Part shown: one piece after another, positions 1-64,000 of the stretch
How positions within the stretch are numbered: position 1 is the first letter of the stretch
Layout of the letters: every line of letters begins with the position of its first letter
Source: Candidatus Omnitrophota bacterium
GTDB lineage: Bacteria; Omnitrophota; Gorgyraeia; Zapsychrales; JBAZNR01
DNA: 64,000 nucleotides
Direction: 5' to 3'
NCBI GenBank assembly: GCA_041649175.1
Contig: JBAZNR010000001.1
Coordinates: 322,332 to 386,331, forward strand
Notes under the pieces: model-generated
Told to the model about the DNA's origin: nothing
The model's database searches: none
What the model saw: the letters and a program-made list of their open reading frames with translations, nothing else
Made by a program: the position numbers and the translations under genes

Positions 1-3000
1 CAATCTCCCGGTTTTCCTAAAGATTCAGGAAGGCCGTTGATGACAACCTCTGAGAAATTTGTCCCTAAATAATCTTTGCCGGCTTCTCTTAAAACACCAA
101 TTCTTTCCGCGGGAACTTTTTTTGATATTCCCGAAACATAAAGGCTGAAACTATCGCGCAGTCTGGTTTTTTCTAAATCCAAATTAAGTCTTTTAGCGCG
201 CTTGATAACACCTGCCCTGGTTAAATTAAGCCGGTCGGATAATTCCACCACATGCGGCAGGCGCTTTTCTTTTGAGGCGGCTATCTCTCTTTTGATCTTT
301 AAATAAGTATCGATAAGATCCACATCGTCTTCTTTAGTCAGCACAATATTTAATACCTTAGCGCGGTGCTGGGTCCACGTTATGGATTGATTTGTCCTTC
401 TTGCTAATTCGATTTTTGTCGGAGCTCTTTGATAAATTTGAATGAGCTCTTGATAAACAGCCCTTAAAACATCATCAGTGATTTCGGTCGTGAAAAGGCC
501 GCTGGTTACGTTTCTTGACTTATTCGCTGCGGCGTTTTCTGCGTTTACTGTTCCCCAGAAAAATGATCCAAACAATAAACCGCCCGCAAAAGCATTCAAA
601 TCAGTTTGATTGCTTTCTTTTTTTGGTTCAGATAAAAGCCCTTTTTTGCGCCCAGAGCTCGGACGTAATTCTGCCGCAACCCATGATCTCTTAGGCTGGA
701 GCATTTGATATCTTTGATAAACAATTTCCGCCGCTCTTGTCGCGTACCTAAACCAGAAATGATTGGCAACAGAATTGGTGTGTGCTAAAGAAGCTCCGAT
801 GTCAGGATGAGTCAACATTGATACTTTTCGTTTAAGTCTTTTAATATAATCTTCTTCCATCTCATGTAGCTCATCCGGGTTAATACCAAAAACACGGCAC
901 GCGATTTTATAATTATTCGGCTGATCCCCCAGGTTCCCAGGGGCTTGGTTGTAAAGATCAGGTTTCTCTCTCCTTAGAGCAGCAAGGCTACCGGCTTTCT
1001 TTAAGGCATCATTGATCAAGCCACAGATAGATGTTTTGACAAGCCTTTGAGCATTTTCAGTATTTTGATGCCTTTGCGTCTTTTGTTCGTAATATTTAAT
1101 TGATTTACTTAACTGCGAAAAGAGATACTGATTTTTCTGAATATGTTCACGGACTGCCCCCTGATGGCTAAGCTTAAGCATTTTACCGGCTTTTGCTTGA
1201 TTACCGTTATTCAACCGTAAGGCCGCGTAAATAACCATAGATTTGAATATCTTTACGGGAGGATAGAATGGAAAATCGAAAATCGCAGCATCTCCGGCTA
1301 TCGATTGTCTGTCAATTCCGTGCTTTCTTTTTAGAGCATCTCGATAGCTCTGATCTCCGCCCAGAATAATATCCGCTTCTTTATCTCTCCACGTTCGTTT
1401 CAGTACGGTAAGAATATACAAATACTCGATTTCTTCCCAAGAAGAACCCGCGCGCATAGCTTCTTGTAGTGTTGTAATCATAGTGGATATTTTAGCAGCA
1501 GGCTTTTTAAGAAGCATATATGTGGTCATGGTGCGGGCAAAAACGCTTTTTATCTCCTGCAATGATCTCTCTAATTTAGAAAATTCCATTTTTCCGTCAT
1601 TTATAAATTCATAAACTGTTTCTTTGTTTATGCCGAGTATCTGAGTAGATTTTTCTTTATTGTTCTTTGACAAAAGCAAAGCCGTATAAACAGAGAATAG
1701 TTTTAAAGTATGGACTGTCGGGAAGAAAGGCAAGTCAAGGTTAATAAGGCCTGACGGAACAGATTGATGAGTAAGCTGATACTTCCTCATGCTTTTTGCT
1801 AACGTATCCTGTTCTTGCATCCCTAACACAGCTCTAGCGTTTCCTTCATGCCATTTGTAAAATTGCAGAACATGGTAAATATATGACCGTTCGATCTCTG
1901 CCCATTTATGCTGGGCCAACAGGTCTTCCAAACGCTTCACCAAAGCTCTTCTTTGCTGGATAGAAATATTATCAAAATCAGATATTGCTTGAGAAACTTC
2001 TGTTGGGCTGTTTTCCACACTTCCCCATAAAATCGGCAAGATGGACGGAATAATAAAGGCATTAAGCGTTTTTTGCTTAGATAGGGACGGAATATTTTCT
2101 CTTACCGGTAAAGGCCAGCCGTGCTTTTCAAATTCGGCAATAATTTCAGCGCGGCGATTGTAATAAACGACCTTAAACGTCGAATTGATCATGCGGGCAA
2201 GTTCTTCCCAGGAAATCGGTTGCCAATCTTTTCGCGGAGTAGATTCGTAATAAGCATCCACTTCTCTCACCAATTGCTCCATCGAGAAAAATTGAAAAAC
2301 AATTTTTAATCCGTCATTGAGTTTTCCGCGCAGCGACGCGCTACCTGGGCTCATCGCTAATTGCTCAGCCAGGCGAATATTATTCCTATCCTTATCGATG
2401 ATATCTACTTTAAGATTTTTTAACCTTTGTACTTGCGTTAAATGATCCTGCAATTGAGCGAGTAAGCGATTTTTTATTTCTCTTACCTTGCCCTCTCGAA
2501 GGCTTAACACAATACCAACTTCGTCATAGCTCCACTCTTTACCGTTTTTGGTCCCTATTCCGTAAAGCAAGAAAAGGATGAGCCGCGACCGAGGATCTTT
2601 TAAAGAAAAAATAACACGCAAGAAAAGATCATTTTGCTGATCAACAATAAGCCATCTCTTTTCCGCGGCCACAGCGGCAATTTCGTTGAAATGTCGTTGA
2701 AGATCAGAAGCTTTAAATCCGGAATATTTTGAGAGAACTTCTAATGTCAAAGGAACACGCTGATCAGCGGGGATTTCTAGCAAGGCCTGTTCAACCCTTT
2801 GCGCAAAGGCTTCCCTTTCAAATTGAGGAACCGGGATAACCTTAACTTTAGGTTTCGGCGGATTATCTTCTTTTTTAGGTTCCCGTTTTACATTTGTGTT
2901 TTCTTCCTTGGGCCTCTTTACGGTAACGATTGCCAAAGGTTGGCGATTTTCTTTTCTGGGATTTTTTCTACCACGAGCCGCGCGCGAAGGCTTTACGATC

Positions 3001-6000
3001 TCTGCCTCTTTTTTCGAGATTAAATTTTGTAAAGCAGCTTTAAACTCGCCTTGCAGCCTCTTCGTCTGGGCCGCTTCCATTTTAGGATCATAATCTAAGG
3101 CTTCTTTAAGCGCCTCAGCCGCGCGGATAGTTTTTTCCAAATTGGCCCAGGAATGTTCTTTGATCTTTCCATCAACAATAAATTTCTTAAATTTTACCCC
3201 GAGTTCTTTTGTCTTCTTTCCAACGATCTGCCGGACGCGTTCTTTGGTCAATTCAAAAATACCGGCGATATCCTCCAAATACCAATGTTCTTTGGGATTT
3301 TCGGCAATGATCCGATAAAAGAGAACTAAAATCAAAGCATCTCTTTGATTGTTCATATCTGCTAAAAGCCACAAGATTTCTTCTCTTTGAGATGAGACAT
3401 CTAACTCCCATTCCACGTTAGGAACGGTATTCTGCTCAATTTGCAAGCCTTCGTGAGCTTCAACACTCTTCCGTCCTTCCACTGGATCCCCGAGGCGAAC
3501 AAAGGTAATGCGCGGTCTGCTTTCTTTTTGACCTCCATTGTTCCTCTGCTCTTTACTTTGTTTAGGAATTCTTATCGTACGGCTATACTTGGCCTTAAGC
3601 AAGTCATGGACTCTGTGCCGTATCCAATTAATGGTATAGGTCATTAATTGTATCCCGCGCTCTTGATCAAATCGGCCGGGCCTTAAAGCAAAGAAGACGC
3701 CTTCCCTGGCAATAGCCAGAAGTTCTTTATCAAGAAAAGCATGATTTAAATATTTCCCAAATTCTTGAAAAATCAATCCCGTATTGGACTCCACAAAATA
3801 ATTGATAATCTTTGACCTTAAATATTCAAATTGTTCCTGCAAAGACGCATCAAAACTGACCAGCCGATAAGCTTTCACTAATATAAGCTCTTCTTCCGGT
3901 GTAAGATTGTGGACGGGCTTACCTAAAATTGTCTTGGCCGCATTGATCGCCGTCATTTCCGCAGATTCCTGATCAGTATTATCGGTGGAAACTACTCCGA
4001 ATAGGGACATCGGAATAAAACAATTTACTGAACTGCCCTGGGACGACTCACTTTCAGGTTCCAAAAACTGCTTATCATCTCTGACAACTTTGTCTTGCAC
4101 AATGCGATAGTTCACTGTTCTTGCAGTCGCTCCGGTAAGATTTTCTCCTCTTTGCGGAAACGCCCTTCTTAAAGAAGGAGAAGAAAATTGAGCAAAGTTC
4201 CAGACGATGGCGCTGATGTTCAAATGATCTGTCTTTATAATGACTTTTTTGCCGCTTTTGTCCTTAAATCCGTCAACGGTAATCTCATAGGGGCCGACAC
4301 GAATTAACTTAGTAACATATTGCCCCGTTTTCCCGTCAAAGAAAATAACTTCATCACGTTCCCATTCAGAGTCCCGCCGGGAAATACCTAAACGGCGCTC
4401 AATATAAAATGGAGTTTTATAATACCAGCTCACTCGGGTAGAGCCGACGGTGGTCCCGCCTCCCTTGTTAAATGTCACTTCTCTGGGGCGAAGGATATTC
4501 CGGTCAAAATTCTGAAATGCCTTGACGCTAAAGGGGCGTAAGTAACCGTTTGTGATTGGAATAACTACGTTTGAATTATCCTTCCCGTCGCCCAGAAGAT
4601 AAAACACATTACCTTTTTTCTCAAAAACAACATAATTAACAGGATTATTCCGCTCAACAACAGCCAAGTAGCGCGACTGAGCCCTTTCTCTGTAAAAAAT
4701 AACCGGAAATGGATCACGGGAATAAAATCTAATAAATCGAATTCTCAGATTTCCGAACAAAATTTCGTTATGGTCTTTTGGCAACGTAAAAGGTTTATTT
4801 TGGCTTAAATATTTCATCACGGCTTGTTTGCGCGGCAGCTGATAAACATTTTCTAAAACCCGGTCGGCAAATTCCGCTGCCGCGCCGTTATAATAAAGAT
4901 CAACCGAAGTAGCTTTGTCTCTGAACTGGATTTCTTCCTTAATGGACGGATAATTTTTATAGGCCGGAACCCAAGCAAATATTCGGCCTTCTTTTCTCCT
5001 CAAAATAAGGACATTGTCTCGGTCGGTTAAGTCAACCAACTTCACCTCAACACCAACAATGCGTTCAACTCTCACCACGCCGGAGAGCTCCTGCGGAAGC
5101 AAAATAACAAGATCCCCTCCCATTTTTATTCTTGGTTTTGACAATACGTAAGTTAATTTCTTTTCTCCCGCGCTGACTAATCCGAACAGAACCGGAACGC
5201 CCAATATAAAACATCCTAAAGATTGCGTCTGATTTTCCGATCGGCTGATACCCGCTACTTGTTGCGGTATTTCATCTTCCCATGCAGGCGTAAAGGCAAA
5301 ATAGATAAGTTCCGTCGAATGGCCCAAATGATATTTCTGAATAAAATCTTTAACACGGTTATACCGGTCTCGAGAATCTTCGGCGAGAAACTCTTGATTG
5401 GTCCTCGGGAAAATGTGGTGCAACTCTTTTCTTTGAGCTCTGTTAAGATCCTTTCGCAGCATAGCCTCAACGATCAAATGCGCCCACAAATACGGCTTAT
5501 GCTCTAAAACAAGGTTGGTGTAAAACAGCTCTCTTAAGATCTGTTTACGGGCGTGTAAATTTTCTTCTGAGAAAGATTTTCGGCTCAGATGTGATTTAAA
5601 AGCGGTCCAGTGATATACAGCCCGCAAATAGACCATATCTAAACGATTCGTGACCCTCATCCATTGACGCTGTCCAAAAGGTGTGCGAGCCCACCGGTAT
5701 AATTTTTGATAAAGGTATGTTTCTTCGATCTCTGTCACAAGATTATGGGGTCTTCCGGATAAGACATCAGAACCAAGCGGGATAACGATTTGCTCGATAT
5801 TTTGATCCTGAAGAAAATAATCCAATCTAGAACGCGGCGCTACGGCATACCCTCTGGCCGCTTGGATAGATTTGAACAACTCCGCCTTGCGTTGTCCACG
5901 GTTTCCTCCGATGCGATTAAATAAATTCCAACGTTCGGCTAAAAACTTAACCGTTTGCCAACGGGATAATTCATGCAAAATGATGATGCGGTCAACTTCC

Positions 6001-9000
6001 ACAAAATTTTGCTGCGGCAAGATATCTGTGGCCTGTTTTTGCCCGTTGTGATCGGTATAATAAAATGCTTGATACTCCTCAGGAACATATTCTAGCGGCA
6101 TCATACCGGCAAAAATAGAATCGCCTAAGATCATGACCTGGATCTCCGAAGTTCCTACCAAAGACCAGCGTCCGGTTTGAAGCATCTGGTAAGTTACGCG
6201 CGATTCTAAAATCGGGTCACGGCTAATTAAGAGAACAACTTCTTTTTCTTTGGATACATTATTTTGGATAACATCACAATTCCACCGGGAACGTTCAATA
6301 AAGGGAAGTAAATTTTCGGCAATGAGGAATATATTTTTTCCTTGTTCTTCCTCGGCTAATTCCGATCCGGAGAAAACAATATTAAATTTCCTCAAGAATT
6401 TAACCACATCCGGCAAGGGATCGCTCAAGCTCACGGTAATTTTCTGCGCGTCGTCCGAAGAAAGCTTTCCGTAAGCCGCCAAATTCACCAAACGAACAAT
6501 GAGATTCTTTAACTTTCTAGAGATCGGTGAACGCAAATAATAACCGATGGTTCTCCACGCTGTTAGACGCTTATGTATTTCTTCTTCAGCCTTTTGGGCG
6601 TCTTTCTCCAGGCTATGCGCGACAAGAACAAGCCAATTTCTTAAACGCTGTGACAAGGTATCCAGGTATTCATCTTCTTCGACGAGCTGCCTCGAAAAGA
6701 TCGTTTGAGGATCATTTTTATCTTTCTGAAATAAACGCACGCCGTTTTCACCCGCCATCAAAAGACTTTCAGAAATCCCAAAATACCCTCTTTGCGGAAT
6801 ACTGTTTTGAACGGGGTGAGATGTAACGATCATATTGACTTCCCGCCCGGTCCTTCCAATAAAATGGATCTTGTCAATAAATCCCTCACGAGATTGAATG
6901 TCAGAGCGGATATCACCCATCAAAGGCGAATAAGCGTCAAACAAGGCTTTTAAAACAGGGGCTTTTAATGATTCGATGCGTCTTAGATCCCGTTCCATCA
7001 TATCCAAAGCGGTCACGCCGGAAAATCCCGCGTAATTAGCTTCCAAGACCGGGCCGCCATGAATAACTAAAATGCCCTGACGCCCGTAATGATAGATATA
7101 ATAATGTTCTTTCATCCAGGCAAACATTTCCTGCATCAAGGGATCTTGCCGGAAATTTTCCATAGTCAAAGGCTCTTGGCCTTCTTGAAGCAAGGTTTGA
7201 TTATATTCTTCAAAAATAAATTTCCCACCGCCCATCGCAAACCAAACTTTCGTTAGCTGCTCGTGATCCATCATGGCCGCGATAAATTCAACTTCATTCG
7301 AACCATAAAGAAGAATAAGGGGAAGTCCGTCGACTTCTTTGTAATGGCGCAAAATTTGATAAATACGTAAATTTTCTTTTCCCTTGCCGAATATGTCCCC
7401 CGTTAAAACGATCTTGGTGGCGCCTTGCGCGAGCGCTTCCGCCATTAAAAGCTCTAAAAGTTCACCGTCGCCTTCAATATCGCCGATAAAAGCAGTACGG
7501 GGAACCTTGGAAGGTTTTCCACTTTTGTATTTCTCGATCTCACGGATAAGTTTTAATTTATTGCGGGCAAAGATCAGTTTCTTTATTTGAACCGCCAACT
7601 CCTCAATGCCGATGACCACCTGGGAACCGGAACGAGGGTCTTCATAAAAAAGCCCTTTAGCGGATTTAATGAGTTCCAACAGCGGCGGTAAAACAATAAG
7701 AAGCCCGTCTCTGGTATAAATTTCCCGGACACTTTTTGTAATATAATAATGATTTGCTTTTAGTTTTTTCTTCAACTCCCGAGCAATATCAATAAGTGTG
7801 CGCAAATGGTCGTGGGAAAATATTTTCTTATGCTTATCCATGTACACAGCCATTTGTTCCAATGTCTCATCCGAAAAGATAAGAAGCTTGGCCAATTTAG
7901 TCAAAAGGCCGAATATCTTAACCACATTTTTAGCCAACATGCGGTCTTGGCCGATGATTTCCCTGCTGTAGGCTAAAACCATTTCTTCAAAGATCAATTC
8001 CCAAACCTGTTCGGCGATCTCAACGGGCGGATGCGTTTTAGGGTCAGCTAAAGCCTCATGAAGAAGAACCACGCCGTCTTGCGGCGACTTATAAGCTAAG
8101 TGCTTAAGATCAGGGCTGAATTTGAAAATAGCTCCGTGAGCCATCTCATCTTTCAGCCGTTCTCTGATGACTGAAAATTCTTTTTCGTTTTGCCCTAAAA
8201 TTTCCGTAAGAAATTCTATGTAAACTTCTCCGTCGGCAATGATGTTGTCTCCTTGAAGCGTCAGGCTTCCGGGATGGCGGGCAAAGAAGTATCCGTTGAC
8301 CGTCCCAAAAATAAACGGAACGGAAAAGATCGGTAAGGCGGCAAATGAATTAAGCGTTTGATTTGATCTATGTTGCGGCTCTAAACGCACAACTCCGGGC
8401 TCATGAATAGATTGCACGCGCCGGCTGATGATCGTTTTATGTTTTAATCCGGCCTTTGTGAATAACGGTTCCCAAATAAATAATCGGTCCAAATAAATAG
8501 CAAAGATCCCATAGCCTTGAGATGAAAAATGTTTTGGCAATTGCTTTAAAATAGCCTGCATTTTTCTCTTAGAAATAAAATCGTTGTGGTTATTTGTCTT
8601 TCCATCGACCGGTTCCGGCGCATGCCAAATGATCACATCGTAAATACCCAGCCCACGCAAACTATTGTGTTTGAACACGCGAACGTTGTTTGTCAAGCCG
8701 TTATGCACAAGATTATGCCCCGTCAGCAAAATACTTTCTTCGGCAATATCGATCGCGTCTACCTGCTTGGCCCCGGCTAATATAGCGGCGATGACATCAA
8801 TGCCGTTTCCGGGCCCGATCACAAGAACTTTGCTTTCAGGCTTTAAAGTGCCCGGGATCTCTAGCGCGCGCACCATGCGCAGAGACTCAAAATGACGAAT
8901 ATCATCGGCAAAAACGATCGTCTGATAGATTCCGGGATAATTAAATACGGTTAGCTCACGGCCGAACATAGGGACAACGGAAGGCGATAAAAGGCTTGGA

Positions 9001-12000
9001 TTTAGATCTTGTGCGGATCCTGTCGAAGACTTGCGGAAAATCAAAACCGCCATGCCGGCTTTAGCTATCCCCCACCAGCCACGGAAAGGTAAGACAGCTA
9101 AATAAAGCGCCGACATGACGGAAATTTTGTCGTCTGAGACGTCGTTAATTTTATTGTAACTCGGTGCCCGTGATTGAAAAGATGTTTCTAAGATTTCTTG
9201 GCGGCCTATCTTCACTATGAAAATAACTAAAAGGGTTGCCAAAGACATTAAGACGCCATAGAGAACAAATCCATTAAGAGAATTTAAATTTTCTAATTTT
9301 TTATGCCGTCGGTAAAGATCGACCAAATGTTCGGTCGCTTTGGCCTGGCCGACAACGAACGGTAACGCCGTTTTTTCCGGAGAGAAATCGTTCCAAGAAA
9401 GCGGAAAAAGGAACGCTCCATCCATCCGATAAACGCGCAAACCCGCCGTCCGCAATAACACCGCGGATGGAACAACATCGTGAACGCCGCCGGTCATTGA
9501 CGTAAACGCGGCATGCCGCCGTTCTCTGCTGAAAATAAGGCGCGTTGCCGTATAAATAAAAGACGACTGCTGTTTAGAGATCACAAAATATCTACTGCTC
9601 TCTAAAACACCACGCAGCGGATGCGGCTCGCCGCTCCAATCGGCAATAATAACTTTATGATCAGCGGAATCTTCCGGGGAAAATTTAATCGGACGGTTGT
9701 TGACAGAAACTTCCCGAGTTAACGCATTGGATTCGAATGTCTCATTTAGATCCGGAGCAATGATCATAGAAATCAGCGGCCAGCCTTTATAAAGGACGCT
9801 TAACGCGAAAACATATTCGTTTGTGTCCTTTTGGGCATAAGCCCGCGTTCCGTCAATGGGGTCGATCACCCAAATAAAATTCGTGTGGCCGAAGTTAGCA
9901 CTATTTTGCCGGATCAAGGGCTCTGGGAGGCCGATCTCTTTTAGATCTTCCTCGGCATGAATATAATGCGTCGGGTATTTTGTAGATATGAACTCAAATG
10001 CCATTTTTTGCGCTAAATGATCTGACGATGTAACCAAAGATCCGTCCGGCTTTCTTTTGACAACCGCCTGATCACGATTCATTTTGATCGTATCAGCGAT
10101 ATGATTTGACATGTTTCTGGCAAAGCGCACTATATCACCGACAAAATCTTCGTCTAATTCTTGGGCCACCGCCGTCACGTTTAATTTCTCTAATTCCGGG
10201 CGATATAATCTGTTGACCCGATTATGGAAAATCGTCTGGATACGAAGCGGAATAAGCGAATTCGGATGAGACACAAACCATTCGGTCGATTGAACATAAG
10301 ATTTGGCGGCCGCCATTGTGTATTTATAACGCGGTGTGGAGATATTATGCAGTCTGTCGGCGGCTTTAATGATCTGCAGATATTTCATTAGTAAATGGTT
10401 TGTAACATCAAAGGCAAGCAGGCGGCCTAAAAATGTTTCATCTTCTTCTAACGAATATTTCTTGCTCAACAGAAGAATACATTGAATGATCAGCTCAACC
10501 GCTGCTGCGTCATCAGTTAATTTTAGTAATTTTCCTCTTAACTCTTCGATCAACTCCGTCCGGGATAACGGACCCTTGTAATCTTCCAAAACATCGTGCA
10601 ATAGCGCGACCGCCGAAATAATTTCAAACCAGAATTTCGGCATATGGTCAAATTCAATTTCTTCGTAAATTCTAAAACTAAAAACCAAAGTTTTAAGCGT
10701 GCTTAATAAATGCAAAATATACGGTTCCCCGTTAGAACGGATCTGACCGGCATGATATTCTCGCGCTATGCGAAATACGCCGTCTAAGAAGCGCTCATCA
10801 AACCATGGCCGGAAAGATTTGATCTTGCGCAAGATCCTTTTAAACTGATTTTCAATGAATTTCTCCGTATATTCGGCCGCGATTTTCTTATAAAGATAAA
10901 CACGGCCAAAGATCGGCTTGCCAAGATACTGGCTTTCAGTGCTATCCTTGGAAACGAATGCACGGACGGAATAGGGGATCACCAGCCAATAAGAATCAAA
11001 GAATTTTTCCGCCGTCATCAAGATCAAACCGCCGTGGCGCGCATTATTAACGATATTGCCGGCCATGATATTGACCGCCCAGGGCTGGTCTTCTTGGGCA
11101 TTTAGCTCTAATTTATATTCGACAAAGTTATAAGTAATAAGATCAAATTTTTCGTCTTCTGAGTTCACTCGGTAGTCGATAATATTGTCGAGGTAAACAA
11201 TTTCGATTTTCTCCTCGATCTCCGGCTTTAACCTAAAGCGGCCTGTCGCAGTTTTATTAAAAGAAATGCTAATACGCCGCTCTAGATCTTCACTTAAAAC
11301 TTCATTGGGCTTAAGAAACCAATGCAGGCCGTAATCTTGCTGCAGCAACACATTCTGTTGGCTCTTAGAAGCCGTCACAATGATCTTGAAATCCCGAAGC
11401 CCGGCTTCCCACATCAAAGCGGCAAAGCGCTGGGCTTTAAAATTGTGCCAGCCGTCTTCATATTGCGATATCCCTCCGACAACATTAGCGCGCATCGTTC
11501 TCCCGGAATCTTTCTTCTGTGTTTTAAAAAGCTCCGGAATGATGACGCGGGTCAAATGCTGATAGATCCCGCCTTTTTCATCAAAAAAGTAAGGATGATT
11601 AATGGATCTTTTTTGGGCAAGATAGGCTTGGAATTTCGTACTGCGCCAGATCATGGCTAAGATAAATCCCAAAGCGCTTAATCCTAAGAAGAATTCTGCA
11701 AAGATAAACAATTCTTCACGGTGATCAGAAGGAGTGGCATCATGAGCAGGAATCGCCCATCCTCTTTCCGAAAAAAGCGATTTGATCCTATCTCGATGAT
11801 CGGAAGTAAGCCGCCTAACATGAAGAATTTCTCTAATTTCTTTCCATGTCAACTGATTACGACGCCCAATAGACATTGCGTCAACTCGCTGGGCTAAGAA
11901 ATCCATTTCCCTTTTTAAGAACATTTCTTTTTCTTTTGCCAACTGCGCTAATCTTTCCGGGCTAAAGACCGGCGTTGGCCAGCCATAATCACGAAATAAC

Positions 12001-15000
12001 CTCCAGTAAGCAAATTTATAATCACTGCGCGCCGAAAGCTCTTTAACACCTGTCATTTCGCCAAGTTCTTGATAGGTGATCGGCTTTCGGTTTTGACGAT
12101 CAATGCCTTTGTAACGAGCAGACATGATGACCTTTAATCGTTTTATTTTTTCCTCATAGTTATTACGCGGCTTAAGAGGCCGTGGTAGATATTGCGCATC
12201 AAAGAAGGCGATGATTTCCAATGTAAAATCCTTTGATCCGATCCCTAAAAGATTGAAGATCTCTTCAAGTGTGAAATTATATTTTCCGATACGGATATTT
12301 TCCAAGCCGATCTCTTCAACTCTCTGGTTCAAAAGATCTTTATAATCCCTATCGAAATCAGGTTTTTCAACCACCGGACTTTCTGCAACCGTTTCTTCTG
12401 CAGCAGCCCCCAATATTAGAACTTTAGGATTTAGTCTTGCCGATGGGATAAGAACTTCCTCTGTTGCTTCAGGGGCTTCGCTGCGCACATGAGGAACTGG
12501 CCAATTTCGTTTTCTTAAAGTTTTAACAATATTTCCTTGCCGGTCAGGAAGAGCAGCTGCTACCGTCAGGATTTCTTGAACTCTACGTTTGCCCAAAGGC
12601 CTTCTCTGCACAATCGGAACACCTCGATACAGGTTCTGAGCTTGCGCCACGAAAGAGCTTTCAAAGTTATTAAAGTCTGCTATCGACCTAATAACAACAG
12701 TCCTTACGTCTTCAGGGCGTGTGCGGCTTAAGCGTGACGCTTGCCCTGAAAAATCATACAAAGAACCATTGCGTACAGTTTTTTCATAAGATGTTTCACT
12801 TGAACCGCTCATGCGCCAATCTTCAGCTTTTTGAACATCCGCATCGTCATCTTTCCCGGCATATCTTGGCAAAAGATCCCAGTTAATTTGATGATTTTTC
12901 ATCGCCGCTTTTAAGGGTTTTTCAAAAATAGAAATTATTTGATTTATGCGCTGGGGTGACACATCTAAATATTTTGCAATTTGCTCTCTGCTCCACGGCT
13001 GCCCGTCAACAGCCCCTAATCCGGTTAATAATTTCAAGATAAGCCGGTCATCGGGATTACTGAACACGGTGACCAGATCGCGCAAATATTCTTCAAATGC
13101 TTGCGCTTGTCCCTCATGCCGGGTTTTCTTCCGGCCTATAGCACGCGGAGATACAAAAACTAATTTTCCTTGGCCTGACCTGGCTTCCCGGCGCGTTACA
13201 ACATTTTGTGAAGTGATCGCCGTAATAGCTTGGTCTATTTCAGGATTAGATTCTTTATGTTTGAATAAAGTTAGAGGATTTATTCCGGCTTCGTGAGCGA
13301 TCATTCTTTGAGTGATCGTGAGGTATCCTTGCCTTTGCAAAGATCCGATGGCCGCTAAGATGCGAGAATCCGTGGACTGCTTGCCGCCGCTGGACGCCAC
13401 CGTGCCGAAAACCGCAAAGAGCATCGAAAAACCAAGCGGCCCAATAACGGCGTTAAGCTTTGTTTCTTTTTCCACTTGCCCATTTTCTAATGAGCGGATA
13501 AGTTTGAACAGCTCATAGCCAGGCTTCTTGGCCTCCACGGCCGCGATAATTTCACTGACAGCCGCTGTCGATAAATGATCATTGGCCTTGACCATAGCAG
13601 TGACGACTGCCTCGATCTCACGCCAATCTAAACTATCGTGATGGTCTAGCTCGATGGCAAGCTTTCGGTATTCTTTGATCACCAAACCGTGATGCTGCAT
13701 AATAAAATAATCCGCAAACCATGACCACACGCCGCCTGAATAAAGCAGGCGGACATCATCAGTCATTTGTCGATCGCTTGCCTTCTGAGCGCGCCAGAAC
13801 ATGATCACCTGCCGCACGCGGCGATTATTGGTCCAGCTTTCAGGAAGGCCGCGCAGAACAATTTGCATCGTTCGCTCTTGGTTTTCATATTCTTTCATCA
13901 GGGCTGCATCAATTTTATTTTCTCTTAAAAGCTGTGCGGCTTTTCCGTATTCGCCTTCAAGAGCAAGAACATGAATTTCATTTTTGATGTCTATCAAATC
14001 AATATATTTTTGCAACTTTGTTTTGAATGTCGCAAAAAATGGGTGAGCAAAATGTTTAGAATCATCTGTTAGGTCAAACAATGCGCTAATCTCGTCTTCA
14101 TCGCTGTTTCTAACAGCTGTTTCAAACCGTGTTTCTAATTCGTCCAATTCAGATTGCCAAATGGCTTTGATTTTCTCTTTTAAAGCGGAAACTTTTTCCT
14201 GCTCTTCGGTCCTATGCTCCGCGATAAGATCAAGAACTTCCACCGAAATACTCCCCGGAAAATCTTGCCCTAACAAGATCAATAAGGAACCGTAAAATCC
14301 AAATTTCTTGATCAGTTCTTCTTTTTCTTCCTTTAAAATACGTAAATTTCTCTTAGCGGTTTTAAACGATTCTTCTTCGGCCGCTGATCTCTTCTTTTTT
14401 CCTCCGTTGCCGTTTCTTTGTTCGTCAAAAACTTTTTGCGCGGCTTCGATGTCTTCATTTTTTCGCCGTAACATATCCGCATGCGTTTTAATGTAACCGG
14501 ATAAAAGGTCGATCAGATTCACAATTTCATCGGTCACGCTGCCATCTTCCCCATAAAATCCTTTGGCAATATCGAAAAATTTATCCGCATTTACTTCATC
14601 GGAAAGTGAAGCAAAAAGCACATCGGCAGATCCAAGCTCAGGATTACGCAAATATAAGAAAATACGATAAACGGCCAATAAGCTTTTAAATGGTTCACGT
14701 AGATCACCTTCAGCCGCCGCATAATGGGCCTGAGCCTGAGCAAAATCATTTTCCTGGTGCCTGATAGTTCCTAGGAAGAAATGAAGTTCGCCGTCTTGCG
14801 GAGAAAATTCAAGAGCCTGCGTTAGATAAACTTTTGAATTTTCCTTATCTTCAACGGCGCCGTAACAAATCCCTAAACTCCTGATACTGTCCCGGCGAAC
14901 GGTTTCCGTCGGATTTCCGTCAAGAACAGCCTTGAAAGTTAAAATAGCATTTTGAAATGATCTTTGGTTATGCAGGCTCACCGCCGCCGCATAAAGCGCC

Positions 15001-18000
15001 GATGTATCAAGCTTTAATTTTAAGGATTGCGCTTGCGTATAAGCATCTTGAGCTTTATCGTATTGCGCCATATCGCGGTAAAGGACAATAAGCTTGCCAT
15101 AAATAAACGCAGCGTCTTCTCTTAAGCTTTCTGTCAGTTCCGGTTGACCTGGATCTTGCGTACGAACCATAGCTTTGACTATTTCAAATTTCTGCGCCGC
15201 AGTGCTTAAAGCTTTTCGCAACTTTTCGCCGTTGGCATCATTTTTATATTCGGCCACCAAAGCCTCTTGCCTGGCGTTTTCTGCCAAGCCGGCAAGGCTG
15301 CGTATTTCCCACTCTTTAAATCTCCATTGGCGGCTGATATCGACCGCGCGATTAAAGAAGGCCAAAGCTTCTTTGCGATGCCCCGTTTCCTGAAAACAAA
15401 TTCCAACCGTATAGACAACGCCGACGTGGTTGGCGGCTTCTTCCGATTTATTAAAATCCTGTTTAAGGATCGGCATACGGTATGGCGCGTAAAGCTTGAG
15501 CGCTTCTTCATACCTAGTTAAACGCGAATAAAGGTACCCTAAGCGGAATGCTTCAGAGATCTCCTCTTCCGAACGGCTTCCTTTTTGAATGTTGTAATTC
15601 GCCTCCACATACTCAATAGCTTCCGCGATCAGAGCAGCTTCTTTTTCCTTTTCCAGTGTTTGGTCGATCTCGTAGATGATCATGGCGGAAAGTTCATTCC
15701 AAAGCCAAATTAAGAGCTTCCGATTGGAAGGATCACGGACAATGTGTTCTTGCGCAACTTTCTTGGCTTCAACGACATTTTGGTGCATCAGATCAAATTC
15801 TTTGGCTTCCTTATAAATACGCGCCTTGGAAACAAAGATCCGCGCTAAAAGCTTCCATTTTGTCTTATCGTCATTCTCCACAATGCTGTCAACCGCTTGA
15901 GCCATTAAATCCAAAGTCTTTAGGCGAAGTTCTTTACTTTCCGGTGTTTTGATCTCTTCATACAATTCATCAATTTCTTTTTCTAAAAATGCCGGCAATT
16001 GTAAGGCACTATCCGCCGATAAAATTCCGGATAAAAATTGCCGCAAGCCCTCTATCTGCGTCTCGCCTTCTTCGCCGTAATATAAAAGGATCTGGGTCAT
16101 GATAACCGTTCGCAAATTATCCGAAAAGTCTTCTTGAGGGATCAAAAGATTATCTTGAGCCAAGCGATAATATTTTCTGACATTGTCTCGATCGCCCATT
16201 TCACGGTAAATATCCGTGTACTGCATGAGCAAAATGGGATGATTGGGCGCCACCATTAAAGCTGAGTCAACGTAAGTAAGAGCTGTTTCATAGTCTTTTA
16301 AGTATAGATAAGCCTGGCTTAAAGAAAGCCGCATGCGAAGCAGGCGGATCTTAAGCCATTCGAATTTTTCTTTCGGTAAACGTGCCAAGCTTTCCGGGCT
16401 GTCATCCAAAAGCCCAAACTGGCCTAAAAGCAATACTCTGGCTTTTAAATAAGTGTCTCGCGCTTCTTCATATTTTTCTTCATGAGAAAGTTCTATGGCT
16501 TTATTCCAAGCCGATTGCGCGTCTTCCCAGGATTGTCCCAGAATGAACGGATTTTCATTGGCCACCGTTGCCCATAATCCTAATGAGAAAATGTTTGGAA
16601 TAAACGCCGCCAAAGATTGATTTTCTTTCTGCTCGCGGCTTACGGCTATTTTTCCGTTGGGATGAAGACGAACAGTAAGCAGGCCGCTTTGCATATCTAC
16701 CTGAGCTGGATAAGAAAGTTGGAGAAGCTGTTGCGAAACATCCGAATAAATTTCCACTTCATCATAATTGCCCATAATTAAGTCATTTTCTAAATAAACA
16801 AAATCATCCAGCAGCGGCCTAAGCGATGCATCAATGCCGCAGTCAAAAATTGCCGTTGAGATATGGTCTATCTTTTTGCCAACCGGCATATCAACAAGTA
16901 AGATCCGACTTAATTCCATGCTATAAAGCTGATAATTAAATTCTATCGGAATAAGTTGATTATCTTGTTTCTGTAAAGTTATGAAAAACCCGCTTCTGCC
17001 CACTAAAATCAATCCGCCTTCCCGCAAAGCCCCGGATAAAAACCCTAAAGCACGTTTTGATTTCTCATGAGAGTAATGGATAAGCACATTAGCAACACGA
17101 ATGATACTGGCTTGATTCGCATAAAGCGCAGCCGGAAGGTCAAACGTTCCGTAATAAAGAAACGTATTAAATATGGCCGGATCAGCATCGGTCAAATAGT
17201 CTTTTGTCAGAGTCACCGCTTCTACGTTATTGTCAAAACCGGCCAAACGGTAATGCGGATTTTCTCTTTGCAGGCGCCGGGCTAATTCCGTAAAGGTCGG
17301 CGCGGGCGATTGTTCTTTGCGTTTACGTTTTCCCGGTTCCACAAGCCCAATGCCAAAATCAATAACAAGAATTTCTTTTTGAGCCTGAGACTTAGAAGCC
17401 TCCACGCTTGCCGCTAACCGCCCTGCGATGTAATCGTCATAGATAAAAAGCCTGCCGGGATAAGTTATGGTTTTCGTTATCTTGCTTAATTCATGTAAAT
17501 TTTCCGGATCAACAACCACACCGAATAAACCAAAAGCCCCAAATCCTAAAAATCCGTAAAGTTTAATTCCCCCGTTATCGGCGTGGCGGGCGTCGTAAGG
17601 CCAGCCGGCAAAATCCAAAAGGGCGACGCGCATACTTTCCCAAATCCTATCCGGCGCATACATAATGGCCCGAGAATCTATGGTTTGAGAATCATAAATA
17701 GAGAATTTGGTAATTTCATGGATTTCCGGGCCCGTGGCCAACGGCGTTGATTGGTAGCCTGTCGAGCGAAGGGTCACTCGAAGTTTTAATTTAGTATCGT
17801 TTTCGGCCTTTAATAATTTTCCCGGGGCTACCATGATCTCTCTATTTTTTCGATGAACATCGGCTGTCGGCGACGATAAAACCTGATAAATAAGCCGTTC
17901 GATCACTTCCGGCCTAAAGTTAAGTTTTCTGATAAAATCATCTTCCAGGATCGAACGTAAACCGCTATGGCCAAATTTATTCTCCCAATAAAGCCTTACG

Positions 18001-21000
18001 GCAATGCCGTGCTCTTTGAGAGCTTCTTCACTGACAGAGGTAGGAAGAAGATTGACATTGGTCGGATTAAGAAAGATTCTGGAACCGGTTTTCTCCATCA
18101 CTTGCCGGCCAACTTTTGGATAAGCCGTTACAACGATCATTAAACGTCCGTATGGTTTAGCCACTAAGGCAACGCGCGCCATATCGGAATTGCCGGTATA
18201 CCAGACATAAACATTTTCATAAACCGGCCATCCCCACCGCATCGCTTCCGTGACAATGCCTTTGATGTCTCGAGCAGTAAGCAAATACGGGAAATAGATC
18301 GAATTACCGTTAGCTTCTGCTCCGATAAAACGCGGTAATTGTGAATGCCGGGCGATAATATGATCAAAGGCATTCTCGGAGAGATAAAGCTTTTGGGCTG
18401 TTATACGGTTTACTTCGAACAGTCCCGCTATTCTTCTCCTGGGCTTTCCTATTTCTACTTTTGACGGCACGGGAACAATAGTAGCGGCAATAGCGGCATT
18501 CGAAGCCAAGCCTAAACGAAGCTCGATATTAGATACCAATTGATCAATATCGGAAATAACGGCTTCATCCCTCGAGGTTTCCCTGATCAATGAAAGAATC
18601 TCTTTAATGGCCTCATCAAATCTTTTTCTTTCATTAGATTCGGCCTTACGCTCTTTGTTCAACGTTTTTGTTTCTTTAAGATAAGCAACAAAGCGTATGC
18701 CCTGCTGGGTCAAACTTTCCTTAACAGCATTGATCTCGGTTTTTCGGTTGAGCCCGCCTCCTTTTTTAAGATCAACTCGAATTTTAACGATAAGAAACAT
18801 AATCAACGCATCAAGAGCTCGATCGTCATTCATCATTCCTAAAAACTCGATAAGCTTAAGGTGTTTTTCTAAACCGCTGTTGTTCAGCACAAAATCAACC
18901 TCCGCAAAAAGTTGCGGGCGTAAATTTTCGGTTTTTTGTAAAACATCTTCGGCGGAAATATTCCCCTTCAAAAACTCTCCGAGAATATTTTTCGCCGTTT
19001 CTTCCAATATGGGTTCGGCTTTTTCCGTCGGATGGGCGGCACGCTCTAAACGCCTTCGAAGAACTTTGCGCTGCGTTTCTAAGCGGCGCCAAAATTTGGC
19101 TATATCTCTTCTGAGCTTTCCTAATTTCTTAATTCCCAAAGGAATAAGGTCAGCCGTCAATGAATAAATAAACGCCGCAACGATGCCGACAATAACTAAC
19201 AGCGCCCGTGTTTTATGCCACGTCCATTCACCCAGCCAAGCCTTCGTTGAGTCATTTGCCGCCGCTTGCAATAAAGAGAACGCTCCGGATAATAAAACAG
19301 CCACCACCACCTTTACCGGCGTGGCCCACGACGGTAAAAACGCGTACAAACGGCTGACGGCTTGTTTCACATCGGGCTGGGTTTTAGCGCGATGCACGAT
19401 CGCTGTGGCGGGGATATTAAGTTTTCTCGATAAGTTTCGGCTGACCGTATAAATATTCCTAGGCTTATGAGAACGTGTTTTAAACACGCTAGCTTCGTCA
19501 ATGATCGCCTGGTTGATTTTTTGATTAAGTTTATCAATGGCCTGCCTGACCCTTAGACTTCGTTGACGGCTTTCTAAAACCGTCCTGACGGAAAATCCCG
19601 ATCGTGCGGCGATCGCTTCATAAACAGTTCCTTCAAATCCCTTCTTGGTAACTGTTTTGCTGATCTCTCTGACCGCAGATAAAATAAGCGAATCAACCTG
19701 CGCTTTACGGTTTATTTTAAGGTTTATAAACCACTTTGATTCATAAGCTGTTCCGACAAGGATTCCGGCCTTCTTGGCAATATCTGCTTTATCAAATAAT
19801 CCGCCTTGTTTCTTAAGCTCCCGGTAGGCTTTCTTTAAACGAAATTCGGAGGAAAGTTTCTTTCTAATTACGCGTAAAGCTTTGCCGATTTGAGAATTTA
19901 ACTTTTCTCGATGGTAAACAGTCGCGACGGCGACAACCGCTCTAACGGCAATTTCCTCATAAGGATTAATGTTAAAATTTCCGTTATCGACCATTGCTTC
20001 AACTTGCGGAATAGCGGCAAGAATACGCAGATCAGACTCCAGGACAACATCGTTTGATGTCAGCATATTAAACCAGAATATCTTTTGCGCAGTTTCTCTA
20101 GCCACTCGCGCTTTTTGTAAAACCATCTTCCGGTTGAAAAGAATTCCTGGTTTTTTGAATTCTTTTCTCGCGTCCGCAACGCGATGGCCGGCAGAGGTTT
20201 TTCTTAAGACTAAGTCCTTAACATCGGAATTATCCTCCAATAAATCATAAAGTTCTCGCGTGCTTATCCCCATTTCCCGAGCGATATTTCCTCTGGTTAA
20301 ACGCTCTTTACGTTCAAAAAGAATTTCAAGGGCAGATTCAACTCTTGCTTTTAGATCGTTCTCTTTTGAGGGATCAACCAATCCAAAGGCAAGCGGAATG
20401 AGCCCGCCAATAAATGCGTTAAGCTGCGCATCGGCCGGTTTTTTGAATCCATCAACATAATATTCTCGAAGAATTCCAAACGGAATGCGAACAGCGTCAG
20501 ACAACCCGCCGTTGGTAAGTTTTTTCAGGAATATTTCGGGGACAGACAAAATAAAATCCTCATCTTCTTCGCTGATCGGCTGATTTTCTTTCATCGCATC
20601 GTTAAAGCGGTCATAGACATTTGCTAATTCACCGATAAGGGGGTTATCCTTCGTCCAAAAACTCAAAACCGCAATAAGATAAGATGAAAACTCTTTAAAA
20701 AATTCACTTTTACCAAGTAAGGCAACAATTTTCTGGCGCTGACCACGATTCATCAATCCCGAAGATATGGTAACCATGTGCATAATAGCAATGATCTTTT
20801 CTTGACGGGTCAACCGGTAATAGTCAGCGTGATAAATAACTTCCAAGTTGCTTATGGCCTCAAAATAATTATTGCGCTCTAAGGCCCCGACGATACCCTC
20901 ATTCATAAGTTCGGTTCCCTTAAAGCGAGCGATCGCCTTGATCTTAAGCAATGAAACCAAAAGATTAATATAGTCCGCGTTCGCATCAAAATAAGGAACC

Positions 21001-21719
21001 GTAACAATGATAGACTGGAATTTTCCGTCTTTAATATTGATGCCCAGTGTAAATAAATTGCTTTTCCCGTCCTGATCCTGCTTGGTCTGATAAAAATCAA
21101 TTTTGTAAGCATCAATGACCGCCAAAAGGTTTTCTAAAACTACCCCTTGCCCTAAGCGATGACGCAAAGCGCTTCTTATTTCTACCGTTATATCCGTCAT
21201 GAAGACAACTTTGACCGGACGGATCTTCTTTAAAGCAAGCTCCCAATCAAGTCTTGGATTTATTTTGTAACGTTCCTGGCTGAACAACAGAACCTCGATC
21301 GTATCCCTGAGGATATCTTGATGATCTGATAAATATTTAATGTCTTCTTGAATGATCTCTTCTTCGCTTAAATGGGGTTGAAGGATACGCGTTTTTTCAT
21401 GTTCGAGGAATCCTAAAACAGCGGCCGGGTGGTCTTTCATCAGCTCAAAAACTCTCCAGTGAATAAGCAAAGTCCCTTCGCTTTCGGAGACCATCATCGC
21501 CGGGCCGGGTAAAGCAACGATGACAATGCGAGTTAATTTCTTAGAAACAATAAGATTACCTAAGTATGGAACGATCTCTTCGACCTGCCCGTAGAGCTCT
21601 TCTTCTTCATCATGGGTGAGAAAGCCATTATGGATCTTAGAAATAAAAAACTTGCTCAGGACATTGGCAGATAAAAATACGGTGGGCCTTTCAATGGCGG
21701 CAAACTCGGCCGGATAAGC
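1..21719 (-). CDS. Segment C of the giant ORF: C-terminal side, 3' end beyond the window start. The first in-frame ATG is at 21495-21497, but protein-like sequence begins at 21719.
   Basis: Frame decoded at 57, 181, 541, 781, 2101-2340, 3181-3300, 7381, 8761, 9841, 10021, 10561, 12901, 15361, 20281-20460 and 21481-21719. Confidence 0.6.
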
Positions 21720-24700
21720 CTTAAATCCGCGTAAATCAGGGACAGTCCCCAGCTCAAGTTGGGGACTGTCCCTGTGTAAACGTCGAATTTCTTGTTCATA
21801 TGCATCGCGCCGGTCACGGCCTTCATATGTCCAAGCTAAAGCTGTATTATCTTCAATAAAACGTTTTAAAATATCCGCCAGTGCTTTTAGGGTTTCTTCA
21901 CTTTGAGGGCCCGTGAGCCTAACTAAAATTATTTCCTGAGGATCAATCGATAGGAGAATAAGCCCGATAAGGTTTTGGGCTATATTATCCACTTCTTTAA
22001 TATCTATTAGATTACCGCTGCTAAAAGTAATTATATCGGCCTGGACATTGAAAAGCTTTTCTATGGTTTTAGCTTTCCAGCTGATCATCTCCGATGGAAA
22101 AACATGAAGCCCGCGCGGATTAGTCACCTGCGCGGAAAACGCCACTTTATTGACCACACCGAATATTGTTGGAATAAATATAAACGAAGGCGCAAAGCCG
22201 TGAACGGTCATTCCCTTCACGGGAAGCTTAGAGGACCCGGACATTGTTCGATGAACCGCAAACGCTCCCAAAATCAAGCGTTCGGTTTCCCTAACAACAC
22301 TCATCCATTCTTTTTGATTAATGGCATAAGATAAATACCCGGATACGAGGGCTTTGAGCGCTTCGGCAGATTGCAAGGCTGATTCATAATTCTTATATTC
22401 TATGGCTGATTCGATATCGATCTCTAAGAGTTCAGCGATCCGGTGTGCTAAATCTTCAGCTTTTCGCACGGTATCGGTAAACGGATTATGCGTCAAGTGG
22501 AGGATCGCTTTTTTGCGATCACCGGATAAAAGATAGGCAACAATAAGAATTTCATATTGCATCTCTAGATCATCATCATTGGGATGAAGATTTCCAAGGT
22601 AAGATAAAACATCTATCGCTTCTTGATAATCTCTAACATAAATAAGAGCATTGCCGAAATGAACGCGAGTTGCATTGTCGATCAACTTCATATTAATGTG
22701 GCCTTTGATCAAATAATAAAACTGCGCTATATCTTCAATGATCTTTTGGCCCAACGATGAATAAGGATTGGCTTTTGAATCAAATAAAACGGCCGCCATT
22801 TGATGGATATGCTGATCAACGGTGCTCACCGAGATGAACCCGTGCGGGCTAATGCTCGGCCCATGATCATTGTCGCTGTCAACGACCACGCCCCAAATAC
22901 CCGCCAAGGCGCCAAAAGCAAACATCGGCGCAAAGGCAGCCAAAGAAGCAAGCCGCGTAGAGTTGCTGCTGACTTTTCGTGAACGTAAAAAGTAAGCATG
23001 TTCGTGGCCATGATTGAGGTGTTCGCCTAAAATAATATCGCTAAGCCCAAGTCTTTTGAACAATTGCCCTATAACGGTCGACTCAAGGATCTTTTCTCCG
23101 TTTTTAATAAGCCGAACGGACTGATCTGCCGCTGTCGAATCACTATAGGGATCAATGTATGTAAACGAGGGTGAGACCTGGTTTAAATATTCTACGGTCG
23201 GTTCATTGCCGATCACACCATCTACCATGACACCCGCCGGAAGCTTATCCAACAGCGCTTTTAAGAATTGGGTGGCTAGTTTCTCTCCGGTCAAATGGCC
23301 CATGCTGATATATAAGAAAATTCTCTGCGTCGAACTATACATGTGACCTTTAAACGAGGACGCATCAAGAGGACGGATATTGCCAATATCAAAAATTCCT
23401 CCGGTGTTAAACTCATAGGTCCCAAGAATTTCCGGATTGTCATCCCCTGCTACGAGAGGAAGATTTTCTTGATGTTCAAAAACACCAGCCTTCCAGATAA
23501 TTTCTGCCTTTTGAGATCCGGGATCACTAAAGGTAACAATGAACTGATACCGTTGTCCGTTTTTAGCGCCAACGGCTTCAAAACCACTTAGGCTGGTGAT
23601 CACCGATATAAAGCTAACCATATCCAAATACATTCCCGGCGCAAAGGCGGAAAGAGAACTAGACCCTGAGGATGGGGATTCTCCTGTCTTAAACGGCGCG
23701 AACATGTTGAATTTATCCGCAAAGTCATCACGCAGATCCGTAAGTGATCTGATGTCTCGGTCTATTCCGTAAGCTTTGCTGCGGGCAATAGTAAGCAATT
23801 CGTCAATGATGGGTAAAATAATTCTTGTCTGGTCATGGATATTAATATACTCCCCGACGTGCCCTTGTAATTGCGGGCTGTCCAAGCGATCAAGATAGAT
23901 CTTCTTTAAGGCTTCGCTTAATTCTTCTTGTGACGGCCGAACAAAATTGTAAGCAATTAACTCTACGGCTAAGACTTTACTGATCATTTCGATCCAGCGC
24001 ATCGACTTCATAAAGCGTTTTTCGTTGGAAGGAATTTCGGAGTTTCGGATGTAATCAAGAGAACGGCTTTCTTGGATCACGCCGCTAACAAGCGTGATCA
24101 ATTCCTCAATGCTAAAGCCTAAAATAGCGTTTAATTGAGCGGCGTTCGCGTTTCTATTGGGATCGGTGGAATAAAAATAGTTCGCGCCGAAATTCGCCAT
24201 TATTAGAGAAGCTGTCGCATCCACCGCTTCATAGCGGAAATTGCTCGGCCAAATGCCGTCTTCGGGGCCGATCATGGCCCAAAGTCCGCCGGTCGTTTCG
24301 TTTTGAGTTTCTGAAATAGAATCGATAATGGCGGCGGCCTCTTGTTCACCGCCCAAGGCTTTAAAGGCCGCCGCCATCCCTAAAGTCGCTTCCAGCCAAA
24401 CGGATGTAGTGTCACCCATCTTTTTGGCATAACCGATAAGTTCTACGCCGTTAATGGAAACATGATTGGCATTGATCCAATGAAGCGCGGAAATATAATG
24501 AATGGGGTCAATATTAAGAATCGCGCGCGCCTGATGAAGCGCTAAAATGCTGATATATTGAACGTCTAATTTTTCATCCGTCGCAAAATCAATGATACCG
24601 TCGCGCGACCAAACAGATTCAAAATGTGTGGGGCGCCACATTTTCCCGGTTAACCAGTTAGCCAGTTCGCGGGTTATGTTGCGGTAAGATTCACGGGTTT

Positions 24701-27700
24701 CTTCGGAAATGGAAGTTTGTTGAGATAAAACATTGAATAACATAATAGCGCGGGCATTGTGTTCGGTAGAACTCCAAATGAAAGCTTGTCCTTGAGCATC
24801 TTCCCCGCCGCGCAGGAAATGATAAACAGTTTGCGTTTGAGGATCTGTCCAGTCGCCGTAAAAACGCATCATCCAAGTAGCGGCGCGCTGAGCGGCGTTT
24901 AAGAATTCTTCATTGCCGGTTTTTGTATAAAGATCTACCAAGGCGCGCGCCATCGTTGCCACCGGCCCAACCATACGAAGTTCGCGGACATAATTGACTA
25001 AAATTTCTCCACTTGTCACATCGTAGGCATTGGCCCACCAACCATCCGCGTGTTGAACATTGATAGCGCCTTGAGCCAAACGGCTGGCATTTGCAACATC
25101 ATCCATCGCTAAAAAGGCACCAATTGCCAAAGCATTATTAAAGATCCATGACGCATTGTAAGACGCGTCTGTTTCGGGAACGCCGATAAAGCTGCGGATA
25201 AGATTGGTATCAGAATTAATATTATTCACCAAGAATTGTTTGGCTAAGGCGTTTCGTTCTTCCGGTGTTAAGGGTTCTTCTTCTTGCGGTTCGGTAGGAT
25301 TTTTCTTACTGCAACCTTCTAATAATGGGCCGGAAACAGCCGCTAAGGCCACGATCACCGCGAATTGCTGAAGGAATTTCCGACGAGAGATCGCGCGCAA
25401 AGGCAGCGTTTCCTTGCCGAATAAAATAAATAAGGATTCAAAGATTTTTGAAAGAAGCCCAAATCCGGCAGGGATTATGGCGTTAAGTCTGGTTTTATCT
25501 TGATGCTTTTCTATTTCTTTTTGCTCTTGTTGTTTTTCATAAATACCGCCCGAACCAAAGACTTTATCTCCTAGCTTCTCTAACTTTTCTTGATATTTCT
25601 CTTCTAATTCTCCAAACTTTTCTAATGAGTAATGATCGCTTAAGAATTCTTCAATAAAATTAAAAACTTCTTCGCTAAGATCATGACCCCATTGATTCTT
25701 AACCGAAACCGAAATAACCTGATCTTCTAGGGGCATACTTTCGATATGATCGAAGAATTGCGCAATCGCCATATTGCTTTCGAAAGTATACAAATCGATG
25801 TCGTTAATGGAAATTAGAACTGTTACATGTATGTCAGAGTATATTGCCTCAATCATTTTTTTCATATTCCAAACAGGTGCAAAATGTATCTTATAGACCG
25901 GATGGTACTGCTTGATGATCCAGCCATTGACTTCTCTGGTTTCTGAAATTTGCACTATGCCAAATACCACCGGTGTAAATGCCACAAAACCATTAAGCGC
26001 TGTCGCGGCTGATGCTACACCCACCAGCCACGGAGAGGTTGGTAGCATCGGAATTGCTTCCTGCCGCGACAGCGCTAAAATGACAGATAGTCTTTCTATT
26101 TCTTTTTTATACTCGGCGGATACTTCCCCATCCGCAACTAAAGCATCGGCATCGTTTAAGAATCTTTCAATTAAGGCTAAAATTTCTTCCGTAAATTTAT
26201 TGCCAAATTTATTTTGAACTTTCACGGCTAATACTTGCTCTTCTAAGGGCAATCCTGCTCGAGCGACGAAAAATTCCATTAAACCGGTATGGGCGTTAAT
26301 AAAAGATTTTAAATTAACTCCGCCAAAATAGATCTCAACCGAAATGCCTAAGGTTCTCTCAATAGCGCCAGCTAATTTATTAATATTCGAAACAGGAACG
26401 AAATGAATTCTATGTTTGGATGTTATTTGCCGCTCGACCCAGATTTCTTGAATAGATTGAACTGTTCCAAGAAACAGGAAACTAGACGAAACAAAACTAT
26501 TAAGTTCACTTAAGCTTCGTTCATGATCAATTTCCGATTTCTTTATGATTTCGGCTTTAAGGATCTGCAGAGACTTACTCACTAATTCCCCGAATTTGAA
26601 AATATAAAGGCTCATCCCACCCATGTAATTAAAATCCATCCAATCTTCTTGATCTTCAAACGCAGGATCCTGCCAGGGAAGCCGCTCTAAACGGCCCAAG
26701 AAAAATTCACGGTAAAATTCATCAATACGGATATCTTCAATAAGAATTTCAGGCGCCAGGTTCTTATGAAAAACAAGATTCGTCAATAGATCGTAAGCAA
26801 AAGCATAGGCATCAAAATAACGCTTCCATTGCTTGCGGTGATCTCCCATCGTCCCTAAACCAAGCTCCAGATTTCCCGCCGGAATAAGGCCGGTTGAATA
26901 AGTCACCATTTCTTCATAACTTGGGTCGGGTAAATTTAAGGATCCTGCATCGCCGTGGACAACAACGCCCGTTCCATGAAGAATTAAGGCGATATTCGTC
27001 CGGATGGATAATTGCGTAATCTGATTCCTATTGCTTAAGTTCTCTATACCAGTGACATTGTACGCAACAGCAGGTAATCCGTTCGAAATATGGGTCACGC
27101 CCGAATTCTGGGAGCTTCCTTTGACAATAATCACCACATCAAGGTCATTAGGTAAATTGTTCTGGGCGTGCCAAAGATAGTCGCCAAATACAATGATAAT
27201 AGGATTTTGAATATCCTGTATCGTCAGCCCGTTGTTGCCTTTTTGGGCGATTTGCTCAAGTAAGTCTACTAAATTTCCGGCAACATCTTCTCTCTCTAAT
27301 AATGTCGTTAATCTTTCTTTCATCATAGAAACAGCTTGCGGCTCATTTCTAATAAATGTCCACAGAGGTCGGTGGGAATGGTCAAGGTCAAATAAAATAT
27401 CATCAACTGTTTTTCTGTTATTAATTTCTCTGACAAAACCGAATGCAGACAACCCAAATCCAAAAAACGCGGAAAGTTTTTCTTCTTTCGTATCTTTGAC
27501 AAGAGAAGATGGCGCCGACTTTAAATATTCAATAATGGCCGGCGCTAAAGAGATCGTGCGCGCCGCAGAATCCAAAGAATTAGTTGCCACTACTTCGTTA
27601 AAATATTTTTCAAACTGTTTGAGGCCGGTGGAGAAAACACCGTGCGCCGCTCCGGCGTAAACTTTACTCGCGCCCAAAGCGCGCACCGCTTTAGCGAAAG

Positions 27701-30700
27701 CGTTCATCGTGCCACCGGTTGAGATAATGTCGTCCAAGACAATGATAACTTTTCCGTTAAAATCGATATGTTTGAACCTGTCGTTTAAAACCATCAATAC
27801 ATCTTCGGAACTTAAGCGAATTTTATCCATATGAGCGACTTGCGTATATAGATCCATCCCTAATTGAGATGCCGCTTCCCTAACATAATCATAAACTCCG
27901 TCATCCGGGCCCATCAAAATAATGTCTTCCAAGCGAAGCCCATGTTTCTGAATAAGATTGCGGACGATAAGGCCAAAGGCGTTAATATTAAAAACTTTTA
28001 GGTTTTCCGCTCCTTCAAAGGTGAATTCCCCGCTTTGATCCAAGAAATGAACGTTCACCGTAATGATACGATCGGTGAACTGACTGATCATCGACACAAT
28101 GGCGCGAGCGCTATTGACCGCGCGCGCTTTGGGATAAATAAAACGCAGCTGGTCTTTTTCTTTTAGCGTATAGCTTTGATGCTGACGGGCATAAGCAAAA
28201 TACGGCATAAAGACACCACGCAGCGACGCGTTCAGCACACTTCTTAATTCATGCAGGATCATCATTAGCTCCACGATACCCTTGTTGGTACGCGTCGCGT
28301 GGATCAAAAGATTATTCAATTCTTTTACCTGCGCAGGAATAAGTGTATTCATGTGCCGATGCTCTAGAGTATCAATTTTGATCTCGTGGATTTGCCCCTG
28401 CTCCATTTGCTTAGCTACTTCGCGTTTTAGATCAGCGTGTTCCGGAGTAAAAAGGACCGAATTGATATCGGGAAGGGCTGTTGCTTTTCTTTGCCGTAAA
28501 GGCCGAGATATGTGAACCAGCCGGATCAATTTTTCTCGGATATGATCGATCTTTTCTTCGGCTAATGACCTCTTAGAATAACGAAGCGGACGAATAGTGG
28601 AAAGTTCGCTTTTAATATCAAATACATTGTTATCCATCAGATAAATTTCAGCTTGGGCCGACAAAATATCTAAAATAGCGTCATATTGCCCGGACCGAGC
28701 AGGCAAGAAAACCCTAACCGAGCGCGCGCCAAAATCATTTTTGAGCCCATCGATCATGAAAAGCAGGATAACAATATCCTCGTCGGTCTCTAAGCTTTTG
28801 ATGATGCTAATATCTTTGCCTTCAAAAGCTTCGGAATTTTTGGCAAGAACTTCTACTTCTCCGTCGGGAAATCGGCGGGCGATGATCTCGGAGGAAATGG
28901 ATCCGTAACGCTTGGCTAGCTTAATACGAAGAGCGGCATCTTTATCATTAAAAATAAGATCTATCTTTTTGCTTTCTCCGCCCCGCTGGTTAATAGTATG
29001 TTTCCACTCTTTTATTCTTGACCGGGATGCCAGAGAAACGATCATTCTTTTGTGATTGCTCGGCGCGCGGCCTACCCCTAGCAATCCTTTGATGAGCTTC
29101 GCTAAATATCCGATCACCATACCAAAACTTGGGATAACGGCATTAAGCAAAGAAATGCTTCCGGCATTGTCAGGTGCATTTCGAACAACAGCCGGAGGAT
29201 AAATGCGAATATTTTCCGGCTTTAATTGAGATATCTTCTTTGTTATGACAGGAACAGCGACTTCAAATCCTCCATAAATTTTATAAACGCTTGCAGCGCG
29301 TTCAACAACAGTAGAATTTTGAATAACAAAATACAAAATATCTTCATCTTTAAAATGAGTCACTTCTTTTATTTTAGAAACCAGAAGAACGGAAATCGCA
29401 GCCTGAGCTTTAGTAGAAATTAAATTACTATTGGGCTCTGATGAAGTTCTTCGAGGGGCGCGTGCTTCATCTGGAAAATACACAACATCTACTGAAATTC
29501 TTATCAAAGCCAAAGTTGCCGCGGCTGAAAAGAACGCTGCAGCAAAGCCAAACCTTAAGCCAAAATTATCTAAGGAGAAATAGAACATAACAATAGCAAA
29601 TGCGGGTATCACTAATGCTGCCATTAAAGCCGGTACACCGGGATGTCTAAATATTTTCGTCATCAACGAAGTAACCTTTTTATGTTCTTTGTCTTGAGCG
29701 ACGAAAATCACCATGCCAATTGCAAGTACCACAAGGATAATTTCAATGGCTCCTACCCCTAACAATCCTTTGATGAGCTTCGCTAAATATCCCACCATCA
29801 TGCCAAAGGTGGGAATAACAGCATTCAAGGCTGTTAGCTGAGGCGCTTGCCCGCCATGATCGGCCATTTGTCTTTCCAAGAATTTAGTAAAGTCATAACG
29901 GTATTTGATATGCCGCAACCGGTCAATAAGTTTTCGCTTGCTGGAGTATTTAATATCGGAAGAAATATTAAGATATTCCTTGGCATTATCAGGGCTAATA
30001 ACAAATCCCGGCAAACCATGTTTTTGTAAAATAAGGCTTACGATCAAAGCTCCGGTGCGATGGTTCCCTTCAATAAATAATTGCTGTTGGCTTAAAATCT
30101 GCACATAAACCGCTGCGGCCTTCGCGTAAACAGAAAAATACGAACGGCTTTGATATTTTTCCCACACAGCTTCAATACCCTTACCAAAAGATCTCTTTAC
30201 CGCCTGCACATATTGATTTCGCTCTAAGCGGACGGCAAAAACATTTCCCATCAACACCAAGTGATTCAATTCCAGAAAATCTTCTCTACTGATTTCTCTA
30301 TTCTTTCCAAGTAGACTGTTGACACACGCATAACCTAAAATAATTCTATCAATTGTCTCCTGTTCGGGAAGTTCGCGCGGCGTATCAAGCTGGTGATTAA
30401 GCTCGGAAAATCCTTCTAAGAATTCCTGCAGTGATCGGCGTACCGTATCCATATCCATTGCCAAGTCGGGAGTTTCTAATCTCGTGGCGGCAAGTAATTT
30501 ATCTCGAGATAAATTTTTTCGTTGATGGCGTAAAGCTTTTGTTATAGCTACCACCGGCGCGATCATGGGATAAATGATCACATACCAAATCTTGTGGCGC
30601 AGATGTTCGGCCTTGATCATAAATCCGTTCTTATTGACCATCCAAGAATAGAATAAGGAGAAGAACTGCGTGGAAATTCCATCGACCACAACTTGAATAG

Positions 30701-33700
30701 CCGGATGAGAAGCCTGCACGGCGTAGGTGCGGATAATGGACGGCAAGCGCGTCATCCAAAACGCTTCATGTTGTTTCTCTTGGGCTAAAGGATTTTGATT
30801 GACCGTGTCTTTCTTGGCATGTTTAACGACCGCGGCATAAATAAATGTCCGGACTCTTACTACCGCCATCAGGCCAATAATGCGAAGCGCGGTGGCGGCA
30901 TAAAATTCCGCGCCTTTATCTAAGGTAACATCAAATTGCGCGTGAATGAATTGAACGATCTCAAAAACAGCAATAACGGCAACACTTAAAATCGGAGCTA
31001 AGAAAAATGCTTTGGCGATGGCCGGTATTTCTTTTTTGCCTATTTTCTTTCTTTGAACAATCTGGCCGAAGGTAAACACGGTGACCATAAATACTGATAC
31101 CGCCAAGATCGACGCGATAATTCCTGCTCCTGCAACACTCGTTGAAACCATCGCGTTTAAAAACATCATACTAAGGGCTGAAACAAAGGCCATTAAAAAT
31201 CCACCCGGAACAGCCAATAAAACTTGTTTTTTATTGATGCCATGCCCGGCCATCCATTGGCCTAAAATATCCGTAACAACAACGAATTGCGTAAAGATGA
31301 TGATATTGGCGATGAAAACTCCGATGAGACGGCTTAAAAGATGGGGCGCGTTAAATCCGTAGACAGTTGCGGCAAAAATCCCCAAAATGATAAAACTAAC
31401 GGCAAATTTCTTACCTAACGACAACGGAATTTGACTTTTGGGCTTAGGAATAAAGTTGCTGTCTTGTTGTACCGGTTCGCTCGCGCTGTTGACCAAACCA
31501 AACAAGGCAAAAGGTAAAATAAACCCAAAGGTAAACGCATTTAATTCTTGTTCTGCGACATCTAAACGTTTACTTTCCGGATAAGGTAACAAATCAGGCG
31601 TTTCTCCACGCCTAACTTTTTCTTGAGTTTCTTTCCACCACTTTGCCGTCACCAAATCGCCGTGTACCGTCATAAAATGATCTTTATATCGTTCCGGAAC
31701 AGAAAACTGTATTAGCTCGGAAGGAAAGACATCTCCATCGGAAACTGATATCCATTCGCTCTCATCCATCATGCTTTCCCAATCATCTTGTGGTTTCGGT
31801 TTGTCTCTAAAATTATAATTAAGAATTGAGTCAATTTCGTCATAATCATAACAGCAGACGCGTCCATGAGAAGTCACGCCAAAATTTTTGCTAAAATAAT
31901 CACCCATAAAGATTCCCATTTCGGCTAGATCTTTAACACAATACCCATAATCAATAACGGCTCGTCGGGCTGATTCGGGATCTGCTTCTTCAAGGAAAAT
32001 ATTTAGCGGAGTAATTCTGCGTTCAATATAGACGTGATGGATAACCACATAGTCGCCGCTTAACGTAACAACATTTCCGGCTGTTTTAAGCAACTTTTCT
32101 AAAAGTTCGCTCGGAAATCTATGACGCCTAAAACGCAAGTGTTCGAATTCCTGTGTATCTAAAAGCCTCCCTCCGCGTTCGTGACGGAAAACAAAATTGT
32201 AACGGTCTTTGATCCTTTCTCGCGTCATGTCTTCTTTAGCCAAAAAGCTCTTGATCAGTTTAAATACCATATTGATCTTATTGAGGGCCGCAACGGTCAT
32301 GGACATCCCCTCGATCCCGCGGGCGATCACAAAGGGTTCATTGGTTGTATCAAGATGGTTAATAAGCTCCCGATAAAGAACGGTTTTTCCATGCTTGTTG
32401 TAACCGATAGATATGTAAAGTTCGGAAACTCGTTTAAGTGGCATAATAGATTTAAGGAATGTGATCAACGCCACATGGTCACTAATATCAACATGGAAAT
32501 AGGAACGTGTAAAACTAAAAACGATGCTGGCATCCGTCTGATTAAGTAAAACAGCATCGACCGCAATGCCTGCCCCTGTGTTGACCAACGGTAAAACAAA
32601 CGGGACAGTCATAAAATCTTCTTCCGGAGTTCCGACAATGATACGCCCGATCATATAGGCGCGCTTGTCGCGATAGAATAGCGGCTTTAAGATCTCAACG
32701 CGAGCGATCTGAGAATCGCCCCAAACATTGATAAGATGATGCGTGATTTCTTCGGCAACAGCCTTTGAGTTTCTTTCCAAATCTTTAAAGCCAACAGAAA
32801 ATGCATGCTCCGAAAGAATGCGCCGGACCATCTCTTGTGTTGTTTCCGTGCGGTGATATACAGTGTAGATACCATCCTTATCGCTCGTATACTCAACATT
32901 GGAATGAACAAATTCAATAGACGGATTGACGCCTTCGGTGGTAAATATTTTACGCGTAATCGAATTAAAGAATGTTTCCGCAAATTCTCCGTCACGATAG
33001 TCTTCTAACATTCTAAATGTGATCATTTGGTTATATTTGACTTTCATCGTCGACCATAATGTTCTATCGTATTTATTCTCTCCTAGTATTCCGCTCCATT
33101 GTGAACCGGCCAATGAAGCAACCGTTTCGCTGATGATCTTTCCATAAAGATCAATACGATCCATTTTGTCTTGCTGGTCACCCTGCCAATCTCTTTGTTC
33201 AAACCGTGTTTTCGCGCGCAAGGTGATCTCTCTAAACTCACGATGATAACGGTCAAAGGCGTCATAGATCATTTGGGCGCTTCTTTGCGCTAAGACGTCC
33301 CGGCTTTCGCTATTTGCCTGCACCGTCGCCCAGAACCCAAACGGCATCAACAATCCCGCGAAACCGTTTAAAGCTTCTTCAGGATCTTGTTCATTAGCAT
33401 TTCCATTGATCGGACGTAAAGCATTATGCCAGCCTTCGGTTTTCTCGCTGTCGACACCCACCACCATAAGCATATTGCCCAGCACATAAAGGCTGGTATC
33501 GGTTTTTATACCGACCGCTTCGCTGGTGATCTTCAGATGGACTCCATTATCGCTAAGCCTGCCTAATTCCTTAAGGATCGGATGAGAAACCATCAGGGCA
33601 TCTTTCATTAACCGGAGAGCGAGAGGAAAAATAATATAACGCGCTAACGGTGTCCTAAAATAATCATAAATATTTAATTTTCCGAAAGTTTCGATAAGCC

Positions 33701-36700
33701 AATTGGTGAGCTCGCGATTTCTTTTAAACGAGGTCCTCGAAAGCGCGGACCAGAATAACGGATCCAAATGATGAAAATAATGAAGCACCGCTTCGATGAT
33801 CTGCGCATCCGCTAAGGTAGCGTCTTTGCTAAGATTCCGATGAGACAAAGCATTATGATAAAGCAGTTTAATAAGGCAAGGGATGTCTTTTAATTCATAC
33901 AGCTTGACTATATCCCACAGCTGATGTCTTTCTAGTCTGGACAAAGAACGGCGCAAAACTCGCTCCATAATAAAAATATCCGGATCGTCTATATTAAGCC
34001 CGTCCATGTATCCTTTGAAGATAAGCGCTAAATCCGGATGATGTTTGCTTAAATAAGAATAAACACGGTCATAGATCTTTTCTTCTCCGGTCGGCAGATT
34101 ACCGTCGCCAAATCCGATGATCTTCATGGTACGTTTATTCACTAAAGCCCTCATTAACCGGCGCCTGGCATCACGAAATACTTCAGGAATGATCCCCGGA
34201 TAAGCCTTAACTGTAACTACGCCCTTTTCGTAGGCGTCCTCGTAAAACTCATGGCCGACAAGTTTATGGAACGTATCGACTAATTTTTGATAAAGCGATC
34301 TTTCCTGCGGAATATAACTTAAAACTTCCGCGGCCATATTGGCCTGAACATACCGAGGAATATCCTCAAAGGCGATATTTGTACGCAAAAGCCATGTTAA
34401 CTTGGTCCAAACTTTATGATAGAGTGTAAATTTAGGGATAAGGATGAAGTGCTTTGACCCAATTTTCTCCCACACTTTTCGAGAACCAAAAATAATCGTA
34501 ATTTTATTTCGATATAAATCTTCCAATACCCCTTTGATTTCTTTTAACCGCTTATTCCCCGAGAAATCTCCCTGGATGACTAAGCCGAATCTTTGCCCAT
34601 GTTTGCTATTTTCTTTGAGGTTAAGCAGCCGGTCTGCGGCATCTCCAAAAGTCCCTAAGCCGGTCGCCTCCGTAACCACAATATGCTCAACATAACCAAA
34701 CGGCCTTTGCGGATCTCTAGCAAGAGGCGGCAATGGGTCAGGCCTATTTTCAATGTATTTATCATGATAAAATTCAACCCTGCTATTTTCTGGATTTATC
34801 TCTCCGACTCTTCCCTGCAAAGAATCAAAATAAGGCTCATCCGGGTGGTCTTTCGGATCGGCCGCCATTTTACGCACGCCACCAGGAAGATGAATACTGC
34901 CTAAAATCTCCACATAAACATCCACCGGAATATCTTTGTCTAAAGCTATCAAGATTGCGTGGCGCAAGTTAGGAAGCGCGTCAGATGAAGCAATAGGATT
35001 GCCGTCATTATCAAAAGGCGGTGTATGAGAAGCCGTAAAAACAATCGGAAACGGTAACTGCCCCTTAAATTCCAAAGACATAATGAATGATGTAAATGAC
35101 AGCGTATCAGTGCCATGAGTAAGCACAATGCCGGCCGGACGCGGCAGATCGCCAACGTTCGCCTTTTCCTTAAGGCGCTGGTAGGCATCCATTTTCAATG
35201 CGACAGCGGCCCGAATGGACCTTTCAATTACTTCCCAATGTTCCGGTGACATATTGCTGGAATCCGGAGGATTGTCAAAAATTCTCTGCTGGTAAAGAAT
35301 ACTGCCGCCAATTTCGCTTACTAATTTTTCAATACTGCCGCCGGCTGTACGCGATGTTTCTCCGGCCATGTTAATCGTTCCGCCGGCGTTAAGCACAATG
35401 ACTTTGCCAAAAATATCTTCATCAGAATAAACTTGCGGCGCAACCGTTCCCCAGAACGCGAAGGGTACAAATAATCCTGCAAATGAATTTAGCCTTTCGG
35501 TATTTCTTAACGCATCGATCTGGCTTTGGGAATTTTCTTCAGTCAGTGTTTCTAAAAACTTCCCAAGCGCCTCATAATTGACCCCTGTGGTTAATTCATA
35601 ACGCGTGTATTCGCGAATGCCTTCATCAATACTGACCCAGCGGATCGTATCAAACAGATTGGCTTCAAATAAGGTTTTGGAGCCGATAAATATTCGTCGT
35701 GACGTTCCAGCTTCCCCAAAAGTAATTTCGTCATCCGGATATTCAGGTTGTTTGGTTCTACGCTTATATTCAATGGCTGCATTTTCCCGGAAATGGTCAG
35801 CGAAAACTAAAATATGATTCCAAAGTATTTTTCGTAAATTCGGATTTCGGGTCGTATGCTTAATGGTGGCATAGACACCCAAATGATCCGTGTTGGCATC
35901 AAAACCTAAAGCCAGAACATTTTTAGAATCCATCTTCTTAGCGACATGCACGATATGGTTACCCGTAATACGGCCGATCAAGCGGCCGAAAATATTATAA
36001 AATAGGTAGGCATAGCTAAGAGGGATAGCGCTATAAAACCAGGAAATGATAAATAAGAAGAATTCTTCAAAGCTCACCGGAACGCCAAAGTCAACCCATT
36101 GACGGCTCCAAGCTAAATAGGTCAGCCCCATAAACGAAGTGATGAAAACCGCAAATTCCATCAGAAGATATCCCAATATAATTCTGGCAGCCGGAGCGGC
36201 AATATCTTCATCTCCATTTTCGATAAGTTGTTTACGATACTCGCGGACGGTTAAGCCTAAACTGATGATAAGCCAGGCGAAAACAATGCCCGCGAAAATA
36301 AGGATAAAGTTAGTCGTTGATCGGCCTTCAAAGCCCGCTCCTAATGCTGTTGTGAAAAGCCCAAGAGTCATCGCTATTGTCCATCCGGCAAAACTATATA
36401 AGCTTCTACTTCCCGAAAAACCTGCGCGGCCTAAAGGCCTAGCAAATTCACGTTCATCACCCATGAACCGATACCAGGGCGTCACAATTTCTTTACCTTG
36501 AATGTGACGCATTCCCTTCGCAAAGAATTCAAACGGTAATTGATCCAAAGTTTCCAGGCCTGTTCTTGTCAGGATCAATGAGCTTCCAATAATAATACTT
36601 CCATCTAAATGCGTCCTAAATCCGGATATCTCTACACGATCCTTGCCCAAGCTTTCCTTCAATGTGGCAATCAAAGCACCGTTAAGAGGGCGATCTTTGA

Positions 36701-39700
36701 GAAGTTCTTGAGATTGTGACGGAATAAGATCCAACTGGGTCAGATCGATAAACAACTTTCCGGCAGGATTAAGCAATCGATATAATCTCTTGAGGACATC
36801 GATCTGGTCGGGGATATACGCTATAACGGCGCGCCCGACAATGATCATGTCAAATTTAGATTGCAACTCAGCAAATCCAACTTGTTTACTTACGTCAAGA
36901 ACGCGGTGATGACGATGGATCTGGTAAAAAACTCTCAAGGCAAAGGTTTCAAATCTTTCCCGGCTTGGATAAAAGACATCTTCTCCACTTTGCTCCAAAT
37001 ATTCAATAACGTGCGGTAGATCATACAAAAGCCCTTCTTCCTTGTTGATAGAGTGATACTCAAAAGCATCTCCATATTTTAAAATAAGATCAATAATGGC
37101 TCTGCCACGGCCTACTCCCACAAATAAAAGACGGAACTGGGTTTTGCGGCTTTCATAACGCTCTGATAACTCACCTAAAACCTCACGGACATGCGGAAAG
37201 TGTTGCTCGTAAATCTCTATTTGTTCGCTAAGATCACGATTAACATAATCTTCTCTTCCTTCATATGCCTGCGGAGCAGAAATTTGGACGTAAGTGTTGT
37301 GTTTTACTTCGGTCAAAGAGACATTTTCACTATCATCTTTAATTTGCGCGCGCACAAAACCAAAAAACGCAAAGAAAGAAGGTAAAAGAAAAGCGTTCAA
37401 GTCCTCTGACCGCGCTTCTTTAAACTCGATCAGCGAGGCATCGTAATCAGCGGGTTTTTCAAAGCCTAAAAGATTTAAGATGGTGGCGGCAATATTGGAA
37501 AGGCCGGTGTTTTCTACTTCGGTTAAGGAATATTCTCCGCTATATTGCGGATCAACGATAATGAACGGAACAGGATTAAGGGAGTGGCGGGTGCTGACGA
37601 CCTTGTTCCCTTTCTTATCGAGCGTAAACATCTCATCAGCATTGCCGTGATCGGCGGTTACGATGGTAATGCCGTTCAACGCGCTCACCGCGTCAATAAG
37701 CTCGGCCACACACTCATCAACCGTTTCCATCGTTTCAATGATCGCTTTTTCAACACCCGTGTGCCCGACCATATCGCCATTAGGAAAGTTAAGGCTGATA
37801 AATTTGTATTTTCCCGTCAATAAAAGTTCTTTTACCTTTTTGGTGATTTCATAAGCCTTCATGGCCGGCTTTTGGTCAAAAGTAATATCTTTATCCGACG
37901 CAATCTCAATATATAATTCCAAACCTTCATTGATATAGCCGGATCTATTGCCGTTCATAAAATAAGTTACATGGCCGTATTTTTGTGTTTCCGATATACG
38001 CACCGTTGTAACGCCGTTATCACAAAGATATTCTCCCAAGGTGCGGGAAATGGCAGGCGGAGCAACCAAATAATTTTGCGGAACCATCAGATCACCGTCA
38101 TAAAGCATCATGCCGGCATAAAGCACATCGGGGGTACGTTCGCGGTCAAATTCTTTAAAATCTTTCTCTCCAAAAGCGCGGGAAATTTCAATGGCACGGT
38201 CGCCGCGGAAATTAAAGAAAACAACCGAATCTCCGTCTTCGATCGTTCCCATCGGTTTTTCATTCTCGTCCACGATCACAAACGCAGGAAGATTTTGATC
38301 CTGTGCGTCTTTACCACTCGCCTCTTCGGCTTCCCTATATAATGTTTCAACAGCTTCTCGAACAGATCGAAACTTTCTGCCGCGCCCTAAAACATGCGTA
38401 TCCCAGCCGCGCTTGACCATATTCCAATTATCGTTATATCGGTCCATAGTGGTCGTCATTCTTCCGCCGCCCGAAGCGAACGCGTAATCAAAACCAAATT
38501 CATGATTGATCTGCGCGAAAAATTCTTCCGCTCTATCAACGTAGGTCAAAGCTGATTTTGGATGAACATCACGTCCGTCTAAAAGCGGATGAACTCTAAC
38601 GCGTTTGACACCCCTGTTGGCGGCTTCTTTAAGAAGAACAAAAAGATGATCAATATGCGCATGGACATTTCCGTCGGATAAAAGGCCGATAAAATGCATG
38701 GTTTGACCATCACGCTTCGCCCGTTCAATAAGATCATTCCAGATAGCCGTTGTGAAAATATCTCCGCTTTCGATGGCTTGATTGATCAGCTTAGCGCCCT
38801 GATCAAAAATACGTCCGGCTCCGATAGCGTTATGCCCGACTTCGCTATTTCCCATATTGCTGTCATCGGGAAGGCCGACAGCTGTGCCGTGCGCTTTGAG
38901 TTTTCTGAAAAACGGGCTTTTTAATAATGCATCCAGACGCGGCGTTTTTGCCAGATAAACTCCATCGGATTCATCATTGCTTCCTAAGCCAACTCCATCC
39001 ATGATAATAAACAAAAGCGGCCCCTGCCGCCCTGAGAATTCCTTCAGCCGCGGTAAAACAAGTTTTGTCTCTGAAACAGAGCCGATGAATGCCAGCGGCG
39101 CGAAGATAAATGGAACAACAAATCCCTGCAGATCTTGTTGGCTGTCTTCTGTATTCCTCCAATAGGAATTCCGGCCGTCAAACTGAAACGCGCTTAACCC
39201 TAAAGACGAGAATTCTTGATCTATTTTTGTCACACGAAATGAGATCGTCGAGCGTTTTAAAGGCGAAAGCCGCATCATATGCTGCGCGCCTACAGTCTTT
39301 TCCACAGCTTGAGAAACTAATTGCGATATTTCTTCCGTCGTATGCAATTTTCCGGAAACCCTCTGGATCGCCATCGTAACAATGTAGGCGAATAATGTTC
39401 CGTTTGTCTTAAGAAGACGGTACAAGTTATTAGCAACCGCTACTTGATCGCGGATATATTCCATCACCCAAGTTCCGATAACAATGAGATCAAAATCAGA
39501 AGGAAGTTCTCTTAGTTGGGCGGCGCTCGTAACATCAGCACGGTGGAAATTCTTGTGCAAGATTTCAAAAGCCTTCAAGACATTGGGATCGGTTAAATCC
39601 CTATCCATAAAGAATGAAACCTCGGGTAAATCATATAGAAGATTGCTTTCAACATTGATGGAGTAGTATTCAAACTTGTCACCGAATTGTTCGATAAGAT

Positions 39701-42700
39701 CAAGAATGACCCGCCCGCGTCCGGCGCCGACTAAAAGAATTTTTGGTTTATTCACACCATCTGAATTTTCTTTAAGTTCTACCAAATCTTGAAGCAATTG
39801 TTCTCTACCGGCATCATCACGATACAATTTGCTTAAGTCAAAAAGCCCGCGGTTGACAGCCCCTTCATCGCCGTACAGCGACGGAACAGGATGCGAAACA
39901 TATGTTTTTGGATTTACGACAACTCCCAAAGCTGAAATCGGCGCGAAGACGAACGGCAAAAGGAAGCTGTTCAGGATTTCTCTTGATTGTTCTCTATCGT
40001 CCGCCAGTGCGTCTAAAGAAGTAAGCGGCAATTCTCCCTCTTCGCCCCATTCGCTTTCATCCGGCAGCACATCGCTTCGGTCGGTATGCGAATGCGGGAA
40101 CATCACAATGAATTTTGTTCCAGCCTCATGTTTCAAAGAATCATCGGAAATCGGTTGAGGTTTTCCGAATTGCCCATTAACATAGTCCAAACGATAAGCA
40201 AGCTGGCCACTCACTCGGCTGATGACCGTGATAGTTCCGCCATACATATCCACAATATTTCTTACTTCGGCTAATCCAACGCCGCCACCGGCAAATTTTC
40301 TAAAAGCGCTCCCTTTTGTTTCGCAAACATAAAATACAGCTTCAAGCTTATCCGCCGGAATTCCTACCCCGTTATCTTCGATGGTGTAATAATAACCTCC
40401 ATCGCGATCCGCATAGTCTTGATAGATCAACCCTTCTTTTCTGTCTTCACCCGGAATATTGGGTAGATACACAACCGCATTCTTAAATAATTCTGTAAAG
40501 ACAATTTGGATCGTTAAGCCGAACACTCGACGATTCATAATAATTTGAGTATCTTGATGAACACGTGTAACACCGGAAATATCAATGTCTTCCTCTAATA
40601 AAAACGCCTCCTGAAAAGCTCTCCAGGGGTCAGTTTCCATTTCGAAACCAACGATCGTATCAAAACTTCCGTTATAAATAGCGCGAATGGCTGAGAATTG
40701 CCCTTCCATAAGGACAGGGACCATAAACTCAATAAGCCGTGCACTGTCAAAATCAATTTCATTCATGCGCTCTAATATTTCCTGTATCTTTGGCTCATGC
40801 GCTCTTTGCGCTAAAACCGCCGTGAATGTTCTGGTGACCATCACCGGGTATCGATTGCTGCCAAGGTCGCGATCTAAATCAAGGAATAGATCGGCTACCA
40901 ATTTTATAGCTTTTTGATATGCCATGTATTCCCGGCTATTGTGTAGCGCATAGGCTTCTTCAAAAGCATTGATAATGCGTGACTTCATAAGGCTAATGGC
41001 TGTAATACGGTCATTGAGGATATGCCCTTGGAATAAGGGGCTATCTTGTCCCAAGCGTGAATCTAATTCTCTTAAAAGCCGGGCAAACTCATTGAGGAAA
41101 AGATACAACTTATTCATAACTACCATGCCCATCTCAGCAATATTGACACGGTTTTCCTGAAGCGGATAAATGCGAAGATACATTTCCACAAAATCTCTCA
41201 TATTACGTATCCGCTTAGAACGCGGAGCGAGTATGACGCCAATACTAAATATTTTCTCATCAAAGATCTGCGGGACAGAAGTTTCATCTTGCCCTAAAAG
41301 AAACTCAGCCAAAAGAACATTACGAGTGCTTTCTTCCGGATTTCCCAAAGGCGGCCTCAAGCCTCCCATAATAACATCACGTTCAAAATCAAAAGTTGAC
41401 CCGCCTTCTTCCTGGCGCTTGGTTATTTCATGATAAGCGACATGCGCGTTTATGACTTCTCGTTCGCGCACTTGGAGGTTTTTAAGGATCAAGGCAAAAT
41501 TTGGTGACGAATCAACATGGGAAATTCTAATGAGCAAGTTGATCGCCTGGGAAAATTTTTCCGTCGTAGCGTCATTACGTCCAATAAAATTAGATAAAAA
41601 TGTAACGCCTTCTTGATTTAAGGACATTGACCTGAAAGCTAGCTCTGCTCTTTGTTGTATTCCTTCGGGAAGTTTACTCCTAACGAGTTCTCTTAATCCA
41701 AAATGCAAAGGCCTGTTAAGATGCCATCCTTGGATATTGTCTCTGAACAGCGCTTCGGGAATTTCTGTTTCAAGAACATCGCCTGTTTGTTCAATGCGAA
41801 CAACAACTTTCTCTAATTCGCTTTTGATCTGCTGAACTATCGCAGTGATATCATCACGCGTTAAAGATATTTCATCGGCCATATCCCAGATCTCATGGAT
41901 GCCTTCGGGCACAGGGACAAATATTTCTGACAACACGCTTGCCCTAAATTCCTCATCGTTTAAGAATTTTCTGAGTGACGCCTCTTCGCGGATCTCTTCG
42001 GCCAAAGCATAGACCAAGCGCAGCGCATCATCGTCGAGAACGATCAAAGAGAAATGTTTCTTAAGCTTTTCCGTAATAATTGCCAGGCCTTCCTCTTTGG
42101 ATCGGACGAGTCCAAAGATCATCGGAGCAAAGGGCAAGATAAAACTATTGGCAGTTTGCACGCCGTTTTGCGCCTTTCGGCGGTTAAATTCCTCAATGGC
42201 CGCAACCGCTTCCTGCGCGGAATCGACGATGGTATAAAGCGTTATATCTCCTTCAGAGACAACGCCGGATTTCACTAAGACTTCCTTAAAATACGTATCC
42301 CACGGCTGCCAAAATTCGCGGTCGATCAAAATAAGCGGCTTCTTTTCAACTTTACGTGTTTGCATCAAAACGATCGCTTCAAAAAGCATATCCATCGTTC
42401 CCATACCGCCGGGGAAGAAAATAAGTCCCTGGTCGCTGTGGCGCATAATGGCTACTTTTTGTAAGAACATATGCGAGAAACCCACGGATGTCCTTGCCCA
42501 GCTCAAATCGTCAAGGCCGTTTAAGCCTAATAAGATCAAACGCCCCGAATGATAAAACGCGTTTTTCTTTGCCGCTTCTTCAATGCCATCTTTGACCGCA
42601 ACACCAATGCCTTTATCGCTTCGCACAATGGTGGAGATATGTTTTTCCGCTAAGCGCCGGGCAAGGTCTCTGGCTAAGATATAATTCAGATCGGATTTGG

Positions 42701-45700
42701 ATGTTAAATGACCGCCCATAATTGTTATAACCCGTCCGGTATTGCTAAGCGCACCGGTTACTTCCGCAAACTCTCTTGCCACCGAGTCAAGGTCAAGCGG
42801 ATCCACAACACGATTGGGAGCCGCATTCACTAAAGCAACAAGGTCTCTTCCTCTATCTAGCATCTGCACTAATTGATGAGCCGGTTTCTTTAGAAATCCG
42901 CGGCGCTCCATATCATTAATGCGTTCCATTAAGGGGCCATAAAATGTTTTTCCATAGACAATAACGGGCATATCTTCCGGTAAAGCGCCGGAATCTTTAA
43001 GCGCTAATGTCTCAAAAAGCTCAGCCATAGTGCCAAAGCCACCGCGCATATGGACAATTGTTTTAGCTACTCTAAAAAAGGTCGTTTCCCGCGAGAAGAA
43101 ATAATCAAAAAATATCTGAATATTGGCAAAAGGATTGACGGCTTCCTCGAAAGGAAGCTTTATGGGCAGCGCGATGGAGTCATGCCCTGCGGCGGCCGCA
43201 CCCTTATTGCCCGCTTCCATAACGCCCGGCCCGCCGCCGGTGGTAACGGGGCTATTGAATAAAGCCGCGACCATTTCGACAAAACGATAATAATGGTGGC
43301 CTAATGTTCTGCGCGCCGAACCAAAAATAATATCGGTGGCGCCGATAATGTTTTGGTAGAACTTTTCAACACGAGATAATTCCGCGATGGCTTTATCTAA
43401 GAAATATAATCCGCGCTGAATTGCTTCGCGCTGTTCTTTTTCCCAGATGGCGAATTCCCGTTCGGCTTGTTCGTTTTCTTCGTGAGTAAGTCCGTGTAGT
43501 TCGTGATGCAGGGTGCGGGCGAGATAGTTATTAAGATTGGTAGCGATGAGGAAGGTCTTGTCATTATTGGCTCCATAAAAAACGCGCTTTTCGTCAGGCC
43601 CGGCGAGTAATTTTCCGGAGCGAATAAGCTGTAAGAGGCGCTGATAGCGAATTTCATCGCCTTTATATTGATAATAAACTAAGTTAACCTTCACCCAACC
43701 CGGCATGGCATCTTCGCTGACCGCGCTAAATCCCGGAAATCCCTTTGCCTTCAGTTCTTCAAATCTTCTTTCAGCATCTTGCCGTACATATCCTTCACGC
43801 GGTTTGGCGGGATCAAGCGGAGCATTGTCTATAGGTTTCGCCGGATACGTGTTATTAATAAATGCAAGTAGATCTCGAATGGGTTTCGGTAAAATGTCAT
43901 CAGATTTACTGCCCTCAGGTATTTTTTCTCTAAATAGTTCTGTCTGCCACCCAACAGTCCCTTCATTTTTATGCGTGGCAAACATCTCCGGGGTCATCTC
44001 CATAAGCCCGGCTAAAAAGATATAATTTTGGCCTCTAGAAAAATACCTCTTTATCAAAGGTGTTACTCCATAAACGTGAACAATATTGACAACGAGTTGG
44101 TTTAAGCGGTAAATATTATCGTTGTGTAGCTCATCACGCAGCGATCTTCCCTGCTCACGTAATTTAGAGGATCTAGAAATAAGGGCATCCGTGGCCTCTT
44201 GGGAACCGGAAATCCGCTCTCCCATGGAACTCGCTTCATCTACCAGCCTTGCGACTTCCTCAAGGTCATCATTGCTTAAAGCCTCATCCAAACGCGATGA
44301 AAGGAAGATAACAGAAATTTGCAACCGATGAGCTTCATCACTTAATTGATTTTCTTGTTCATTAAGATCATCAACTTCTTTTGTTTTCTTATTAATTTCA
44401 GTTACTAAATTTTTCATCCATCGGTATAAATCTTGCAAACTGAACCCTTTAGCTTGCAGCGCGCGTATTTTACCAAGGATCTCTCCGGCTTCTTTTTCCA
44501 TAGCCGCTTTGCGCTCATTTTCATTTTGCTCTAAACCGCCATTAACCAAACCAAGGATCCCGAAAGGCAATAACGCGATAAAGCTGTTTAATTGAATACT
44601 CCGGGTCACTTTATAGAGGTCTCCCTGCCCGGACACGTGATCAGCAAATTGGAAAGGAACTTCGGAAAGCAATTGATGCGTCGGCAGTGATTTAACCAAT
44701 CTGAAAGAAGCGTGATAATCATCCGGACGAAGAACATTGCCTGCGCCCAAAATTCGTGTTAGTTCACCGATGATAACATGGCTAGCTAAAACACCTTTTT
44801 CATAAGGCGATGCTAAACGAACGGACTCAAACTCCGTAACCAATTGCCCGCCCGGGACTAAAAGATCATATAAGTTAACATTCACTCTGATCTGATCAGG
44901 GATATACATAATGACCATACTTCCAACGATAACCAGGTCAAATTCACCTTGCGCCCTGACCTGCTCAAGGTTTCGCCCATAACTGATATTTAAAACAAAA
45001 TGATGTTGATGAATCTTTTCTAAAAGATCTTTTGTCATTTGCGGATCTTCTTTCAAATCTCGATGATTACGTTTTAAATAGCCGGACAAGCCATTAAAGT
45101 CAAACAACAAATTCTCTTCCCGATTGATGGAATATATTTCGAACTTACCGCTCTTTTTCAAAAGATCGATCGTAAGCCCACCGCGCCCAACTCCTACGAT
45201 GAGGATCTTGGCATTCGGCTTTTCACTAGCTAACACACTCAAAACCTTCTCTAAATCACCATGACGTATGGTCAAGTGACTTAATCCTCGAGAAATAAAC
45301 CCTTCCGCCGGATACCTCGCCGGAGGCGGGATCTGCCTATAATCGATGAGGCCGGAAGCGACTGTCCCAAATAAAAATAACGGCACAAAACATGCGCAGG
45401 AACTGATAGGCGCTGAAAGTTGTTTTCCTGTCTTACGCAAGATCGTGACCGATCCTTGTCCGTTATATTCTTCCCCTTGTTGCACAACTGTAAATACTCC
45501 TTGGGTTCTGATCTCTTCGGGAAGATGAGCAAAACCTATAAACCATCCGCCCTTTTTAAGGAGCTGATGGATTTTTTGCCAAGACCTTACAAGGTTGATA
45601 AATCCTTCTTCTTGCACATCGTTAAGTAAAACAGCGTGCGCGTAAATAAAATCAAAACTTGCGCTCTGCAGCCGAAGCTCTTCGACCGCGCTGCTGTAAA

Positions 45701-48700
45701 TCTTGATTTTTTGCCGGCTGCCGTCATATCGCGGGAACAATAGATCTTTGGCTAATCCGGTAAAATGGTTTATGGTAGGTTCAACGATAACCAAACGCCC
45801 TAACTCCGGAATTTCTTCCAAAAGCGCTGAAACTTCCCAATCGGTTTGCCCCGGGCCGATCTCAAGCAGTGTTTTTTCGGAGAATTGAACTGATTTACTC
45901 TTTAAAAGAGCAACGCTGTCTCTGACGGCGTCCCTTATGTCAGCACGAGTAACATGCCAATGGCGCTGAACCCGATTAAAAGGAACTTGATCAAAGATGT
46001 GAACATATTTGCGATGCCCCGCAATGATCCTATTTTCTCGAGGAGTAATAACCGTATGGGGATTTTCAAAACGTATTTCATAAGTCCAGTGGGGAGAAAG
46101 ACGATTTAAATACTCCATCGCTCTGTCGCGGCTGACCAGCCAGGCTTCTTTAGGGAAATTGCTCGTAGATGTATTGACAACTTCCCCAAACAATACCGGC
46201 AACACAAACGGCGCAAAACCAAATCCGGCAAAGGCGGATAATGTTTCGCGCGAGTCTGTTGAGCGCGTCCTGTCATCGGAGACGCGGAACACAAGCTCAT
46301 AACCTATCTCGCCTGTTCTTAAAAGCAGGTCACGAACAACCAATGTATCGACATCAACGGCAATGATCGGTTTTAAATCGCGAAAAACTAATCTCTTGTT
46401 AATGCTGCGTCCAATGGCGGCCGATATAATTTTATAAGAAGAACGGGCCATTTCGCCGTCAAAGAATTGAAATATTTCCATTGTGACACGTTCTTCTTCT
46501 TGTTGGGCTAAACCACTTTCCAAAGATCCAGAAACAAAGTTGACGGATAAGCCTTCACTTGTTAAGGCCATCAACTCAGCTATATCGCTATCCGCCTGCG
46601 GGTCTATAGCGCGAGATAATTTATCAAAATCAATCTTTATAATCCCCAGCGGATACTGATTGATCATAACCAAACCATATTCGCCATGAGTTATCCGGCT
46701 TTCAAAAAGTTCGTCTAAAAGACGTTGGTCTCCGGCCGTAACATGTTGGAATAAGGCAAAGCGAATTTGCTGAGATTCGAATGGAAATACAATGGCCTGA
46801 TCGGTCAAGTAACGTAAGGCAAATTCTTTTCCAAAAAGCTCTCTGCTGGGCGAGCCTGCGCTAGGATTAACACTACCAAACAATACCGGCACAAACCCAA
46901 ATCCGACAAAGGCGGGAAGCGCTTGGCTTCCCGATAAATATTCATACGTTTCACGGCCGGTTTCGTGTTCAACAAACTTAAACGGCAAGTCATCAAGAAC
47001 AAAAGCTCCGGGCTCTTTTTTCATCATCAGGCTAACCCATCCTTGAAAATTATTATCAGTATCAATGCGAATAATATTTTCCGGTCTTAAACGATACTGG
47101 ATTTCGTTGATCACCATAGATTGGGCAAGGCGGCCTGAAGTATTTTGAGACGTAAAATCAATTTGATTAAATCCACTAAATAAATATCCTCCCGGACGAA
47201 GTAAATGATAGAGGGCTCTGTTGACCGCAATTTGATCGGGGATATAGGATAAAACACAATATCCCATAATGATCAAATCAAAGTTTCCTTCAATTCTTTC
47301 GAGGTTTTTTCCGTAACTTATATCCATCACATAATGATGCTGATGTAAACGGGCAAGAAGGTCATCCATATTAGAAAATGGATGAGAAAAATAATCGTAC
47401 CGTTGATGCTCAAAATATTCTTTTAAATGGGCAAGATCAAATAAAAGCCCTTCTTCCAGATTGATGGAATGATATTCAAAATCATACCCTTCTTCTAAAA
47501 GTTCAATGATACTAACCCCGCGCCCAACGCCAACGATAAGAACTTTAGGCATTGTTCCTTGTTCTCGATGTTGCCGTAATAACATTGTCAGAGCCCCCGT
47601 AAACCAACGCTTTTTGTCAGAATAAAGCTCGTGCAAAGACGCAACCCCGCGGCTCACCGCGTCTTCGCCGATCCGCTTCGCATAATTCTCAGGGACAGGT
47701 ATTTGACGATAAGATGCTAGTGTATTCCCCATGCTATCAACCAATCCAATGATTACCGGCACAAATCCAAATCCGGCGAAGGCGGAAAGTACGCCAACAG
47801 TTCCAGCGGTTGTCCGAGCGCCTTCAAAAGCCGCCGCGCGCAATTTATCCGCGTCGAGCTTGCGCAGATCAATATAGATCTTTCCGTATGTTTCTTTGTG
47901 ATCGGTTTTTCTGATCCGGTAAAGCCTTCCCGACTTCTTCCATAAAGAAAGGGTTTCAGCAAAGAACCTGGCGCCATCGGGCAAGGTCAGAGTTGAGCTA
48001 ACAGATGTAAAGCCTCGGCCTTTGACCCAGAAAAGAAGAATAGCTAAAGCGGTTTCGGAATACTGCGCCCGTTGATCTTTGTTCATAATACTGAAGATCA
48101 ACCTCGTAATACGTGTTCCCTTAGATTCAATGGCGAACACAATAGCGCCCTTGTCGGTTGTTATTTGCCCGTGAAGAATATTATCGCTGTTTTCTTCGAT
48201 ATGAAGCGAATCAACGATATCCTCTAAAGATGTCCCTGAAATCCACTCTCGGTATAAAGCCTTTTCTAATTCAAAGAGGTTTGGCGTAGCGGCAACCAGA
48301 AGGCTCGACACACCAAATCCGGCGAAAGCATGAACGGACACAGAGGCTTGTGAACCCGAAGAAACCGTTTTCTCGACGGGTAAAATAAATAATCCTTCCA
48401 AGCGCTTTACAACATCATTCATCGTTTTGGGCTTACGTTTTTTCCGATTTTCCTGCGACATCTGTTGGATAAGCAAGGAAATCCCGCTAATGCCGGCAAT
48501 GTCATCATCCATTTCCAGGACGAAATCGATCACTTTCGCGAAACTATAAATGTCAGATGCAAAAAATCTTTTGGTTTCCGGCGCGGAAAAACCATTTGAT
48601 CCACCTTTCATCGGCCGGCCCTTGCGTACGGACAAACCAAAATCAACGATCATCACTTCTTTAGCTGCGTTCACTAGAATATTGTCCGGCTTAATGTCGC

Positions 48701-51700
48701 CATGAACCCATCCGGCTTTATGGATACGCGCCAAGATCTTAGCGGCTTTGATGAGAATATCCATTTTGTCTTTGGCGCTAAAGTTAAGGAAAAGTTCTGA
48801 ATCTAAATCGTAGCCGTTAGAAATTCCTTTAAGCTTGATCCAGAAATTCCCTGATTTATCATTGCCCGCCGAAATAATTTGCGGAATTCCCTCTTTAACA
48901 CCACGCCTGCTTAGATCACGTAAGACAAGAACTTCATCTGTATTAAGATCGTGGGCTACACCGGAATTCGCGGTTACCTTATAAAAGACAGCTGAATCTT
49001 GCGGGTCTTGATAAATATTAGAGAAGCTGCCATTGCCCAAAACAATTGCAACGGGAATATCTTGCCCTGCGGAAATTTGAGCAGAAGTTGCTTCGGTCCC
49101 AATGCCGGTTTTTGGTAATAGGCTTTCATCGAATACGACTTGCCCTGGTAAAGCTGGGACATCGCCCCAGATAGACACATCCAATAGATGATCATCAGAA
49201 ATAGAAGAGGCCGCTTGATGATTAAACTTTTTCCACCAGCCACGGTAGGCGAAAAGTCTCAAGCGGCCTTTTAAACCAATCCAAGATAATTGTAAATTTA
49301 AACTCAAGAATCTTAATCTGCTTTGAACAGATTCAAACCATTTCTTGATCTCTTGACGATAAATCCATCCAAAAACCGCTATGCCGATACCAGGAATAAA
49401 AACCAACAGATGAAGCGGCACTAAAAAGACAAAGAGCTGATTTTCATGTTCACGATCTGTGCTAGCAGCCGCTAATCCATTCGGAGAGCCTGCTGGTAAG
49501 CGCCTGCCTATATTTTCTTCATCAGCAACAAAAGCAACCACACCACCTTGCTGATCTCTAACCGTCCTAAACCCGGAATACTCTTCTTGACCTGTCAGAT
49601 CAATCCAAGATTGCCATCCATCAAACCGCTTGATCCCCTGAGCACCGAAATTAGGACGATAAAAATTCCTGAGCAGCCCTTCCGTAGTCCATATGCTCGC
49701 CGTCGTTGCTTGATGACGTTCTCGGCCAATGGTCAGCGCCGCGGCTATAAGGACCCGGCTTAAAATACGTAATCCTTGTTTTCCTTTATTGCGATAATCA
49801 GGATGAACGAAAAGCCCGTCTCCTTCTTGAGAATACCTTAAGTCATTTTCCCGAAGGAAAATAATGCCATAACGCCTAAGGTTTTTCTCTGCTTCTTTAT
49901 TAAAACCGATATTATTAGAATTCCTATCAGCCGCTTCAAACAACATTTTACGTCCTCTATCCTTAGATGACGGATAGACCGCAAAATCCAAATACGCGAT
50001 GTGACGTTTTTTGCTTAGATCAAAAGTGTCTAATAAATAGTAGGCATTGCTCACCGTTGACACCACAGCAGCGCGCAAAGTAAAGAGAATTGTATTTTTC
50101 CCTGAACGATAAACCGTCCATCCTTGCTTGATAAGTTCGTCAAAATTTAAAACACCCTCCGGCCTTTTAACCATACCCAAGGCCACCAACCCAAATACCG
50201 GAAAGATCATGCTATGGAGAAGCTGCATTTTTTTGGCCTCGGAAACACCTTGATCGGACTCAAGCCGGTAGAAGTAAATCCCGGAAGCCTGGCTGGAAAG
50301 ACCGAGAGAAACGGTGTGGCGCCCGATAGAACGTATTCCAAGGTCAACATGCTGAACTTCGCGGCCTAAAACATCAAAGACCTTTAAAACAATTTTACGC
50401 GGCCGGTCTAATTCAAATTCAATAGTTGTTTGTCCGTTGAACGGATTGGGATAATTTTGTTTTAATTGGAAGCTTTGTGCTATCGGATGGAGAGGGTCGA
50501 CCGCTGTCGTCCCGGAAAGAGAATCAGCCATATTGATAATATCGTCTGCGGTCATTTCGTCGGTTACAGAAAACGCGGTCGCATCAAAATGAGTATCCAG
50601 CCACTGACGATCGTCATCGGAAATCGGACGCGTGTGCACATTAATGCCGATAAAATCATACCCTGTTGAGAACGGGCCGATCAAAGCCACGTTAAAGCGA
50701 TAGACTGTATTTCCGTCAATAACAACATAATTTCTTTCAACCGTATACGTGGTATCTAATCCGGCAACCGCGCTATCAAAGGCGGCATATGTCGCATCAA
50801 GATCGACATTCGTTAAAGAAGCCATCGTATTGTCGATCCAGTTATTGTATTGCGTGTATTCTGTATACGCAGGTATTTCAAAAGAAGCAACTCCTTCAGA
50901 TTGAAACATCAGAGCAAGTAATTGCGGGCTAAGATCGCGCTCTTCATCGTGAAAAGCAACCCAGGTTGTATCAACCCCAATACCATTTTGGCCCTGCCCG
51001 GCAAAAGCAGGAGTGAATGCAGTCGGAGAATTCGGCGGAGGAGGAATGTAAAGATATTCTAAAAGAAGTCCTTGCAGATCAAGATAATAATCCCTTAGAC
51101 GAAAATACATATAACGCTCACGCGTTGTCACGTCAAGCTCGTCCAAGGTGTGACGAGGTTCTTTAGTGACAACAGGCGGAGCGCGCGGATCATAAATTTC
51201 ATATTGTCCGTTAGATAAGATCTTAATATCACCAGAAGCAAGTGCCGCGCGCCAAGGCAAGACAACAAAGAATGCCATCATCATGCCGACAAATAACGTC
51301 ATAAATTTTCGCACAATGGGGCGCGTGATCGCTTGATTGATAGACGTTATGACCCCTTTGGGATCAGAAGGCAACATTTGCGCCCTTGAAAACGTTTTCT
51401 TATTTTGAAAAATAAATCCATCTTTTTTAAGATGTGAATAATAGAGCCCGGCAAAAACCGCTAATCCAACGATGGGAACAAAGATAAAAGGCGTGATGGA
51501 TAATAATTTATCTGTTCTTGTTCCGCCGATATGGTTGAGCGCTTTAAATTCTTGAGGCCGTTCGATATCAACGGTAACAATACCTTCGATATTTCTCACC
51601 AACGTATCAACAATTTCTTTATTGGTCACATAGTTAAATCCGGATAATCTAAAGACCAAAGTCCCTTCGCTGGGCTCACCGACCGGAACATCAACGCTTT

Positions 51701-54700
51701 CCACGTGCGCGACCAGCGGATTATCCTTAGCCACTAAAAGTTCTCCGATGCGCTTGGCAATGCCCGGAATATTTTTTACTAAAACTTTAACCGTAATACT
51801 AATACGTCCTGCCACATAGGCATAAACCGTAGCGGCGTCAACTAGCCCAAGGCCGATCGCTAAATGCAACTCATCGCGGTCAAATTGCGAAAAGCGCTTC
51901 GGAGAAAAACGAGCCGGAAGAAGAGATATGGACTTATCCGGGCCTACGAAAAGGCCCATCTTTTCTGTAAATTCATTGATCAGCCTATAGGTCGCTTCTG
52001 TCATTCCTACCTTAGAAAATTCTTCTTTCAAGCGCCGTTCGCCCTCACGAATAAGAGCTAATTTGAATTCATCGGCAGTCATTTTTCTTTTCTGCCCCTT
52101 GGTCATAAATTTCCGGACAAAATCTTCATTTTCAAACCTTGTTATTAACTCTAAGGATAGCCGTGTGCGCAAAAGCTTGGCCAGCGAAATAAGCCCTTTG
52201 TCTTTGATATTCTTGGCAGAAATAGCAAAACCGGTGATCTTATGGCTAAGCGCATTTTGAAAGATCATACCTGTTTCTAATGGAGTATTTTCCAAAATAG
52301 CGCGAGATAGCGGTGTCGCCGGAGAAACCGCATCCAATAAGGCATCATCAAAGATCATAAAACCTTGATACCCTTCATCAAGGCCAAGTTCGGGATAATA
52401 CGCCAGATCAAGCGCGACAGCTCCTTGGGGAAGCTCAGTCACCAAAAGGCTTGATCCGGATTTTCGGTCTCTTTCCTTTAGGAATCCGACATAAATATTC
52501 CCGTTTAATGAGTTGTAGATCAGGTTCAAATTATCCCTCGGGTCTTCGGTGAGCATAATAGCGTCGGAGATCAGTTCTTGATTGATCTTTTGGCTTTTTA
52601 AAAACCCTTCTAATTTAAATAACCAATGAGGCTTGACCGCTTCACTGCCGATGCCATAACGATAGCGCCGGTAATCCTGATGGCTCATGATCTGCAGCTC
52701 CCAAGGACGGATGCGCATATCCTCTTTAAATTCCACCACGTCCGTAAAATCAACGTGAATAGCGTAATAACCTTTTCGTTTAAACTCCGCATTCTCGGCT
52801 TTGCCTTTTAGCTCCCAACTTAATTTTCCAAAGGCTTTATCAGGGTCACTTACTAAAACCATGACCCCTAAAAGATCGGGCAGTTCGGCTAAAGCACTAC
52901 GGCTTGAGCGGGAAGAATGGATCTTTTCATAAATAGCGGCAATGCTTTTAGCTCGCACCATAACGATCACGCTATCATCGCCATCTTCCCTGATAAGAGC
53001 CTCGAAACGTCTTTTCACTTCGTCTAAAATAGCTTCAATATCGCCATAATTTTCCACGCCTAAATAGTCGGCAACAGCCGCCTTTGTTTCCTGATATTCT
53101 TTAGGCATGGTGATCATCATGACTCTGTTTTGCAAACCAATGACCATGCGGGGAAAATCAATACGGTCGGCCAGCGGAATAAAGATGTGTTCTATTTTCT
53201 TAAGCATCGCTTCTTTTTTATTCTTAGCATCTTCAGCCTGGCGGCTGTCTTTGCGGGCTTCGGCTTCTTTTTCCCTAACGGCGGCCAAACCGGCAGAAAT
53301 AATAAGATCGGCCGCCGCTAACATCAAGACCCTGATCCGGCCGTCGGTCAATCGGATGACCATATTCATATAATATTGGACAGCCCATCTTCCTGCCAGC
53401 GCGCGGACCACTTGATTTAAATACGGAAGATTGATGATCTCACGGCTGCGCTTTATGGTAGGGCCGATCACTTTTAGATCTTCTGCCCTTGAGGGGAATT
53501 GGGCGGTTAACTGTTCTATGACCTCACGTCGGGTCCTTTCCGAAATATGCCAAGAATGAAGAAGCCCGGCAATGATCGTCGTATCCACGCCTAGCCAACG
53601 GGCTAAAACATAAGCCACATCTAATCCGTGCTGCATAATGCCTTCGGCGGTGTTGAAGCGTTCATCTAAAGAAGAAAGAGGAGTCGCTTTTAGTTTTTCT
53701 AATACAATGCGATAAGCTTGTTCAATGATGCGCGCATCAGCATTAGGATAATTGTTTTTAAAGGCACCGGTAACGTCGGATAATTCCATATTTCCTTCCC
53801 CATACGGAAAATCCGCCACAATGCCGAAAACCGACAAACCAAAAGGAGAGAAGATAAATGAGCTGAGCTTCGTTTCTCCTGTTTCTGCTATTTCAGCCGG
53901 CTTAGATACTTCTTCGACCAGTTTTATCGGCGTAACAGCTGCCATCGTCTCCACAGGCTTATGGTTCGGCTTTCCTGACCTTTTTGTCATACTGCGATCG
54001 GTAAAGTGAACAACGATCAAATAAACGATCATCCCGCCGATCATAGTCGCTAAGAACTTTGTCGTGCTCACATGATAGGAGCGGGCATACGCAGCTGCAA
54101 AGGCGGGAGAAGTAAGAATAAAGCTTAAAATTAAGGCGATCATTCCACTCGGTAAAATAGCGTTAAGGACTGTTTCGTTACTTTCTCCATCGACGGCGGA
54201 ATTATTTTCCCCTGAGATTTTGATCTGATAAACTTCGCTGTTTTCCATGCTTAAGAAAGGACCCATATCTTGGCTGACAAGCTTAATTCCCGGGAAACGC
54301 GTTAGCAAAAGATGCCTGGTCGCCTCGGTGGTGACCACCATCGTAAAAATTCCTCCCTTAAAATGAGTCTTTACAAAATCCGCAAAGAAGTCGAAGACGC
54401 GCGACGCGAATCCTTGTCCGGCAAGGCTTCTATGAAGAGCAATGCTGCCGGAATCAATGTCGATCCGCCCGCTATCATGCCGCTTAACACTGAACTCTCT
54501 TAAGAATAAAACACTGCCATCACCTTCATAAACATGGCTGTAATAATGAACAGCGTTTTCTGTCTCGAGGTAGCGATTTCGATTAACATTCGATCTCCCT
54601 CTGCCTTGATACGGCTCAAAAAGAGCAGATTTTTTAACAACAATGAAGCGATAGCTTGTAATTTCATCCCGCTCATCGATAACAGAAGCATAAACATATT

Positions 54701-57700
54701 CATCTTCTACCTGGCCAGCCAAAGTAGACAGTTGCGCTTTCCAGTTCGAGTAAAATACTTTTTCTCTCTTAACCCCATACACATGAATAATAGACAGCGG
54801 TTTACCGCCATTTATTTCTTCTAATTTTTCTTTAAGCGGGCCGAGCCATTCCATATTTAAAAAACCAATCGGCAAAGAAACAAATAAGGCATAAAGTTTC
54901 CGCTGCGAAGACTGTTCAAATTGATCAGGATTAGCGGCTTTAACCATTCCAATAAAATGTTCCCTGCCAAGATCTCGTGACCGCAAGAAAGAAAGATCAA
55001 TGCGATTGTGGCTTATTCCGTTAAGTCCGTACAAGCGCAACAAGGCGTTGGCAATATTCATATATATCGAATTGTTAACTTGCCTAAATAACCAGCTTGA
55101 GTAAAGGTTTGTAACGACGTCAACGGCGATCACTTCAACCGCGGCTTCCAAATTTTGACTTTCCGGTGCAATATTCATTAGTTTTCGTAAGCCAGCTAAA
55201 ACACGTCCTAATTGTTGCTCGATGACCTCATGCTCCTGGATAAATTCTCCGGCAACATCTCTCATGTCGGCTTCGTTGTAATGCTTAACTCGGTAAACGG
55301 TATTGCCGTCTTCGCCTAAGATCATGGTCGTATTAAGTTTAAGCATAAGCTCGACGATGTCTTTTAAGCTTTTGAGTTCAATATTGCGTAAGAATTCTAC
55401 GAAGATCCGGCGAACCGCAAAATTATTTTTCAGGTAATTTTTTTGATTTTCCGTTTTTGGAAAAGGATGTTCCTCTGGGTATCTGACCATCTCAACCCAA
55501 GGAGATACCAGGCTATAAGTCCAATTTAATTGGGCGACAAAACCGAAAACTCCAGAAATACCAAATCCCGGGACAAAGGCATTGATTGGGCTCGCTCCTT
55601 GAACATCTTCCCCGTTTTCATCGAAGGCGATCCGAATTAATCTTGCTTCTGTGTCTATAAAAACAACATCATTTCTATAACGGATACTGCCATTGACCTT
55701 TGCGTACAGCCGTTCGGCTTCTTGATCATGATGATTATGGCGCGCGATAGCCGCCAAGATCTCAATTTCGCTTCTGTGGCGTTCGTTAAACTTCTCATCA
55801 TCAGAATTTCCAAAGCGCTTCAAATATTCGGATAAAAATTCTAAGATATTCTTCGCGCGAGTCGTTCCGACAACTTCCGCCATACCGCTTAATAACCAGC
55901 CGACATAATCATATATATTGCTGTACGGCTGTTCATCATCTTCCAAGGAAACCGAACTATAATCCAAAAGCACAATAAGAAATTCGAGTTTTTCTGTTTC
56001 CTGCAAATTAAACATGATGCTGGGATCTAAAACTAAACGATTAAAGTTAAAGTCCATCCAAACCTTATCGGTTGTTGGCATATTCGCTAAATAATAACCG
56101 TCAAACTCTCCTGATAACATGGCTAATCTCATCCAAGCCTCGGCGTAATGAACGATCATCATCTTAATATTGAGAGGATTACGATGGGTAAATTGCGCCG
56201 GATATTGATACAACATTTGTAAATTGGAAAATCCGTTGCGGCTTTCATGCAGATAAATTCCGGTATTGTTTTCTAATGTAAAAGCACCTGGCTTAAGGAA
56301 AAATCGATAACCTAAACGATGCTCTTCATTGACCGCTTCAATGGTTTCAAAAAGGCGAGAAATATCCTCGGCTGGCATGGCAAGTTGCTGCTTGGAAATC
56401 GCATAAATACCTAAATGATAAACCTTCATTCTGTTCTGGTAAGGCAATTTGGCCGTTAACGATAAGGGGAGCTTTCCTTCTTCTCGGGCAACGCGCTCCA
56501 TACGAGCAAGTGATTCACTGCCTTCGGTAGCCGACTGCACGGTGATAACAGCGCCTTCGGGGATTTGTCCGTCAGATAAGATCTCTTTAATGAAATGATC
56601 ATCACTAAAAACATTGAGAAGCGCTCGGGCTAAAAAGTTTGTTTCGCCTAATTGGCTGGATAAAGCGCGGCGCACGCGGTTACGGATAGGCGCGGGGATA
56701 AAATTGTTAGGATCAATAAATTGAAGGCCTCTAAAATCAAATGTGGATTCTTGCGAGAAAACGGTTCCCCATATTCCAAAAAATAAAAACATAAGAGGCG
56801 CAAACGAATGAAGTTTTTGAGTTTTTTCTCTGTATCCGACGGCACCAGTATTGTCTAAAGCGCTTTCAAATAATAATCCGTATTTTTGGATCATAACCGC
56901 AATGTCAACTTTTTGATGCGCGCCGATAAAAGCTTGTTTCATTCCATCGATCCATAACGTTGACCGGCCTGCATGGTATTGACGATATGAAGTTATTGCT
57001 TCTGTTAAATGTTGGGCTAATTGCAACATACCTTGTTCTTCGAAGGTGCGAATGATATTTCCGTCCCCGGATTCAAAGCGGCGGACAACATCTTCAAAAT
57101 TCCATCCCTTGAACACATCTAAAAACCATCCTGTTTGACCGTGAATAATATATTCAAGCGGCCCGCCGGTAGCTGTTGCGATATTGTAATGGCCATTAAA
57201 AGCCGCACGCTGGTCGCTGGTGCCGCAGGCTTCTCTGGTGGGGCGCGGCATACTGACCCAAACATCACTGGCGGCAATAGCCTTTTGCATAAAATCAATG
57301 CCGCTTTCGGAAACGAAAACAAATTTACCCTTTAGTGCGGGATCTTCCATCATGGACCTGAATTGCCAAACCCAATGACGCCCGATATCATCCAAGCCGC
57401 GCCCGCCGATAAGAACATTAGCCCCTAATCCCGGTTTTTCTCCCCACGGCGTTTGATACATTTGATCGGGCTCCCCGGTGATCCATTTGATCAGAGGAAT
57501 GATGATGCCTTGTTCTTTGTAAGCCACTAAACGGCGCACCAAACCGACCAAAGGACGGCTTGTGTCGTTAAAGGTGAATTCTGCGCCAAAATTTTCACTC
57601 ATAAAATCATTAAGGACGCTCTTTTGTCTTTGACCGATCTCAAAGAGTTTTTGTCCGGAAATATTTTCTAAAGAATCCAGCTCTTTAACATATTCTCTTA

Positions 57701-60700
57701 AATCGCCGGAATACCAAAGGGTGGGGTCTGAGCCGTTAACGATCCCGACGATCTTTTCTTTAAATTCTGGGAGGACAACGATCTTTGTGATTTCGGCGTG
57801 TTCTTCGGCAACGCCGTTGATGACATTGGCCATGCGCGCCAAACCAATAGCCGCGTGGGCAACATAACCATCGGCAACAACTTCTCTGGCTCCATCCCAA
57901 TCGCGGATCAGATCCGGCCCTAATAAGGTTTTAAGCCACTGGGCCGGCCAAGAAGGAAGCGCCGCGCGTTCGGGAGTGTGAGTAGTCATTACAATTTTTG
58001 TTTTATCAAAAATACTTTTCTGGTTTTGGCTATTGAACCAGTCAATATCATTTTTCATAGCGGTCGCCACAAAAACCAATTGTGGTTCATTGAGCCGCGC
58101 GACATTGGGGTGGATCTCTAATTGCTTCATTAATTCCACATAGGCGCGGGCAAAAAAGCCGAATTGGCGCGTCTGGCGTTCATCGCCGGGATACAGGCGG
58201 TTGAAGATAGAATCTTCGCCTAAATGGCGGATCAAGAATATCGGAATACCATTACGATTGATCCAATAAACCTGTACGGTATTATGCGGATGATGATTGA
58301 AATCAACACTAAAGGTAAGCGGCACGAGTTGATTGCGGTTATCTAAGATCACCACCGGTTTGATGCCGGATTCATTTTGCCAATTGATCTGGACACGGCT
58401 TCCCTGCGCGTCGTAATAACCTTCGTAAAGCGGCATCACGCCGATAGCGGAGAATTTTTTCAAGAGATGATATGCACCCCAGGTTTCGCCGGTTAAAAAT
58501 CCAAGCCCGCCGGCGGCTAGGGCTTTTTGAGCCAGGCCTTTTAATTCCGGTAAGAAGGCTTCCAGGGAAACATCGGTCACGATCGGTTTGCCGGATGTTC
58601 TGATGCTATTTAACATCGGCCCCAGCGTGTCATCGGCGATAACAAAACCAAATATTCCAAATCCAAAAAAGCTTGGAGTAAAACTGAAAAGTCCCGTTCT
58701 TTCGCCTGTGGATAACTCATTAGGGACGTTTCTGTTCTGTATCTCAGAACTGTCCCTTTGAGCTATAGCCTGTGAATTCGGGGACAGTTCTGAGCGCTGC
58801 GGCAGAAACGTCCCTAAATCTAAAATAGACCGTATTAATGATTTGCCCGTAATGCGTTTAATGGCCGGCCCGTCTGTTTTTATGGAACAGCCCAGTAATT
58901 CTGATAAATGGAAGAATGTTTGAATACCAATTAATATTTTGAGAGAAACTGAATTAACAAAGAATATCGTGATGCCGCCGGCAACAAAAAGGAAGTGAGT
59001 GGCCAGCGGCGCAAATAACACAATGAGGCGTTGAGAATCAGTCGCACGTTCGCTTCTGTGGTGCCGCACATTATATCGGCTCATCAACCATGCCGGAATG
59101 ATGTGCATCAAGGCATGAATAACGGGAACGCTAAACGTAGTAGCGGCAACAACGGCGCTCATCATGGTGATGCGCGATAAATCCAACGCTATTCCAATGT
59201 TATCTTCGATTTTTAACGCGATGAAAGAAGCAAAAATAGAGTAAACGAAGTATAGTAAAGACCCAAAGCCGATATCTTGTTTCTGCCAGTAATGATCACT
59301 GATAAATCCATTTTTGTTAAGCCCTAAGAGCTGACTTTTAATATATTTGAATATGTTTTGGATTCCCAAGCCAAAAACAATCGGGCCAAAAGCGAAAAGC
59401 TTTGAAGTGCGTCCGACTTCTGCCGTAACTTTCTCAACTAGATTTTTTTGCTCAACGGAGACAACGCCGAAACGCTCGGAAGAGTTCGGGATCCAGCCAT
59501 GAGAAAAATCAGTTGTCACGACAACCGTTGGAGTTTTGACTAAGTAAGCGGCGTGAACAATAGCTGTATCGATGGTCACCACTTGGTTAACTTGGCGTAA
59601 AAGCTCAATAGTGGCCGCGCGGCTTTCCCAGTCGGTGTTGACTTGGCGGCTGATATCCCAAAGCTTTACGTTAGGGTGTTGCGAAAATCCTTCGATCAAA
59701 TATCTTAAACGCGCCGAAACCACATTTTCAATATTGGTATTAACGATCACCGTGAAGCCTTTTTGCAAAAGCTGTTCAATGATCCCGGCCCAATTTTGCC
59801 TGGATGAATCTTCGGATGATGTACTAGCTAAGAAGTTAACGAAAATAACCGGCGATGTAGAGGAAATACTGTTTCCGGTAAAGAAATCCCGAACGATTTT
59901 CTGAGTTTGAGAGAAGCTCGGCAGAATATCTGTTTCGCTGGGAAGCTCAAATCCATATTCTAATAAAGCGGCGCGAATACCCACATGAGCATCTAATCTG
60001 CCCCATGTTTGACCGCTTAAAATATTGATCACATTACCGCCGTAAATATCAATGCCATGCATATTGATAACCATGTCGTACAACGGGAAGATCACGTCAC
60101 GTAATGTCGATATCTGATAAAGGCTAGGCATATCAAGCTGGGCAAAACGAGCTGTCTTGTGATCGTTTAATTCTCGATAGGGATCCTCCATGCCGTTTAA
60201 ACTCAAGGCAAAGATGCTCAAATTCTCTAAATTCGGGAAATTATGCGAAAGTGTTTTTGCGATGATCGGTAAGTAAGCCAACATCTTTCCCCATGTTCCG
60301 GTCCCGGCATAAATGAAGACTCTTTTTACTTTTGAGAAATCTAAGCTTCGCACTTCTTCTGCTCTCGGCGTTAAATCTCCGTTATTGAATAATGATTGGG
60401 ATCTGGAATCTCCCTGCGTCGCTACAAAGCCAAAAACCGCCACAGGAACAAACGCGAAGCTGTGAAGAGCGCTGACACTAGAATTTGAAATAAAGGCTGC
60501 TGCCGGGTGATTCCCCAATCCAGCCACGGAAAGATTGGAATCATTTTTATTCGCCGGCAGCAGCCCAATATTTTTATTCGCTAAACGCCATACGCTATAC
60601 GCTGAGCCTTTAACTCTGTCCCCTATTTTTACAAACCAATCTCTAAGCAAAGAAACGATTCCGGAAATTCCTAACCCCAGCACAAACGCGGCGAGGTTTT

Positions 60701-63700
60701 GGCCGGAGTTTTGATCGGAACCCTTAGAGCTCTTGGGATCAAATTTGACCATAGGAACAATTTGTATCTGCGCTTCCATACCTTCGGATTCAACCAGTCG
60801 ACCTTGATCATTAACAAACAATCCTGCCTCTTTCGCAAACATTAACCCGGCACCAAAATCATCACCGTTTTGAAGAAGAGCGCGCACCGTATCAATATGT
60901 TCTTGCGTGGTCAGCGTATTCGGATCGATCTTCTCTTCTTTTAAGTAATTAATCACCCAATCGCCTAATTTTTCTATGATCAAAGCACGGATTTGAACGT
61001 CGGTGAGCTCGCGGATCTTTTGAGTTTCTTGGGTCTTTTGGGTTGATTGGGTCTCTTGAGTTCTTTGGGTCTTCGTCATATCCCAAAGACTACGTAGCCT
61101 AATATAAGCAAAGAATGCTCCCAGGCCAATCAGCGTTGAAGCAAAGATCGTGACAAGCAAAGTAAGAAGAACGGTTCCGACAACAATATCCAAAGCCAAT
61201 TTAGATACGAATTTGATCGTTTTGACGGCAAAGTTTTTAACACCCTTCCAACCGAACTTGCGGTAAACAATAGCACTCACGACAATCGTTGCCATTATTT
61301 TCGCGACGGCCAGACTAAAAATGATCGGATGGGACGCAACAAAACTTTCCACAAATCCTTTAAGATTTAAGAATAATCCGGCTAACATAGCGATCGTCGC
61401 CGCAACAATTGTTGTCGGGTCAAAAAATCCTCGATCACTTCTAGAATGATAATGTTTCATGCGATAACTAAGCGTCACACTCGGCAACATAGCCGTCGCG
61501 AGAGTTAAAATCGCAACGCCCGCGCCCACGTAAAGCACGATGGGTGAACTTTCGATAACGTAAAATCCGAACGTAAATATCGTCGCCACAAACCCGATCA
61601 TAAATGTCTTGGCGGCAAACTTGTGATTGTGATGACGGCGTTTCCAGGCAGATTTTAAATTTGATTTAGCAATGATCATCGCTATCGTCAGCGCGAGAGA
61701 AGCCGCGATCACAATCTTCATTCCTAAAAGAACATTATCTTCATTGCTCAACAAACCGTTTAAGGAAGATGTTAATCCGCCAAAAATTCCCAGAACCGGC
61801 ATAAACGTGAACGCGTTGAGAGCAATTTTTTTGGTGAGTTCACGTTCTAAAGCGGCGATGACCGTATTGATCATGGCGTTGGCTTCTTCTATTTCTTCAC
61901 GGGTCGTAAGTCTGCCTACCGCGTGGAATTCGGCAGAATCATATTTATTTTCAAAAGTTTCAAAGGCGGCGATCGTTTTAGAGTCGTTGATAAGTTTTTT
62001 CATGACGATCAGGCCAATTTTTCCAAAAACCAGAGACCACCAGCCGCGCTGAGCCTTATAGTTAACGCCATCGGTGCTATGAACAACACTATTGGGAAGC
62101 TCATCACGGTAATCGCTTTTCAGTTTTTTCAAATCAACAATGGCTTTTTCAATGGAAGATTGCCGCTCCTGAGCCAAGATACGCCCAAGGGATTTTTGTA
62201 ATGTTTTAATGTCTTTTTCGATAGCGTCATGAAGAGGAAATGTCGTTATGCCGTTTGACCTTACGGGAATACTTAAAGCTCTCCGGGCTGATTTTTGTAA
62301 TTGCTCAATGGATCGTTCGATATCTTCCCGGCCGGCTTTCGCGGCAATGACTTTGACGACTGTTTCACGTAAACTTACATCATCTAAAATTTGAATAATA
62401 TATACGATAGCCTGATGAGTGCCAAATTCACCTAAAGCTTCAATGGTATCAAGCTTAAACTTTTGTTCTTTTTCTTTTCTTAATAATTGCTTTCCTAAGA
62501 TCTCAATAGCTTTTTCGCCTAAAATCACTTGAACCGCTTTAGCCTCGCCGTGGCGCCTTAAGAAACGCACTTGCCAAGGCGTTGGAGTTTTTATTCCATA
62601 GGATTTGAGAATAATGCGTGCCAAAACTTTTTCATTTTTGATCTCTTTATAATTAATAACCCAGGCCAAAGCCACCACGGCTAACGAAAGCGCGAGTGTT
62701 TTAAAGCCGTCTGAACTTAAAATTCCGTTAAGATCCATCATCGCCAAAACGGGCATGAATGTAAACGCATTAAGAGAAACCCGCCCGCCGTTGGCACGCA
62801 AATCGGCCACTTCTTTCATTAGCGCTTCGTGGAATTCCGCAACCAATTTATGATCTGAGGTAGAATACAATCGTGATGTTGCGGCGATCACTTGCCTTAT
62901 CGTCGTATAGCGAGAAATAGTTACGAAGATATTGTGAACTTCCTGGGCTACTTCGCCGGGGCGAAGTTCACGAGCGTGTTGGCCAAGAATGCCTTTGGTT
63001 AAAATATAGTCCAGGTCAATATTCAGGATAATGCCTTCGGTAAAATTAGGCGCATTGCCGCGCATGACCGCTTCTAAGTCGCTGGAAACGGCCGACCAAT
63101 GGTCCATATCTTCGGAAAGGACTATGCGGCCGTGCTTGGGATAAATCCAATACACATTGCCGACCAAATTAAATCTGAGTAAGAATCCTATCCAATTGCC
63201 GCAGTCGATCTCTACGGCGCGGCTATTGGTTAAAATCCCGATAATATGCGTATCATCGCTATGATAATCAAGAAGGACATGCGGTAAATGATTGGAGATC
63301 ACGCCTTGACGGATAGCCTGCTTGATGACAGAAAACGTTCCGCCGTGATCATCAAAAATATCGAACGGGATACGAGAGGCAGTTGCAGGCTGATTCCCCA
63401 ATCCAGCCACGGAAAGATTGGAACCATTTTTAGATGCCTGCAACTGCCCAATTCGATTATTTTTTAAATTAGTTTTTCCATTTTTATTCGCGGCATTACG
63501 CGCGAGGACGATCAAGATCCCTAATGCAAAACCAAAAGCGGCCGGAATAAAGATAAAAGCTTCCTCTTGCCCTTGTTTGCCGAAATCCTTATGAACATCT
63601 TCCACAAACACCACTGTATACATCCAAGAGTTGCCGGGGCCAAAATCGCGGGAAAGACGCACCAACCCTTGTTGTTCTAATCTTTCTAAAGTTTTCTGCA

Positions 63701-64000
63701 TACCAACATTGTCGTATTCGGTCGATACGGTCATTCTGTTCTTTTTATTAACCTGAAGGAAGCTGATATATTCTTTGACCAAGGCAAGGCCGATTCCGGA
63801 TTTACGATATTCTTTTCGTACGGCAATAAAGTTAAGCTGAGCCTCATCATCCGTCAATAAATACACCAAATAACCGGCAACTTCCTTGCCGTTTTTGGCT
63901 AGAATAAAATTCATTTCAAAAGAAGCTTCGCTGGTAAGTTGAGCATCAGCCCATTCCGTTAACATTCCGTTCCAGTCAAACATCTTTTCCGGCGCTATGC
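1..64000 (-). CDS. Interior of one giant minus-strand ORF (more than 21,000 codons in-window, both termini outside the window). It is a chimeric chain of enzyme- and regulator-like modules, locally frame-disrupted at 21720-21900 and 58742-58801.
   Basis: About 60 hand-decoded 60-nt blocks between 57 and 63960 are all in the same frame (plus-strand codon start divisible by 3), protein-like and stop-free. Contiguous decodes include 31501-33300, 50041-50250 and 21481-21720. Module junctions at 541-600, 20341-20460, 29761-29880 and 31501-31560 have no stop, no ATG and no RBS. The other two minus-strand frames are full of stops. Confidence 0.8.
150..240 (-). other. HTH segment (sigma region 4-like), the last recognisable module before the window start.
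   Basis: Decoded SDRLNLTRAGVIKRAKRLNL at 181-240. NFSEVVINGLPESLGKPGD at 2-58 runs out of the window. Confidence 0.35.
540..602 (-). repeat. Conserved hydrophobic junction motif (protein-level repeat), instance DLNAFAGGLLFGSFFWGTVNA.
   Basis: Decoded codon by codon. Consensus over at least 45 instances: L-[NS]-[AS]-F-x-[GP]-[FL]-x-[PF]-x-x-F-G-x-V. Confidence 0.8.
780..960 (-). other. J-domain (DnaJ-like, HPD motif).
   Basis: Decoded RLKRKVSMLTHPDIGASLAH at 781-840. Manual translation of the preceding residues gives NYYKIARAVFGINPDELHEMEEDYIK. Confidence 0.5.
3100..3985 (-). other. Module: sigma-70 family factor domain (regions 2-4).
   Basis: Decoded ENPKEHWYLEDIAGIFELTKERVRQIVGKKTKELGVKFKKF at 3181-3300 (region 4.2 HTH). 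Region 2-like LTPEEE and TINWIRHRVHDL...RTIRIP blocks upstream are from manual translation, with AINAAKTILGKPVHNL decoded at 3901-3960. Confidence 0.6.
6600..7600 (-). other. Module: PPP-family (calcineurin-like) metallophosphatase.
   Basis: Decoded AQGATKIVLTGDIFGKGK (GDxxDRG-type block) at 7377-7430. Manual translation adds FIGDIEGD upstream and LYGSNEVE downstream (GNHE-like). Confidence 0.5.
8400..8900 (-). other. Module: SAM-dependent methyltransferase (PrmA-like GxGxG fold).
   Basis: Decoded ESKVLVIGPGNGID at 8796-8838. Confidence 0.45.
9000..9950 (-). other. Module: inositol monophosphatase / CysQ / FBPase-family phosphatase-like.
   Basis: Decoded NFGHTNFIWVIDPIDGT (IMPase motif W-[IV]-D-P-[IL]-D-G-T) at 9846-9896. 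Confidence 0.6.
10300..11000 (-). other. Module: HD-domain segment (SpoT-type metal-dependent hydrolase motif).
   Basis: Decoded AVALLHDVLEDY at 10570-10605. Confidence 0.45.
12900..13010 (-). other. HTH segment, sigma-70 region 4-like.
   Basis: Decoded DGQPWSREQIAKYLDV and VSPQRINQIISIFEKPLKAAM at 12903-13008. Confidence 0.4.
14300..16600 (-). other. Module: TPR-like helical repeat region.
   Basis: Decoded GVVYTVGICFQETGHRKEALA at 15361-15420. Nucleotide periodicity and manual translation suggest repeated A-x-x-x-Y-x-x-A-L-x-L-x-P helix pairs. Weak. Confidence 0.3.
20368..20427 (-). repeat. Junction motif instance QLNAFIGGLIPLAFGLVDPS.
   Basis: Decoded at 20341-20460 with flanks YYVDGFKKPADA / KENDLKARVESALEILFERKERLTRGNIA and no stop. 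Confidence 0.8.
21720..21900 (-). other. Frame-disrupted segment 1. About 60 codons read cleanly only in the frame whose codons start at plus coordinates with remainder 2 mod 3. The main frame has 8 stops here (21720, 21735, 21753, 21795, 21813, 21822, 21846, 21897).
   Basis: The shifted frame gives GEETLKALADILKRFIEDNTALAWTYEGRDRRDAYEQEIRRLHRDSPQLELGTVPDLRGF, with no ATG and no stop between 21923 and 21722. The implied +1/-1 indels lie in short runs (minus-strand AAA at plus 21902-21904 and TTTAGG at plus 21719-21724). Confidence 0.7.
21736..21773. repeat. Palindromic element 1: a perfect 14-bp inverted repeat (cagggacagtcccc / ggggactgtccctg) with a 10-nt loop, inside frame-disrupted segment 1.
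   Basis: Read directly. Left arm 21736-21749, right arm 21760-21773. No U-tract follows on either strand. Confidence 0.85.
21897..58742 (-). CDS. Segment B of the giant ORF (about 12,000 codons). The first in-frame ATG after the upstream stop is at 58614-58616, but coding clearly continues from 58740, so the true start is uncertain. It ends at a TGA at 21897-21899.
   Basis: Same frame decoded at many points between 22441 and 58740. The plus-strand triplet 'tca' at 21897-21899 reads TGA on the minus strand. Confidence 0.6.
22965..25400 (-). other. Module beginning with a lipoprotein-like signal peptide (RRKFLQQFAVIVALAAVSGPLLEGCSKK); remainder unassigned.
   Basis: Decoded KFLQQFAVIVALAAVSGPLL and LEGCSKKNPTEPQEEEPLTP at 25262-25380. 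Confidence 0.45.
27495..29080 (-). other. prs: Module: ribose-phosphate pyrophosphokinase (PRPP synthetase, Prs)-like.
   Basis: Decoded VIIVLDDIISTGGTM (PRPP-binding site) at 27690-27750. Manual translation also gives RRFPDGEVEV... and ...VFMPYFAYARQ (the Prs RFSDGE and PYFGYARQ-type blocks). Confidence 0.65.
29082..29160 (-). repeat. Junction motif instance GSISLLNAVIPSFGMVIGYLAKLIKGLLG. Its 3' 30 nt are identical to 29763-29792.
   Basis: Decoded. The DNA string caatcctttgatgagcttcgctaaatatcc occurs at 29082-29111 and again at 29763-29792. Confidence 0.8.
29763..29850 (-). repeat. Junction motif instance QLTALNAVIPTFGMMVGYLAKLIKGLLG (duplicate of the one above).
   Basis: Decoded at 29761-29880. 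Confidence 0.8.
29830..31475 (-). other. Module: polytopic membrane segment of unknown function.
   Basis: Decoded DVAEQELNAFTFGFILPFALFGLVNS at 31475-31555. Manual translation of the remainder shows multiple hydrophobic stretches down to AAAVYVQILSQQQLFIEGNH (30061-30120, decoded). Confidence 0.4.
31550..33320 (-). other. aceK: Module: isocitrate dehydrogenase kinase/phosphatase (AceK)-like.
   Basis: Thirty consecutive lines (31501-33300) were decoded with no stop. They include ...YRDKRAYMIGRI... and the C-terminal ...GRVCCYDYDEIDSILNYNFRDKPKPQDDWESMMDESEWISVSDGDVFPSEL..., which closely resembles the AceK C-terminal region of E. coli ([25 protein letters not shown]...PWYSVSPGDVFPEEF). Confidence 0.65.
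34500..35435 (-). other. Module: L-asparaginase / GatD-like amidohydrolase.
   Basis: Decoded PRPAGIVLTHGTDT at 35103-35145 (asparaginase hinge motif). The upstream VIVLNAGGTINMAGE (TGGTIAG-type) is from manual translation. Confidence 0.55.
37410..39075 (-). other. gpmI: Module: cofactor-independent phosphoglycerate mutase (iPGM, GpmI-like).
   Basis: Decoded QGPLLFIIMDGVGLGS at 38962-39009 (iPGM N-terminal block) and NGITIVTADHGNADEM at 37640-37690 (iPGM C-terminal ADHGN block). Confidence 0.7.
42170..43560 (-). other. Module: tandem LOG-family (Rossmann-fold nucleotide-binding, PpnN/YgdH-like) domains.
   Basis: Decoded LIFFPGGMGTMDMLFEA (the LOG PGGxGTxxE motif) at 42395-42445. An upstream half with GGGPGVMEAG comes from manual translation. 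Confidence 0.55.
46930..47740 (-). other. Module: class I SAM-dependent methyltransferase-like, paralog 1 of 5.
   Basis: Manual translation gives KVLIVGVGRG...FEYHSIN...DLIIMGYCVLSYIPDQ...LLRPGGYLF. HHYVM was decoded at 47325-47340. Paralogs lie at 45420-46185, 44600-45365, 39140-39915 and 36440-37345. Confidence 0.45.
47800..50165 (-). other. Module: receptor-like Hanks-type Ser/Thr protein kinase. An N-terminal domain and a TM segment precede a kinase core at about 48450-49250.
   Basis: Decoded AGWVHGDIKPDNI (catalytic loop HGDxKPxN) at 48675-48710 and IVDFGLSVRKGRPMKGG (DFG) at 48605-48655. Confidence 0.7.
50200..51440 (-). other. Module: secreted-type beta-rich protein ending in a T9SS (Por) C-terminal sorting domain. 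The CTD spans about 50200-50459.
   Basis: Decoded QNYPNPFNG at 50432-50459, the canonical start of the T9SS CTD. Then ...ASGIYFYRLESDQGVSEAKKMQLL, running with no stop into the next module: HSMIFPVFGLVALGMV (50165-50215), EGVLNFDELIKQGWTVYRSGKNTILF (50041-50160). Confidence 0.7.
51520..53825 (-). other. Module: RelA/SpoT homolog, long-form (p)ppGpp synthetase/hydrolase (HD, synthetase, TGS, ACT).
   Basis: Decoded TIIAGLLHSWHISE (HD-domain LLHD-type block) at 53535-53578. The synthetase-like (...GYYAIHVDF...) and C-terminal ACT-like (...IEGIVTVDIERPQ...) segments come from manual translation and were not all re-verified. Confidence 0.5.
56830..58640 (-). other. Module: alpha-glucan (glycogen/maltodextrin) phosphorylase, GT35-like.
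   Basis: Decoded DVWVSMPRPTREACGTSD at 57215-57270, which resembles the GT35 PLP-site block R-P-x-x-E-A-S-G-T-S-x-M-K. The Lys position reads Q here (EACGTSDQR). The remainder is from manual translation. Confidence 0.55.
58722..58815. repeat. Palindromic element 2: a nested hairpin. Outer 13-bp stem agggacgtttctg / cagaaacgtccct (58722-58734 / 58803-58815), inner 12-bp stem cagaactgtccc / gggacagttctg (58744-58755 / 58780-58791), 24-nt apical loop. It shares the GGGACAGT/ACTGTCCC core with element 1.
   Basis: Read directly. A frame TGA at 58743-58745 sits at the foot of the inner stem. Codons 58742-58801 read only in the shifted frame (PQRSELSPNSQAIAQRDSSE), and the main frame resumes at 58740 (EQNRNVPNELSTGERTGLFSF). 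Confidence 0.85.
58743..64000 (-). CDS. Segment A of the giant ORF as a strict gene caller would see it: N-terminal side, 5' end beyond the window, ending at an in-frame TGA at 58743-58745 inside palindromic element 2.
   Basis: The frame is open from 63960 down to 58746. The plus-strand triplet 'tca' at 58743-58745 reads TGA on the minus strand. Confidence 0.6.
58830..59345 (-). other. Module: membrane fatty-acid hydroxylase / sterol desaturase superfamily-like (His-box enzyme).
   Basis: Decoded PVIHALMHI (H-x3-H) at about 59105-59130 and IPAWLMSRYNVRHHRSERA (H-x-H-H) at 59045-59100. Flanking segments are hydrophobic. Confidence 0.5.
59400..60420 (-). other. Module: glycosyltransferase family 9 (ADP-heptose:LPS heptosyltransferase)-like.
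   Basis: Decoded HGIDIYGGNVINILSGQTWG (60001-60060) and VTIDTAIVHAAYLVKTPT (59540-59595), which resembles the GT9 motif T-x-D-S-G-x-x-H-L-A-A-A-x-G-x-P. The rest comes from continuous manual translation. Confidence 0.45.
60508..60548. repeat. 41-nt DNA repeat copy B.
   Basis: See copy A. Confidence 0.8.
61021..61075 (-). repeat. Short in-frame tandem repeat encoding a T/Q-rich run (TKTQRTQETQSTQKTQETQK).
   Basis: Plus strand reads gagtttcttgggtcttttgggttgattgggtctcttgagttctttgggtcttcg, with a period of about 9-12 nt. Confidence 0.6.
63391..63431. repeat. 41-nt DNA repeat copy A (tgattccccaatccagccacggaaagattggaaccattttt), encoding ...SNLSVAGLGNQPA.
   Basis: A 40/41-identical copy lies at 60508-60548 (...SNLSVAGLGNHPA). 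Confidence 0.8.
63560..64000 (-). other. Module: GNAT-family N-acetyltransferase-like, C-terminal part (start beyond the window).
   Basis: Decoded ...NFIAVRKEYRKSGIGLALVKEY... at 63790-63870 (GNAT motif A, R/Q-x-x-G-x-G/A) and TEWADAQLTSEASFEMNFIL at 63901-63960. Confidence 0.5.

Follow-up and report, generated by a model that had tools for sequence, protein, structure and literature searches.

We find that the window (the whole 64-kb stretch of DNA that was analyzed) is an internal piece of one gene of at least 21,332 codons, which continues beyond both window edges. Most probably (at roughly 70%), this gene is translated into one giant chain (at least 21,332 aa, 2.4 MDa) of the Omnitrophota multi-enzyme class, with modules that are bracketed by a conserved junction motif and with interspersed clusters of transmembrane (TM) segments. 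What is new is a sequence-unique member of a class of giants that has already been described.

Results

One Stop-Free Reading Frame Spans the Window

Minus-strand frame 2 contains no TAA, TAG, or TGA in 21,332 codons across the 64 kb (its first full codon is read from plus 63998-63996 and its last from 5-3; the low coordinate of each codon is divisible by 3). The remaining five frames contain 943, 1480, 1000, 1228, and 1643 stops in the same window, and the longest run without a stop in any of them is 90-160 codons; judged from their stop density, 21,332 codons without a stop would arise by chance with a probability of ~1e-419 or lower. The GC content at the three codon positions (GC1 ~0.50-0.55, GC3 ~0.37-0.47, and GC2 ~0.33-0.40) is even across every 1,000-codon block, and because this signal is uniform in all blocks, one frame codes throughout and different stretches do not use different frames. 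Protein-family matches in this frame (Pfam and NCBIfam scans) are spread over its entire length. These results bear out the first-pass annotation, which had proposed a stop-free minus-strand frame that spans the whole 64 kb, leaves the window at both edges, and belongs to one giant gene that exceeds 21,000 codons. Neither a tRNA nor an Rfam RNA was found in the 64-kb window, and 25 kb of it gave no megablast match to plasmids or phages.

The frame could in principle be an artefact, produced by chance, by a chimeric assembly, or by misreading an operon of separate genes. Such an origin is extremely improbable given the chance estimate above, the absence of any stop codon between modules, coding statistics that are even throughout, and a junction motif that is kept at the peptide level over the whole length. 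Because stop codons are absent there, ribosomes cannot terminate between modules.

Two strong hairpins with perfect stems lie within the ORF (21737-21774 and 58743-58794). They have the 8-mer GGGACAGT/ACTGTCCC in common, and both are translated through in the main frame. The palindromes that had been noted earlier are thus real, but the in-frame stops that had been placed within them are absent: 21720-21899 translates without a stop, and codon 58743-58745 is GAG. Outside the two palindrome regions there are none either, as had been expected.

The Product Is a Non-repetitive String of Complete Proteins

The encoded product strings together complete proteins of cytoplasmic type, without repetition (Table 1). 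We identified AceK, cofactor-independent phosphoglycerate mutase (iPGM), PRPP synthetase, LOG, and Ser/Thr kinase modules, further HD, GT-B, HPr, TPR, and HTH modules, and at least six SAM methyltransferases (MTases); roughly half of the sequence matches no Pfam family. The AceK, iPGM, PRPP synthetase, and LOG modules are full-length, score above cutoff, and have intact catalytic motifs. Over their full lengths, AceK aligns with PDB 3EPS (2.7e-101) and iPGM, which is of the plant/trypanosomatid type, with PDB 3NVL (6.5e-172), and the catalytic motifs are conserved in both alignments. In total, the chain comprises no fewer than 35 complete modules, which are independent and for the most part unrelated; many of these are metabolic or regulatory enzymes of cytoplasmic type that use ATP, SAM, or PRPP.

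Two internal elements resemble export signals. A T9SS C-terminal sorting domain stops three residues short of a junction (aa 4590 versus 4594), and the peptide SRRKFLQQFAVIVALAAVSGPLLEGC looks like a Tat-type lipoprotein signal, which we infer from its match to the SRRxFLK and lipobox consensus. The orphan module that follows this peptide was modeled with a pLDDT of 36 (AlphaFold, single sequence), too low for the model to be used.

Length alone would be compatible with a conventional giant gene, either a repeat-built adhesin or an NRPS/PKS megasynthase. Tandem repeats are absent, however, apart from two trivial arrays in the 64 kb (TRF), and internal paralogy is almost nil, with only a few modules related at 30-40% identity (self-BLAST). 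Pfam and NCBIfam scans revealed no Ig, cadherin, haemagglutinin, condensation, adenylation, KS, AT, or carrier-protein domains, and in Pfam scans the window had no TSP3, dockerin, or NHL-type repeat families. For the 64 kb examined, an adhesin or NRPS/PKS identity is refuted, and we assign it a negligible probability.

Table 1. Positions of modules, junctions, hairpins, and membrane segments within the window (plus, plus-strand coordinates)
Feature	Position	Strand	Evidence or remark
Stop-free frame, 21,332 codons, ~2.42 MDa, open at both edges	3..63998	-	Stop count, codon-position GC
GNAT acetyltransferase, aa 26-107	63678..63923	-	PF00583, 1e-10
TM-like helices, ~5-6, aa 758-952	61143..61727	-	Hydropathy scan
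Hairpin, 14-bp perfect stem	58743..58794	-	Shares 8-mer with other hairpin
GT-B, alpha-glucan phosphorylase/glycogen synthase-like, aa 1827-2373	56880..58520	-	TIGR02094 3.2e-23, PF08323 4.6e-6; PDB 9l6i
RelA/SpoT-like HD, aa 3455-3867	52398..53636	-	TIGR00691 2.2e-9, PF13328
T9SS C-terminal sorting domain, internal, aa 4516-4590	50229..50453	-	PF18962 2.2e-9, TIGR04183 above cutoff
Ser/Thr protein-kinase-like	48483..48938	-	PF00069 1.6e-10
SAM methyltransferase paralogue A, aa 5421-5690	46929..47738	-	Pfam scan, self-BLAST
Class I methyltransferase, aa 5945-6190	45429..46166	-	PF08241 stretch; matches P0003, P0010
Junction ISSCACFVPLFLFGTV, sole hydrophobic segment between two SAM methyltransferase modules	45360..45407	-	
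SAM methyltransferase paralogue B, aa 6214-6478	44565..45359	-	Self-BLAST
LOG/TIGR00730 Rossmann, aa 6891-7058	42825..43328	-	TIGR00730 112.9 bits (cutoff 96.35); PF03641 7.9e-39
Second LOG-like stretch	plus 42195-42461		
HATPase_c, histidine-kinase-type ATPase	40095..40511	-	PF02518 1.5e-13
SAM methyltransferase paralogue C, aa 8028-8300	39099..39917	-	Self-BLAST
Junction LQGFVVPFIFAPLAFIGSV, between MTase C and iPGM	39075..39131	-	
Cofactor-independent phosphoglycerate mutase, full-length, aa 8328-8854	37437..39017	-	TIGR01307 424 bits (cutoff 330.65)
Junction LNAFLLPSFFAFFGFV, between iPGM and MTase D	37353..37400	-	
SAM methyltransferase paralogue D, aa 8883-9215	36354..37352	-	Self-BLAST
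Type I asparaginase-like	34827..35405	-	PF00710 7.5e-20
Junction LNGFAGLLMPFGFWATV, immediately upstream of AceK	33321..33371	-	
Isocitrate dehydrogenase kinase/phosphatase AceK, full-length, aa 10234-10816	31551..33299	-	NF002804 603.5 bits (cutoff 488)
Junction LNAFTFGFILPFALFGLV, immediately downstream of AceK	31491..31544	-	
TM-like helices, ~7, aa 10859-11058	30825..31424	-	Hydropathy scan
Further TM-like cluster	plus 29502-29756		Hydropathy scan
Ribose-phosphate diphosphokinase (PRPP synthetase), aa 11848-12161	27516..28457	-	TIGR01251 150.6 bits (cutoff 113)
Tat-type lipoprotein signal peptide look-alike, internal, aa 12868-12895	25314..25397	-	Translation read directly
HPr (PTS phosphocarrier), directly after junction	21864..22136	-	PF00381 1.9e-4
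Hairpin, 15-bp perfect stem, within linker after HPr	21737..21774	-	RNA dG -38.4 kcal/mol, z = -7.8
TPR repeat region, aa 15888-16433	14700..16337	-	PF13181, PF07719, related families
Second sigma-70 region-4-type HTH	plus 12930-13058		
Second RelA/SpoT-like HD	10335..10790	-	TIGR00691 2.6e-7
Inositol monophosphatase/CysQ-like	9402..10136	-	PF00459 2.5e-19
PrmA-like methyltransferase	8616..8849	-	PF06325 4.4e-8
Sigma-70 region-4-type HTH	2448..2597	-	PF04545 4.9e-9
Junction LNAFAGGLLFGSFFWGTV, most C-terminal copy in window	546..599	-	
Strict junction copies	plus 61773-61847, 60423-60467, 58641-58679, 56760-56813, 55536-55586, 53817-53867, 50169-50219, 47739-47789, 46869-46919		
Strict junction copies, continued	plus 46179-46241, 44544-44591, 42105-42152, 39918-39974, 35442-35492, 27432-27476, 26460-26504, 25953-25997, 22884-22952		
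Strict junction copies, last part	plus 22152-22205, 20376-20423, 17514-17561, 16563-16613, 13398-13457, 8298-8354, 5175-5219, 3990-4028, 2016-2066		

A Hydrophobic Junction Motif Brackets the Modules

The modules are bracketed by ~33-37 copies of a hydrophobic motif of ~17 residues (the junction), which has the consensus L-N-[A/S]-F…[F/W]-G-x-V. A junction HMM gave 37 matches, of which 33 were clear; Table 1 lists six junctions individually and 27 other strict copies. A strict regular expression matched 20 times, compared with 0.06 in shuffled sequence. The core (median 17 aa) is 20% Phe, 13% Gly, and 6.6% Pro and contains no charges, whereas its flanks are polar and show no strong positive-inside asymmetry; no basic cluster follows the core. 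The fit between junctions and domain boundaries is close: AceK (Pfam 10241-10808) lies between one junction that ends at 10226 and another that starts at 10819, and iPGM (8328-8854) lies between junctions at 8308 and 8867.

The codons for the conserved Phe, Gly, and Val residues of the junction follow global usage, and selection therefore acts on the peptide. The same observation rules out an origin of the junction as a recombination scar at the DNA level, of the integron attC-like kind. A known sorting signal (such as PEP-CTERM, LPXTG, or GlyGly-CTERM) was also ruled out, because 10 junction peptides had no match among the curated NCBIfam sorting-signal models even at E values up to 10. The motif was not found in 19 distantly related proteins, so it may be private to the present gene, and the available text of two studies of such giants (West-Roberts 2023, 10.1101/2023.11.21.568195; Nielsen & Lui 2026, 10.64898/2026.06.07.730766) does not describe it or contain the words "linker" and "junction."

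Relatives Are Few and Carry Linkers of Their Own

When a 1,100-aa stretch was searched, only 16 of 1.84 billion representatives matched it. The taxon-labelled distant homologues come from two Candidatus Omnitrophota MAGs and one Chlamydiota MAG, which gives a weak taxonomic signal toward Omnitrophota. An exact 51-mer taken from the start of the window was absent from GTDB genomes, JGI metagenomes, and IMG/VR. The methyltransferase-family alignment identified no related locus in GTDB genomes or IMG/VR and only one in JGI metagenomes, locus L001, which is that of the protein P0004. The nearest relatives of the methyltransferase modules are P0019 (4,590 aa), P0006 (6,658 aa), P0004 (1,745 aa), and P0002 (from the Chlamydiota MAG), all of which have in common with the window a special methyltransferase family (25-42% identity). 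Short linkers recur within these chains (RSELR seven times in P0019, RS[ED][LIV]R 11 times in P0006, and [AT]SSP nine times in P0004), and each motif is confined to its own protein.

It is possible, but rather unlikely, that the gene shares the architecture of the Omnitrophota giants but comes from a lineage outside Omnitrophota, such as a different PVC phylum or another episymbiotic group. One labelled homologue is from Chlamydiota, Verrucomicrobiota proteins of at least 30 kaa are reported in the literature available, the iPGM type is that of plants and trypanosomatids, and the search of GTDB representative genomes yielded no relative. Against this, two of the three phylum-labelled matches are from Omnitrophota, the domain repertoire is close to the published Omnitrophota catalogue, and the available reports place non-repetitive multi-enzyme ORFs of >20 kaa almost only in Omnitrophota.

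The Junctions Probably Associate with the Membrane without Spanning It

A hydropathy scan gave 51 peaks, which correspond to ~33 junction motifs and several multi-helix clusters (Table 1). In an AlphaFold model of a methyltransferase with a junction on either side (four-sequence alignment), the mean pLDDT was 56, and the junctions were below 50, values too low to say anything about junction structure. From the sequence properties of these segments, we infer that the chain is membrane associated and that the junctions adopt a non-spanning topology. The junctions and TM clusters would tether the chain, as an array of enzymes, to the cytoplasmic membrane, and most junctions would dip into the membrane without crossing it, so that adjacent cofactor-dependent modules would remain on one side.

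In the alternative arrangement, every junction would be a true membrane-spanning helix, and about half of the modules would face the cell exterior and serve as effectors directed against a host or prey. This extracellular location is favored in the accessible literature on such giants, in which DeepTMHMM surveys found approximately one TM per 370-950 aa, the segments were read as true TM helices, and large extracellular portions were proposed. The hydrophobic, uncharged nature of the junctions is consistent with it, and the internal T9SS domain and lipoprotein signal hint that some modules are extracytoplasmic. We nevertheless consider this arrangement quite unlikely. The core, with its median of 17 aa and its content of Gly and Pro, is short for a bilayer-spanning helix, and no alternating positive-inside signal is present in the flanks. 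In addition, exactly one junction separates neighboring SAM- or ATP-dependent modules (MTase 5945-6190 and MTase B 6214-6478; MTase C, iPGM, and MTase D; the kinase and the MTase A that follows it; and HATPase_c and the MTase C that follows it), and strict alternation would thus place such enzymes on both sides of the membrane.

Origin of the Modules and Possible Cleavage of the Chain

In the reading that we prefer, the gene is translated as a single bead-string chain in which each module is bracketed by a Phe/Gly/Pro-rich, uncharged junction. The modules would have been acquired as whole genes, and the internal T9SS sorting domain and Tat/lipobox signal would be relics that survived at module ends. 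If the protein is cut, the junctions would be natural candidates for the points of proteolytic processing.

A bacterial polyprotein, which agrees with this reading up to the step of cleavage, is a serious though less probable possibility. The precursor would be cut at or next to each junction by an intramembrane, signal-peptidase-like, or dedicated protease, and ~35 separate enzymes would be released. The modules are complete proteins with natural-looking termini, and the chain includes a T9SS sorting domain (which needs a free C terminus) and a Tat/lipobox signal (which needs a free N terminus), although these sorting signals may be vestigial relics. The relatives of the methyltransferase modules are also multi-enzyme chains with short conserved hydrophilic linkers, which resemble protease sites more than anchors. 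The available text of West-Roberts et al. proposes cleavage by C39/S8 peptidases at points that are unknown. A small residue is found two positions past the terminal Val in 45% of junctions, as compared with 20% in the background, and the resulting V-x-[A/S/G] pattern weakly supports a classical signal-peptidase I site, but the -3/-1 pattern is weak and is missing in about half of the junctions. Pfam scans of the 21,332 aa also detected no protease domain in the window.

A stronger version of this proposal, which we regard as unlikely, is that the junction is a dedicated processing and sorting signal in a true polyprotein of at least ~35 captured enzymes, which would be cut or anchored at a private linker that co-evolves with its cognate protease or insertase. 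As the relatives use private linkers of their own (RSELR, ASSP), a processing signal of this type would be a general rule for the class.

Discussion

Few bacterial gene products are as poorly understood as giant multi-enzyme ORFs, both in the choice between action as an intact molecule and cleavage into pieces and in the side of the membrane on which their enzymes lie. According to the portion of West-Roberts et al. that is available, the missing cleavage points blocked domain-wise analysis. The junction motif supplies candidate module boundaries and possibly processing sites. It is statistically solid and conserved at the peptide level, and it offers a simple way to segment such giants for structure prediction. 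The housekeeping enzymes AceK, iPGM, and PRPP synthetase are unusually well preserved in the present example. Private linkers that differ among relatives hint at a general design rule, and if the polyprotein reading is true, at least ~35 complete enzymes would be produced from one 64-kb-plus message.

Flavivirus-type polyproteins are likewise a single translation product that contains several complete enzymes with internal hydrophobic signal or anchor segments between them, and these segments fix the membrane topology and mark the cleavage sites. The likeness is a functional analogy, with no homology: the viral chains are ~3,000 aa long, and their proteases and cleavage sites have been demonstrated, whereas the window protein is at least seven times longer and its cleavage is hypothetical. 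Giant repeat adhesins (36,805 aa in Chlorobium chlorochromatii) and NRPS/PKS proteins resemble the window ORF in being among the longest prokaryotic ORFs, but they are built of tandem repeats and of iterated catalytic/carrier modules, respectively, and the window ORF has neither.

The smaller relatives are also bead-strings of GT5, PEP-utilising, and methyltransferase modules, with a short linker that is conserved within each protein. They are five to ten times shorter than the window protein, and their linkers are hydrophilic, in contrast to its hydrophobic junction.

The closest counterparts are the Omnitrophota "Archaeovorin" or multi-enzyme giants (Seymour 2023, PMC10066038; West-Roberts 2023; Nielsen & Lui 2026), which reach 147,155 aa in the published text available; Omnitrophota giant proteins are also attributed to Kizina 2022, as cited elsewhere. 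In the accessible parts of this literature, most full-length Archaeovorins have a divergent SecA_DEAD/SecA preprotein-binding domain, and C39/S8, HEAT, and NUDIX domains are also typical. Further marks by which the class would be recognized are an N-terminal region with a signal peptide, a C39 or S8 peptidase domain, or both, and flanking T2SS/T4P or pilus genes and glycoside hydrolase genes. Pfam scans of the 64 kb of the window, a slice of a gene that continues past both edges, detected no SecA_DEAD, C39/S8 peptidase, HEAT, or NUDIX domains. The slice differs in that it has AceK, iPGM, PRPP synthetase, and a T9SS sorting domain inside the chain, none of which is mentioned in the portions of the Archaeovorin papers available. 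The window ORF is a single ORF of tens of kb that exceeds the >10-30 kaa criterion, and as in the Archaeovorin class, the chain is tiled by many different Pfams, no one of which dominates, glycolytic and sugar-metabolism enzymes are embedded in it, large stretches are Pfam-dark, and its sequence has next to no similarity to that of any other giant. Hydrophobic or TM segments occur every few hundred residues, and many TM segments are a reported hallmark of Omnitrophota giants in the accessible text. The families reported there as commonest in these giants (PF08241, PF02518, PF00583, HD, PF08323, and TPR) are all six present in the window, as is the signature set of the class, which comprises methyltransferase, HATPase_c, GNAT, HD, GT5/GT1, TPR, and glycolytic enzymes. 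By domain set and architecture, the window gene appears to match the multi-enzyme (Archaeovorin-type) giants, class 1 of Nielsen & Lui, and because such genes have already been described in Omnitrophota, we regard it as a striking further example rather than a new kind.

A Single Open Frame Spans the Window

The first-pass annotation had proposed that one stop-free minus-strand frame, with codon starts divisible by 3, covers the 64 kb and leaves both window edges with more than 21,000 codons. Six-frame translation of the 64-kb window bore this out. None of the 21,332 codons of this frame (hereafter the window ORF), from 63998-63996 (first complete codon) to 5-3 (last) on the minus strand, is a stop, and the frame is open at both window ends. 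The five other frames contain 943-1,643 stops each and open runs of at most 90-160 codons; a run of 21,332 open codons would arise by chance at such stop densities with a probability of ≤1e-419. Codon-position GC follows the order GC1 > GC3 > GC2 in all 1,000-codon blocks, and because the pattern is the same in every block, one frame is coding over the whole window rather than different frames in different stretches. These results support the interpretation of the region as part of a single giant gene. Two trivial arrays were the only tandem repeats in the window (TRF), and no tRNA or Rfam RNA was found in it.

The same annotation had placed in-frame stops within palindromes at 21720-21899 and 58743-58745. 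The palindromes are real and form the two strongest local hairpins of the window in the minus-strand mRNA, but neither contains a stop: the codon at 58743-58745 is GAG, and 21720-21899 translates without interruption. Both hairpins lie in inter-domain linkers, are translated through in frame, and have the 8-mer GGGACAGT/ACTGTCCC in common. They could be sites of RNase III action or mRNA processing, sites of pausing, or palindromic insertions that preserve the frame. The ORF also contains two pairs of DNA direct repeats (74-92 nt, 80-86% identity), which correspond to duplicated peptide segments and indicate some fairly recent local duplication.

The Polypeptide Is a Mosaic of Enzyme Modules

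The translated fragment amounts to 2.42 MDa, and its composition is that of an ordinary globular protein apart from a very low Cys content (24 of 21,332 residues, 0.11%, despite the presence of many enzyme families that usually contain Cys). Pfam and NCBIfam scans revealed a mosaic of unlike proteins with no repeat architecture. Four modules exceeded NCBI curated cutoffs (see table), and the same scans identified at least six SAM methyltransferases, a GNAT module, a GT-B module like glycogen synthase and phosphorylase, two RelA/SpoT-type HD domains, a Ser/Thr kinase, a histidine-kinase ATPase, a type I asparaginase-like domain, HPr, an IMPase/CysQ-like domain, TPRs, and several HTH domains. 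Several small HTH modules lie in the C-terminal quarter of the window. About half of the ORF has no Pfam match, and the scans of the window turned up neither adhesin repeats nor proteases, and no domains of the NRPS/PKS or SecA kind. Internal paralogy is slight, residing chiefly in four methyltransferase modules (A-D) with 31-41% identity (self-BLAST).

The enzyme modules are complete and, judged by their sequences, apparently functional. The AceK module matches E. coli AceK (3EPS, 2.7e-101) from end to end, and its kinase motifs (Lys, Asp, and Asn) are retained. The cofactor-independent phosphoglycerate mutase (iPGM) module, whose GNSEVGH serine and metal ligands are retained, can be aligned over its full length with a trypanosomatid iPGM (3NVL, 6.5e-172, 575 bits) and scores far lower (~346 bits) against solved bacterial iPGMs; on these alignments, it is much nearer the trypanosomatid/plant type than the solved bacterial enzymes.

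Features of the window ORF (minus strand; nucleotides in plus-strand coordinates)
Feature	Amino acids	Nucleotides	Evidence
AceK	10234-10816		603.5 bits (cutoff 488)
iPGM	8328-8854	37437-39017	424 bits (cutoff 330.65)
PRPP synthetase			150.6 bits (cutoff 113)
LOG/TIGR00730 protein			112.9 bits (cutoff 96.35)
Methyltransferase A	5421-5690
Methyltransferase	5945-6190
Methyltransferase B	6214-6478
Methyltransferase C	8028-8300
Methyltransferase D	8883-9215
Small HTH modules	~16980-17025, 20468-20517, ~20920-20945, ~21250-21272	597-3992 and 10788-13400	sigma-70 region 4, Fis-type HTH_8, HTH_24
T9SS C-terminal sorting domain		50229-50453	PF18962/TIGR04183, above cutoff
Tat-plus-lipobox look-alike		25314-25397	SRRKFLQQFAVIVALAAVSGPLLEGC
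Hairpin		21737-21774	15-bp perfect stem; RNA dG -38.4 kcal/mol, z = -7.8
Hairpin		58743-58794	14-bp perfect stem; dG -28.6
Direct repeat	153-207/1103-1168	60494-60585 with 63377-63468
Direct repeat	11376-11416/11606-11643	29071-29144 with 29752-29825

A Conserved Hydrophobic Junction Delimits the Modules

A hydropathy scan showed that many hydrophobic peaks in the window ORF have one sequence pattern in common, in which a polar stretch leads into L-N-[A/S]-F, 7-13 hydrophobic residues (Pro being frequent), [F/W]-G-x-V, and a second polar stretch. Alignment and an HMM built on 20 seeds located 37 copies of this junction (33 of them clear) at a mean spacing of 638 aa, and a strict regular expression matched 20 times, as against 0.06 expected from residue shuffles (maximum 1). 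The codons for the conserved F, G, and V follow gene-wide usage, which indicates that the junction is conserved as a peptide and is neither a repeat at the DNA level nor a scar of recombination. The junctions are placed exactly at module boundaries: AceK is bracketed by one ending at aa 10226 and one starting at 10819, iPGM lies between one ending at 8308 and one starting at 8867, each methyltransferase paralogue starts directly after a junction, and HPr starts 6 residues past one. Ten junction peptides matched none of the NCBIfam sorting-signal models. AlphaFold was uninformative both on junction structure (pLDDT <50) and on an orphan module (pLDDT 36).

The chain would be synthesized as one polypeptide, and the junctions, together with several clusters of 2-7 TM-like helices of the conventional kind, would hold it at the cytoplasmic membrane as a tethered multi-enzyme array. 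We favor an arrangement in which the junctions enter the bilayer without crossing it, for three reasons. First, the uncharged core is short (median 17 residues) and rich in Gly (13%) and Pro (6.6%), with 20% Phe. Second, exactly one junction separates neighboring SAM- or ATP-dependent modules (the methyltransferase at aa 5945-6190 from methyltransferase B, iPGM from methyltransferases C and D on either side, and the kinase from methyltransferase A), so strict in/out alternation would strand such enzymes extracellularly. Third, no alternating positive-inside signal was seen in the polar flanks, where K/R is slightly commoner on the N side (71 versus 50 in 33 copies). The DNA-binding-type HTH modules were unexpected, given the presumed tethering.

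In the main alternative, which is partly compatible with a tethered array, the junctions would be sites at which a true polyprotein is processed. A weak V-x-small pattern past the motif supports this alternative, as do two sorting signals found at module ends in mid-polypeptide: a T9SS domain, which ends 3 residues ahead of a junction, and a Tat-plus-lipobox look-alike. These signals are likely relics of whole-gene capture, supporting the proposition that modules entered as whole genes, and in their present position they could work in a terminal role only if the chain were cut. Against processing, the window encodes no protease domain.

Related Chains Carry Other Linkers

In an exhaustive HMMER search, a 1,100-aa query comprising two methyltransferase modules, the module between them, and four junctions gave 16 matches at E ≤ 1e-3 among 1.84 billion representative proteins, the best with 37% identity over one module, and megablast with 25 kb of the window found no match in plasmids and phages. 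An exact 51-mer taken at the start of the window was likewise absent from GTDB genomes, JGI metagenomes, and IMG/VR. By these searches, the gene is essentially sequence-unique. The four source-labeled matches came from two Candidatus Omnitrophota/Omnitrophica MAGs, one Chlamydiota MAG, and one "uncultured bacterium." Several distant relatives of the methyltransferase module are also multi-enzyme chains, with other conserved short linkers: RSELR in P0019 (4,590 aa, 7 copies), RS[ED][LIV]R in P0006 (6,658 aa, 11 copies), and [AT]SSP in P0004 (1,745 aa, 9 copies; metagenome locus L001, 1-6492). These motifs are mutually exclusive from one protein to another and absent from the window ORF, and the junction motif occurs in none of 19 fetched relatives, which suggests a general "private linker" design across this protein class. 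These hydrophilic linkers resemble protease sites, a further point for processing.

Comparison with Known Omnitrophota Giants

The V. archaeovorus LiM ORF encodes 39,678 aa, in which 42 TM helices are predicted and to which detected peptides were mapped (Seymour et al., 2023, PMC10066038). "Archaeovorins" reach 85,804 aa and combine numerous TM regions with glycolytic enzymes, TPR, GT5, and methyltransferases; SecA_DEAD domains are present in most of them, as are C39/S8 peptidases at the N terminus (West-Roberts et al., 2023, 10.1101/2023.11.21.568195). Giants of up to 147,155 aa, for the most part sequence singletons with ~1 TM helix per few hundred residues, include a "multi-enzyme metabolic cluster" class in which PF08241, PF02518, PF00583, HAD, HD, and PF08323 are the commonest Pfams (Nielsen and Lui, 2026, 10.64898/2026.06.07.730766). 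With its length, its tiling by many Pfams without repeats, its signature families, the density of its hydrophobic segments, and its sequence uniqueness, the window ORF matches this multi-enzyme class of Omnitrophota giants. No SecA or peptidase region of the kind that most Archaeovorins carry was detected in this internal slice, and the ends of the ORF lie outside the window. We conclude that the gene, although remarkable for its size and content, is a new, highly divergent example of an already described kind and not categorically new. The junction motif is not described, and the words linker and junction do not occur, in the available text of the two preprints. Relative to that text, our analysis adds the junction, which explicitly marks off modules and is a candidate signal for processing or anchoring, and a hint that each related multi-enzyme chain has its own private linker.

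Follow-up and report, generated by a model that had tools for sequence, protein, structure and literature searches.

A repeated hydrophobic junction peptide between the enzyme modules of a giant Omnitrophota gene

Giant genes of Omnitrophota and the present locus

Multi-enzyme giant genes rank among the least understood objects of bacterial genomes. Giant ORFs of Omnitrophota were described as 'Archaeovorins' by West-Roberts et al. 2023 (bioRxiv 10.1101/2023.11.21.568195), and the accessible text of that preprint lists GT5, methyltransferase, TPR, HATPase_c and Lysine_decarbox domains, glycolytic enzymes and many hydrophobic segments in them. Nielsen & Lui 2026 (bioRxiv 10.64898/2026.06.07.730766) set up a class named 'multi-enzyme metabolic clusters', whose members reach 147,155 aa, and the type example of these giants is a 39,678-aa ORF of Velamenicoccus archaeovorus LiM. 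According to the published figure, hydrophobic or TM segments take up about 2% of the sequence, with one in every 370 aa or so. In the accessible portions of these papers, it is left open whether the product stays whole or is cut, and no cleavage points are given.

The window analyzed here, a stretch of 64,000 nucleotides from a Candidatus Omnitrophota bacterium, holds nothing besides one ORF, an internal fragment of a larger gene. Compared with the published features of Archaeovorins, as far as the available text sets them out, it agrees in three respects. First, a single ORF of 10,000 aa or more is present, with at least 21,332 codons. Second, all seven hallmark domains (PF08323, PF08241, PF02518, PF00583, HD, TPR and Lysine_decarbox) were found. 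Third, the published density of hydrophobic segments is matched when the junction peptides described below are included, because in 21,332 aa the 33 peptides and some 25 segments that are TM-like on the Kyte-Doolittle scale together give about one hydrophobic segment per 370 aa. A sequence-only reading of this DNA had taken such a concatenation of enzymes to be undescribed; this has to be withdrawn, since multi-enzyme giant ORFs of Omnitrophota already appear in both papers, and the giant gene is not a new kind of object. From its architecture and domain repertoire, we consider it probable that these 64 kb come from the interior of a real multi-enzyme giant gene of the Archaeovorin type, whose junctions would serve as short anchors or hinges at the membrane surface without crossing it.

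The reading frame and its enzyme modules

Minus-strand frame 2 (window 3-63998) contains 0 stop codons in 21,332 codons, whereas the remaining five frames contain 943-1643 stops each, with a longest open stretch of 160 codons. Since 4-8% of codons in the other frames are stops, an open run of this length by chance is excluded. The ORF passes both window edges, and the gene is longer than 63,996 nt and 21,332 codons. Codon-position GC is even along the entire ORF (about 0.51/0.36/0.43), which fits coding DNA of one genome throughout. When the module boundaries were checked for a Shine-Dalgarno sequence with a start codon, no systematic pattern was seen (3 of 14 SD-plus-start patterns lay near junctions), and promoter-like and terminator-like sites showed no excess over shuffled sequence in the 20 kb tested. 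The early claim of one frame without stop, start or ribosome-binding site between modules was thus borne out, and an operon misread as one gene could be rejected on these three grounds. A giant gene of the tandem-repeat adhesin or toxin type was also rejected, because the only internal repetition in the protein consists of four methyltransferase paralogues (25-41% identity) and a few short duplications; in the DNA, TRF found only two trivial arrays, and the repeats comprised no more than five short families.

The polypeptide is a non-repetitive, head-to-tail string of about 34 enzyme-sized modules, many of which are complete copies of normally free-standing enzymes and regulators, with catalytic motifs kept in several (Table 1). 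Families were assigned by Pfam and NCBIfam profile searches with curated cut-offs. More than 20 distinct families are spread over the polypeptide, with no single one prevailing. AceK, iPGM, PRPP synthetase and LOG score above the curated NCBIfam cut-offs, and about 15 further families also match. For example, iPGM (TIGR01307, 430 bits vs cut-off 331, positions 3-500 of 504) keeps the catalytic GNSEVGH and occupies the whole space between two junctions, PRPP synthetase matches positions 3-297 of 309 of TIGR01251 (133.7 bits vs cut-off 113), and the LOG/PpnN-type domain reaches 119.5 bits with TIGR00730 (cut-off 96). In the asparaginase module, AGGT stands in place of the nucleophile motif TGGT, and as the nucleophile Thr is lost, not every module need be an active enzyme.

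These searches agree with the reading of a fusion of about 30 unrelated, free-standing enzymes and regulators, and distinct families were recovered as it required. Among the families it had named, the asparaginase domain, IMPase, Hanks kinase, sigma-70 region 4 and GNAT were recovered in addition to the four above, and GT9 at its cut-off. Two others matched below threshold, namely the GT35 phosphorylase (TIGR02094 nearly full length, positions 16-593 of 600, 91 bits) and the RelA/SpoT module with HD domain (HD_4 E = 3.6e-5, RelA_SpoT E = 0.0025, TIGR00691 E = 1.5e-11, all under curated cut-offs). The J-domain and His-box hydroxylase had no profile match in the ORF at E <= 0.01, and the PPP phosphatase was represented only by an 18-bit Metallophos match below cut-off, which leaves these three calls unconfirmed. 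Six methyltransferase modules were matched where five had been claimed. Such a gene would have grown by in-frame capture of whole genes with some internal duplication, as the four methyltransferase paralogues suggest.

For the AceK module, the NF002804 profile gives 610 bits (cut-off 488) over its positions 6-578 of 582, and an alignment with a free-standing AceK of 606 aa covers residues 23-587 of the latter at 45% identity. The module has every one of the 47 columns that are invariant among 50 aligned AceK sequences. Its closest relatives are ordinary genes in ordinary neighbourhoods. Structure prediction, proposed earlier as a check and run on this module, gave an AF2 pLDDT of 83, with both junction flanks below 50, and the predicted module superposes on E. 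coli AceK with a TM of 0.91 (Foldseek).

Table 1 Features of the window along the direction of the ORF.
Feature	Positions	Strand	Residues (aa)	Remarks
Single ORF	3..63998	(-)		21,332 codons; runs past both window edges
GNAT acetyltransferase domain	63678..63923	(-)	26-107	PF00583, E = 7.6e-12
Long variant EEAFIFIPAAFGFALGILIVLARNA	63492..63566	(-)		Junction-like start, TM-like helix, basic residues
Junction peptide (variant) ALNAFTFMPVLGIFGGLTSS	61764..61823	(-)		HMM match
Junction peptide LHSFAFVPVAVFGFV	60423..60467	(-)		
GT9 heptosyltransferase-like domain	59436..59879	(-)	1374-1521	PF01075, 22 bits, at cut-off
Junction peptide LFSFTPSFFGFGIFGFV	58641..58691	(-)		
Alpha-glucan phosphorylase/GT5-like GT-B module	56880..58520	(-)	1827-2373	TIGR02094, PF08323, PF00343
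Junction peptide LHSFAPLMFLFFGIWGTV	56760..56813	(-)		
Junction peptide INAFVPGFGISGVFGFV	55536..55586	(-)		
Junction peptide LSSFIFSPFGLSVFGIV	53817..53867	(-)		
RelA/SpoT-like module with HD domain	52398..53681	(-)	3440-3867	
Internal T9SS-type C-terminal sorting domain	50220..50453	(-)	4516-4593	PF18962, 38 bits, cut-off 27
Junction-like peptide LHSMIFPVFGLV	50184..50219	(-)		Immediately follows T9SS-type sorting domain
Hanks-type protein kinase domain	48573..49040	(-)	4987-5142	PF00069, 42 bits; HGD...DFG motifs
Junction peptide LSAFAGFGFVPVIIGLV	47739..47789	(-)		
SAM methyltransferase, paralogue 1 (module 7)	46920..47738	(-)		PF08242; internal paralogy
Junction peptide LPAFVGFGFVPVLFGSV	46869..46919	(-)		
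Junction peptide LSAFAGFGFAPFVLPVLFGEV	46179..46241	(-)		
SAM methyltransferase (module 9)	45393..46178	(-)		PF08241
Junction peptide (variant) CFVPLFLFGTVAS	45354..45392	(-)		
SAM methyltransferase, paralogue 2 (module 10)	44592..45353	(-)		Weak PF08242; 37% identity to module 7
Junction peptide LNSFIALLPFGILGLV	44544..44591	(-)		
LOG/PpnN-type domain	42825..43328	(-)	6891-7058	PF03641, 133 bits
Junction peptide ANSFILPFAPMIFGLV	42105..42152	(-)		
HATPase_c domain	40095..40511	(-)	7830-7968	PF02518, 51.6 bits
Junction peptide LNSFLLPFVFAPISALGVV	39918..39974	(-)		
SAM methyltransferase, paralogue 3 (module 13)	39132..39917	(-)		PF13649; paralogy
Junction peptide LQGFVVPFIFAPLAFIGSV	39075..39131	(-)		19 residues upstream of iPGM
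Cofactor-independent phosphoglycerate mutase (iPGM), full length	37437..39017	(-)	8328-8854	
Junction peptide LNAFLLPSFFAFFGFV	37353..37400	(-)		12 residues downstream of iPGM
SAM methyltransferase, paralogue 4 (module 15)	36354..37352	(-)		PF13489; paralogy
Junction peptide LNSFAGLFVPFAFWGTV	35442..35492	(-)		12 residues upstream of asparaginase domain
Asparaginase N-terminal domain	34827..35405	(-)	9532-9724	PF00710, 78 bits
Junction peptide LNGFAGLLMPFGFWATV	33321..33371	(-)		7 residues upstream of AceK
AceK, isocitrate dehydrogenase kinase/phosphatase, full length	31551..33299	(-)	10234-10816	
Junction peptide LNAFTFGFILPFALFGLV	31491..31544	(-)		2 residues downstream of AceK
Polytopic membrane region	29487..31409	(-)	10864-11504	About 9 canonical TM-like segments; Kyte-Doolittle and Hessa scans
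PRPP synthetase	27516..28457	(-)	11848-12161	DDIISTGGT motif
Junction peptide LSAFFGFGLSAFGFV	27432..27476	(-)		13 residues downstream of PRPP synthetase
Junction peptide LNSFVSSSFLFLGTV	26460..26504	(-)		
Junction peptide LNGFVAFTPVVFGIV	25953..25997	(-)		
Junction peptide LAAFAPMFAFGALAGIWGVV	22884..22943	(-)		
Junction peptide VHGFAPSFIFIPTIFGVV	22152..22205	(-)		About 4-5 residues upstream of HPr-like domain
HPr-like domain	21864..22139	(-)	13954-14045	PF00381, 24.8 bits, cut-off 23
Junction peptide LNAFIGGLIPLAFGLV	20376..20423	(-)		
Junction peptide LYGFLGFGAFGLFGVV	17514..17561	(-)		
Junction peptide LAAFIPNIFSLGLWATV	16563..16613	(-)		
TPR array	14706..16337	(-)	15888-16431	TPR_8, TPR_2, TPR_1
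Junction peptide LNAVIGPLGFSMLFAVFGTV	13398..13457	(-)		
IMPase/CysQ-family phosphatase	9402..10124	(-)	17959-18199	PF00459, 74 bits; DPIDGT motif
Long variant LNGFVLYGVLMSLATLLVIFIVKIGRQ	9198..9278	(-)		LNGF, then full-length TM-like helix and basic residues
PrmA-like methyltransferase domain	8628..8849	(-)	18384-18457	PF06325, 32.5 bits
Junction peptide LNSFAALPIFSVPFIFGTV	8298..8354	(-)		
Junction peptide LGCFILGVPVLFGLV	5175..5219	(-)		
Junction peptide VNCFIPMSLFGVV	3990..4028	(-)		
Sigma-70 region 4 HTH	2448..2597	(-)	20468-20517	PF04545, 36 bits, cut-off 24
Junction peptide LNAFIIPSILPILWGSV	2016..2066	(-)		
Junction peptide LNAFAGGLLFGSFFWGTV	546..599	(-)		

The junction peptide and its possible roles

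Between the modules lie at least 33 copies of a hydrophobic junction peptide of 12-21 residues, in which a polar flank is followed by L-N-[A/S/G]-F, an F/G/P-rich core, [F/W]-G-x-V and a second polar flank. The core lacks K, R and D and is enriched in F (3.8-fold), G (2.1-fold) and P (1.9-fold), and the residue preceding the junction F is always A, S, G or C. A strict regular expression gave 26 matches in the ORF vs 0.03 in locally shuffled sequence, and a junction HMM gave 32. At the conserved L, G, V and S all synonymous codons are in use, from which we infer that selection on the protein, and not a DNA repeat, maintains the peptide. For AceK, iPGM, the asparaginase domain, PRPP synthetase and the HPr-like domain, profile boundaries fall 2-19 residues from junctions. 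Only three long variants with a TM helix and basic residues were found.

When ten junction windows were searched against NCBIfam and Pfam, there were zero matches even at E <= 10, and the junction profile found no relatives among 1.84 billion proteins, where fragments would be expected if the motif were general to Omnitrophota giants. Likewise, no sequence relatives of the ORF or of its resident methyltransferase family were found in any collection searched. This lack of close relatives would suit an artefact, whether from chimeric assembly, from an operon joined wrongly or from a synthetic or generated origin, which we nevertheless consider very improbable. Mis-assembly and sequencing errors break frames and do not erase about 1,000 expected stops, the codon-position composition is even, and the modules share a junction peptide written in varied synonymous codons. 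In addition, the tenfold depletion of cysteine (0.11%) across unrelated modules points to long co-evolution in one gene, and the AceK module retains every invariant family residue and a confident fold.

The role of the peptide has to be considered together with the membrane. About 14-25 canonical membrane-helix-like segments are interspersed in the ORF, and the junctions could be read as further ordinary TM helices, so that the chain weaves and successive modules alternate between the cytoplasm and the periplasm or cell surface. Topology predictors suggest such alternation for the published giants in the available text, the junction core is hydrophobic and uncharged with polar flanks, the published segment density is reached here only with junctions counted, and low cysteine is compatible with exposure outside the cytoplasm. 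However, on the Hessa scale (19-residue dG; a simple additive scale and not a trained topology predictor) the 33 junctions average +5.0 kcal/mol (range +1.7 to +9.1) and none is below +1, whereas 14 other segments of the ORF are below +1 and real TM-like segments go down to -3.6 kcal/mol. A canonical TM helix, which needs about 19 or more residues and a favourable apparent insertion free energy, was therefore rejected as the identity of the junction, whose dG is unfavourable in all 33 copies and which is too short and too Gly/Pro-rich. Alternation would also place SAM methyltransferases, kinases, AceK or iPGM outside in every second module; at modules 9/10, 12/13, 13/14 and 14/15, SAM- or ATP-dependent neighbours are one junction apart, so that half of these modules would end up extracellular if the junctions were spanning helices. 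Moreover, the strongly conserved end boxes are foreign to generic TM helices. We thus hold the weaving chain to be quite unlikely.

A processed polyprotein has somewhat more in its favour, and we regard it as possible although rather unlikely. Here the junctions would be cleavage sites, e.g. L-N-[A/S/G]↓F, with the cut falling after the residue that is always small and before the invariant Phe. About 34 separate mature enzymes would then be freed by a peptidase associated with the membrane and akin to prepilin peptidases, rhomboids or signal peptidases. The modules are complete from first to last profile position, and the T9SS-type sorting domain, of a kind normally working only at a free C-terminus, stops exactly at a junction, with its last residues '...KKMQLL' immediately upstream of LHSMIFPVFGLV. 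The strict small residue before Phe and the boxes conserved at both ends resemble an enzyme recognition site more than they do a hydrophobic stretch of the generic kind. Basic residues are more frequent upstream than downstream of the junction in 19 cases, with the reverse in 7 (p = 0.03), and this bias is uniform and not alternating, while consecutive uncleaved spanning helices could not share one orientation. Several of the module families are normally homo-oligomers, which are awkward within one chain. Cleavage is also posed as an open question in the literature, where the accessible text reports T2SS/T4P genes adjoining 13 of 14 published giants. Against this reading, Pfam and NCBIfam searches found no peptidase domain in the window, and the ten junction windows searched match no prepilin N-methylation, sortase-type or other curated signal at E <= 10. 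Unlike class III signal peptides, the junctions lack Glu at +5 and a basic residue at -2; with no G↓F-x-x-x-E and zero model matches in the ten windows, the class III (prepilin) signal was rejected, as were LPXTG, PEP-CTERM, PGF-CTERM and GlyGly-CTERM signals (zero model matches in the same windows; short form without basic tail).

A bolder version, which we offer as speculative and consider unlikely, is that L-N-[A/S/G]↓F...[F/W]-G-x-V is a dedicated signal for both processing and sorting and the gene a bacterial polyprotein, an 'enzyme train' whose roughly 34 complete enzymes and regulators would be severed from one another at the membrane and put to use singly. Its cargo (which includes AceK, the RelA/SpoT-like module, LOG, kinases, GNATs and methyltransferases) might act as effectors free of cysteine that are passed into a host or prey cell. 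If true, it would settle whether and where Omnitrophota-type giant proteins are cleaved.

Under the anchor or hinge reading that we prefer, the product would be membrane-associated, and the junctions, most likely membrane-surface tethers or hinges, would keep the modules that depend on ATP, SAM and PRPP together on the same side of the membrane without crossing it. They may possibly be recognition sites for processing as well. The very low cysteine content counts against this explanation, as it is commoner among exported proteins than among those at the cytoplasmic side of the membrane. The locus has an unusually clean anatomy, with complete enzymes delimited more than 30 times by a peptide selected at the protein level. 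The peptide provides explicit coordinates for module starts and ends, can be searched for in other giants, and points to sites at which the chain might be anchored or cut; the cysteine depletion is a second clue to the location of the protein.

Comparison with known giant and multi-domain proteins

Repetitive giant adhesin and toxin genes (RTX, Big, TSP3 or dockerin-type; e.g. in Chlorobium chlorochromatii) share extreme ORF length and low cysteine with the present gene. However, they consist of tandem domain repeats, whereas the content here is enzymes and regulators.

Viral polyproteins such as those of flaviviruses carry complete proteins in one stop-free frame, with short hydrophobic segments and small residues at the cleavage position. 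The arrangement here is similar in its complete proteins, single frame and short hydrophobic separators with small residues. In contrast, the present gene is of cellular type and exceeds them in length at least tenfold, has no protease module in the window, and repeats one conserved delimiter motif more than 30 times, with cleavage being putative.

MARTX toxins (3,500-5,300 aa) contain RTX repeats together with an internal cysteine protease domain cutting after Leu. Like them, the present gene encodes a long polypeptide of unrelated, head-to-tail enzymatic domains with defined inter-domain sites, and they can serve as an analogy for an enzyme string as a delivery vehicle. Pfam searches of the window matched neither RTX repeats nor an internal cysteine protease domain, and an autoprocessing multi-effector toxin of this type was rejected on that basis. 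The enzymes here are of the housekeeping type and the delimiter is a hydrophobic peptide.

The closest systems are the multi-enzyme giants of Omnitrophota. SecA-DEAD and C39/S8 peptidase domains, which lie mostly near the protein ends in the published giants as far as the available text describes them, with C39/S8 close to the N-terminus, were absent from the 21,332 aa of this internal part in profile searches. AceK, iPGM, PRPP synthetase and asparaginase are present here and are not named among the published domains in that text; nor does the accessible text of West-Roberts et al. 2023 and Nielsen & Lui 2026 mention a conserved hydrophobic junction peptide or a tenfold cysteine depletion for these giants. 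In both cases, the sequence is poorly conserved (most published giants are given as sequence singletons), and metabolic enzymes lie in-line in one ORF that extends over tens of kilobases without tandem repetition.

The stop-free frame and its modules

Translation in six frames showed that frame 2 of the minus strand stays free of stop codons over 21,332 codons. A chance origin of this giant frame is excluded, because stops occur at 4-8% per codon in the five remaining frames (943-1643 each, with 160 codons as the longest open stretch). The ORF runs past both ends of the window, which therefore holds an inner piece of a gene exceeding 64 kb. GC by codon position (about 0.51/0.36/0.43) stays even across every 1,000-codon block, and so does the position-1 purine bias; this argues for the whole ORF being coding sequence of one genome and against a chimera. 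The sequence-only reading had described a frame with no stop, start or ribosome-binding site between the modules; only 14 Shine-Dalgarno-plus-start patterns were found in the entire ORF, with no systematic tie to module starts. Internal restarts, promoters and terminators were rejected, as none was found; a test of 20 kb showed sigma-70-type promoter-like sites and terminator-like sites at no excess over shuffled sequence. Within the window no tRNAs or Rfam families were found, and ribozymes and introns were looked for with the same result. Using Tandem Repeats Finder and a repeat search, no substantial DNA-level repeats were detected in the ORF. Two small local features can be mentioned: a duplicated 92-nt segment just upstream of hydrophobic segments, which encodes '...NLSVAGLGN(H/Q)PA...' and is a locally duplicated linker sequence, and an 18-nt tandem repeat (listed in the table).

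Overlapping 5,000-aa chunks and the single modules were scanned with Pfam, with NCBIfam added, and distinct enzyme families were confirmed along the ORF. AceK, iPGM, PRPP synthetase and the LOG/PpnN-type domain passed curated cut-offs with near-complete profile coverage. Pfam cut-offs were passed by GNAT, a Hanks-type kinase, the IMPase family, the asparaginase N-terminal domain, HATPase_c, TPR, PrmA-like and other SAM methyltransferases, sigma-70 region 4, an HPr-like domain and a T9SS-type C-terminal sorting domain. An alpha-glucan phosphorylase/GT5-like GT-B module covered positions 16-593 of 600 of TIGR02094 but scored under the cut-off, as did a RelA/SpoT-like module with an HD domain, which is near full length. 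About a third of the modules had no family match in Pfam and NCBIfam. Most of the families previously decoded by hand were recovered; the J-domain and the His-box hydroxylase, with no Pfam or NCBIfam match at E <= 0.01 in the ORF, and the PPP phosphatase, with only an 18-bit Metallophos match, found no support.

Catalytic motifs are intact in iPGM (GNSEVGH), the kinase (HGD...DFG), LOG (GGxGTxxE), IMPase (DPIDGT) and PRPP synthetase (DDIISTGGT). The asparaginase module keeps its second motif, HGTDT, and reads LNAGGTI in place of the nucleophile motif TGGT (Thr to Ala), so not all modules need be active, and this one could be a pseudo-enzyme or could have changed its function. In an all-against-all comparison, the only paralogous set was four methyltransferase modules (25-41% identical), next to a few short duplications. 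The single paralogous set and the lack of substantial DNA repeats show that the description of the ORF as a head-to-tail string of unrelated modules, rather than a repetitive adhesin, was correct. Between AceK and PRPP synthetase lies a polytopic membrane block with no family assignment, which contains an internal duplication; close by is a weak match to Fic (E = 0.008).

The modules are whole proteins, as AceK illustrates. At 45% identity, this module aligned to a free-standing AceK of 606 aa over residues 23-587 of the latter, and it retained each of the 47 columns that are invariant in an alignment of 50 AceK sequences. Per-module structure prediction, which had been proposed as a check and was run here on AceK, gave an AlphaFold model with a mean pLDDT of 83 and a pTM of 0.83, and it superposed on E. 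coli AceK with a TM of 0.91. The closest relatives of the module are single genes in ordinary neighbourhoods on ordinary genome contigs.

A recurring junction peptide

Inspection of hydrophobic segments revealed a short peptide that recurs between the modules, the chief result that goes further than the sequence-only reading. An iterated HMM found 32 copies, and 33 were mapped with variants; a strict regular expression gave 26 matches, compared with 0.03 expected in locally shuffled sequence. Following a polar flank, the N-terminal box consists of L (27/31), N (16/31, otherwise H, S or A), A/S/G/C (31/31) and F (29/31). The core of 5-13 residues is rich in F, G and P, and K, R and D are absent from it. 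The C-terminal box has F/W (26/31), G (29/31), any residue and V (31/31), and a second polar flank follows. Where L, G, V and S are conserved, every synonymous codon is in use, so what is conserved is the peptide; the junction as a DNA repeat or a site of recombination was rejected for this reason, and also because DNA similarity is confined to one subfamily. In three long variants, a junction-like start is followed by a full-length TM-like helix and basic residues, a layout that recalls C-terminal sorting signals.

The peptide lies close to the module ends. AceK begins 7 residues past one junction and stops 2 residues short of the next, and for iPGM these distances are 19 and 12 residues. PRPP synthetase ends 13 residues ahead of a junction, the HPr-like and asparaginase domains begin 4 and 12 residues past one, and the methyltransferase modules occupy the entire junction-to-junction space. 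The T9SS-type sorting domain is a C-terminal element elsewhere. Here it lies in the middle of the ORF, its end ('...KKMQLL') abutting the junction-like LHSMIFPVFGLV, and a whole captured gene, C-terminal sorting domain included, appears to have been fused in frame.

Positions and profile matches of features in the giant ORF
Feature	Window position (nt)	ORF residues (aa)	Match or remark
Giant ORF (minus strand, frame 2)	3-63998		
AceK			NF002804, 610 bits vs cut-off 488; profile positions 6-578 of 582
iPGM			TIGR01307, 430 bits vs cut-off 331; profile positions 3-500 of 504
PRPP synthetase			TIGR01251, 134 bits vs cut-off 113; profile positions 3-297 of 309
LOG/PpnN-type domain			TIGR00730, 120 bits vs cut-off 96
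Asparaginase module	34827-35405	9532-9724	
Methyltransferase paralogues	36354-37352, 39132-39917, 44592-45353, 46920-47738		motif I VGVGRG vs usual DxGxGxG
T9SS-type sorting domain	50184-50453	4516-4605	PF18962, 38 bits; range includes junction-like peptide
Polytopic membrane block	29487-31409	10864-11504	about 9 TM-like helices
Internal 74-nt duplication in this block	29071 and 29752		86% identity
Long junction variants	9198-9278, 11643-11714, 63492-63566		starts LNGF..., ELFIF..., EEAFIF...
92-nt duplicate	60494-60585, 63377-63468		80% identity
18-nt tandem repeat	61016-61073		3.2 copies, encoding low-complexity stretch TQETQSTQKTQETQK

On the Hessa scale, the best 19-residue windows of the junctions ranged from +1.7 to +9.1 kcal/mol, with a mean of +5.0. 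Fourteen other segments of the ORF, the block between AceK and PRPP synthetase included, fell below +1 kcal/mol (minimum -3.6) and resemble true membrane helices. Furthermore, adjacent SAM- or ATP-dependent modules have just one junction in between, so membrane-spanning junctions would put every second such module outside the cytoplasm. Both the energetics and this cofactor logic speak against the junctions being ordinary TM helices with modules on alternating membrane sides, a reading that we regard as quite improbable. Basic residues were more frequent upstream than downstream in 19 junctions, compared with 7 showing the reverse (p = 0.03), and this bias is uniform, not alternating. In AlphaFold models, the two junctions flanking AceK had pLDDT values below 50 and were unpacked against the AceK fold, and a 29-copy junction alignment gave an uninformative model with a pLDDT of 61 and no secondary structure.

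It is also conceivable, but in our judgement rather unlikely, that the ORF encodes a polyprotein which is processed at the junctions. This is supported by the signature of a small residue followed by Phe, by conserved boxes at both junction ends, by a C-terminal sorting domain in an internal position and by modules that are complete; however, the ORF is without any protease module and the junctions do not match a known signal. Ten junction windows gave zero Pfam or NCBIfam matches at E <= 10, including to sortase-type signals and the prepilin methylation motif. Asn-dependent autoproteolysis at L-N was rejected, since no more than 16 of the 31 copies carry Asn, and a translational pause was rejected as well, the codon rarity of the junctions (-0.315 versus -0.284 +/- 0.019) not differing significantly.

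Cysteine depletion, relatives and the favoured reading

The ORF encodes only 24 Cys in 21,332 residues (0.11%), an approximately tenfold depletion that extends across unrelated enzyme modules. AceK homologues have a mean Cys content of 0.76%, and their most conserved Cys (in 76%) is Tyr in the AceK module. The junction peptides hold 3 of the 24 Cys, two of them (LGCF and VNCF) in the small-residue position ahead of Phe. The depletion fits exported or unfolded-translocated proteins, or the avoidance of cross-links in a giant chain. Together with the frame free of stops and the junction peptide common to the modules, it leaves very little probability to the ORF being an artefact.

An exact 44-mer search for the source contig gave no match in genome, metagenome or viral collections. 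When relatives were sought, a query centred on AceK recovered nothing but stand-alone AceKs, about 605-660 aa long (a single one has 936 aa), at up to 45% identity, and no protein sharing the flanks of the AceK module was found. A 2,968-aa multi-module query gave no match, its candidate selection probably having been overwhelmed by word matches that arise by chance. A search with the aligned four methyltransferase paralogues gave no relative in a 5.8-billion-protein collection, GTDB genomes, JGI metagenomes or IMG/VR. The sole match of the junction profile among 1.84 billion representatives, P0121 (a public protein of 231 aa), was discarded as a repeat-derived spurious ORF with repeated SLHCFTPFRFIAIWG..., unrelated to the window. 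This negative profile search argues that the junction motif, in its exact present form, would be lineage-specific.

We think it likely that the window belongs to a genuine giant gene of the multi-enzyme kind already known, which would have been built through in-frame capture of whole genes, plus some internal duplication. Its giant product would be membrane-associated, and the junction peptides would be delimiters under protein-level selection, acting as short, non-spanning membrane-surface anchors or hinges that could keep the cofactor-dependent modules on one membrane side.

Comparison with described giant genes

The earlier statement that no concatenation of this sort had been described no longer holds. 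Giant ORFs of more than 20 kb, poorly conserved and with many predicted TM helices, were reported from most Omnitrophota classes (Seymour et al. 2023, PMC10066038). In West-Roberts et al. 2023 (bioRxiv 10.1101/2023.11.21.568195), the 'Archaeovorins', giant ORFs of up to 85,804 aa, carry in-line GT5, methyltransferases, TPR, HATPase_c, Lysine_decarbox, NUDIX and glycolytic enzymes, and the authors call their cleavage points unknown. Nielsen & Lui 2026 (bioRxiv 10.64898/2026.06.07.730766) list 916 proteins that measure at least 10,000 aa, and define 'multi-enzyme metabolic clusters' as one class, whose members reach 147,155 aa. The Pfam modules of these clusters centre on PF08241, PF02518, PF00583, HD and PF08323; of 14 giants, 13 have T2SS/T4P genes in their flanks, and sequence singletons make up 80% of the proteins. 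The latter two papers do not mention linker, junction, motif or cysteine content. What the window ORF adds is an explicit module grammar, consisting of a conserved junction peptide and cysteine avoidance, by which whether and where such giants are cut becomes directly testable.

Compared with the multi-enzyme giants of Omnitrophota, the window ORF is alike in length and in non-repetitive multi-family tiling, and it carries 7 of 7 hallmark families. Its density of hydrophobic segments is also similar, with 33 junctions and about 25 TM-like segments in 21,332 aa, or about 1 per 370 aa. The window ORF is a sequence-orphan addition to the known multi-enzyme giant genes.

Follow-up and report, generated by a model that had tools for sequence, protein, structure and literature searches.

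A conserved membrane-seeking motif at the module junctions of an Omnitrophota-type giant multi-enzyme protein: candidate non-spanning membrane pins

A peptide motif of the form L-[NS]-[ASGC]-F-(8-14 hydrophobic, F/G/P-rich residues)-[FW]-G-x-V recurs at the module boundaries of a giant protein, and we tentatively read each junction, with a probability of roughly 0.4, as a membrane pin that re-enters the bilayer without spanning it. The entire stretch of DNA analysed (the window, 64 kb) is a single minus-strand ORF of 21,332 codons, without a stop and open at both ends, with no stop codon in minus frame 2 as against 943-1,643 in each other frame. Dozens of complete enzymes are strung along this ORF, with a greasy linker of 15-21 residues between them. 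The closest homologues of the encoded protein belong to Omnitrophota, the taxonomic anchor being provided by homologues of a GT5-like module, and the window appears, as judged from its sequence, to be part of an Omnitrophota-type giant multi-enzyme gene. Such multi-enzyme, transmembrane (TM)-rich ORFs are already known in Omnitrophota, with up to 331 predicted TM helices (∼1 per 370 aa), a density similar to that of the segments described here; a conserved junction motif of this kind was not found described in the searched literature on these giant proteins. The ORF and the modules used below are as follows (amino acid i corresponds to plus-strand coordinates 64001-3i down to 63999-3i):

3..63998, minus: giant ORF, 21,332 codons, Pfam domains over its full length
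56814..58637, minus: GT5/alpha-glucan-phosphorylase-like module, aa 1788-2395, end-to-end homologues
37401..39074, minus: complete cofactor-independent phosphoglycerate mutase (iPGM) module, aa 8309-8866; 3nvl_A residues 35-570 of 571, E 7e-170
31545..33320, minus: complete isocitrate dehydrogenase kinase/phosphatase (AceK) module, aa 10227-10818; Pfam E 8e-93 / 9e-86

With anchors set by hand, we counted 30 strict copies, two lacking the N-terminal L-x-x-F and ∼14 looser variants, in total 46 junction-like segments, spaced at a median of 397 aa. The preliminary description had announced at least 45 such junctions, a figure that is reached when variants are included but not by the strict form alone; the nine instances it had decoded were all recovered at their coordinates, read on the minus strand. 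The strict copies are:

62718..62774, minus, aa 409-427 LNAFTFMPVLAMMDLNGIL; C-end atypical, TM next (aa 431-450)
61773..61820, minus, aa 727-742 LNAFTFMPVLGIFGGL
60423..60467, minus, aa 1178-1192 LHSFAFVPVAVFGFV; 21.4 bits
56760..56813, minus, aa 2396-2413 LHSFAPLMFLFFGIWGTV; begins at the end of stand-alone homologue P0123 (residue 845 of 859)
55536..55586, minus, aa 2805-2821 INAFVPGFGISGVFGFV
53817..53867, minus, aa 3378-3394 LSSFIFSPFGLSVFGIV
47739..47789, minus, aa 5404-5420 LSAFAGFGFVPVIIGLV; DNA family D1
46869..46919, minus, aa 5694-5710 LPAFVGFGFVPVLFGSV; 44-nt DNA family
46179..46241, minus, aa 5920-5940 LSAFAGFGFAPFVLPVLFGEV; 44-nt DNA family
44541..44591, minus, aa 6470-6486 LNSFIALLPFGILGLVN
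39918..39974, minus, aa 8009-8027 LNSFLLPFVFAPISALGVV; HATPase_c module / methyltransferase module boundary
39075..39131, minus, aa 8290-8308 LQGFVVPFIFAPLAFIGSV; methyltransferase / iPGM boundary
37353..37400, minus, aa 8867-8882 LNAFLLPSFFAFFGFV; iPGM end 7 aa upstream
35442..35492, minus, aa 9503-9519 LNSFAGLFVPFAFWGTV; top score (29.5 bits), asparaginase 12 aa downstream
33321..33371, minus, aa 10210-10226 LNGFAGLLMPFGFWATV; T-V aligned to residues 3-4 of stand-alone AceK
31491..31544, minus, aa 10819-10836 LNAFTFGFILPFALFGLV; last AceK-aligned residue 6 aa upstream
27432..27476, minus, aa 12175-12189 LSAFFGFGLSAFGFV; PRPP synthetase 13 aa upstream, 44-nt DNA family
26460..26504, minus, aa 12499-12513 LNSFVSSSFLFLGTV
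25953..25997, minus, aa 12668-12682 LNGFVAFTPVVFGIV
22884..22943, minus, aa 13686-13705 LAAFAPMFAFGALAGIWGVV
22152..22205, minus, aa 13932-13949 VHGFAPSFIFIPTIFGVV; HPr domain 5 aa downstream
20376..20423, minus, aa 14526-14541 LNAFIGGLIPLAFGLV
17514..17561, minus, aa 15480-15495 LYGFLGFGAFGLFGVV
16563..16613, minus, aa 15796-15812 LAAFIPNIFSLGLWATV
13398..13457, minus, aa 16848-16867 LNAVIGPLGFSMLFAVFGTV
8298..8354, minus, aa 18549-18567 LNSFAALPIFSVPFIFGTV
5175..5219, minus, aa 19594-19608 LGCFILGVPVLFGLV
3990..4028, minus, aa 19991-20003 VNCFIPMSLFGVV
2016..2066, minus, aa 20645-20661 LNAFIIPSILPILWGSV; sigma-70 region 4 module / HTH-like module boundary
546..599, minus, aa 21134-21151 LNAFAGGLLFGSFFWGTV

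The partial copies and variants are:

45351..45398, minus, partial, aa 6201-6216 CACFVPLFLFGTVASG; C-terminal half only
42099..42152, minus, partial, aa 7283-7300 ANSFILPFAPMIFGLVRS; 16.8 bits
58638..58691, minus, variant, aa 1770-1787 LFSFTPSFFGFGIFGFVI; GT5-like module directly after
59346..59396, minus, variant, aa 1535-1551 LFAFGPIVFGLGIQNIF; previously given as 59345-59400
50169..50219, minus, variant, aa 4594-4610 LHSMIFPVFGLVALGMV; 3 aa past the end of a T9SS-type C-terminal sorting domain (Por_Secre_tail)
48279..48338, minus, variant, aa 5221-5240 SVHAFAGFGVSSLLVAATPN
23619..23657, minus, weak variant, aa 13448-13460 SLSAFAPGMYLDM; N-terminal half only
29688..29828, minus, LNAV-type start fused to a long TM, aa 11391-11437; previously given as 29763-29850, D4
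29064..29147, minus, LNAV-type variant, aa 11618-11645; duplicate of the aa 11391-11437 variant, previously given as 29082-29160
54090..54167, minus, LNAI start and long TM, aa 3278-3303
9201..9278, minus, LNGF start and long TM, then K/R, aa 18241-18266
63489..63560, minus, AFIFIP... long TM, aa 147-170; top of the range given previously
60642..60695, minus, LAAF variant, aa 1102-1119
51438..51506, minus, loose variant, L-x-x-x start into long TM, aa 4165-4187 LLSITPFIFVPIVGLAVFAGLYY
49359..49433, minus, loose variant into long TM, aa 4856-4880 FVFLVPLHLLVFIPGIGIAVFGWIY
11643..11711, minus, loose variant into long TM, then R/K, aa 17430-17452 LFIFAEFFLGLSALGFILAMIWR

A profile HMM built from the instances scored 32 copies above 5 bits (maximum 29.5 bits), and 20 residue-shuffled proteins yielded no match above this value (best score -2.2). 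Positional conservation, evaluated over 29 copies after exclusion of one atypical copy, is pronounced at both ends: L1 (26/29), N2 (16/29), a small residue (A/S/G/C) at position 3 (29/29) and F4 (28/29) on the N-terminal side, and [FW] at -1 (24/29), Gly (26/29) and V at +2 (27/29) on the C-terminal side, where a Gly or Ala is found in 28 of the 29 copies. The codons used at these residues vary freely (six for Leu, four each for Gly and Val), where residues are identical the codon is the same in a fraction of 0.40, and synonymous sites of the ∼30 copies have diverged to saturation. The earlier claim of conservation at the protein and not the DNA level is thereby upheld for most copies but fails for a few: junctions 5404/5694/5920/12175 form a 44-nt DNA family (D1, 64-84% identity) and the pair 29071-29144 / 29752-29825 is 86% identical (D4), these few DNA-similar junctions being apparently recent duplicates. 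Since most copies retain six positions without DNA similarity, purifying selection acts on the peptide, as had been proposed.

The motif is lineage-specific, being absent from 17 related giant ORFs (∼90,000 aa), which link the same kind of module by plain polar linkers, and from 1.84 billion representative proteins. Its core consists of 24% Phe and 15% Gly, with GFGF and GLFG strings; Pro occurs in 26 of 30 cores, and V/L/I precedes 20 of the 32 prolines. The flanks are polar linkers (72% and 68% S/T/N/Q/E/D/K/R/G/P versus a background of 53%).

In agreement with the junction position originally assigned to the motif, no copy falls within a Pfam envelope, and full-length alignments to stand-alone homologues fit between one copy and the next. 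For example, the AceK module aligns with residues 3-578 of 583 of a stand-alone AceK (49% identity), and both flanking junctions lie outside the confidently folded domain of its AlphaFold2 model (pTM 0.81). Because AceK, iPGM and the GT5-like enzyme all align end to end with stand-alone homologues, the motif stands where separate genes would have a stop, an intergenic spacer and a start. HATPase_c, SAM-methyltransferase, iPGM and a further SAM-methyltransferase are set apart by single junctions, as are asparaginase and AceK, and sigma-70 region 4 and HTH; the modules on either side are mostly unrelated to each other.

The segments are membrane-seeking on every scale applied, yet short, Pro-kinked and marginal as membrane spans. 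The run free of charged residues is 16 residues long in the median and contains ∼2.4 Gly and 1.1 Pro. By the Wimley-White interface scale, the core scores -4.75 kcal/mol per 14 residues, a value that lies beyond the protein's 1st percentile (-4.34) and is no weaker than that of true TM segments (-4.18), and the octanol scale (19 residues) is negative, that is, TM-competent, in 30/30 cores. In contrast, the translocon-scale (Hessa-type) sum is unfavourable in 30/30 copies (mean +5.2 kcal/mol versus +0.7 for the protein's other hydrophobic segments, p = 2e-9), and the Kyte-Doolittle 19-residue threshold is passed by 15/30 copies versus 29/29 of those other segments. The low-confidence AlphaFold2 model of the 30-copy alignment (pLDDT 65) shows two helices separated by a break one residue ahead of Pro, the second of them ending at the conserved Gly. 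The V/L/I-Pro of the cores matches the 'branched-chain-Pro' helix-break of re-entrant helices in monotopic proteins (PMC6133551), the arms on either side (∼5 and 8 residues) being shorter than in PglC-type re-entrant helices.

We therefore infer a non-spanning topology, capping by the conserved ends and absence of cleavage. In an Omnitrophota-type lineage, the spacer between consecutive complete enzymes would have been turned into a conserved cassette consisting of a polar linker, L-[NS]-[small]-F, a short Phe/Gly/Pro-rich core with a V/L/I-Pro kink, [FW]-G-x-V and a second polar linker. Forming a shallow re-entrant or interfacial helix-break-helix, this cassette would enter the cytoplasmic membrane but not cross it; Asn/Ser would cap its N-end and Gly its C-end, and its aromatic residues would sit at the lipid interface. 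All module boundaries would thereby be tethered to the membrane's inner face, as if the enzymes were stitched along the bilayer, and the ATP-, SAM-, PRPP- and DNA-dependent modules would all stay cytoplasmic. These enzyme families require cytoplasmic substrates, and junctions that spanned the membrane in an intact chain would place half of the modules outside the cell, away from them. The lack of a net charge asymmetry between the two flanks is in line with this topology. Against pins, generic anchoring does not obviously call for six near-invariant positions; kept in ∼30 copies, these are explained at least equally well if a shared partner or enzyme recognises them. Moreover, all cores are TM-competent on the octanol scale, the structural model is of low confidence, and K/R is commoner upstream than downstream in 17 copies (the reverse in 5), a bias oriented as in signal or signal-anchor sequences.

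This bias also serves the main rival, which is live though on balance unlikely, namely that the motif is a processing signal of a true bacterial polyprotein, cut by a membrane-associated peptidase encoded outside the window. Cleavage at the core's N-end ([A/S/G/C]|F) or C-end ([FW]-G|x-V) would release at least ∼50 separate proteins, some of them exported; the nearest working parallel is found in flavivirus polyproteins, whose internal signal sequences are cleaved by signal peptidase. Small P1/-1 residues are required by signal peptidase I, prepilin peptidases and rhomboids, and here the small residues at both core ends have conserved L, F, [FW] and V as neighbours although the codons have drifted. 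Pro stands 4-5 residues ahead of the motif Gly in 16/29 copies, as at a signal-peptide h/c boundary, the downstream flank is acidic, and a cut after this Gly would leave essentially native N-termini for AceK and HPr. The protein is ∼ten-fold depleted in Cys (0.11%), stand-alone GT5-like homologues carry N-terminal signal peptides at the equivalent place, and the T9SS-type domain ends at a junction variant, which together hint at an extracytoplasmic life or free termini; an internal Tat-plus-lipobox-like signal is a further free-terminus feature. Published work suspects that Omnitrophota giant proteins are processed, with cleavage points unknown. On the other hand, Pfam and PDB sequence searches found no peptidase domain of any kind across the 21,332 aa of the window, the signal and sorting models of Pfam and NCBIfam did not match the copies, and the n-region lacks a net positive charge (-0.1 upstream, -0.7 downstream, no net asymmetry). 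Past the core, an A-x-A-like pattern shows no enrichment over background (20/30 versus 50%), the +5 Glu of type IV pilins is missing, and related giant ORFs manage with plain linkers. Exported AceK, PRPP synthetase, HPr and sigma-factor modules would make sense only if acting in another cell.

We consider it doubtful that the motifs are ordinary single-pass TM helices of an uncleaved chain, with modules lying by turns in the cytoplasm and in the periplasm or at the cell surface, although this is the default TM-predictor reading in the literature and would accord with the octanol values, the 15/30 copies above the Kyte-Doolittle threshold, the TM density of Omnitrophota giants, the Cys depletion and the secretion of some module families as stand-alone proteins. 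The preliminary description had seen in each copy a single Gly/Pro-containing TM helix: Gly and Pro are indeed present, but a single TM helix is questionable given the short uncharged stretch, the positive translocon sums and the inability of ATP-, SAM- and DNA-dependent modules to alternate across a membrane in an intact chain. Being short, containing Gly and Pro and scoring unfavourably on the translocon-type scale without exception, the cores would be poor stop-transfer segments. In addition, the alternating charge pattern is absent, the mild K/R bias having the same polarity at most copies, which is impossible for consecutive spans, and West-Roberts et al. report implausible localisations and disagreement between predictors for these giants.

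Less probable still are cohesive stickers or docking helices, with cores that associate among themselves or with one shared hydrophobic groove (on a chaperone, a SecA-like or SRP-like receptor, or a scaffold) and would compact or target the chain instead of embedding it in lipid. The Phe/Gly-rich cores between N/Q/S/T/E-rich spacers, the sequence-specific ends, suggestive of one shared partner, and the frequency of SecA-like preprotein-binding domains in giant Omnitrophota proteins are in line with such a role; however, 16 uncharged residues with a strong interfacial free energy are expected to enter any available membrane, and a Pfam search found no SecA-like domain within the window; this reading is wholly speculative. 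Least credible is an evolutionary scar of little present function, left by old N-terminal signal or anchor peptides after stop-codon-loss fusions or by a cassette copied with duplicated modules: neighbouring junctions are slightly more alike than distant ones (identity 0.46 versus 0.41, permutation p = 0.002), recent DNA-level duplicates exist and homologues of one module bear signal peptides, but selection maintains the motif and, the flanking modules being mostly unrelated, descent by module duplication cannot explain most copies.

Taken together, of the earlier proposal of membrane anchors of a polyprotein, the membrane-seeking character stands and anchoring by pins is our leading reading, while spanning is doubtful. 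Within this giant protein the motif marks exact module boundaries and provides candidate membrane pins or cut sites.

Minus frame 2 of the window contained no stop in 21,332 codons (64 kb), the other five frames carrying 943-1,643 stops each. With no stop in this frame, the window forms part of a single ORF that continues past both window ends, and its stop-free length exceeds the 20 kb by which giant multi-enzyme ORFs are delimited. Along this ORF, Pfam searches returned a chain of unrelated, mostly complete enzymes and regulators.

Pfam modules in the window ORF
Minus strand: GNAT, GT9, a GT5/alpha-glucan-phosphorylase-like enzyme (GT5-like module, aa 1788-2395), HD domains
Minus strand: T9SS-type C-terminal sorting domain, Ser/Thr kinase
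Minus strand: several SAM methyltransferases, LOG, HATPase_c
Minus strand: cofactor-independent phosphoglycerate mutase (iPGM), asparaginase, AceK, PRPP synthetase
Same ORF: HPr, TPR arrays, inositol-monophosphatase-family domain, PrmA-like methyltransferase, sigma-70 region 4

Full-length iPGM (E 7e-170), AceK (E 4e-100), PRPP synthetase and LOG were confirmed by PDB-chain sequence searches, and no phylogenetic marker gene was found in the window. The best solved structures for the iPGM module (37401-39074, minus strand, aa 8309-8866) were trypanosomatid (3nvl and 3igy, E ~1e-170) with bacterial ones at ~1e-100, which makes it a long, eukaryote-type enzyme unlike the solved bacterial structures.

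The preliminary description of this DNA had decoded nine segments of a hydrophobic motif thought to recur at no fewer than 45 module junctions, and all nine were present, on the minus strand. Using the clear copies, we built the profile HMM that this description had proposed and iterated it once, which yielded 32 copies above 5 bits; shuffled versions of the window protein (n=20) gave no match above this value. When anchored by hand, the motif appeared in strict form 30 times, as a half-copy twice and as a looser variant about 14 times, which amounts to 46 junction-like segments spaced at a median of 397 aa. The consensus starts with L (26/29), N (16/29), a small residue (29/29; A 14, S 8, G 5, C 2) and F (28/29), followed by h-[G/P], and ends after a variable stretch with P at -4/-5 (16/29), x-x-h, [F/W] (24/29), G (26/29), x and V (27/29), the L-to-V length being 13-21 residues and most commonly 17. 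A lack of positional conservation, named beforehand as an outcome that would speak against the motif, was thus not encountered.

The proposal that the motif is conserved at the protein and not at the DNA level also agrees with the data: the full range of synonymous codons is used at conserved motif residues, identical residues share the same codon in only 40% of cases, and DNA repeat families among the junctions are restricted to four junctions and one duplicated pair. On these grounds, an origin as DNA-level repeat or mobile insertion is ruled out for most copies. One junction-like segment has recently been duplicated: a 74-nt direct repeat (29071-29144 and 29752-29825, 86% identity) encodes LNAVIP(S/T)FGM(V/M)(I/V)GYLAKLIKGLLGVG, and one of its copies continues into a long TM.

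No copy falls within a Pfam envelope, so that an internal location in known domains, the second outcome named as adverse, does not apply, and the end-to-end alignments place the copies at module boundaries as originally proposed. The AceK module aligns to residues 3-578 of 583 of stand-alone AceK, beginning within the G/A-x-V of one junction and stopping six residues short of the Leu of the next; the iPGM module matches a 571-residue PDB chain over residues 35-570, with seven residues left between its end and the following junction; the match of the GT5-like module to its stand-alone homologue runs out at residue 845 of 859, precisely at the start of the following junction; and HPr begins five residues past a junction. 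In ordinary proteins, the T9SS-type sorting domain (Por_Secre_tail) occupies the extreme C-terminus; here it is found in the middle of the ORF (50229-50453, minus strand, aa 4516-4590; E 7e-9, above the Pfam cut-off) and its end lies 3 aa ahead of a junction variant. In an AlphaFold2 model of AceK based on 40 homologues (pTM 0.81), both junctions and their linkers lie outside the fold (pLDDT <50). Taken together, these boundaries indicate that the cassette occupies the place which a stop codon, an intergenic spacer and a start codon would take in an operon.

We also analyzed how the modules and the motif are distributed among relatives. A 1,004-aa motif-rich stretch had no homologue among 5.8 billion proteins, and patterns from the AceK module gave no match in GTDB genomes or JGI metagenomes; AceK itself is closest, at 49% identity, to conventional proteins of 580 aa that belong to several different phyla. 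Relatives of the GT5-like module (43-58% identity) came almost all from Candidatus Omnitrophota MAGs, 11 of the best hits lying within giant ORFs, and at 17 loci they sit in ORFs of 2,500 to >7,000 aa, most of the largest overrunning the fetched DNA at both ends. At locus L030 (plus strand), a related Omnitrophota giant ORF carries three tandem GT5-like copies (aa 2616-3197, 3334-3943 and 4537-5118), two of which have identical alignment statistics to the window's module, suggesting a recent internal duplication.

The junction motif itself was absent from the fetched relatives. The HMM gave at best 4.4 bits on 103 fetched loci including the 17 related giant ORFs (~90,000 aa), and no copy was detected in 242 fetched proteins. 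Among 1.84 billion representative proteins, the profile matched only two, although a protein with many copies would have reached a high total score in this search. These two (P0121 and P0122, ~230 aa, tandem SLHCFTPFRFIAIWG units) are almost certainly translated simple DNA repeats and no relatives of the window protein. In the related giants, polar linkers lie on either side of the same GT5-like module, and hydrophobic segments occur about once per 1,000 aa, compared to about once per 400 aa in the window. Module order is not conserved, no related giant ORF being collinear with the window.

The window otherwise resembles the giants published for Omnitrophota (West-Roberts et al. 2023, 'Archaeovorin'; bioRxiv 10.64898/2026.06.07.730766, 'multi-enzyme metabolic cluster'). 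Like them, it is a single ORF uninterrupted by stops, here over at least 64 kb, and it shares their set of Pfam families strung out over its length (methyltransferases, HATPase_c, GNAT, HD, starch-synthase PF08323, Lysine_decarbox, TPR) as well as their wealth of predicted hydrophobic helices. The nearest homologues of its GT5-like module all come from Omnitrophota MAGs, several of them lying in giant ORFs. In the published giants, predicted TM helices number 42 in 39,678 aa (V. archaeovorus) and reach 331 in 122,534 aa; the topology predictions were reported as unreliable and the cleavage points as unknown, and one study states that the lack of known cleavage points blocked its structural analysis. 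In contrast to these proteins, the hydrophobic segments of the window bear one conserved motif exactly at the boundaries, which is described neither in bioRxiv 10.1101/2023.11.21.568195 nor in bioRxiv 10.64898/2026.06.07.730766. The giant gene class and its many predicted TM helices were already known; a conserved, lineage-specific cassette marking every module boundary was found in neither paper nor in the collections searched.

The cores of the junctions are flanked on both sides by polar linkers and consist of 24% Phe, 15% Gly, 14% Val and 7.5% Pro, compared to 11% Phe, 7% Gly and 3% Pro in the other hydrophobic segments of the window protein. Hydrophobicity scales disagree on these cores.

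Hydrophobicity of junction cores and of the other hydrophobic segments of the window protein
Wimley-White interface, 14 residues: cores -4.75 kcal/mol; other segments -4.18
Wimley-White octanol, 19 residues: cores -6.2, 30/30 negative; other segments -8.4
Kyte-Doolittle, 19 residues: cores 15/30 pass; other segments 29/29 pass
Hessa-type translocon sum: cores +5.2, 30/30 positive; other segments +0.7; p = 2e-9

Each copy had initially been taken for a single transmembrane helix. The membrane-seeking part of this view stands on the interface and octanol scales, and the spanning part is questionable, since all cores are positive in the Hessa-type sum and only half pass the Kyte-Doolittle threshold; membrane association of the cores is accordingly well supported, spanning less so. 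Pro is present in 26/30 cores, 20 of the 32 prolines directly following V, L or I, and AlphaFold2 run on the paralogue alignment returned a helix, a break before Pro and a second helix ending at Gly (pLDDT 65). The Leu-Asn/Ser start and Gly-x-Val end appear to resemble a hydrophobic-staple N-cap and a Schellman-type C-cap, respectively.

The arrangement of the modules places a further constraint on topology. Single junctions divide consecutive HATPase_c, SAM methyltransferase, iPGM and further SAM methyltransferase modules, and one junction each lies between asparaginase and AceK and between sigma-70 region 4 and an HTH-like module. In an uncut chain whose junctions all traversed the membrane, alternate modules would come to lie outside the cell, where ATP, SAM, glycolytic intermediates and DNA are lacking. 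This difficulty would vanish in any of three cases: if the junctions are non-spanning, if the chain is cleaved, or if the modules act in another cell.

We rank first, at a probability of roughly 0.4, a model in which the junctions would act as non-spanning membrane pins that leave all modules on the same side. This ranking reflects that pins need no unseen component and agree with what the cores are made of, with their kink at Pro and with their marginal tendency to span. Pins would also keep neighbouring modules on one side, as the cofactors used by these modules suggest, and both junction ends would then lie on one membrane face. A branched-chain-Pro feature is reported to make re-entrant helix-break-helix anchors (PMC6133551), and most prolines of the junction cores stand in such a dyad. 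As in PglC and caveolin-1 (eLife 2018, PMC6133551), the hydrophobic segment is broken by a Ser-Pro or branched-chain-Pro dyad and predicted as helix-break-helix, both flanks are expected to be cytoplasmic, and the element is easily mistaken for a TM helix. The junction differs by its much shorter arms (~5 and ~8 residues), its internal position and its ~46 copies compared to a single N-terminal one; it lacks the conserved Lys-Arg motif, has ends of its own (L-N-a-F and [FW]-G-x-V) and shares no sequence homology with these proteins.

The second-ranked reading, which we consider possible and hold tentatively, is that the junction is a processing signal. Six positions constant in ~30 diverged copies and an invariant small residue at both core ends fit recognition by an enzyme, and the sorting domain adjoining a junction hints at free termini or export. 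Two further observations point the same way. An internal segment (25311-25391, minus strand, aa 12870-12896; SRRKFLQQFAVIVALAAVSGPLLEGC|SKKNP) resembles a twin-arginine signal plus lipobox as a pattern match only, the Pfam TAT_signal model giving no match to its RRxFL part; it includes one of the few Cys of the protein and precedes a module with a weak GH127 match. Moreover, six stand-alone GT5-like homologues from Omnitrophota (P0123, P0124, P0125, P0127, P0129 and P0134; 650-1,145 aa) carry classical-looking N-terminal signal peptides or anchors, which is unexpected for an enzyme of the glycogen-metabolism type.

The composition of the product also bears on processing, with only 24 Cys in 21,332 aa (0.11%), an extreme, about ten-fold depletion which may mean that the protein encounters an oxidising compartment or is exported unfolded. 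The related giant ORF closest to the window (L001) has no Cys in 7,281 aa, and three further ORFs have 0 in 2,913 aa (L005), 0.14% (L024) and 0.08% (L031), other Omnitrophota giants ranging from 0.4 to 1.5%; in the AceK module of the window, Tyr replaces a near-invariant Cys.

Against processing stands the absence of a protease: neither Pfam nor PDB-chain sequence searches returned a peptidase in the 21,332 aa of the window ORF. SecA_DEAD-like and/or C39/S8 peptidase domains are reported for most full-length Omnitrophota giants; Pfam detected no SecA-like, SecA_DEAD-like, C39 or S8 domain in this 21,332-aa portion of an ORF that runs past both window ends. Similarly, no known signal consensus was matched, ten junction peptides giving no hit to Pfam or NCBIfam at E <= 10, including prepilin, PEP-CTERM and other sorting-signal models. 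The 8-14-residue core between F4 and [FW]-G, with Pro at -4/-5 from Gly in 16/29 copies, has the form of a Sec-type h-region; the positive n-region is missing, the eight upstream residues having a net charge of -0.1 (positive in only 9/30) and the downstream flank -0.7, without net asymmetry. K/R is more frequent upstream than downstream (17 copies compared to 5, downstream K/R being below background), and the charge asymmetry did not differ significantly between junctions and true TMs (p = 0.08). With respect to the A-x-A rule, the conserved Gly could be -1, which puts an aliphatic residue or Phe at -3, and A-x-A-like triplets follow the core in 20/30 copies against a 50% background, which is no enrichment.

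Class III (type IV prepilin) and rhomboid substrates share with the junction a small residue directly before Phe at the N-edge of a Gly/Pro-bearing hydrophobic stretch, and published giant genes often lie close to T2SS/pilus loci. For rhomboids, a small P1 (29/29), a hydrophobic P2' and Gly/Pro are present, but P4, the residue preceding Leu, is polar instead of hydrophobic. Phe is at +1 in 28/29 copies, as in a class III signal peptide, but such a signal did not fit otherwise: no N_methyl/prepilin model matched the ten peptides, Glu at +5 occurs in 0/30 copies, Ala and not Gly is commonest at -1, and the site is internal instead of near the N-terminus. Nor did LPXTG, PEP-CTERM, PGF-CTERM and GlyGly-CTERM signals fit (net negative downstream flank, no basic cluster, no HMM match, internal segments), and a lipobox was rejected (Phe in 28/29 copies where an invariant Cys would follow L-[AS]-[GA]; Cys only twice, at position 3).

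A more specific form of processing, which we hold to be somewhat less probable, takes the cassette as a dedicated, lineage-specific cut-and-sort signal and the ORF as a true bacterial polyprotein, cut by a membrane peptidase at the invariant small residues. Some 50 or more complete proteins, enzymes as well as regulators, would thereby be released, and a portion of them might be exported, perhaps as host- or prey-directed effectors. Possible candidates are the kinase, AceK, Fic-like, GNAT, methyltransferase, LOG and sigma-factor-like modules. Such a scheme would fit the scarcity of Cys and the retained secretion-type termini.

Comparison with known systems gave partial likenesses. Flavivirus C/prM/E/NS1 junctions are internal signal sequences cut by host signal peptidase, and as in viral polyproteins, one ORF here encodes many complete proteins with hydrophobic junction segments and small residues at candidate scissile positions; the window differs in its cellular origin and in having no identified protease, A-x-A consensus or positive n-region, and cleavage is only putative. 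MARTX multi-effector toxins likewise string unrelated enzyme modules as beads in one huge bacterial protein, possibly acting in another cell, with a conserved Leu at the junctions as in the window, but there the modules are joined by unstructured polar linkers, while the junctions of the window are hydrophobic. A MARTX-type toxin was rejected, Pfam detecting neither an autoprocessing cysteine protease domain nor RTX repeats, and only 24 Cys being present in the product.

Additional mechanisms were likewise discarded: internal translation starts (no conserved ATG/GTG/TTG before the cores and no SD-to-start spacing, Leu1 being TTG in only 4 copies and Val GTG in 9/30), 2A-like ribosome skipping (no NPGP), intein or BIL elements (no conserved nucleophile), SEA-type G|SVVV autoproteolysis (junctions outside any fold) and Asn-lyase cleavage (Asn in only 16/29 copies).

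Plain TM spans are unlikely. The octanol values, negative for every core, speak for them; the translocon sum and the cofactor needs of alternate modules speak against crossing. Still less probable are cohesive or docking segments, and a functionless scar is very improbable for a segment of such positional conservation.

Further membrane blocks and repeats occur in the window. Two blocks (30537-31418 and 29481-29777, minus strand; aa 10861-11154 and 11408-11506) are multi-pass and, unlike the junction cores, strongly hydrophobic, with no Pfam or PDB match. Together with a six- to seven-helix block at aa 755-966, they were considered as intramembrane proteases and rejected, as no GxSG, HExxH or GxGD was seen by eye and no Pfam model matched. 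Directly after the latter block lies a Thr/Gln-rich low-complexity repeat (61014-61076, minus strand, aa 975-995; TQRTQETQSTQKTQETQK). A 92-nt direct repeat (60494-60585 and 63377-63468, 80% identity) encodes ...KN(G/D)SNLSVAGLGN(Q/H)PA...; TM-like segments (aa 147-170 and 1102-1119) precede its two copies at a distance of about 25-35 aa.

Overall, a conserved peptide marks the module boundaries of the window protein and provides exact coordinates for ~46 junctions. The motif turns the question whether Omnitrophota giants persist as one chain or are cut, and where, into specific tests. Published TM counts and inside/outside maps of such proteins may be dominated by non-spanning segments and should be read with caution. 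If cleavage occurs, the window would represent a polyprotein system in a cellular organism, of a size for which only viruses offer examples; if not, the junctions would constitute a new way to tether dozens of soluble enzymes to the membrane.

Follow-up and report, generated by a model that had tools for sequence, protein, structure and literature searches.

Recent work has described giant multi-enzyme proteins in Omnitrophota, tiny bacteria that depend on a host; among these proteins are the "Archaeovorins" and the "class 1 multi-enzyme" long proteins. These published giants carry GT5, methyltransferase, HATPase_c, Lysine_decarbox and TPR domains, glycolytic enzymes and many transmembrane (TM) segments, the last at a density of about one segment per 370-1000 residues. 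Pfam co-occurrence in published long proteins comprises a signalling/regulatory "Module 1" (PF08241, PF02518, PF00583, HD) and a sugar-related "Module 2" (PF08323). Nielsen and Lui classified 46% of long proteins as TM-only, which was read as a membrane-anchored cytoplasmic-domain architecture, and proteomic and structural inferences in the literature favour a surface location. Cleavage has been suspected by West-Roberts et al., although cleavage points are lacking.

The giant gene analysed here matches the Archaeovorins and class 1 proteins in its GT5, SAM methyltransferase, HATPase_c, GNAT, HD, LOG and TPR content and in its density of hydrophobic segments, and its mix of methyltransferase, HATPase_c, GNAT and HD is that of the published Module 1. 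Unlike the published giants, the window (the whole 64-kb stretch of DNA that was analysed) contains no SecA_DEAD, C39/S8 peptidase, NUDIX, PPDK or HEAT match in Pfam; the gene ends, which are possible sites for some of these, lie outside it.

A single stop-free reading frame

Counting stops per frame revealed none over 21,332 codons in one minus-strand frame and 943-1643 in each of the other five. GC content by codon position in this frame (0.52/0.36/0.43) is of the coding type.

3..63998 (-) single stop-free ORF of 21,332 codons, both ends open (stop count, codon-position GC)

The window is an interior piece of a single giant gene of at least 21,332 codons, whose ends lie beyond it. Because the frame is stop-free across the window, all annotated domains share one giant ORF. 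GC content and GC skew are uniform along the window, and no DNA repeats able to drive misassembly were found in it. Paralogous units within the ORF share just 30-40% identity, therefore the duplications are old. An ortholog of the gene was not found in any collection searched.

Enzyme and regulatory units

The giant polypeptide is a chain of ~35-40 units, many of them complete recognisable enzymes or regulators, including AceK, iPGM, PRPP synthetase, asparaginase, LOG, IMPase, six SAM methyltransferases and a GT-B glucan enzyme. Regulatory-type units include a RelA/SpoT unit, a Ser/Thr kinase, a His-kinase ATPase and a sigma-70 domain. NCBIfam cutoffs are exceeded by the iPGM, PRPP synthetase, LOG and sigma-70 units. 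The units outside signalling and regulation are as follows.

63678..63953 (-) GNAT/RimI-like acetyltransferase unit, aa 16-107 (Pfam 6e-9; TIGR01575 7e-11)
59439..59879 (-) GT9-like glycosyltransferase, weak (Pfam 3.5e-4, under cutoff)
56880..58520 (-) GT-B alpha-glucan phosphorylase/GT5 glycogen-synthase-like unit, aa 1827-2373 (TIGR02094 4e-25)
50229..50453 (-) T9SS C-terminal sorting domain-like beta-sandwich, internal, stopping at a junction (Por_Secre_tail 2.4e-10, 41 bits vs cutoff 27)
46941..47711 (-) SAM methyltransferase unit A1, paralog family, VGxGRG motif (paralog comparison)
45537..45716 (-) Methyltransf_11 unit (Pfam 1.2e-7)
44616..45347 (-) SAM methyltransferase unit A2 (paralog comparison)
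42195..43328 (-) two LOG/TIGR00730 domains, nucleotide N-ribohydrolase-type (Pfam 1.6e-38; TIGR00730 118.5 bits vs cutoff 96)
39156..39893 (-) SAM methyltransferase unit A3 (paralog comparison)
37437..39017 (-) complete cofactor-independent phosphoglycerate mutase (iPGM) unit (TIGR01307 428 bits vs cutoff 330)
36363..37319 (-) SAM methyltransferase unit A4 (paralog comparison)
34827..35405 (-) asparaginase/GatD-like unit (Pfam 2.4e-21)
30027..30164 (-) Fic-like segment, weak (Pfam 5.8e-4, under cutoff)
27513..28457 (-) complete ribose-phosphate diphosphokinase (PRPP synthetase) unit (NF002095 1.4e-47; TIGR01251 155.7 bits vs cutoff 113)
21864..22139 (-) HPr-like domain, weak (Pfam 5e-5, 23.6 bits vs cutoff 23)
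14706..16337 (-) TPR repeat region (domain search)
9402..10136 (-) inositol monophosphatase/CysQ-family unit (Pfam 3e-20)
8616..8849 (-) PrmA-like methyltransferase (Pfam 1.4e-7)

The iPGM unit begins at the start point of free-standing iPGMs. The methyltransferase unit family is rare (102 matches among 1.84 billion representatives, the top one labelled Chlamydiota), and its members mostly sit within long multi-unit proteins, which have over-represented short motifs of their own (RSELR 13x, SSSP[IL], RFSE, xGLEE).

A preliminary description of this DNA held that signalling and regulatory modules dominate, as a packaged toolkit and not a random fusion. The units on which it drew are listed here with further segments of the same kind.

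52398..53639 (-) RelA/SpoT homolog, HD hydrolase + synthetase, aa 3454-3867 (TIGR00691 3.9e-11; alignment to Rel 8fr8)
48429..49040 (-) Hanks-type Ser/Thr kinase unit, aa 4987-5190 (Pkinase 2e-10; HGDIKPDN, DFG and APE motifs)
40095..40598 (-) histidine-kinase-type HATPase_c domain with N, G1 and G2 boxes (Pfam 3e-13)
31575..33278 (-) complete AceK (isocitrate dehydrogenase kinase/phosphatase) unit, aa 10241-10808 (Pfam, E. coli AceK alignment)
12930..13058 (-) sigma region-4-like HTH, weak, in a unit paralogous to that at aa 20460-20667 (Pfam 2.8e-4; self-BLAST)
10335..10775 (-) SpoT-like HD hydrolase domain (TIGR00691 4e-8; HD_4 2.4e-4)
6984..7499 (-) Metallophos-like unit, degenerate catalytic motifs GDIEG/GDIFGKG/GSNE (Pfam 5e-4, 21.0 bits vs cutoff 21.5)
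3207..3806 (-) sigma-70 family domain, regions 2 and 4 (TIGR02937 9e-19, 67.6 bits vs cutoff 42.9)
2448..2597 (-) sigma region-4-like HTH (Pfam 6e-4 on its own)
1167..1643 (-) two weak HTH segments (HTH_17, HTH_8), internal duplication (Pfam; self-BLAST)
699..911 (-) HPD-containing helical segment, claimed as a J-domain, unsupported (no profile or BLAST support)

The earlier assignments of the sigma-70 domain, the long RelA/SpoT homolog, the separate HD hydrolase and the Hanks kinase were borne out, as was that of AceK, a full-length unit (Pfam 1e-92 and 7e-86; E=4e-100 vs E. coli AceK) that keeps the equivalents of K336/D457/N462/D475/D477 in the alignment. Both of the additional region-4-like HTHs are present, but they are weak (E 3e-4 and 6e-4, under the Pfam cutoff). 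Where a PPP phosphatase had been proposed there is indeed a Metallophos-like unit, but the match is weak and the catalytic motifs are lost. Judging from such motifs, this unit and the RelA/SpoT hydrolase part, in which alignment to Rel 8fr8 shows an HD->HS change, are probably inactive. The proposed J-domain amounts to an HPD tripeptide at window ~809; the segment gave no Pfam match at E<=1 and no BLAST match to the DnaJ J-domain, and its AF2 model has a pLDDT of 53.

Dominance of signalling was overstated: among the units with E<1e-5, which were those counted for enrichment (n=21), six are signalling/regulatory and six are SAM methyltransferases. The binomial P for 6/21 is 0.014 with a background of 10% and 0.08 with one of 15%, and signalling units are probably enriched in the giant ORF, though not dominant; they form one recurrent component of the toolkit. 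A non-random package is nevertheless supported, since the units are complete proteins sharing one frame, and the spacer that joins them is conserved and selected at the amino-acid level. Such giant proteins have already been described in Omnitrophota, so this toolkit, though real, belongs to a kind already known. The bounds given in the preliminary description (780-53825) match the J-like HPD and the beginning of the RelA/SpoT unit; the decisive context, that all of these domains share one giant membrane-associated ORF of a known type, is not part of that description.

Junction motif and membrane segments

The most useful new detail of this giant gene is its junction motif. Complete enzyme units are bordered by some 38 copies of a moderately hydrophobic, F/G/P-rich spacer of ~20 residues with a conserved sequence ("LN[ASG]F…P…FG.V"). 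A regular expression for the motif gave 26 matches vs 0.5 expected, and an HMM finds 38 instances, which lie within 3-12 residues of unit boundaries. Besides the 21 instances below, there are 17 weaker ones.

61749..61844 (-) junction, aa 719-750 (HMM score 22.2)
60399..60491 (-) junction, aa 1170-1200 (HMM score 24.1)
56736..56837 (-) junction, aa 2388-2421 (HMM score 37.6)
53787..53891 (-) junction, aa 3370-3404 (HMM score 20.3)
51420..51527 (-) junction, aa 4158-4193 (HMM score 16.7)
47715..47813 (-) junction, aa 5396-5428 (HMM score 23.6)
46848..46940 (-) junction, aa 5687-5717 (HMM score 18.3)
46158..46265 (-) junction, aa 5912-5947 (HMM score 26.3)
44520..44615 (-) junction, aa 6462-6493 (HMM score 23.6)
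39894..39998 (-) junction, aa 8001-8035 (HMM score 25.7)
39054..39155 (-) junction, aa 8282-8315, ending 12 aa ahead of the iPGM unit (HMM)
35418..35516 (-) junction, aa 9495-9527, ending 4 aa ahead of the asparaginase unit (HMM)
33297..33395 (-) junction, aa 10202-10234, ending 6 aa ahead of AceK (HMM)
31467..31568 (-) junction, aa 10811-10844, starting 3 aa past AceK (HMM)
25929..26021 (-) junction, aa 12660-12690 (HMM score 20.9)
22863..22967 (-) junction, aa 13678-13712 (HMM score 23.7)
17490..17585 (-) junction, aa 15472-15503 (HMM score 23.8)
13374..13481 (-) junction, aa 16840-16875 (HMM score 26.6)
8274..8378 (-) junction, aa 18541-18575 (HMM score 27.8)
5151..5243 (-) junction, aa 19586-19616 (HMM score 21.6)
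522..623 (-) junction, aa 21126-21159 (HMM score 29.3)

Conservation of the junction is confined to its amino-acid sequence, with codons that vary synonymously; the motif closes with (F/W)G(T/L/S)V, after which come small or polar residues. In simple hydrophobicity sums on the Hessa scale, the junctions have a median of +4.5 kcal/mol (0/38 below zero) and 18 classical TM helices lie at about 0. The junction thus falls short of classical TM helices in hydrophobicity and is similar to a signal-peptide hydrophobic core; at its place, free-standing relatives of the GT5-like and methyltransferase units have an N-terminal Sec signal peptide. Besides junctions, a few clusters of classical TM helices separate units.

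61119..61730 (-) cluster of ~6 classical TM helices, aa 757-960 (Hessa-scale sums near or below 0)
30819..31433 (-) cluster of ~7 classical TM helices, aa 10856-11060 (Hessa-scale sums near or below 0)

Location of the protein and alternative explanations

Cysteine makes up 0.11% of the giant protein, a depletion uniform across units, vs ~1.1% of free-standing iPGM homologs. In the genome of a relative it amounts to 0.12% in a signal-peptide-bearing GT5-like homolog vs 1.17% in cytoplasmic neighbours. Near-absence of cysteine is a trait that the giant protein shares with exported proteins.

It is fairly likely that the giant gene is of the multi-enzyme, membrane-associated type of Omnitrophota, with its protein in or across the membrane and its toolkit turned toward a host or prey. 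The polypeptide chain would be inserted in the cytoplasmic membrane or pass through it, the junctions may serve as export, anchoring or processing punctuation, and the enzyme and regulator units could be a surface-tethered or delivered toolkit for host or prey contact, not ordinary cytoplasmic housekeeping. ATP, SAM, PRPP and RNA polymerase are present inside cells only. As most units require one of these, an extracytoplasmic location would call for delivery into another cell.

A doubtful alternative is a cytoplasmic-face enzyme array (metabolon), in which the metabolic and regulatory enzymes of the cell itself are duplicated as one fused, co-regulated chain that junctions and TM clusters merely tether to the inner leaflet, all units facing the producer's cytoplasm with ATP, SAM, PRPP and RNA polymerase at hand. 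By type the units are cytoplasmic enzymes that need cofactors, several of them with full-length, equivalog-level scores, and free-standing iPGM homologs have no signal peptides. Junction hydrophobicity is too weak for membrane spanning alone, and paralogous SAM methyltransferases flank successive junctions on both sides, so that the junctions are not simple alternating single-pass helices. The TM-only class of Nielsen and Lui would also fit. Nevertheless, so extreme a cysteine depletion typifies exported proteins and, in the relative's genome, is confined to the secreted homolog; signal peptides occur on free-standing homologs of two unit families, an internal T9SS sorting-domain-like module exists, and the published inferences point to the surface. 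A polyprotein, which fits either location, is unlikely. Here the junction would be or mark a repeated processing site at which a dedicated enzyme (a C39- or S8-type peptidase, a signal peptidase or an intramembrane protease) frees ~35-40 proteins in fixed stoichiometry. This accords with junctions within a few residues of the starts and ends of free-standing homologs, with the (F/W)G(T/L/S)V end and its small/polar residues, and with the suspicion of West-Roberts et al.; moreover, the own motifs of other multi-unit proteins (RSELR etc.) are the pattern expected from a lineage-specific protease-and-site pair. However, the window contains no peptidase domain (Pfam, NCBIfam), cleavage is putative, and a conserved hydrophobic stretch of 20 residues exceeds the length that a protease site needs.

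An anti-phage defence or toxin locus (MARTX-like or polymorphic toxin), with the kinase, Fic, RelA/SpoT, LOG/SLOG and PRTase-like units as effectors, is very improbable. PADLOC matches the kinase unit (MkoA 3e-17, PD-T4-6, mad6), a methyltransferase (mad2 4e-11) and the PRTase (ShosT 1e-6), and NCBIfam gives weak matches to MzaA and MADS6, but all of these are generic, fold-level, single-domain matches. Neither system-specific architecture nor RTX repeats, a cysteine protease domain or toxin-immunity pairs were found in the window (Pfam, PADLOC), and plain metabolic enzymes are the majority of units. Hardest of all to credit is an artefact (assembly chimera, synthetic concatenation or untranslated pseudo-ORF). 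Missing orthologs would agree with it, but the 64 kb are stop-free in one frame only, GC, GC skew and cysteine depletion are uniform, the duplications are old, the window has no DNA repeats to cause misassembly, the junction motif is kept despite synonymous variation, and the catalytic residues of AceK and the kinase are intact.

Free-standing homologs of the GT5-like unit are 55% identical to it and carry signal peptides. Its named relatives are proteins of Omnitrophota and Elusimicrobia MAGs; one is fused behind another enzyme unit, and one adjoins an 8,148-aa gene.

One stop-free frame through the window

The ORF listing of the 64-kb window contained nothing longer than 156 aa, which is abnormal for prokaryotic DNA of such length. 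A six-frame stop count accounts for this result: the minus-strand frame has no stop in 21,332 codons and runs off both window ends, and the other five frames carry 943–1643 stops each. All domains listed in the preliminary description therefore sit in one giant ORF whose ends lie beyond the window; that description was largely right at the level of domains, yet it misses this governing fact. With at least 21,332 codons, the frame is longer than the 10,000 aa from which Nielsen and Lui count their long proteins, and the window is too short to decide on the >30,000 aa of West-Roberts et al. The stretches discussed in the text are as follows, with residue numbers taken from the translation of the frame.

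window 3–63998, minus strand: the giant frame, open at both ends
window 61119–61730 (aa 757–960), minus strand: first cluster of transmembrane (TM) helices
window 61016–61073 (aa ~975–995), within the minus-strand frame: DNA tandem repeat
window 53799–56798 (aa 2400–3400), minus strand: stretch of orphan units
window 50229–50453 (aa 4516–4590), minus strand: T9SS C-terminal sorting domain
window 30819–31433 (aa 10856–11060), minus strand: TM cluster
window 12249–13298 (aa 16975–17206), minus strand: sigma/HTH-bearing unit
window 1029–1958, minus strand: internal duplication with two weak HTHs (aa 20691–20814 and 20846–20968)

The codon-position GC of the giant frame (0.52/0.36/0.43) is of the real coding type, and both GC content (0.41–0.47) and GC skew are uniform across the window. 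When window 1–64000 is divided into 32 blocks of 2 kb, 31 have a negative plus-strand skew. The minus strand, which is the coding one, is therefore rich in G all along, as would be expected for a giant gene on the leading strand. Neither tRNAs nor Rfam matches were found in the window, and DNA tandem repeats are essentially absent from it. The sole notable one has an 18-bp unit in 3.2 copies and falls at the protein sequence TQRTQETQSTQKTQETQK, right behind the first TM cluster.

It is very unlikely that the giant ORF is an artefact, considering the uniform GC content and skew, the stop-free frame, the old paralogs within it, the cysteine depletion across its units and the synonymous variation of its junctions. 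Several genes misread as one are ruled out as well, since the frame lacks any stop and the starts of units such as that of the iPGM lack Met.

Enzyme and regulatory units of the giant protein

The translation was scanned in overlapping 1,000-aa pieces against Pfam and NCBIfam. More than 20 distinct families were found with no single repeat dominant, and internal paralogy is limited to a four-copy methyltransferase family and a few small internal repeats. Six units are SAM methyltransferases, matching families that include Methyltransf_11/12, and the four paralogs among them share 30–40% identity. The iPGM unit is complete (428 bits against a cutoff of 330), as is the PRPP synthetase unit. Further units comprise GNAT, GT-B alpha-glucan phosphorylase/GT5, two LOG domains, an asparaginase-like and an IMPase/CysQ unit and TPRs, together with a weakly matched GT9-like segment.

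Among the signalling and regulatory units, AceK has full-length regulatory and kinase domains (PF20423, 1e-92; PF06315, 7e-86), aligns to residues 10–563 of E. coli AceK (E = 4e-100) and keeps the equivalents of its K336, D457, N462, D475 and D477. The sigma-70 domain spans regions 2 and 4 (TIGR02937, 67.6 bits against a cutoff of 42.9, model positions 3–159 of 165). The separate HD hydrolase was recovered as a SpoT-like HD domain (NCBIfam, 4e-8) and the Hanks-type kinase as a Pkinase match (2e-10) in which HGDIKPDN, DFG and APE are all present, so that these four modules stand as first described. A RelA/SpoT unit is strongly supported as well. It has collinear hydrolase and synthetase halves (TIGR00691, 3.9e-11, positions 20–386 of 687) with the RxK, DxxG and ExQ motifs of the synthetase retained; the HD dyad of its hydrolase is changed to HS, and a TGS/ACT region was not detected by Pfam or alignment. 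The two additional sigma region-4-like HTH segments are weak, both being under the Pfam cutoff. In addition, a histidine-kinase-type HATPase_c occurs among the units, and Fic-like and HPr-like segments were weakly matched.

The metal-binding motifs of PPP and calcineurin-like metallophosphatases are GDxHG, GDxxDRG and GNH[ED]. In the Metallophos-like unit (Pfam, 21.0 bits against a cutoff of 21.5) they read GDIEG, GDIFGKG and GSNE, and with motifs so degenerate the unit is probably not the active PPP phosphatase for which it had been taken. The proposed J-domain was dropped. Its support is one HPD tripeptide at aa 21063; no DnaJ match was obtained from Pfam at E ≤ 1 and no BLAST alignment to the J-domain of E. 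coli DnaJ, and a single-sequence AlphaFold (AF2) model of the segment (pLDDT 53) is compatible only with a helix-loop-helix, being too poor for use or to justify a fold search.

With regard to the suggested dominance of signalling modules, 21 units have E < 1e-5, and signalling or regulatory units make up six of them, exactly as many as the methyltransferases. The binomial probability of this share is 0.014 at a background of 10% and 0.08 at 15%. Signalling units are thus probably enriched in the giant protein, but they do not dominate it.

Several minor features of the chain may be mentioned. The two sigma/HTH-bearing units (aa 16975–17206 and 20460–20667) are distant paralogs (22% identity), an internal duplication (aa 20691–20814 and 20846–20968) bears two more weak HTHs, and the DNA-binding-like segments cluster in the C-terminal quarter of the fragment. 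The T9SS sorting domain is found in mid-protein (Por_Secre_tail, 41 bits, cutoff 27) and ends exactly at a junction, as if an entire secreted protein had been taken in with its C-terminal tag still attached. Such domains are typical of the Bacteroidota/FCB group, and finding one is odd for a putative Omnitrophota gene. The stretch at aa 2400–3400 matches nothing in Pfam or NCBIfam, and a search of 5.8 billion proteins gave no homolog at E ≤ 1e-3; junctions at aa 2388, 2806 and 3270 split it into orphan units.

The nearest free-standing relatives of the units share only 35–56% identity with them. A search with the AceK unit of 185,579 species genomes in GTDB returned ordinary AceK genes only (31–35% identity, best 35%), and a search with the methyltransferase-iPGM-methyltransferase stretch returned only ordinary iPGM fusions in normal housekeeping neighbourhoods. 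The best relatives of the iPGM unit (56% identity) are iPGM-NUDIX or iPGM-MazG fusions. Among the nearest free-standing iPGMs (P0001–P0039; loci L003–L006), these measure ~716 and ~900 aa, respectively, the latter occurring for example in Silvanigrella aquatica. One protein of the set, P0021, is a methyltransferase-iPGM fusion, and many of the genes around it encode GNAT, NUDIX, methyltransferase and Metallophos proteins, a mix similar to that of the giant protein's units. The profile of the four methyltransferase units retrieved only 102 relatives from 1.84 billion representatives, and a scan of JGI metagenomes with the methyltransferase alignment found nothing. Many of the relatives lie inside contig-truncated proteins of 2,000–6,600 aa that share nothing else with the giant protein, and the top match, from a Chlamydiota MAG, is a partial PEP/pyruvate-binding protein.

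Junction peptides, membrane segments and composition

A hydropathy scan of the giant protein revealed ~50–60 hydrophobic segments in two classes. The minority are classical I/L/V/A-rich TM helices clustered at aa 757–960, 1576–1690, 10856–11060 and 11415–11500. The majority are copies of one motif, the junction, in which L-(N/S/H)-(A/S/G)-F comes after a polar stretch and leads into a ~14-residue F/G/P-rich run, (F/W)-G-(T/L/S)-V and further polar residues. A strict regular expression matched the motif at 26 sites, where shuffled sequence would give 0.5, and a small HMM built from its instances recognized 38 copies. The 21,332 aa also contain 18 classical TM helices, and hydrophobic segments occur about once per 340 residues.

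The junctions lie between complete units. One ends six residues upstream of AceK and the next begins three residues downstream of it; another ends 12 residues ahead of iPGM, a unit that begins in alignment with the initiator-Met region of its free-standing counterparts. Junctions likewise flank the methyltransferase, asparaginase and PRPP synthetase units. Overlap with a domain envelope was seen in two weak instances only, and there only at the edge. The codons of the junctions vary freely at synonymous positions, with both serine codon families in use, indicating that the peptide is under selection rather than a DNA repeat. This variation and the absence of DNA tandem repeats rule out a DNA repeat or recombination site.

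Simple sums over 19 residues on the Hessa biological hydrophobicity scale give a median of +4.5 kcal/mol for the junctions, with no value below zero, whereas the 18 classical helices of the same protein centre on zero. The junctions show no positive-inside charge bias, and successive ones have paralogous SAM-dependent methyltransferases on either side. Ordinary alternating single-pass helices are therefore unlikely, and a simple topology of this kind was rejected, since it would place the paralogous methyltransferases on opposite sides of the membrane. In length and hydrophobicity, the junction resembles the hydrophobic core of a signal peptide. The TM clusters at aa 757–960 and 10856–11060 consist of six to seven classical helices each and match no family; they may represent integral-membrane or transporter-like units, or else truly anchor the chain in the membrane.

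The junction HMM had no match among ~190 collected proteins and the long ORFs (≥600 aa) of the collected loci, so that the motif looks lineage-specific. Other long multi-unit proteins with a methyltransferase unit (P0048, P0043, P0063, P0091, P0083, P0085, P0049, P0069, P0064 and P0112 were surveyed) each have an over-represented short motif of their own. RSELR/RSDVR occurs in four of them with 13, 11, 7 and 4 copies; the 13 copies of RSELR are those of P0048, where the motif stands directly ahead of the methyltransferase unit. SSSP[IL] occurs 10 times in P0083 and RFSE seven times in P0085, xGLEE/AGMEE was seen in three proteins, and GARLA is present six times. These motifs look like lineage-specific punctuation between units.

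Two lines of evidence bear directly on where the units are located. Sec signal peptides start the free-standing homologs of the GT5-like unit (P0148, P0149, P0150, P0152, P0153 and P0155) and of the methyltransferase units (P0041, P0054, P0057, P0073, P0079, P0082, P0090 and P0097), and in the giant protein a junction stands in place of that signal peptide for both kinds of unit. Moreover, the giant protein contains 24 cysteines in 21,332 residues (0.11%), compared with ~1.1% in free-standing iPGM homologs. In the genome with the closest GT5-like homolog, the secreted homolog has 0.12% cysteine versus 1.17% in its cytoplasmic neighbours. The composition of the giant protein is thus like that of exported proteins. 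Several unrelated long multi-unit proteins are equally cysteine-poor (P0048, 0.02%; P0063, 0.04%; P0040, 0.08%), and the free-standing homologs with signal peptides are likewise cysteine-depleted.

Known giant proteins and the proposed working

Giant multi-enzyme genes are among the least understood traits of ultra-small host-dependent bacteria. Giant ORFs are common in the Omnitrophota phylum and poorly conserved (Seymour et al., PMC10066038), and genes of up to 85,804 codons have been described there (West-Roberts et al., 2023, bioRxiv 10.1101/2023.11.21.568195). Archaeovorins, whose type is the 39,678-aa protein of Velamenicoccus archaeovorus, contain GT5 glycogen-synthase-like domains, methyltransferases, NUDIX, TPR, HATPase_c, Lysine_decarbox and glycolytic enzymes, along with many TM segments, SecA_DEAD domains and N-terminal C39/S8 peptidases; their cleavage was suspected, and the cleavage points were stated as unknown (West-Roberts et al., 2023). 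Like them, the present protein is a single ORF of tens of kb tiled non-repetitively by many enzyme domains, with GT5, methyltransferases, HATPase_c, Lysine_decarbox, TPR, glycolytic enzymes and numerous predicted TM segments, and its domains are highly divergent from free-standing relatives. GNAT and HD_4 complete the characteristic Omnitrophota giant-protein domains present in the fragment (with GT5, Methyltransf_11/12, HATPase_c, TPR and Lysine_decarbox). SecA_DEAD, C39/S8 peptidase, NUDIX, PPDK (PPDK_N), HEAT, glycosyl hydrolase and lytic transglycosylase domains were not found in this 21-kaa internal fragment of a gene that ends beyond the window. It carries AceK, sigma-70, RelA/SpoT, iPGM and PRPP synthetase units, none of which came up in a term search of the main text of West-Roberts et al. 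(2023).

A recent catalogue of 916 proteins of at least 10 kaa includes as class 1 the 'multi-enzyme metabolic clusters' of the class Gorgyraeia, in which sequences are mostly unique while the type of architecture recurs, with about one TM helix per 370–1000 residues (Nielsen and Lui, 2026, bioRxiv 10.64898/2026.06.07.730766). Pfam co-occurrence defines a signal-transduction and regulatory Module 1 (PF08241, PF02518, PF00583, HAD, HD) and a Module 2 of sugar metabolism (PF08323 and others) (Nielsen and Lui, 2026). The giant protein contains PF08241, PF02518, PF00583 and HD of the former and PF08323 of the latter, and it shares with class 1 the many distinct Pfams with none dominant and the largely unique sequence. 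It thus matches the Omnitrophota class by ORF size, multi-enzyme tiling, Pfam families, hydrophobic-segment density and sequence uniqueness. The packaged signalling toolkit of the preliminary description, an interpretation that finds partial support, corresponds to Module 1 and, as a component of a known giant-protein class, does not amount to a new regulatory island. In the class 1 study, hydrophobic segments at a density of one per 370–1000 aa were taken as TM helices, whereas most of those found here, at a slightly higher density, are copies of one weakly hydrophobic junction that falls exactly at the borders of complete units. A conserved junction or linker motif is mentioned in neither preprint, nor is cysteine depletion, and the words motif, linker, cleavage, cysteine and sigma are absent from the text of Nielsen and Lui (2026). 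The window is a clean example in which complete enzymes and regulators (AceK, iPGM, PRPP synthetase, sigma-70 and others) are joined by one conserved peptide, providing concrete unit boundaries that can be tested and candidate points of export or cleavage, such as West-Roberts et al. said they lacked. Junction motif, composition and signal-peptide evidence together make a modest, testable addition to the question of how such proteins are divided up and of the sites at which their parts act.

The units resemble free-standing AceK, GpmI, PrsA, RpoD/ECF sigma factors, Rel/SpoT and Hanks kinases in their full-length alignment and retained key residues, and differ from them in being covalently concatenated and cysteine-depleted; the iPGM unit also lacks the NUDIX domain of its closest relatives. 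Viral polyproteins consist of complete proteins encoded one after another in a single frame, along which a protease recognition site recurs. The giant protein is similar in that a recurrent short sequence separates complete proteins in one frame; unlike in polyproteins, its junction is not a short cleavage site but a hydrophobic segment of 20 residues, and no protease was found in the window. MARTX toxins are very large secreted polypeptides carrying several unrelated effector enzymes that are released by processing and act inside another cell; they measure 3.5–5.3 kaa, leave the cell by type I secretion and contain, besides glycine-rich RTX repeats, a cysteine protease domain activated by inositol hexakisphosphate. 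They are the closest analogy to a delivered toolkit. No MARTX-specific feature was detected in the giant protein, and with RTX glycine-rich repeats and the cysteine protease domain absent from Pfam and NCBIfam matches across the whole window, an RTX toxin was rejected. An NRPS/PKS was also discarded for the lack of defining domains in the window, as was an anti-phage defence system, for which PADLOC gave generic kinase, methyltransferase and PRTase fold matches only and no defining domains.

One frame encodes complete units, several with intact catalytic residues, separated at their boundaries by conserved, weakly hydrophobic junctions and interrupted by a few true TM clusters. It is fairly likely that the product is a giant multi-enzyme protein of the Omnitrophota type that would be threaded through the membrane or exported, with junctions that may work as export, anchoring or processing punctuation and units that would act on the cell surface or inside a partner cell. 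The main rival, possible though rather unlikely, is a tethered metabolon with all units on the producer's cytoplasmic face. It would suit units that require ATP, SAM, PRPP or RNA polymerase; nevertheless, it is at odds with the cysteine depletion of the giant protein, the signal peptides on relatives of its units and the presence of the T9SS-like sorting module. Cleavage at the junctions would fit either location and is suggested by their exact placement at unit boundaries as well as by the distinct over-represented motifs of other long multi-unit proteins (RSELR, SSSP[IL], RFSE, xGLEE), but we regard it as unlikely.

The export reading could be carried further, although we hold this extension to be quite improbable. 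The chain would then be a string of complete proteins with the junction as export-and-processing signal, one case of a general, hitherto undescribed punctuation grammar with a separate motif per lineage (LN[ASG]F…FG.V here; RSELR, SSSP[IL], RFSE or xGLEE in other giant-protein lineages), and its cargo would be a takeover kit for a host or prey cell. The sigma factor would redirect transcription, AceK, the RelA/SpoT unit, the kinases and the Fic-like unit would rewire regulation, and LOG, PRPP synthetase, asparaginase and iPGM would channel nucleotides and carbon away to the parasite.

No marker gene lies in the window. Relatives of the GT5-like unit are 44–55% identical to it, and those with a named source come from Elusimicrobia (51%) and from Candidatus Omnitrophota/Omnitrophica MAGs (44–47%). 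In one Omnitrophota fragment, where the unit is fused behind a PRK-like kinase unit, its first 75 residues match at 67% identity. In an Omnitrophica MAG (GCA_015233765.1, JADFWR010000012.1; locus L009, 3248–12594), a contig-truncated GT5-like protein at the contig start is followed by an 8,148-aa gene with an N-terminal signal anchor and GTLN-rich repeats, which belongs to a different, adhesin-like type of giant gene.

Follow-up and report, generated by a model that had tools for sequence, protein, structure and literature searches.

A perfect palindrome read in frame within a giant Omnitrophota gene, most likely a small repeat-type hairpin translated as extra amino acids

We report a perfect palindrome of 38 nt (21737-21774) carried in frame by a single giant open reading frame that fills the window, i.e., the whole stretch of 64,000 nucleotides from Candidatus Omnitrophota bacterium analysed here. 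Most likely it is a small hairpin of the repeat type, whose translation adds 14 amino acids to the protein. We give about even credence to the more specific proposal that it is a copy of a REP-like palindromic element based on the unit GGGGAC(A/T)GTCCCC, and we infer that it came in by insertion and does not itself serve a function. The finding is also corrective, as the region contains no frameshift, bypass or sequencing error and does not need to be resequenced.

The palindrome consists of two arms of 15 nt each, 21737-21751 and 21760-21774 (CAGGGACAGTCCCCA and TGGGGACTGTCCCTG), separated by a loop of 8 nt (21752-21759). An earlier note on this DNA described a perfect 14-bp inverted repeat at 21736-21773; the repeat is real, with arms one base longer and a position offset by one. 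On the minus (sense) strand it is predicted to fold into an extended two-tier hairpin of 68 nt (21723-21790), in which a 10-bp imperfect outer helix continues into a perfect inner helix of 15 bp. Folded as RNA, 21715-21795 has an energy of -41 kcal/mol vs -17.2 +/- 2.8 kcal/mol for dinucleotide shuffles (z = -8.4), and the sense and antisense strands fold about equally well (-41.0 vs -39.9 kcal/mol).

The palindrome is a nucleic-acid feature and not a by-product of the protein sequence. Four perfect inverted repeats (arm of at least 11, loop of 3-30) were observed vs a mean of 0.47 in 200 protein-preserving synonymous-codon shuffles, among which an arm of 15 nt was seen once. The G+C content of the arms is 67% vs roughly 43% in the gene, and each arm is nearly self-complementary in itself (GGGAC-A-GTCCC). 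The 12 codons inside the palindrome are mostly rare in the giant reading frame (AGG accounts for 10% of Arg, AGT for 11% of Ser and CTG for 9.5% of Leu); for the encoded peptide, this set of codons has a joint probability of 4.8e-9. The arms are free of stops in all six frames. The palindrome is flanked by a 5-nt direct repeat, TTTAC, so that the element with the repeat measures 45 nt, or 15 codons; the probability of such a repeat by chance is about 1%. The arms lack GTAG, the stem is not followed by a U-tract on either strand, neither strand of 20800-22800 has a site similar to an intrinsic terminator, and the palindrome has no promoter. Neither the palindrome nor any of the other hairpins in the window matched an Rfam 15 family, by gathering score or by E-value. 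The available 64 kb contain one GGGGACWGTCCCC hairpin, the copy at 21737-21774, and one partial relative at 58720-58817. The latter is a nested palindrome sharing GGGACAGT, in which the outer arms (15 nt) and the inner arms (14 nt) pair perfectly; it is also read in frame (LGTFLPQRSELSPNSQAIAQRDSSEIQNRNVPN), and its fold has a z of -7.2.

The frame around the palindrome is continuous. On the minus strand, 21401-22019 reads in one frame as ...SGNLIDIKEVDNIAQNLIGLILLSIDPQEIILVRLTGPQSEETLKALADILKRFIEDNTALAWTYEGRDRRDAYEQEIRRLHRDSPQLELGTVPDLRGFKAYPAEFAAIERPTVFLSANV... with no stop, which removes the frame disruption earlier proposed for 21720-21900. The palindrome is read by 14 codons (21735-21776, minus strand; peptide HRDSPQLELGTVPD) in the frame common to both flanks. 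The main frame was earlier said to carry 8 stops here; the true frame carries none in 21715-21902, while the other two minus-strand frames carry 3 and 9 within 190 nt, and the frame with 9 stops is evidently what was taken for the main one. The supposedly shifted frame (GEETLK...GTVPDLRGF) is indeed open, as had been stated, but it is the same frame as that of the flanking peptides, and its first residue is S, not G. The double frameshift of zero net shift around the hairpin is an error of decoding.

Since the "shifted" and the flanking peptides share one frame, the explanations by sequencing error and by frameshifting or bypass fall away. Two compensating single-base indels bracketing the hairpin, with a net shift of zero, are not needed to read a frame that is open through the region and over all 21,332 codons of the window; paired homopolymer errors near the hairpin have no place in an existing sequence that already gives a single continuous frame. 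In principle, frameshifting could be promoted by a hairpin of such strength, and the stable stem-loop within a coding region resembles both frameshift-stimulating hairpins and the T4 gene 60 bypass. However, the palindrome lacks a slippery or take-off site and an in-frame stop, and the frame does not change there. Upstream of the stem, the sequence GAA ATT CGA CGT TTA CAC contains no X-XXY-YYZ heptamer in phase, no stop and no matched pair of take-off and landing codons; the alternative frames close quickly, and the search for a programmed site revealed no downstream continuation in another frame or past a gap. We therefore consider the probability of the indel or frameshift explanation to be vanishingly small.

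The host reading frame (2-63998, minus strand) comprises 21,332 codons without a stop and leaves the window at both ends; the other five frames contain 943-1643 stops each. A Pfam search assigns to it about 25 families in a mosaic including PF08241, PF02518, PF00583 and PF08323, and it contains 55 hydrophobic (transmembrane-like) blocks. The enzymes of this mosaic are usually free-standing, and a "C-terminal" Por_Secre_tail domain is found internally. The four families named are reported in modules 1 and 2 of Omnitrophota giant proteins (Nielsen & Lui 2026, bioRxiv 10.64898/2026.06.07.730766; West-Roberts et al. 2023, bioRxiv 10.1101/2023.11.21.568195). By its sequence, the host is a giant multi-enzyme, membrane-anchored reading frame of the kind described for Omnitrophota: it exceeds the 10,000 aa that are the minimum for these proteins and has many distinct enzyme Pfams and multiple transmembrane segments. 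The likeness to the "multi-enzyme metabolic cluster" proteins covers the length of more than 21,000 aa, the many enzyme families, the dozens of hydrophobic segments and the lack of sequence relatives. The difference is that intragenic hairpins or palindromes are not mentioned in either of the two reports. The window contains no marker gene for a placement in the phylum.

The palindrome follows an HPr-like domain (PF00381; 21864-22136, minus strand; E = 1.9e-4; 23.9 bits vs a cutoff of 23), which covers positions 4-80 of the 81 in the profile. A distance of 30 codons (90 nt) separates the end of this domain from the start of the palindrome, which lies in a stretch free of Pfam families and has no true transmembrane segment upstream of it. 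No orthologue of the palindrome region was found by a word-indexed search with 500 aa against 5.8 billion clusters, no homologue by exhaustive HMMER with a query of 1200 aa among 1.84 billion representatives, and no match by a protein-pattern scan of JGI metagenomes. A BLAST search against the rest of the window protein gave no internal paralogue. With neither an orthologue nor a paralogue no empty site is seen, so the insertion at this locus is only inferred. The single-sequence AlphaFold model of the region has a pLDDT of 32, too low to place the insert in a loop.

The evidence for a repeat-type element comes from other genomes. A search for exact GGGACAGTCCCC-N2-20-GGGGACTGTCCC with one genome per species gave at least 120 loci; about 0.1 matches are expected in random sequence, a naive estimate that ignores the richness of real genomes in GC hairpins. 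The matches listed belong, by hand count, to about 70 genomes in many phyla, three of these genomes being Omnitrophota. Several copies of the arms can occur within one genome, e.g., in Bacillus sp. 1P10SD, RUG12554, and the Omnitrophota L004 and L102. Most relatives among the matches listed lie outside genes, and they are depleted in long open frames (the median open span is 222 codons vs 416 at random positions of the same loci). In the Omnitrophota loci the GGGGAC(A/T)GTCCCC unit forms arrays; it is also found within the C-terminal extension of feoB in L004 and within a proline-rich stretch of another reading frame.

No linked transposase was found: the clustered neighbouring reading frames of 120 loci are only ABC ATPases, response regulators and histidine kinases. 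A reading frame of 590 aa beside the L102 hairpins was considered as a transposase and rejected, having only a weak HTH_32 match and no NCBIfam match. Target-site duplications in 128 relatives are not enriched over shuffled controls, so the TTTAC repeat in the window may be due to chance. A quasi-random metagenome sample of 375 kb did not contain the palindrome motif. Viral contigs gave 2 matches vs 0 and 0 for the control palindromes, counts too small to weigh. A literature search for the literal motif returned only unrelated eukaryotic and viral primers, and no description of the GGGGAC(A/T)GTCCCC unit was found.

Two relatives are read in frame. The one at L120 reads GDSPLSGMGTVP inside the condensation domain of a Binatia NRPS; this domain exceeds its solved homologues Txo2 and Txo1 by 12 residues, and the alignment has a gap in Txo2 there. 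Judging by this sequence comparison, it is one clear in-frame insertion. The relative at L081 reads GDSPLSTQGTVP; it is near the start of an open stretch and may precede the real start codon. Both copies share the codon phase of the window palindrome (G/R-D-S-P ... G-T-V-P).

In Rickettsia palindromic elements and in-frame MITEs, hairpin-forming palindromic repeats reside in genes with the frame kept and an extra peptide added to a tolerant part of the protein (PMC10969869). Our palindrome is similar to the Rickettsia elements in that HRDSPQLELGTVPD lies in the frame of the gene, has no stop and adds a peptide, and the Binatia NRPS copy behaves alike. In contrast, the Rickettsia elements measure about 100-150 bp, form families each with a conserved peptide and are confined to one genus, while the palindrome is 38 nt long (68 nt with the outer helix) and its arms occur across many phyla. 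REP and BIME sequences are short GC-rich palindromes of 20-40 nt with a stable stem-loop, like the 15-bp perfect stem in the window; their similarity to the relatives extends to multiple copies per genome, frequent clusters or arrays, the lack of target-site duplications and a mostly extragenic location. However, each classical REP belongs to a particular lineage, has GTAG at its 5' end and is associated with RAYT (Y1/HUH) transposases, whereas the window palindrome is intragenic, without GTAG and with no linked transposase found, and its 13-mer unit recurs across phyla.

We favour a translated hairpin passenger because relatives of the hairpin occur in other genomes. A REP-like copy would have landed where a very large gene accepts extra residues, in a loop or linker. 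Since the unit is free of stops in all six frames, the copy would be tolerated there and could be maintained as a brief peptide insertion, much like the Rickettsia palindromic elements. The small mobile palindromic insertion that the earlier note listed among its explanations is thus favoured on account of these relatives, but as an in-frame passenger that disrupts no frame.

The palindrome could also be a functional structure of mRNA or DNA, i.e., a ribosome pause, an exonuclease barrier, or a signal for transcription pausing or processivity; we consider this possible, though somewhat unlikely. A ribosome pause would separate the folding of the HPr-like domain from that of the next one, and the palindrome might be one of a set needed by very long genes. 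The position just past a domain boundary and a stem that is perfect although coding are in line with this proposal, and the perfect arms could equally reflect selection for structure. In a sliding fold scan, at least 7-8 hairpins of the reading frame, all of them in frame, stand out strongly (z from -3.9 to -5.9), too many for chance. Moreover, the hairpins of another family in this gene (class A, described below) have compensated stem changes, strand bias and a regular placement after hydrophobic segments, which indicates that structured elements under selection do exist in the giant gene. Against this, the palindrome itself folds as stably on one strand as on the other, which is to be expected of a plain DNA palindrome; it follows no true transmembrane segment, matches no Rfam family and has neither a U-tract nor a promoter. 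A gene-specific function would also leave unexplained the presence of the same arms outside genes in unrelated phyla.

The same recurrence bears on an origin in situ, in which a short imperfect inverted repeat would have become perfect by being copied from its own complement during a replication template switch (quasi-palindrome correction), with neither a mobile element nor a function. Template switching generates perfect hairpins. The perfect arms, the lack of a transposase and the lack of general target-site duplications agree with such an origin; the nearly self-complementary arms are a good substrate for fold-back copying, and the weaker outer helix flanking the site suggests that it may already have been a quasi-palindrome. 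However, the recurrence of the 12-mer arms in about 70 unrelated genomes among the matches listed and their arrays would have no explanation, nor would the rare codons and the G+C content of the arms, far higher than that of the gene; we consider this origin decidedly improbable. We see only a slender chance that the palindrome is what remains of a terminator or repeat between genes that was engulfed as a free-standing HPr gene fused with the giant reading frame. The distance of 90 nt from a complete HPr-like domain is approximately where a terminator would follow ptsH, the host gene is a mosaic of normally free-standing enzymes with an internal Por_Secre_tail, and the feoB extension of L004 contains the same motif. 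Yet no U-tract follows the stem on either strand, the other hairpins of the reading frame follow hydrophobic segments rather than domain ends, and perfect arms of 15 nt would not be expected to survive.

If the palindrome is indeed a translated passenger, short palindromic repeats translated within a giant gene would extend the Rickettsia "selfish DNA in genes" to the longest bacterial reading frames, and such a giant gene may be a sizeable fraction of a small genome. The occurrence of GGGGAC(A/T)GTCCCC hairpins across many phyla is also of interest, as REP-type repeats do not usually spread so widely.

The class A hairpins, with a CCGTGGCTGG apex, form a family distinct from the palindrome. 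The giant reading frame contains five of them in three codon phases, all on the minus strand, and a sixth was found in another giant gene (L154), which had no match in the protein database, not even to itself. Four of the five start 14-29 codons past a hydrophobic segment. The hairpin at 63378-63449 (72 nt) has a paralogue of the same length at 60495-60566 with three compensated stem changes; beyond the element the two loci have little DNA similarity, and their upstream hydrophobic segments are alike at the protein level. The others are found at 49205-49272, at 25993-26079 (17-nt arms and inner stems; z -5.5) and at 9040-9125, where about 55 nt are alike to the hairpin in L154. A consensus fold from a MAFFT alignment was poor, as the stems differ in length and offset, and pairwise comparisons were used instead. 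Several known types of site were considered and rejected: the R'/R'' cores of an integron attC-like site do not fit, an in-frame UGA is absent as would be needed for SECIS, and an in-frame AUG that could serve as an internal translation start after the G-rich class A core is present in only two of the six copies.

We regard it as improbable that the hairpins inside this giant gene are functional signals at the nucleic-acid level, peculiar to giant genes; the proposal would certainly cover the CCGTGGCTGG-apex family and might extend to the GGGACAGT palindromes. As such signals, the hairpins might program pauses in the mRNA about 15-30 codons past every membrane anchor or past a domain end, which would allow a protein with more than 21,000 residues to be inserted and folded one module at a time; alternatively, they might be junctions where enzyme modules are shuffled into giant genes. 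The class A family, conserved at the nucleotide level, located just past hydrophobic segments and with a member in a second giant gene, offers a testable handle on giant-protein production. The E. coli Chi octamer is present in three of the five class A cores, which we treat as a coincidence.

The palindrome at 21737-21774 is real and statistically exceptional, and we believe that it is best read as a REP-like passenger carried in frame by a giant gene. Its arms, CAGGGACAGTCCCCA (21737-21751) and TGGGGACTGTCCCTG (21760-21774), are 15 nt long, perfectly complementary and separated by a loop of 8 nt; the earlier note was right about the inverted repeat itself, while the extent it gave was one base too short and offset by one. 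In the RNA fold, the hairpin reaches 21723-21790 with an imperfect 10-bp outer helix, and the fold is symmetric on both strands. The palindrome is more than chance. Over 81 nt around it, the sense RNA has a folding energy of -41 kcal/mol versus -17.2 +/- 2.8 in dinucleotide shuffles (z = -8.4; 0 of 200 shuffles equally stable). Synonymous codons were also shuffled 200 times, with protein and codon usage preserved; for perfect inverted repeats (arms >=11 nt, loops 3-30 nt), the mean per shuffle was 0.47 versus 4 observed, and a 15-nt arm was seen in 1 of 200. The 12 codons within the palindrome are mostly rare in the giant ORF, where 10% of Arg codons are AGG, 11% of Ser codons are AGT and 9.5% of Leu codons are CTG. 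For this peptide, the joint probability of the 12 codons is 4.8e-9, and the G+C content is 67% in the arms versus about 43% in the gene. Considering the shuffle tests, the rare codons and the arm composition, the palindrome is a property of the nucleic acid and no shadow of the protein sequence. Neither a terminator-like U-tract nor a promoter excess was found around it, and it has no Rfam match.

The palindrome-associated frame disruption proposed for 21720-21900 is a decoding artefact. A 180-nt stretch with eight stops in the main frame and a clean shifted frame had been described; in fact, 21401-22019 is translated on the minus strand in one frame without a stop (...LVRLTGPQSEETLKALADILKRFIEDNTALAWTYEGRDRRDAYEQEIRRLHRDSPQLELGTVPDLRGFKAYPAEFAAIERPTVFLSANV...), and the four quoted peptides, supposedly divided between flanking and shifted frames, all fall in it. 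Within 21715-21902, stops number 0 in the true frame and 3 and 9 in the remaining sense frames; evidently, the hand decoding slipped into the frame with 9. With one frame open throughout, no compensating indels, homopolymer errors, frameshifting or bypass are needed.

This frame belongs to a minus-strand ORF (2-63998; 21,332 codons, 0 stops) that runs off both window ends; the other five frames contain 943-1643 stops each, and only six table-11 ORFs of at least 120 aa are listed elsewhere in the window. Because one frame is open end to end, we take the window to lie wholly inside a gene of more than 64 kb. A Pfam mosaic of enzyme and signalling domains extends along the whole ORF, in its frame: GNAT, glycosyltransferases including a starch-synthase catalytic domain, several SAM methyltransferases, HATPase_c, protein kinase, LOG/lysine-decarboxylase-like, cofactor-independent phosphoglycerate mutase (iPGM), asparaginase, complete AceK (309 and 286 bits), PRPP synthetase, HPr-like, inositol monophosphatase (IMPase) and TPR repeats. 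Hydropathy reveals 55 hydrophobic blocks, and about 23 hydrophobic segments (hand count) carry a recurring L-x-x-F...F-x-P...F-G motif, which suggests that the giant protein is a chain of membrane-anchored modules. Giant proteins of Omnitrophota have been described as “multi-enzyme metabolic clusters” with many transmembrane helices as anchors and mostly unique sequences (bioRxiv 10.64898/2026.06.07.730766); the architecture of this ORF matches that class, including the same characteristic families PF08241, PF02518, PF00583 and PF08323.

Several other features of the ORF can be mentioned. The anchor motif, more fully L-N/S-x-F-x-x-F-x-F-x-P-V-x-x-F-G, recurs at about 23 sites with a spacing of roughly 900 aa (e.g., 47798-47742, 46922-46866, 46241-46185, 39131-39075 and 8354-8298). 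At aa ~5400-9200 (~47800-36400), the ORF has four or five paralogous modules that have diverged from one another (25-41% identity over 80-190 aa), each beginning at the anchor motif; smaller tandem repeats occur at aa 11376/11606, 12497/12666, 14596/14710 and 20691/20846. A Por_Secre_tail (T9SS C-terminal sorting) domain at 50229-50453 lies mid-ORF, away from any C-terminus, which hints at a formerly separate gene fused in.

The palindrome begins 30 codons past the HPr-like domain (PF00381; 22136-21864, minus strand; profile positions 4-80 of 81, 23.9 bits versus a cutoff of 23), in a Pfam-free stretch. It is flanked by the 5-nt direct repeat TTTAC; deletion of the element with the repeat (45 nt) would fuse ...EQEIRRL to RGFKAY... 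in frame. We give this repeat little weight because flanking repeats are not enriched among the relatives of the palindrome. Searches of 5.8 billion protein clusters, of 1.84 billion representatives (exhaustively) and of the JGI metagenomes detected no homologue of the region, and no paralogue turned up within the window.

When one genome per bacterial or archaeal species was scanned for exact matches to GGGACAGTCCCC-N(2-20)-GGGGACTGTCCC, at least 120 loci were returned; chance would give about 0.1 matches under a random-sequence model, which neglects the abundance of GC hairpins in real genomes. On a much smaller viral collection, the palindrome arms gave 2 matches versus 0 and 0 for control palindromes. 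The matches listed come from at least about 70 genomes (hand count from record titles) of Bacillaceae, Coriobacteriia, Thermoleophilia, Acidobacteriota, Nitrospirota, Binatia, Planctomycetota, Acetothermia, Proteobacteria and Omnitrophota (at least three genomes), several genomes having multiple copies. In its full form, the unit is mostly the 13-mer GGGGAC(A/T)GTCCCC (the GGGGACWGTCCCC unit), palindromic about its central base and also found in tandem or regularly spaced arrays: three units abut in an acidobacterial MAG, and the locus from the Omnitrophota MAG contig JADGBA010000064.1 (motif copies at 1-100 and 1837-1925 of the locus) has four units spaced by 21-32 nt at the contig end. A 375-kb quasi-random metagenome sample contains no copy, and therefore the motif is concentrated in particular genomes rather than ubiquitous. 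Among the matches listed, the median open span is 222 codons at the hairpins versus 416 at random positions of the same loci, so the relatives avoid long open frames; roughly one-sixth of the hairpins are followed by a T-run, and no conserved neighbour gene or transposase is linked to them. Flanking direct repeats, as candidate target-site duplications, are no commoner than in shuffled controls. In their behaviour the relatives are like REP-type repeats. A literature search for the 13-mer gave no match; its occurrence across phyla is among the more novel material here and merits its own follow-up.

None of the six frames of the 13-mer contains a stop codon (readings GDSP, GTVP, GQS, GDCP, GTVP or GLS), and copies inside genes do occur. 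An NRPS condensation domain of the Binatia MAG JBOHVS010000094.1 (1328-1361 of the locus) is a clear example: here more than 2,666 codons are open, and this very large gene carries the same hairpin in frame, as an insert in a variable loop. The hairpin is read there as GDSPLSGMGTVP, and its phase is that of RDSPQLELGTVP in our palindrome; the domain is 12 residues longer than solved Txo2 (E = 4e-104) and Txo1 (429 versus 417 aligned), and the Txo2 alignment has a gap opposite the hairpin stretch. A Kiritimatiellia MAG has a copy well within a 1,923-codon open frame, read in a different phase as GTVPVSRGTVP. The copy in a Coriobacteriaceae MAG, read as GDSPLSTQGTVP, is close to the start of its open stretch and may lie upstream of the real start codon. 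In the Omnitrophota contig with the array of four units, a C-terminal extension of feoB of about 65 aa includes three motif copies. In another Omnitrophota MAG (JAHFFS010000032.1), a 590-aa ORF (1468-3309 of the locus) with a weak HTH_32 N-terminus has motif copies in a proline-rich stretch, and a full GGGGACWGTCCCC hairpin precedes its start codon by 38 nt; the ORF may be a clue to what mobilises these hairpins.

Most likely, 21737-21774 is a copy of this REP-like palindromic repeat that lies between domains of the giant ORF, keeps its frame and adds about 14 residues on translation; Rickettsia palindromic elements (RPEs) do likewise in ordinary genes, being in frame and translated (PMC10969869). 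Its insertion at this very locus we can only infer, since the region has neither a detectable homologue (hence no orthologue with an empty site) nor a paralogue; we would give it about an even chance. A functional mRNA or DNA structure is favoured by the abundance of other strong hairpins in the gene and by the location directly past a domain, but the fold symmetry of both strands and the extragenic relatives elsewhere speak against it, and we consider it unlikely. Still more doubtful is a palindrome made on the spot by template switching, and an intergenic hairpin swallowed in a gene fusion is the least probable origin.

In a sense-strand fold scan (sliding 100 nt), seven or eight hairpins stand out, at z values of -3.9 to -5.9. 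Two of them, our palindrome and a nested palindrome at 58720-58817 (98 nt, in frame; perfect outer arms of 15 nt and inner of 14 nt; z -7.2), have GGGACAGT in common; the nested one has a hydrophobic block 32 aa before it and another about 10 aa after it. Five others, termed class A, all have the exact decamer CCGTGGCTGG as their apex, on long stems that are unlike between copies: 9040-9125 (core 9075-9084), 25993-26079 (26024-26033), 49205-49272 (49236-49245), 60495-60566 (60520-60529) and 63378-63449 (63403-63412), all on the sense strand. The family appears to be conserved at the nucleotide level: the core is translated in three codon phases (LSVAGLG, FRGWWG and SPWLVG), and the last two copies are 72-nt (24-codon) elements with three stem changes between them, each compensated, in flanking DNA that is unrelated save for weak similarity in the hydrophobic segment upstream. 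Sense folds are stabler than antisense in 5 of 6 class A copies. Four of the five window copies start 14-29 residues past a hydrophobic block (7.6% per site at random, P ~1.6e-4, for a distance window picked post hoc).

A degenerate core pattern matched the JGI metagenomes 54 times, about the chance number, and flanking arms (15 nt, perfect) accompany only one match, at 1870-1956 of a 10-kb locus from the 1.27-Mb contig Ga0209310_1000003. This locus is one open frame throughout (3,339 codons) and belongs to another giant gene. The copy resembles the one at 9072 of the window over about 55 nt; a 1-nt indel makes the core FPWLVGDSS versus FRGWWGIAK, the 3' arm is again GMAV in both, and the surrounding proteins are not homologous. 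This copy starts 22 residues past a hydrophobic segment. The class A hairpins might, for instance, programme a pause behind each membrane anchor, an idea that can be tested. Class A hairpins have no Rfam match and no mention in two papers on giant genes (bioRxiv 10.64898/2026.06.07.730766 and 10.1101/2023.11.21.568195); above all the more novel material, these CCGTGGCTGG-apex hairpins merit their own follow-up.

The window has four copies of the E. coli Chi octamer GCTGGTGG versus 0.5 expected, always on the sense strand (9072-9079, 26021-26028, 49233-49240 and 62037-62044); three of the four form part of a class A core, probably by coincidence. Finally, a perfect 13-nt inverted repeat at 24328-24377 (ATGGCGGCGGCCT / AGGCCGCCGCCAT) is in frame (MAAAFKALGGEQEAAAI), and its 24-nt loop, GCCTTGGGCGGTG, is loosely like the class A core.
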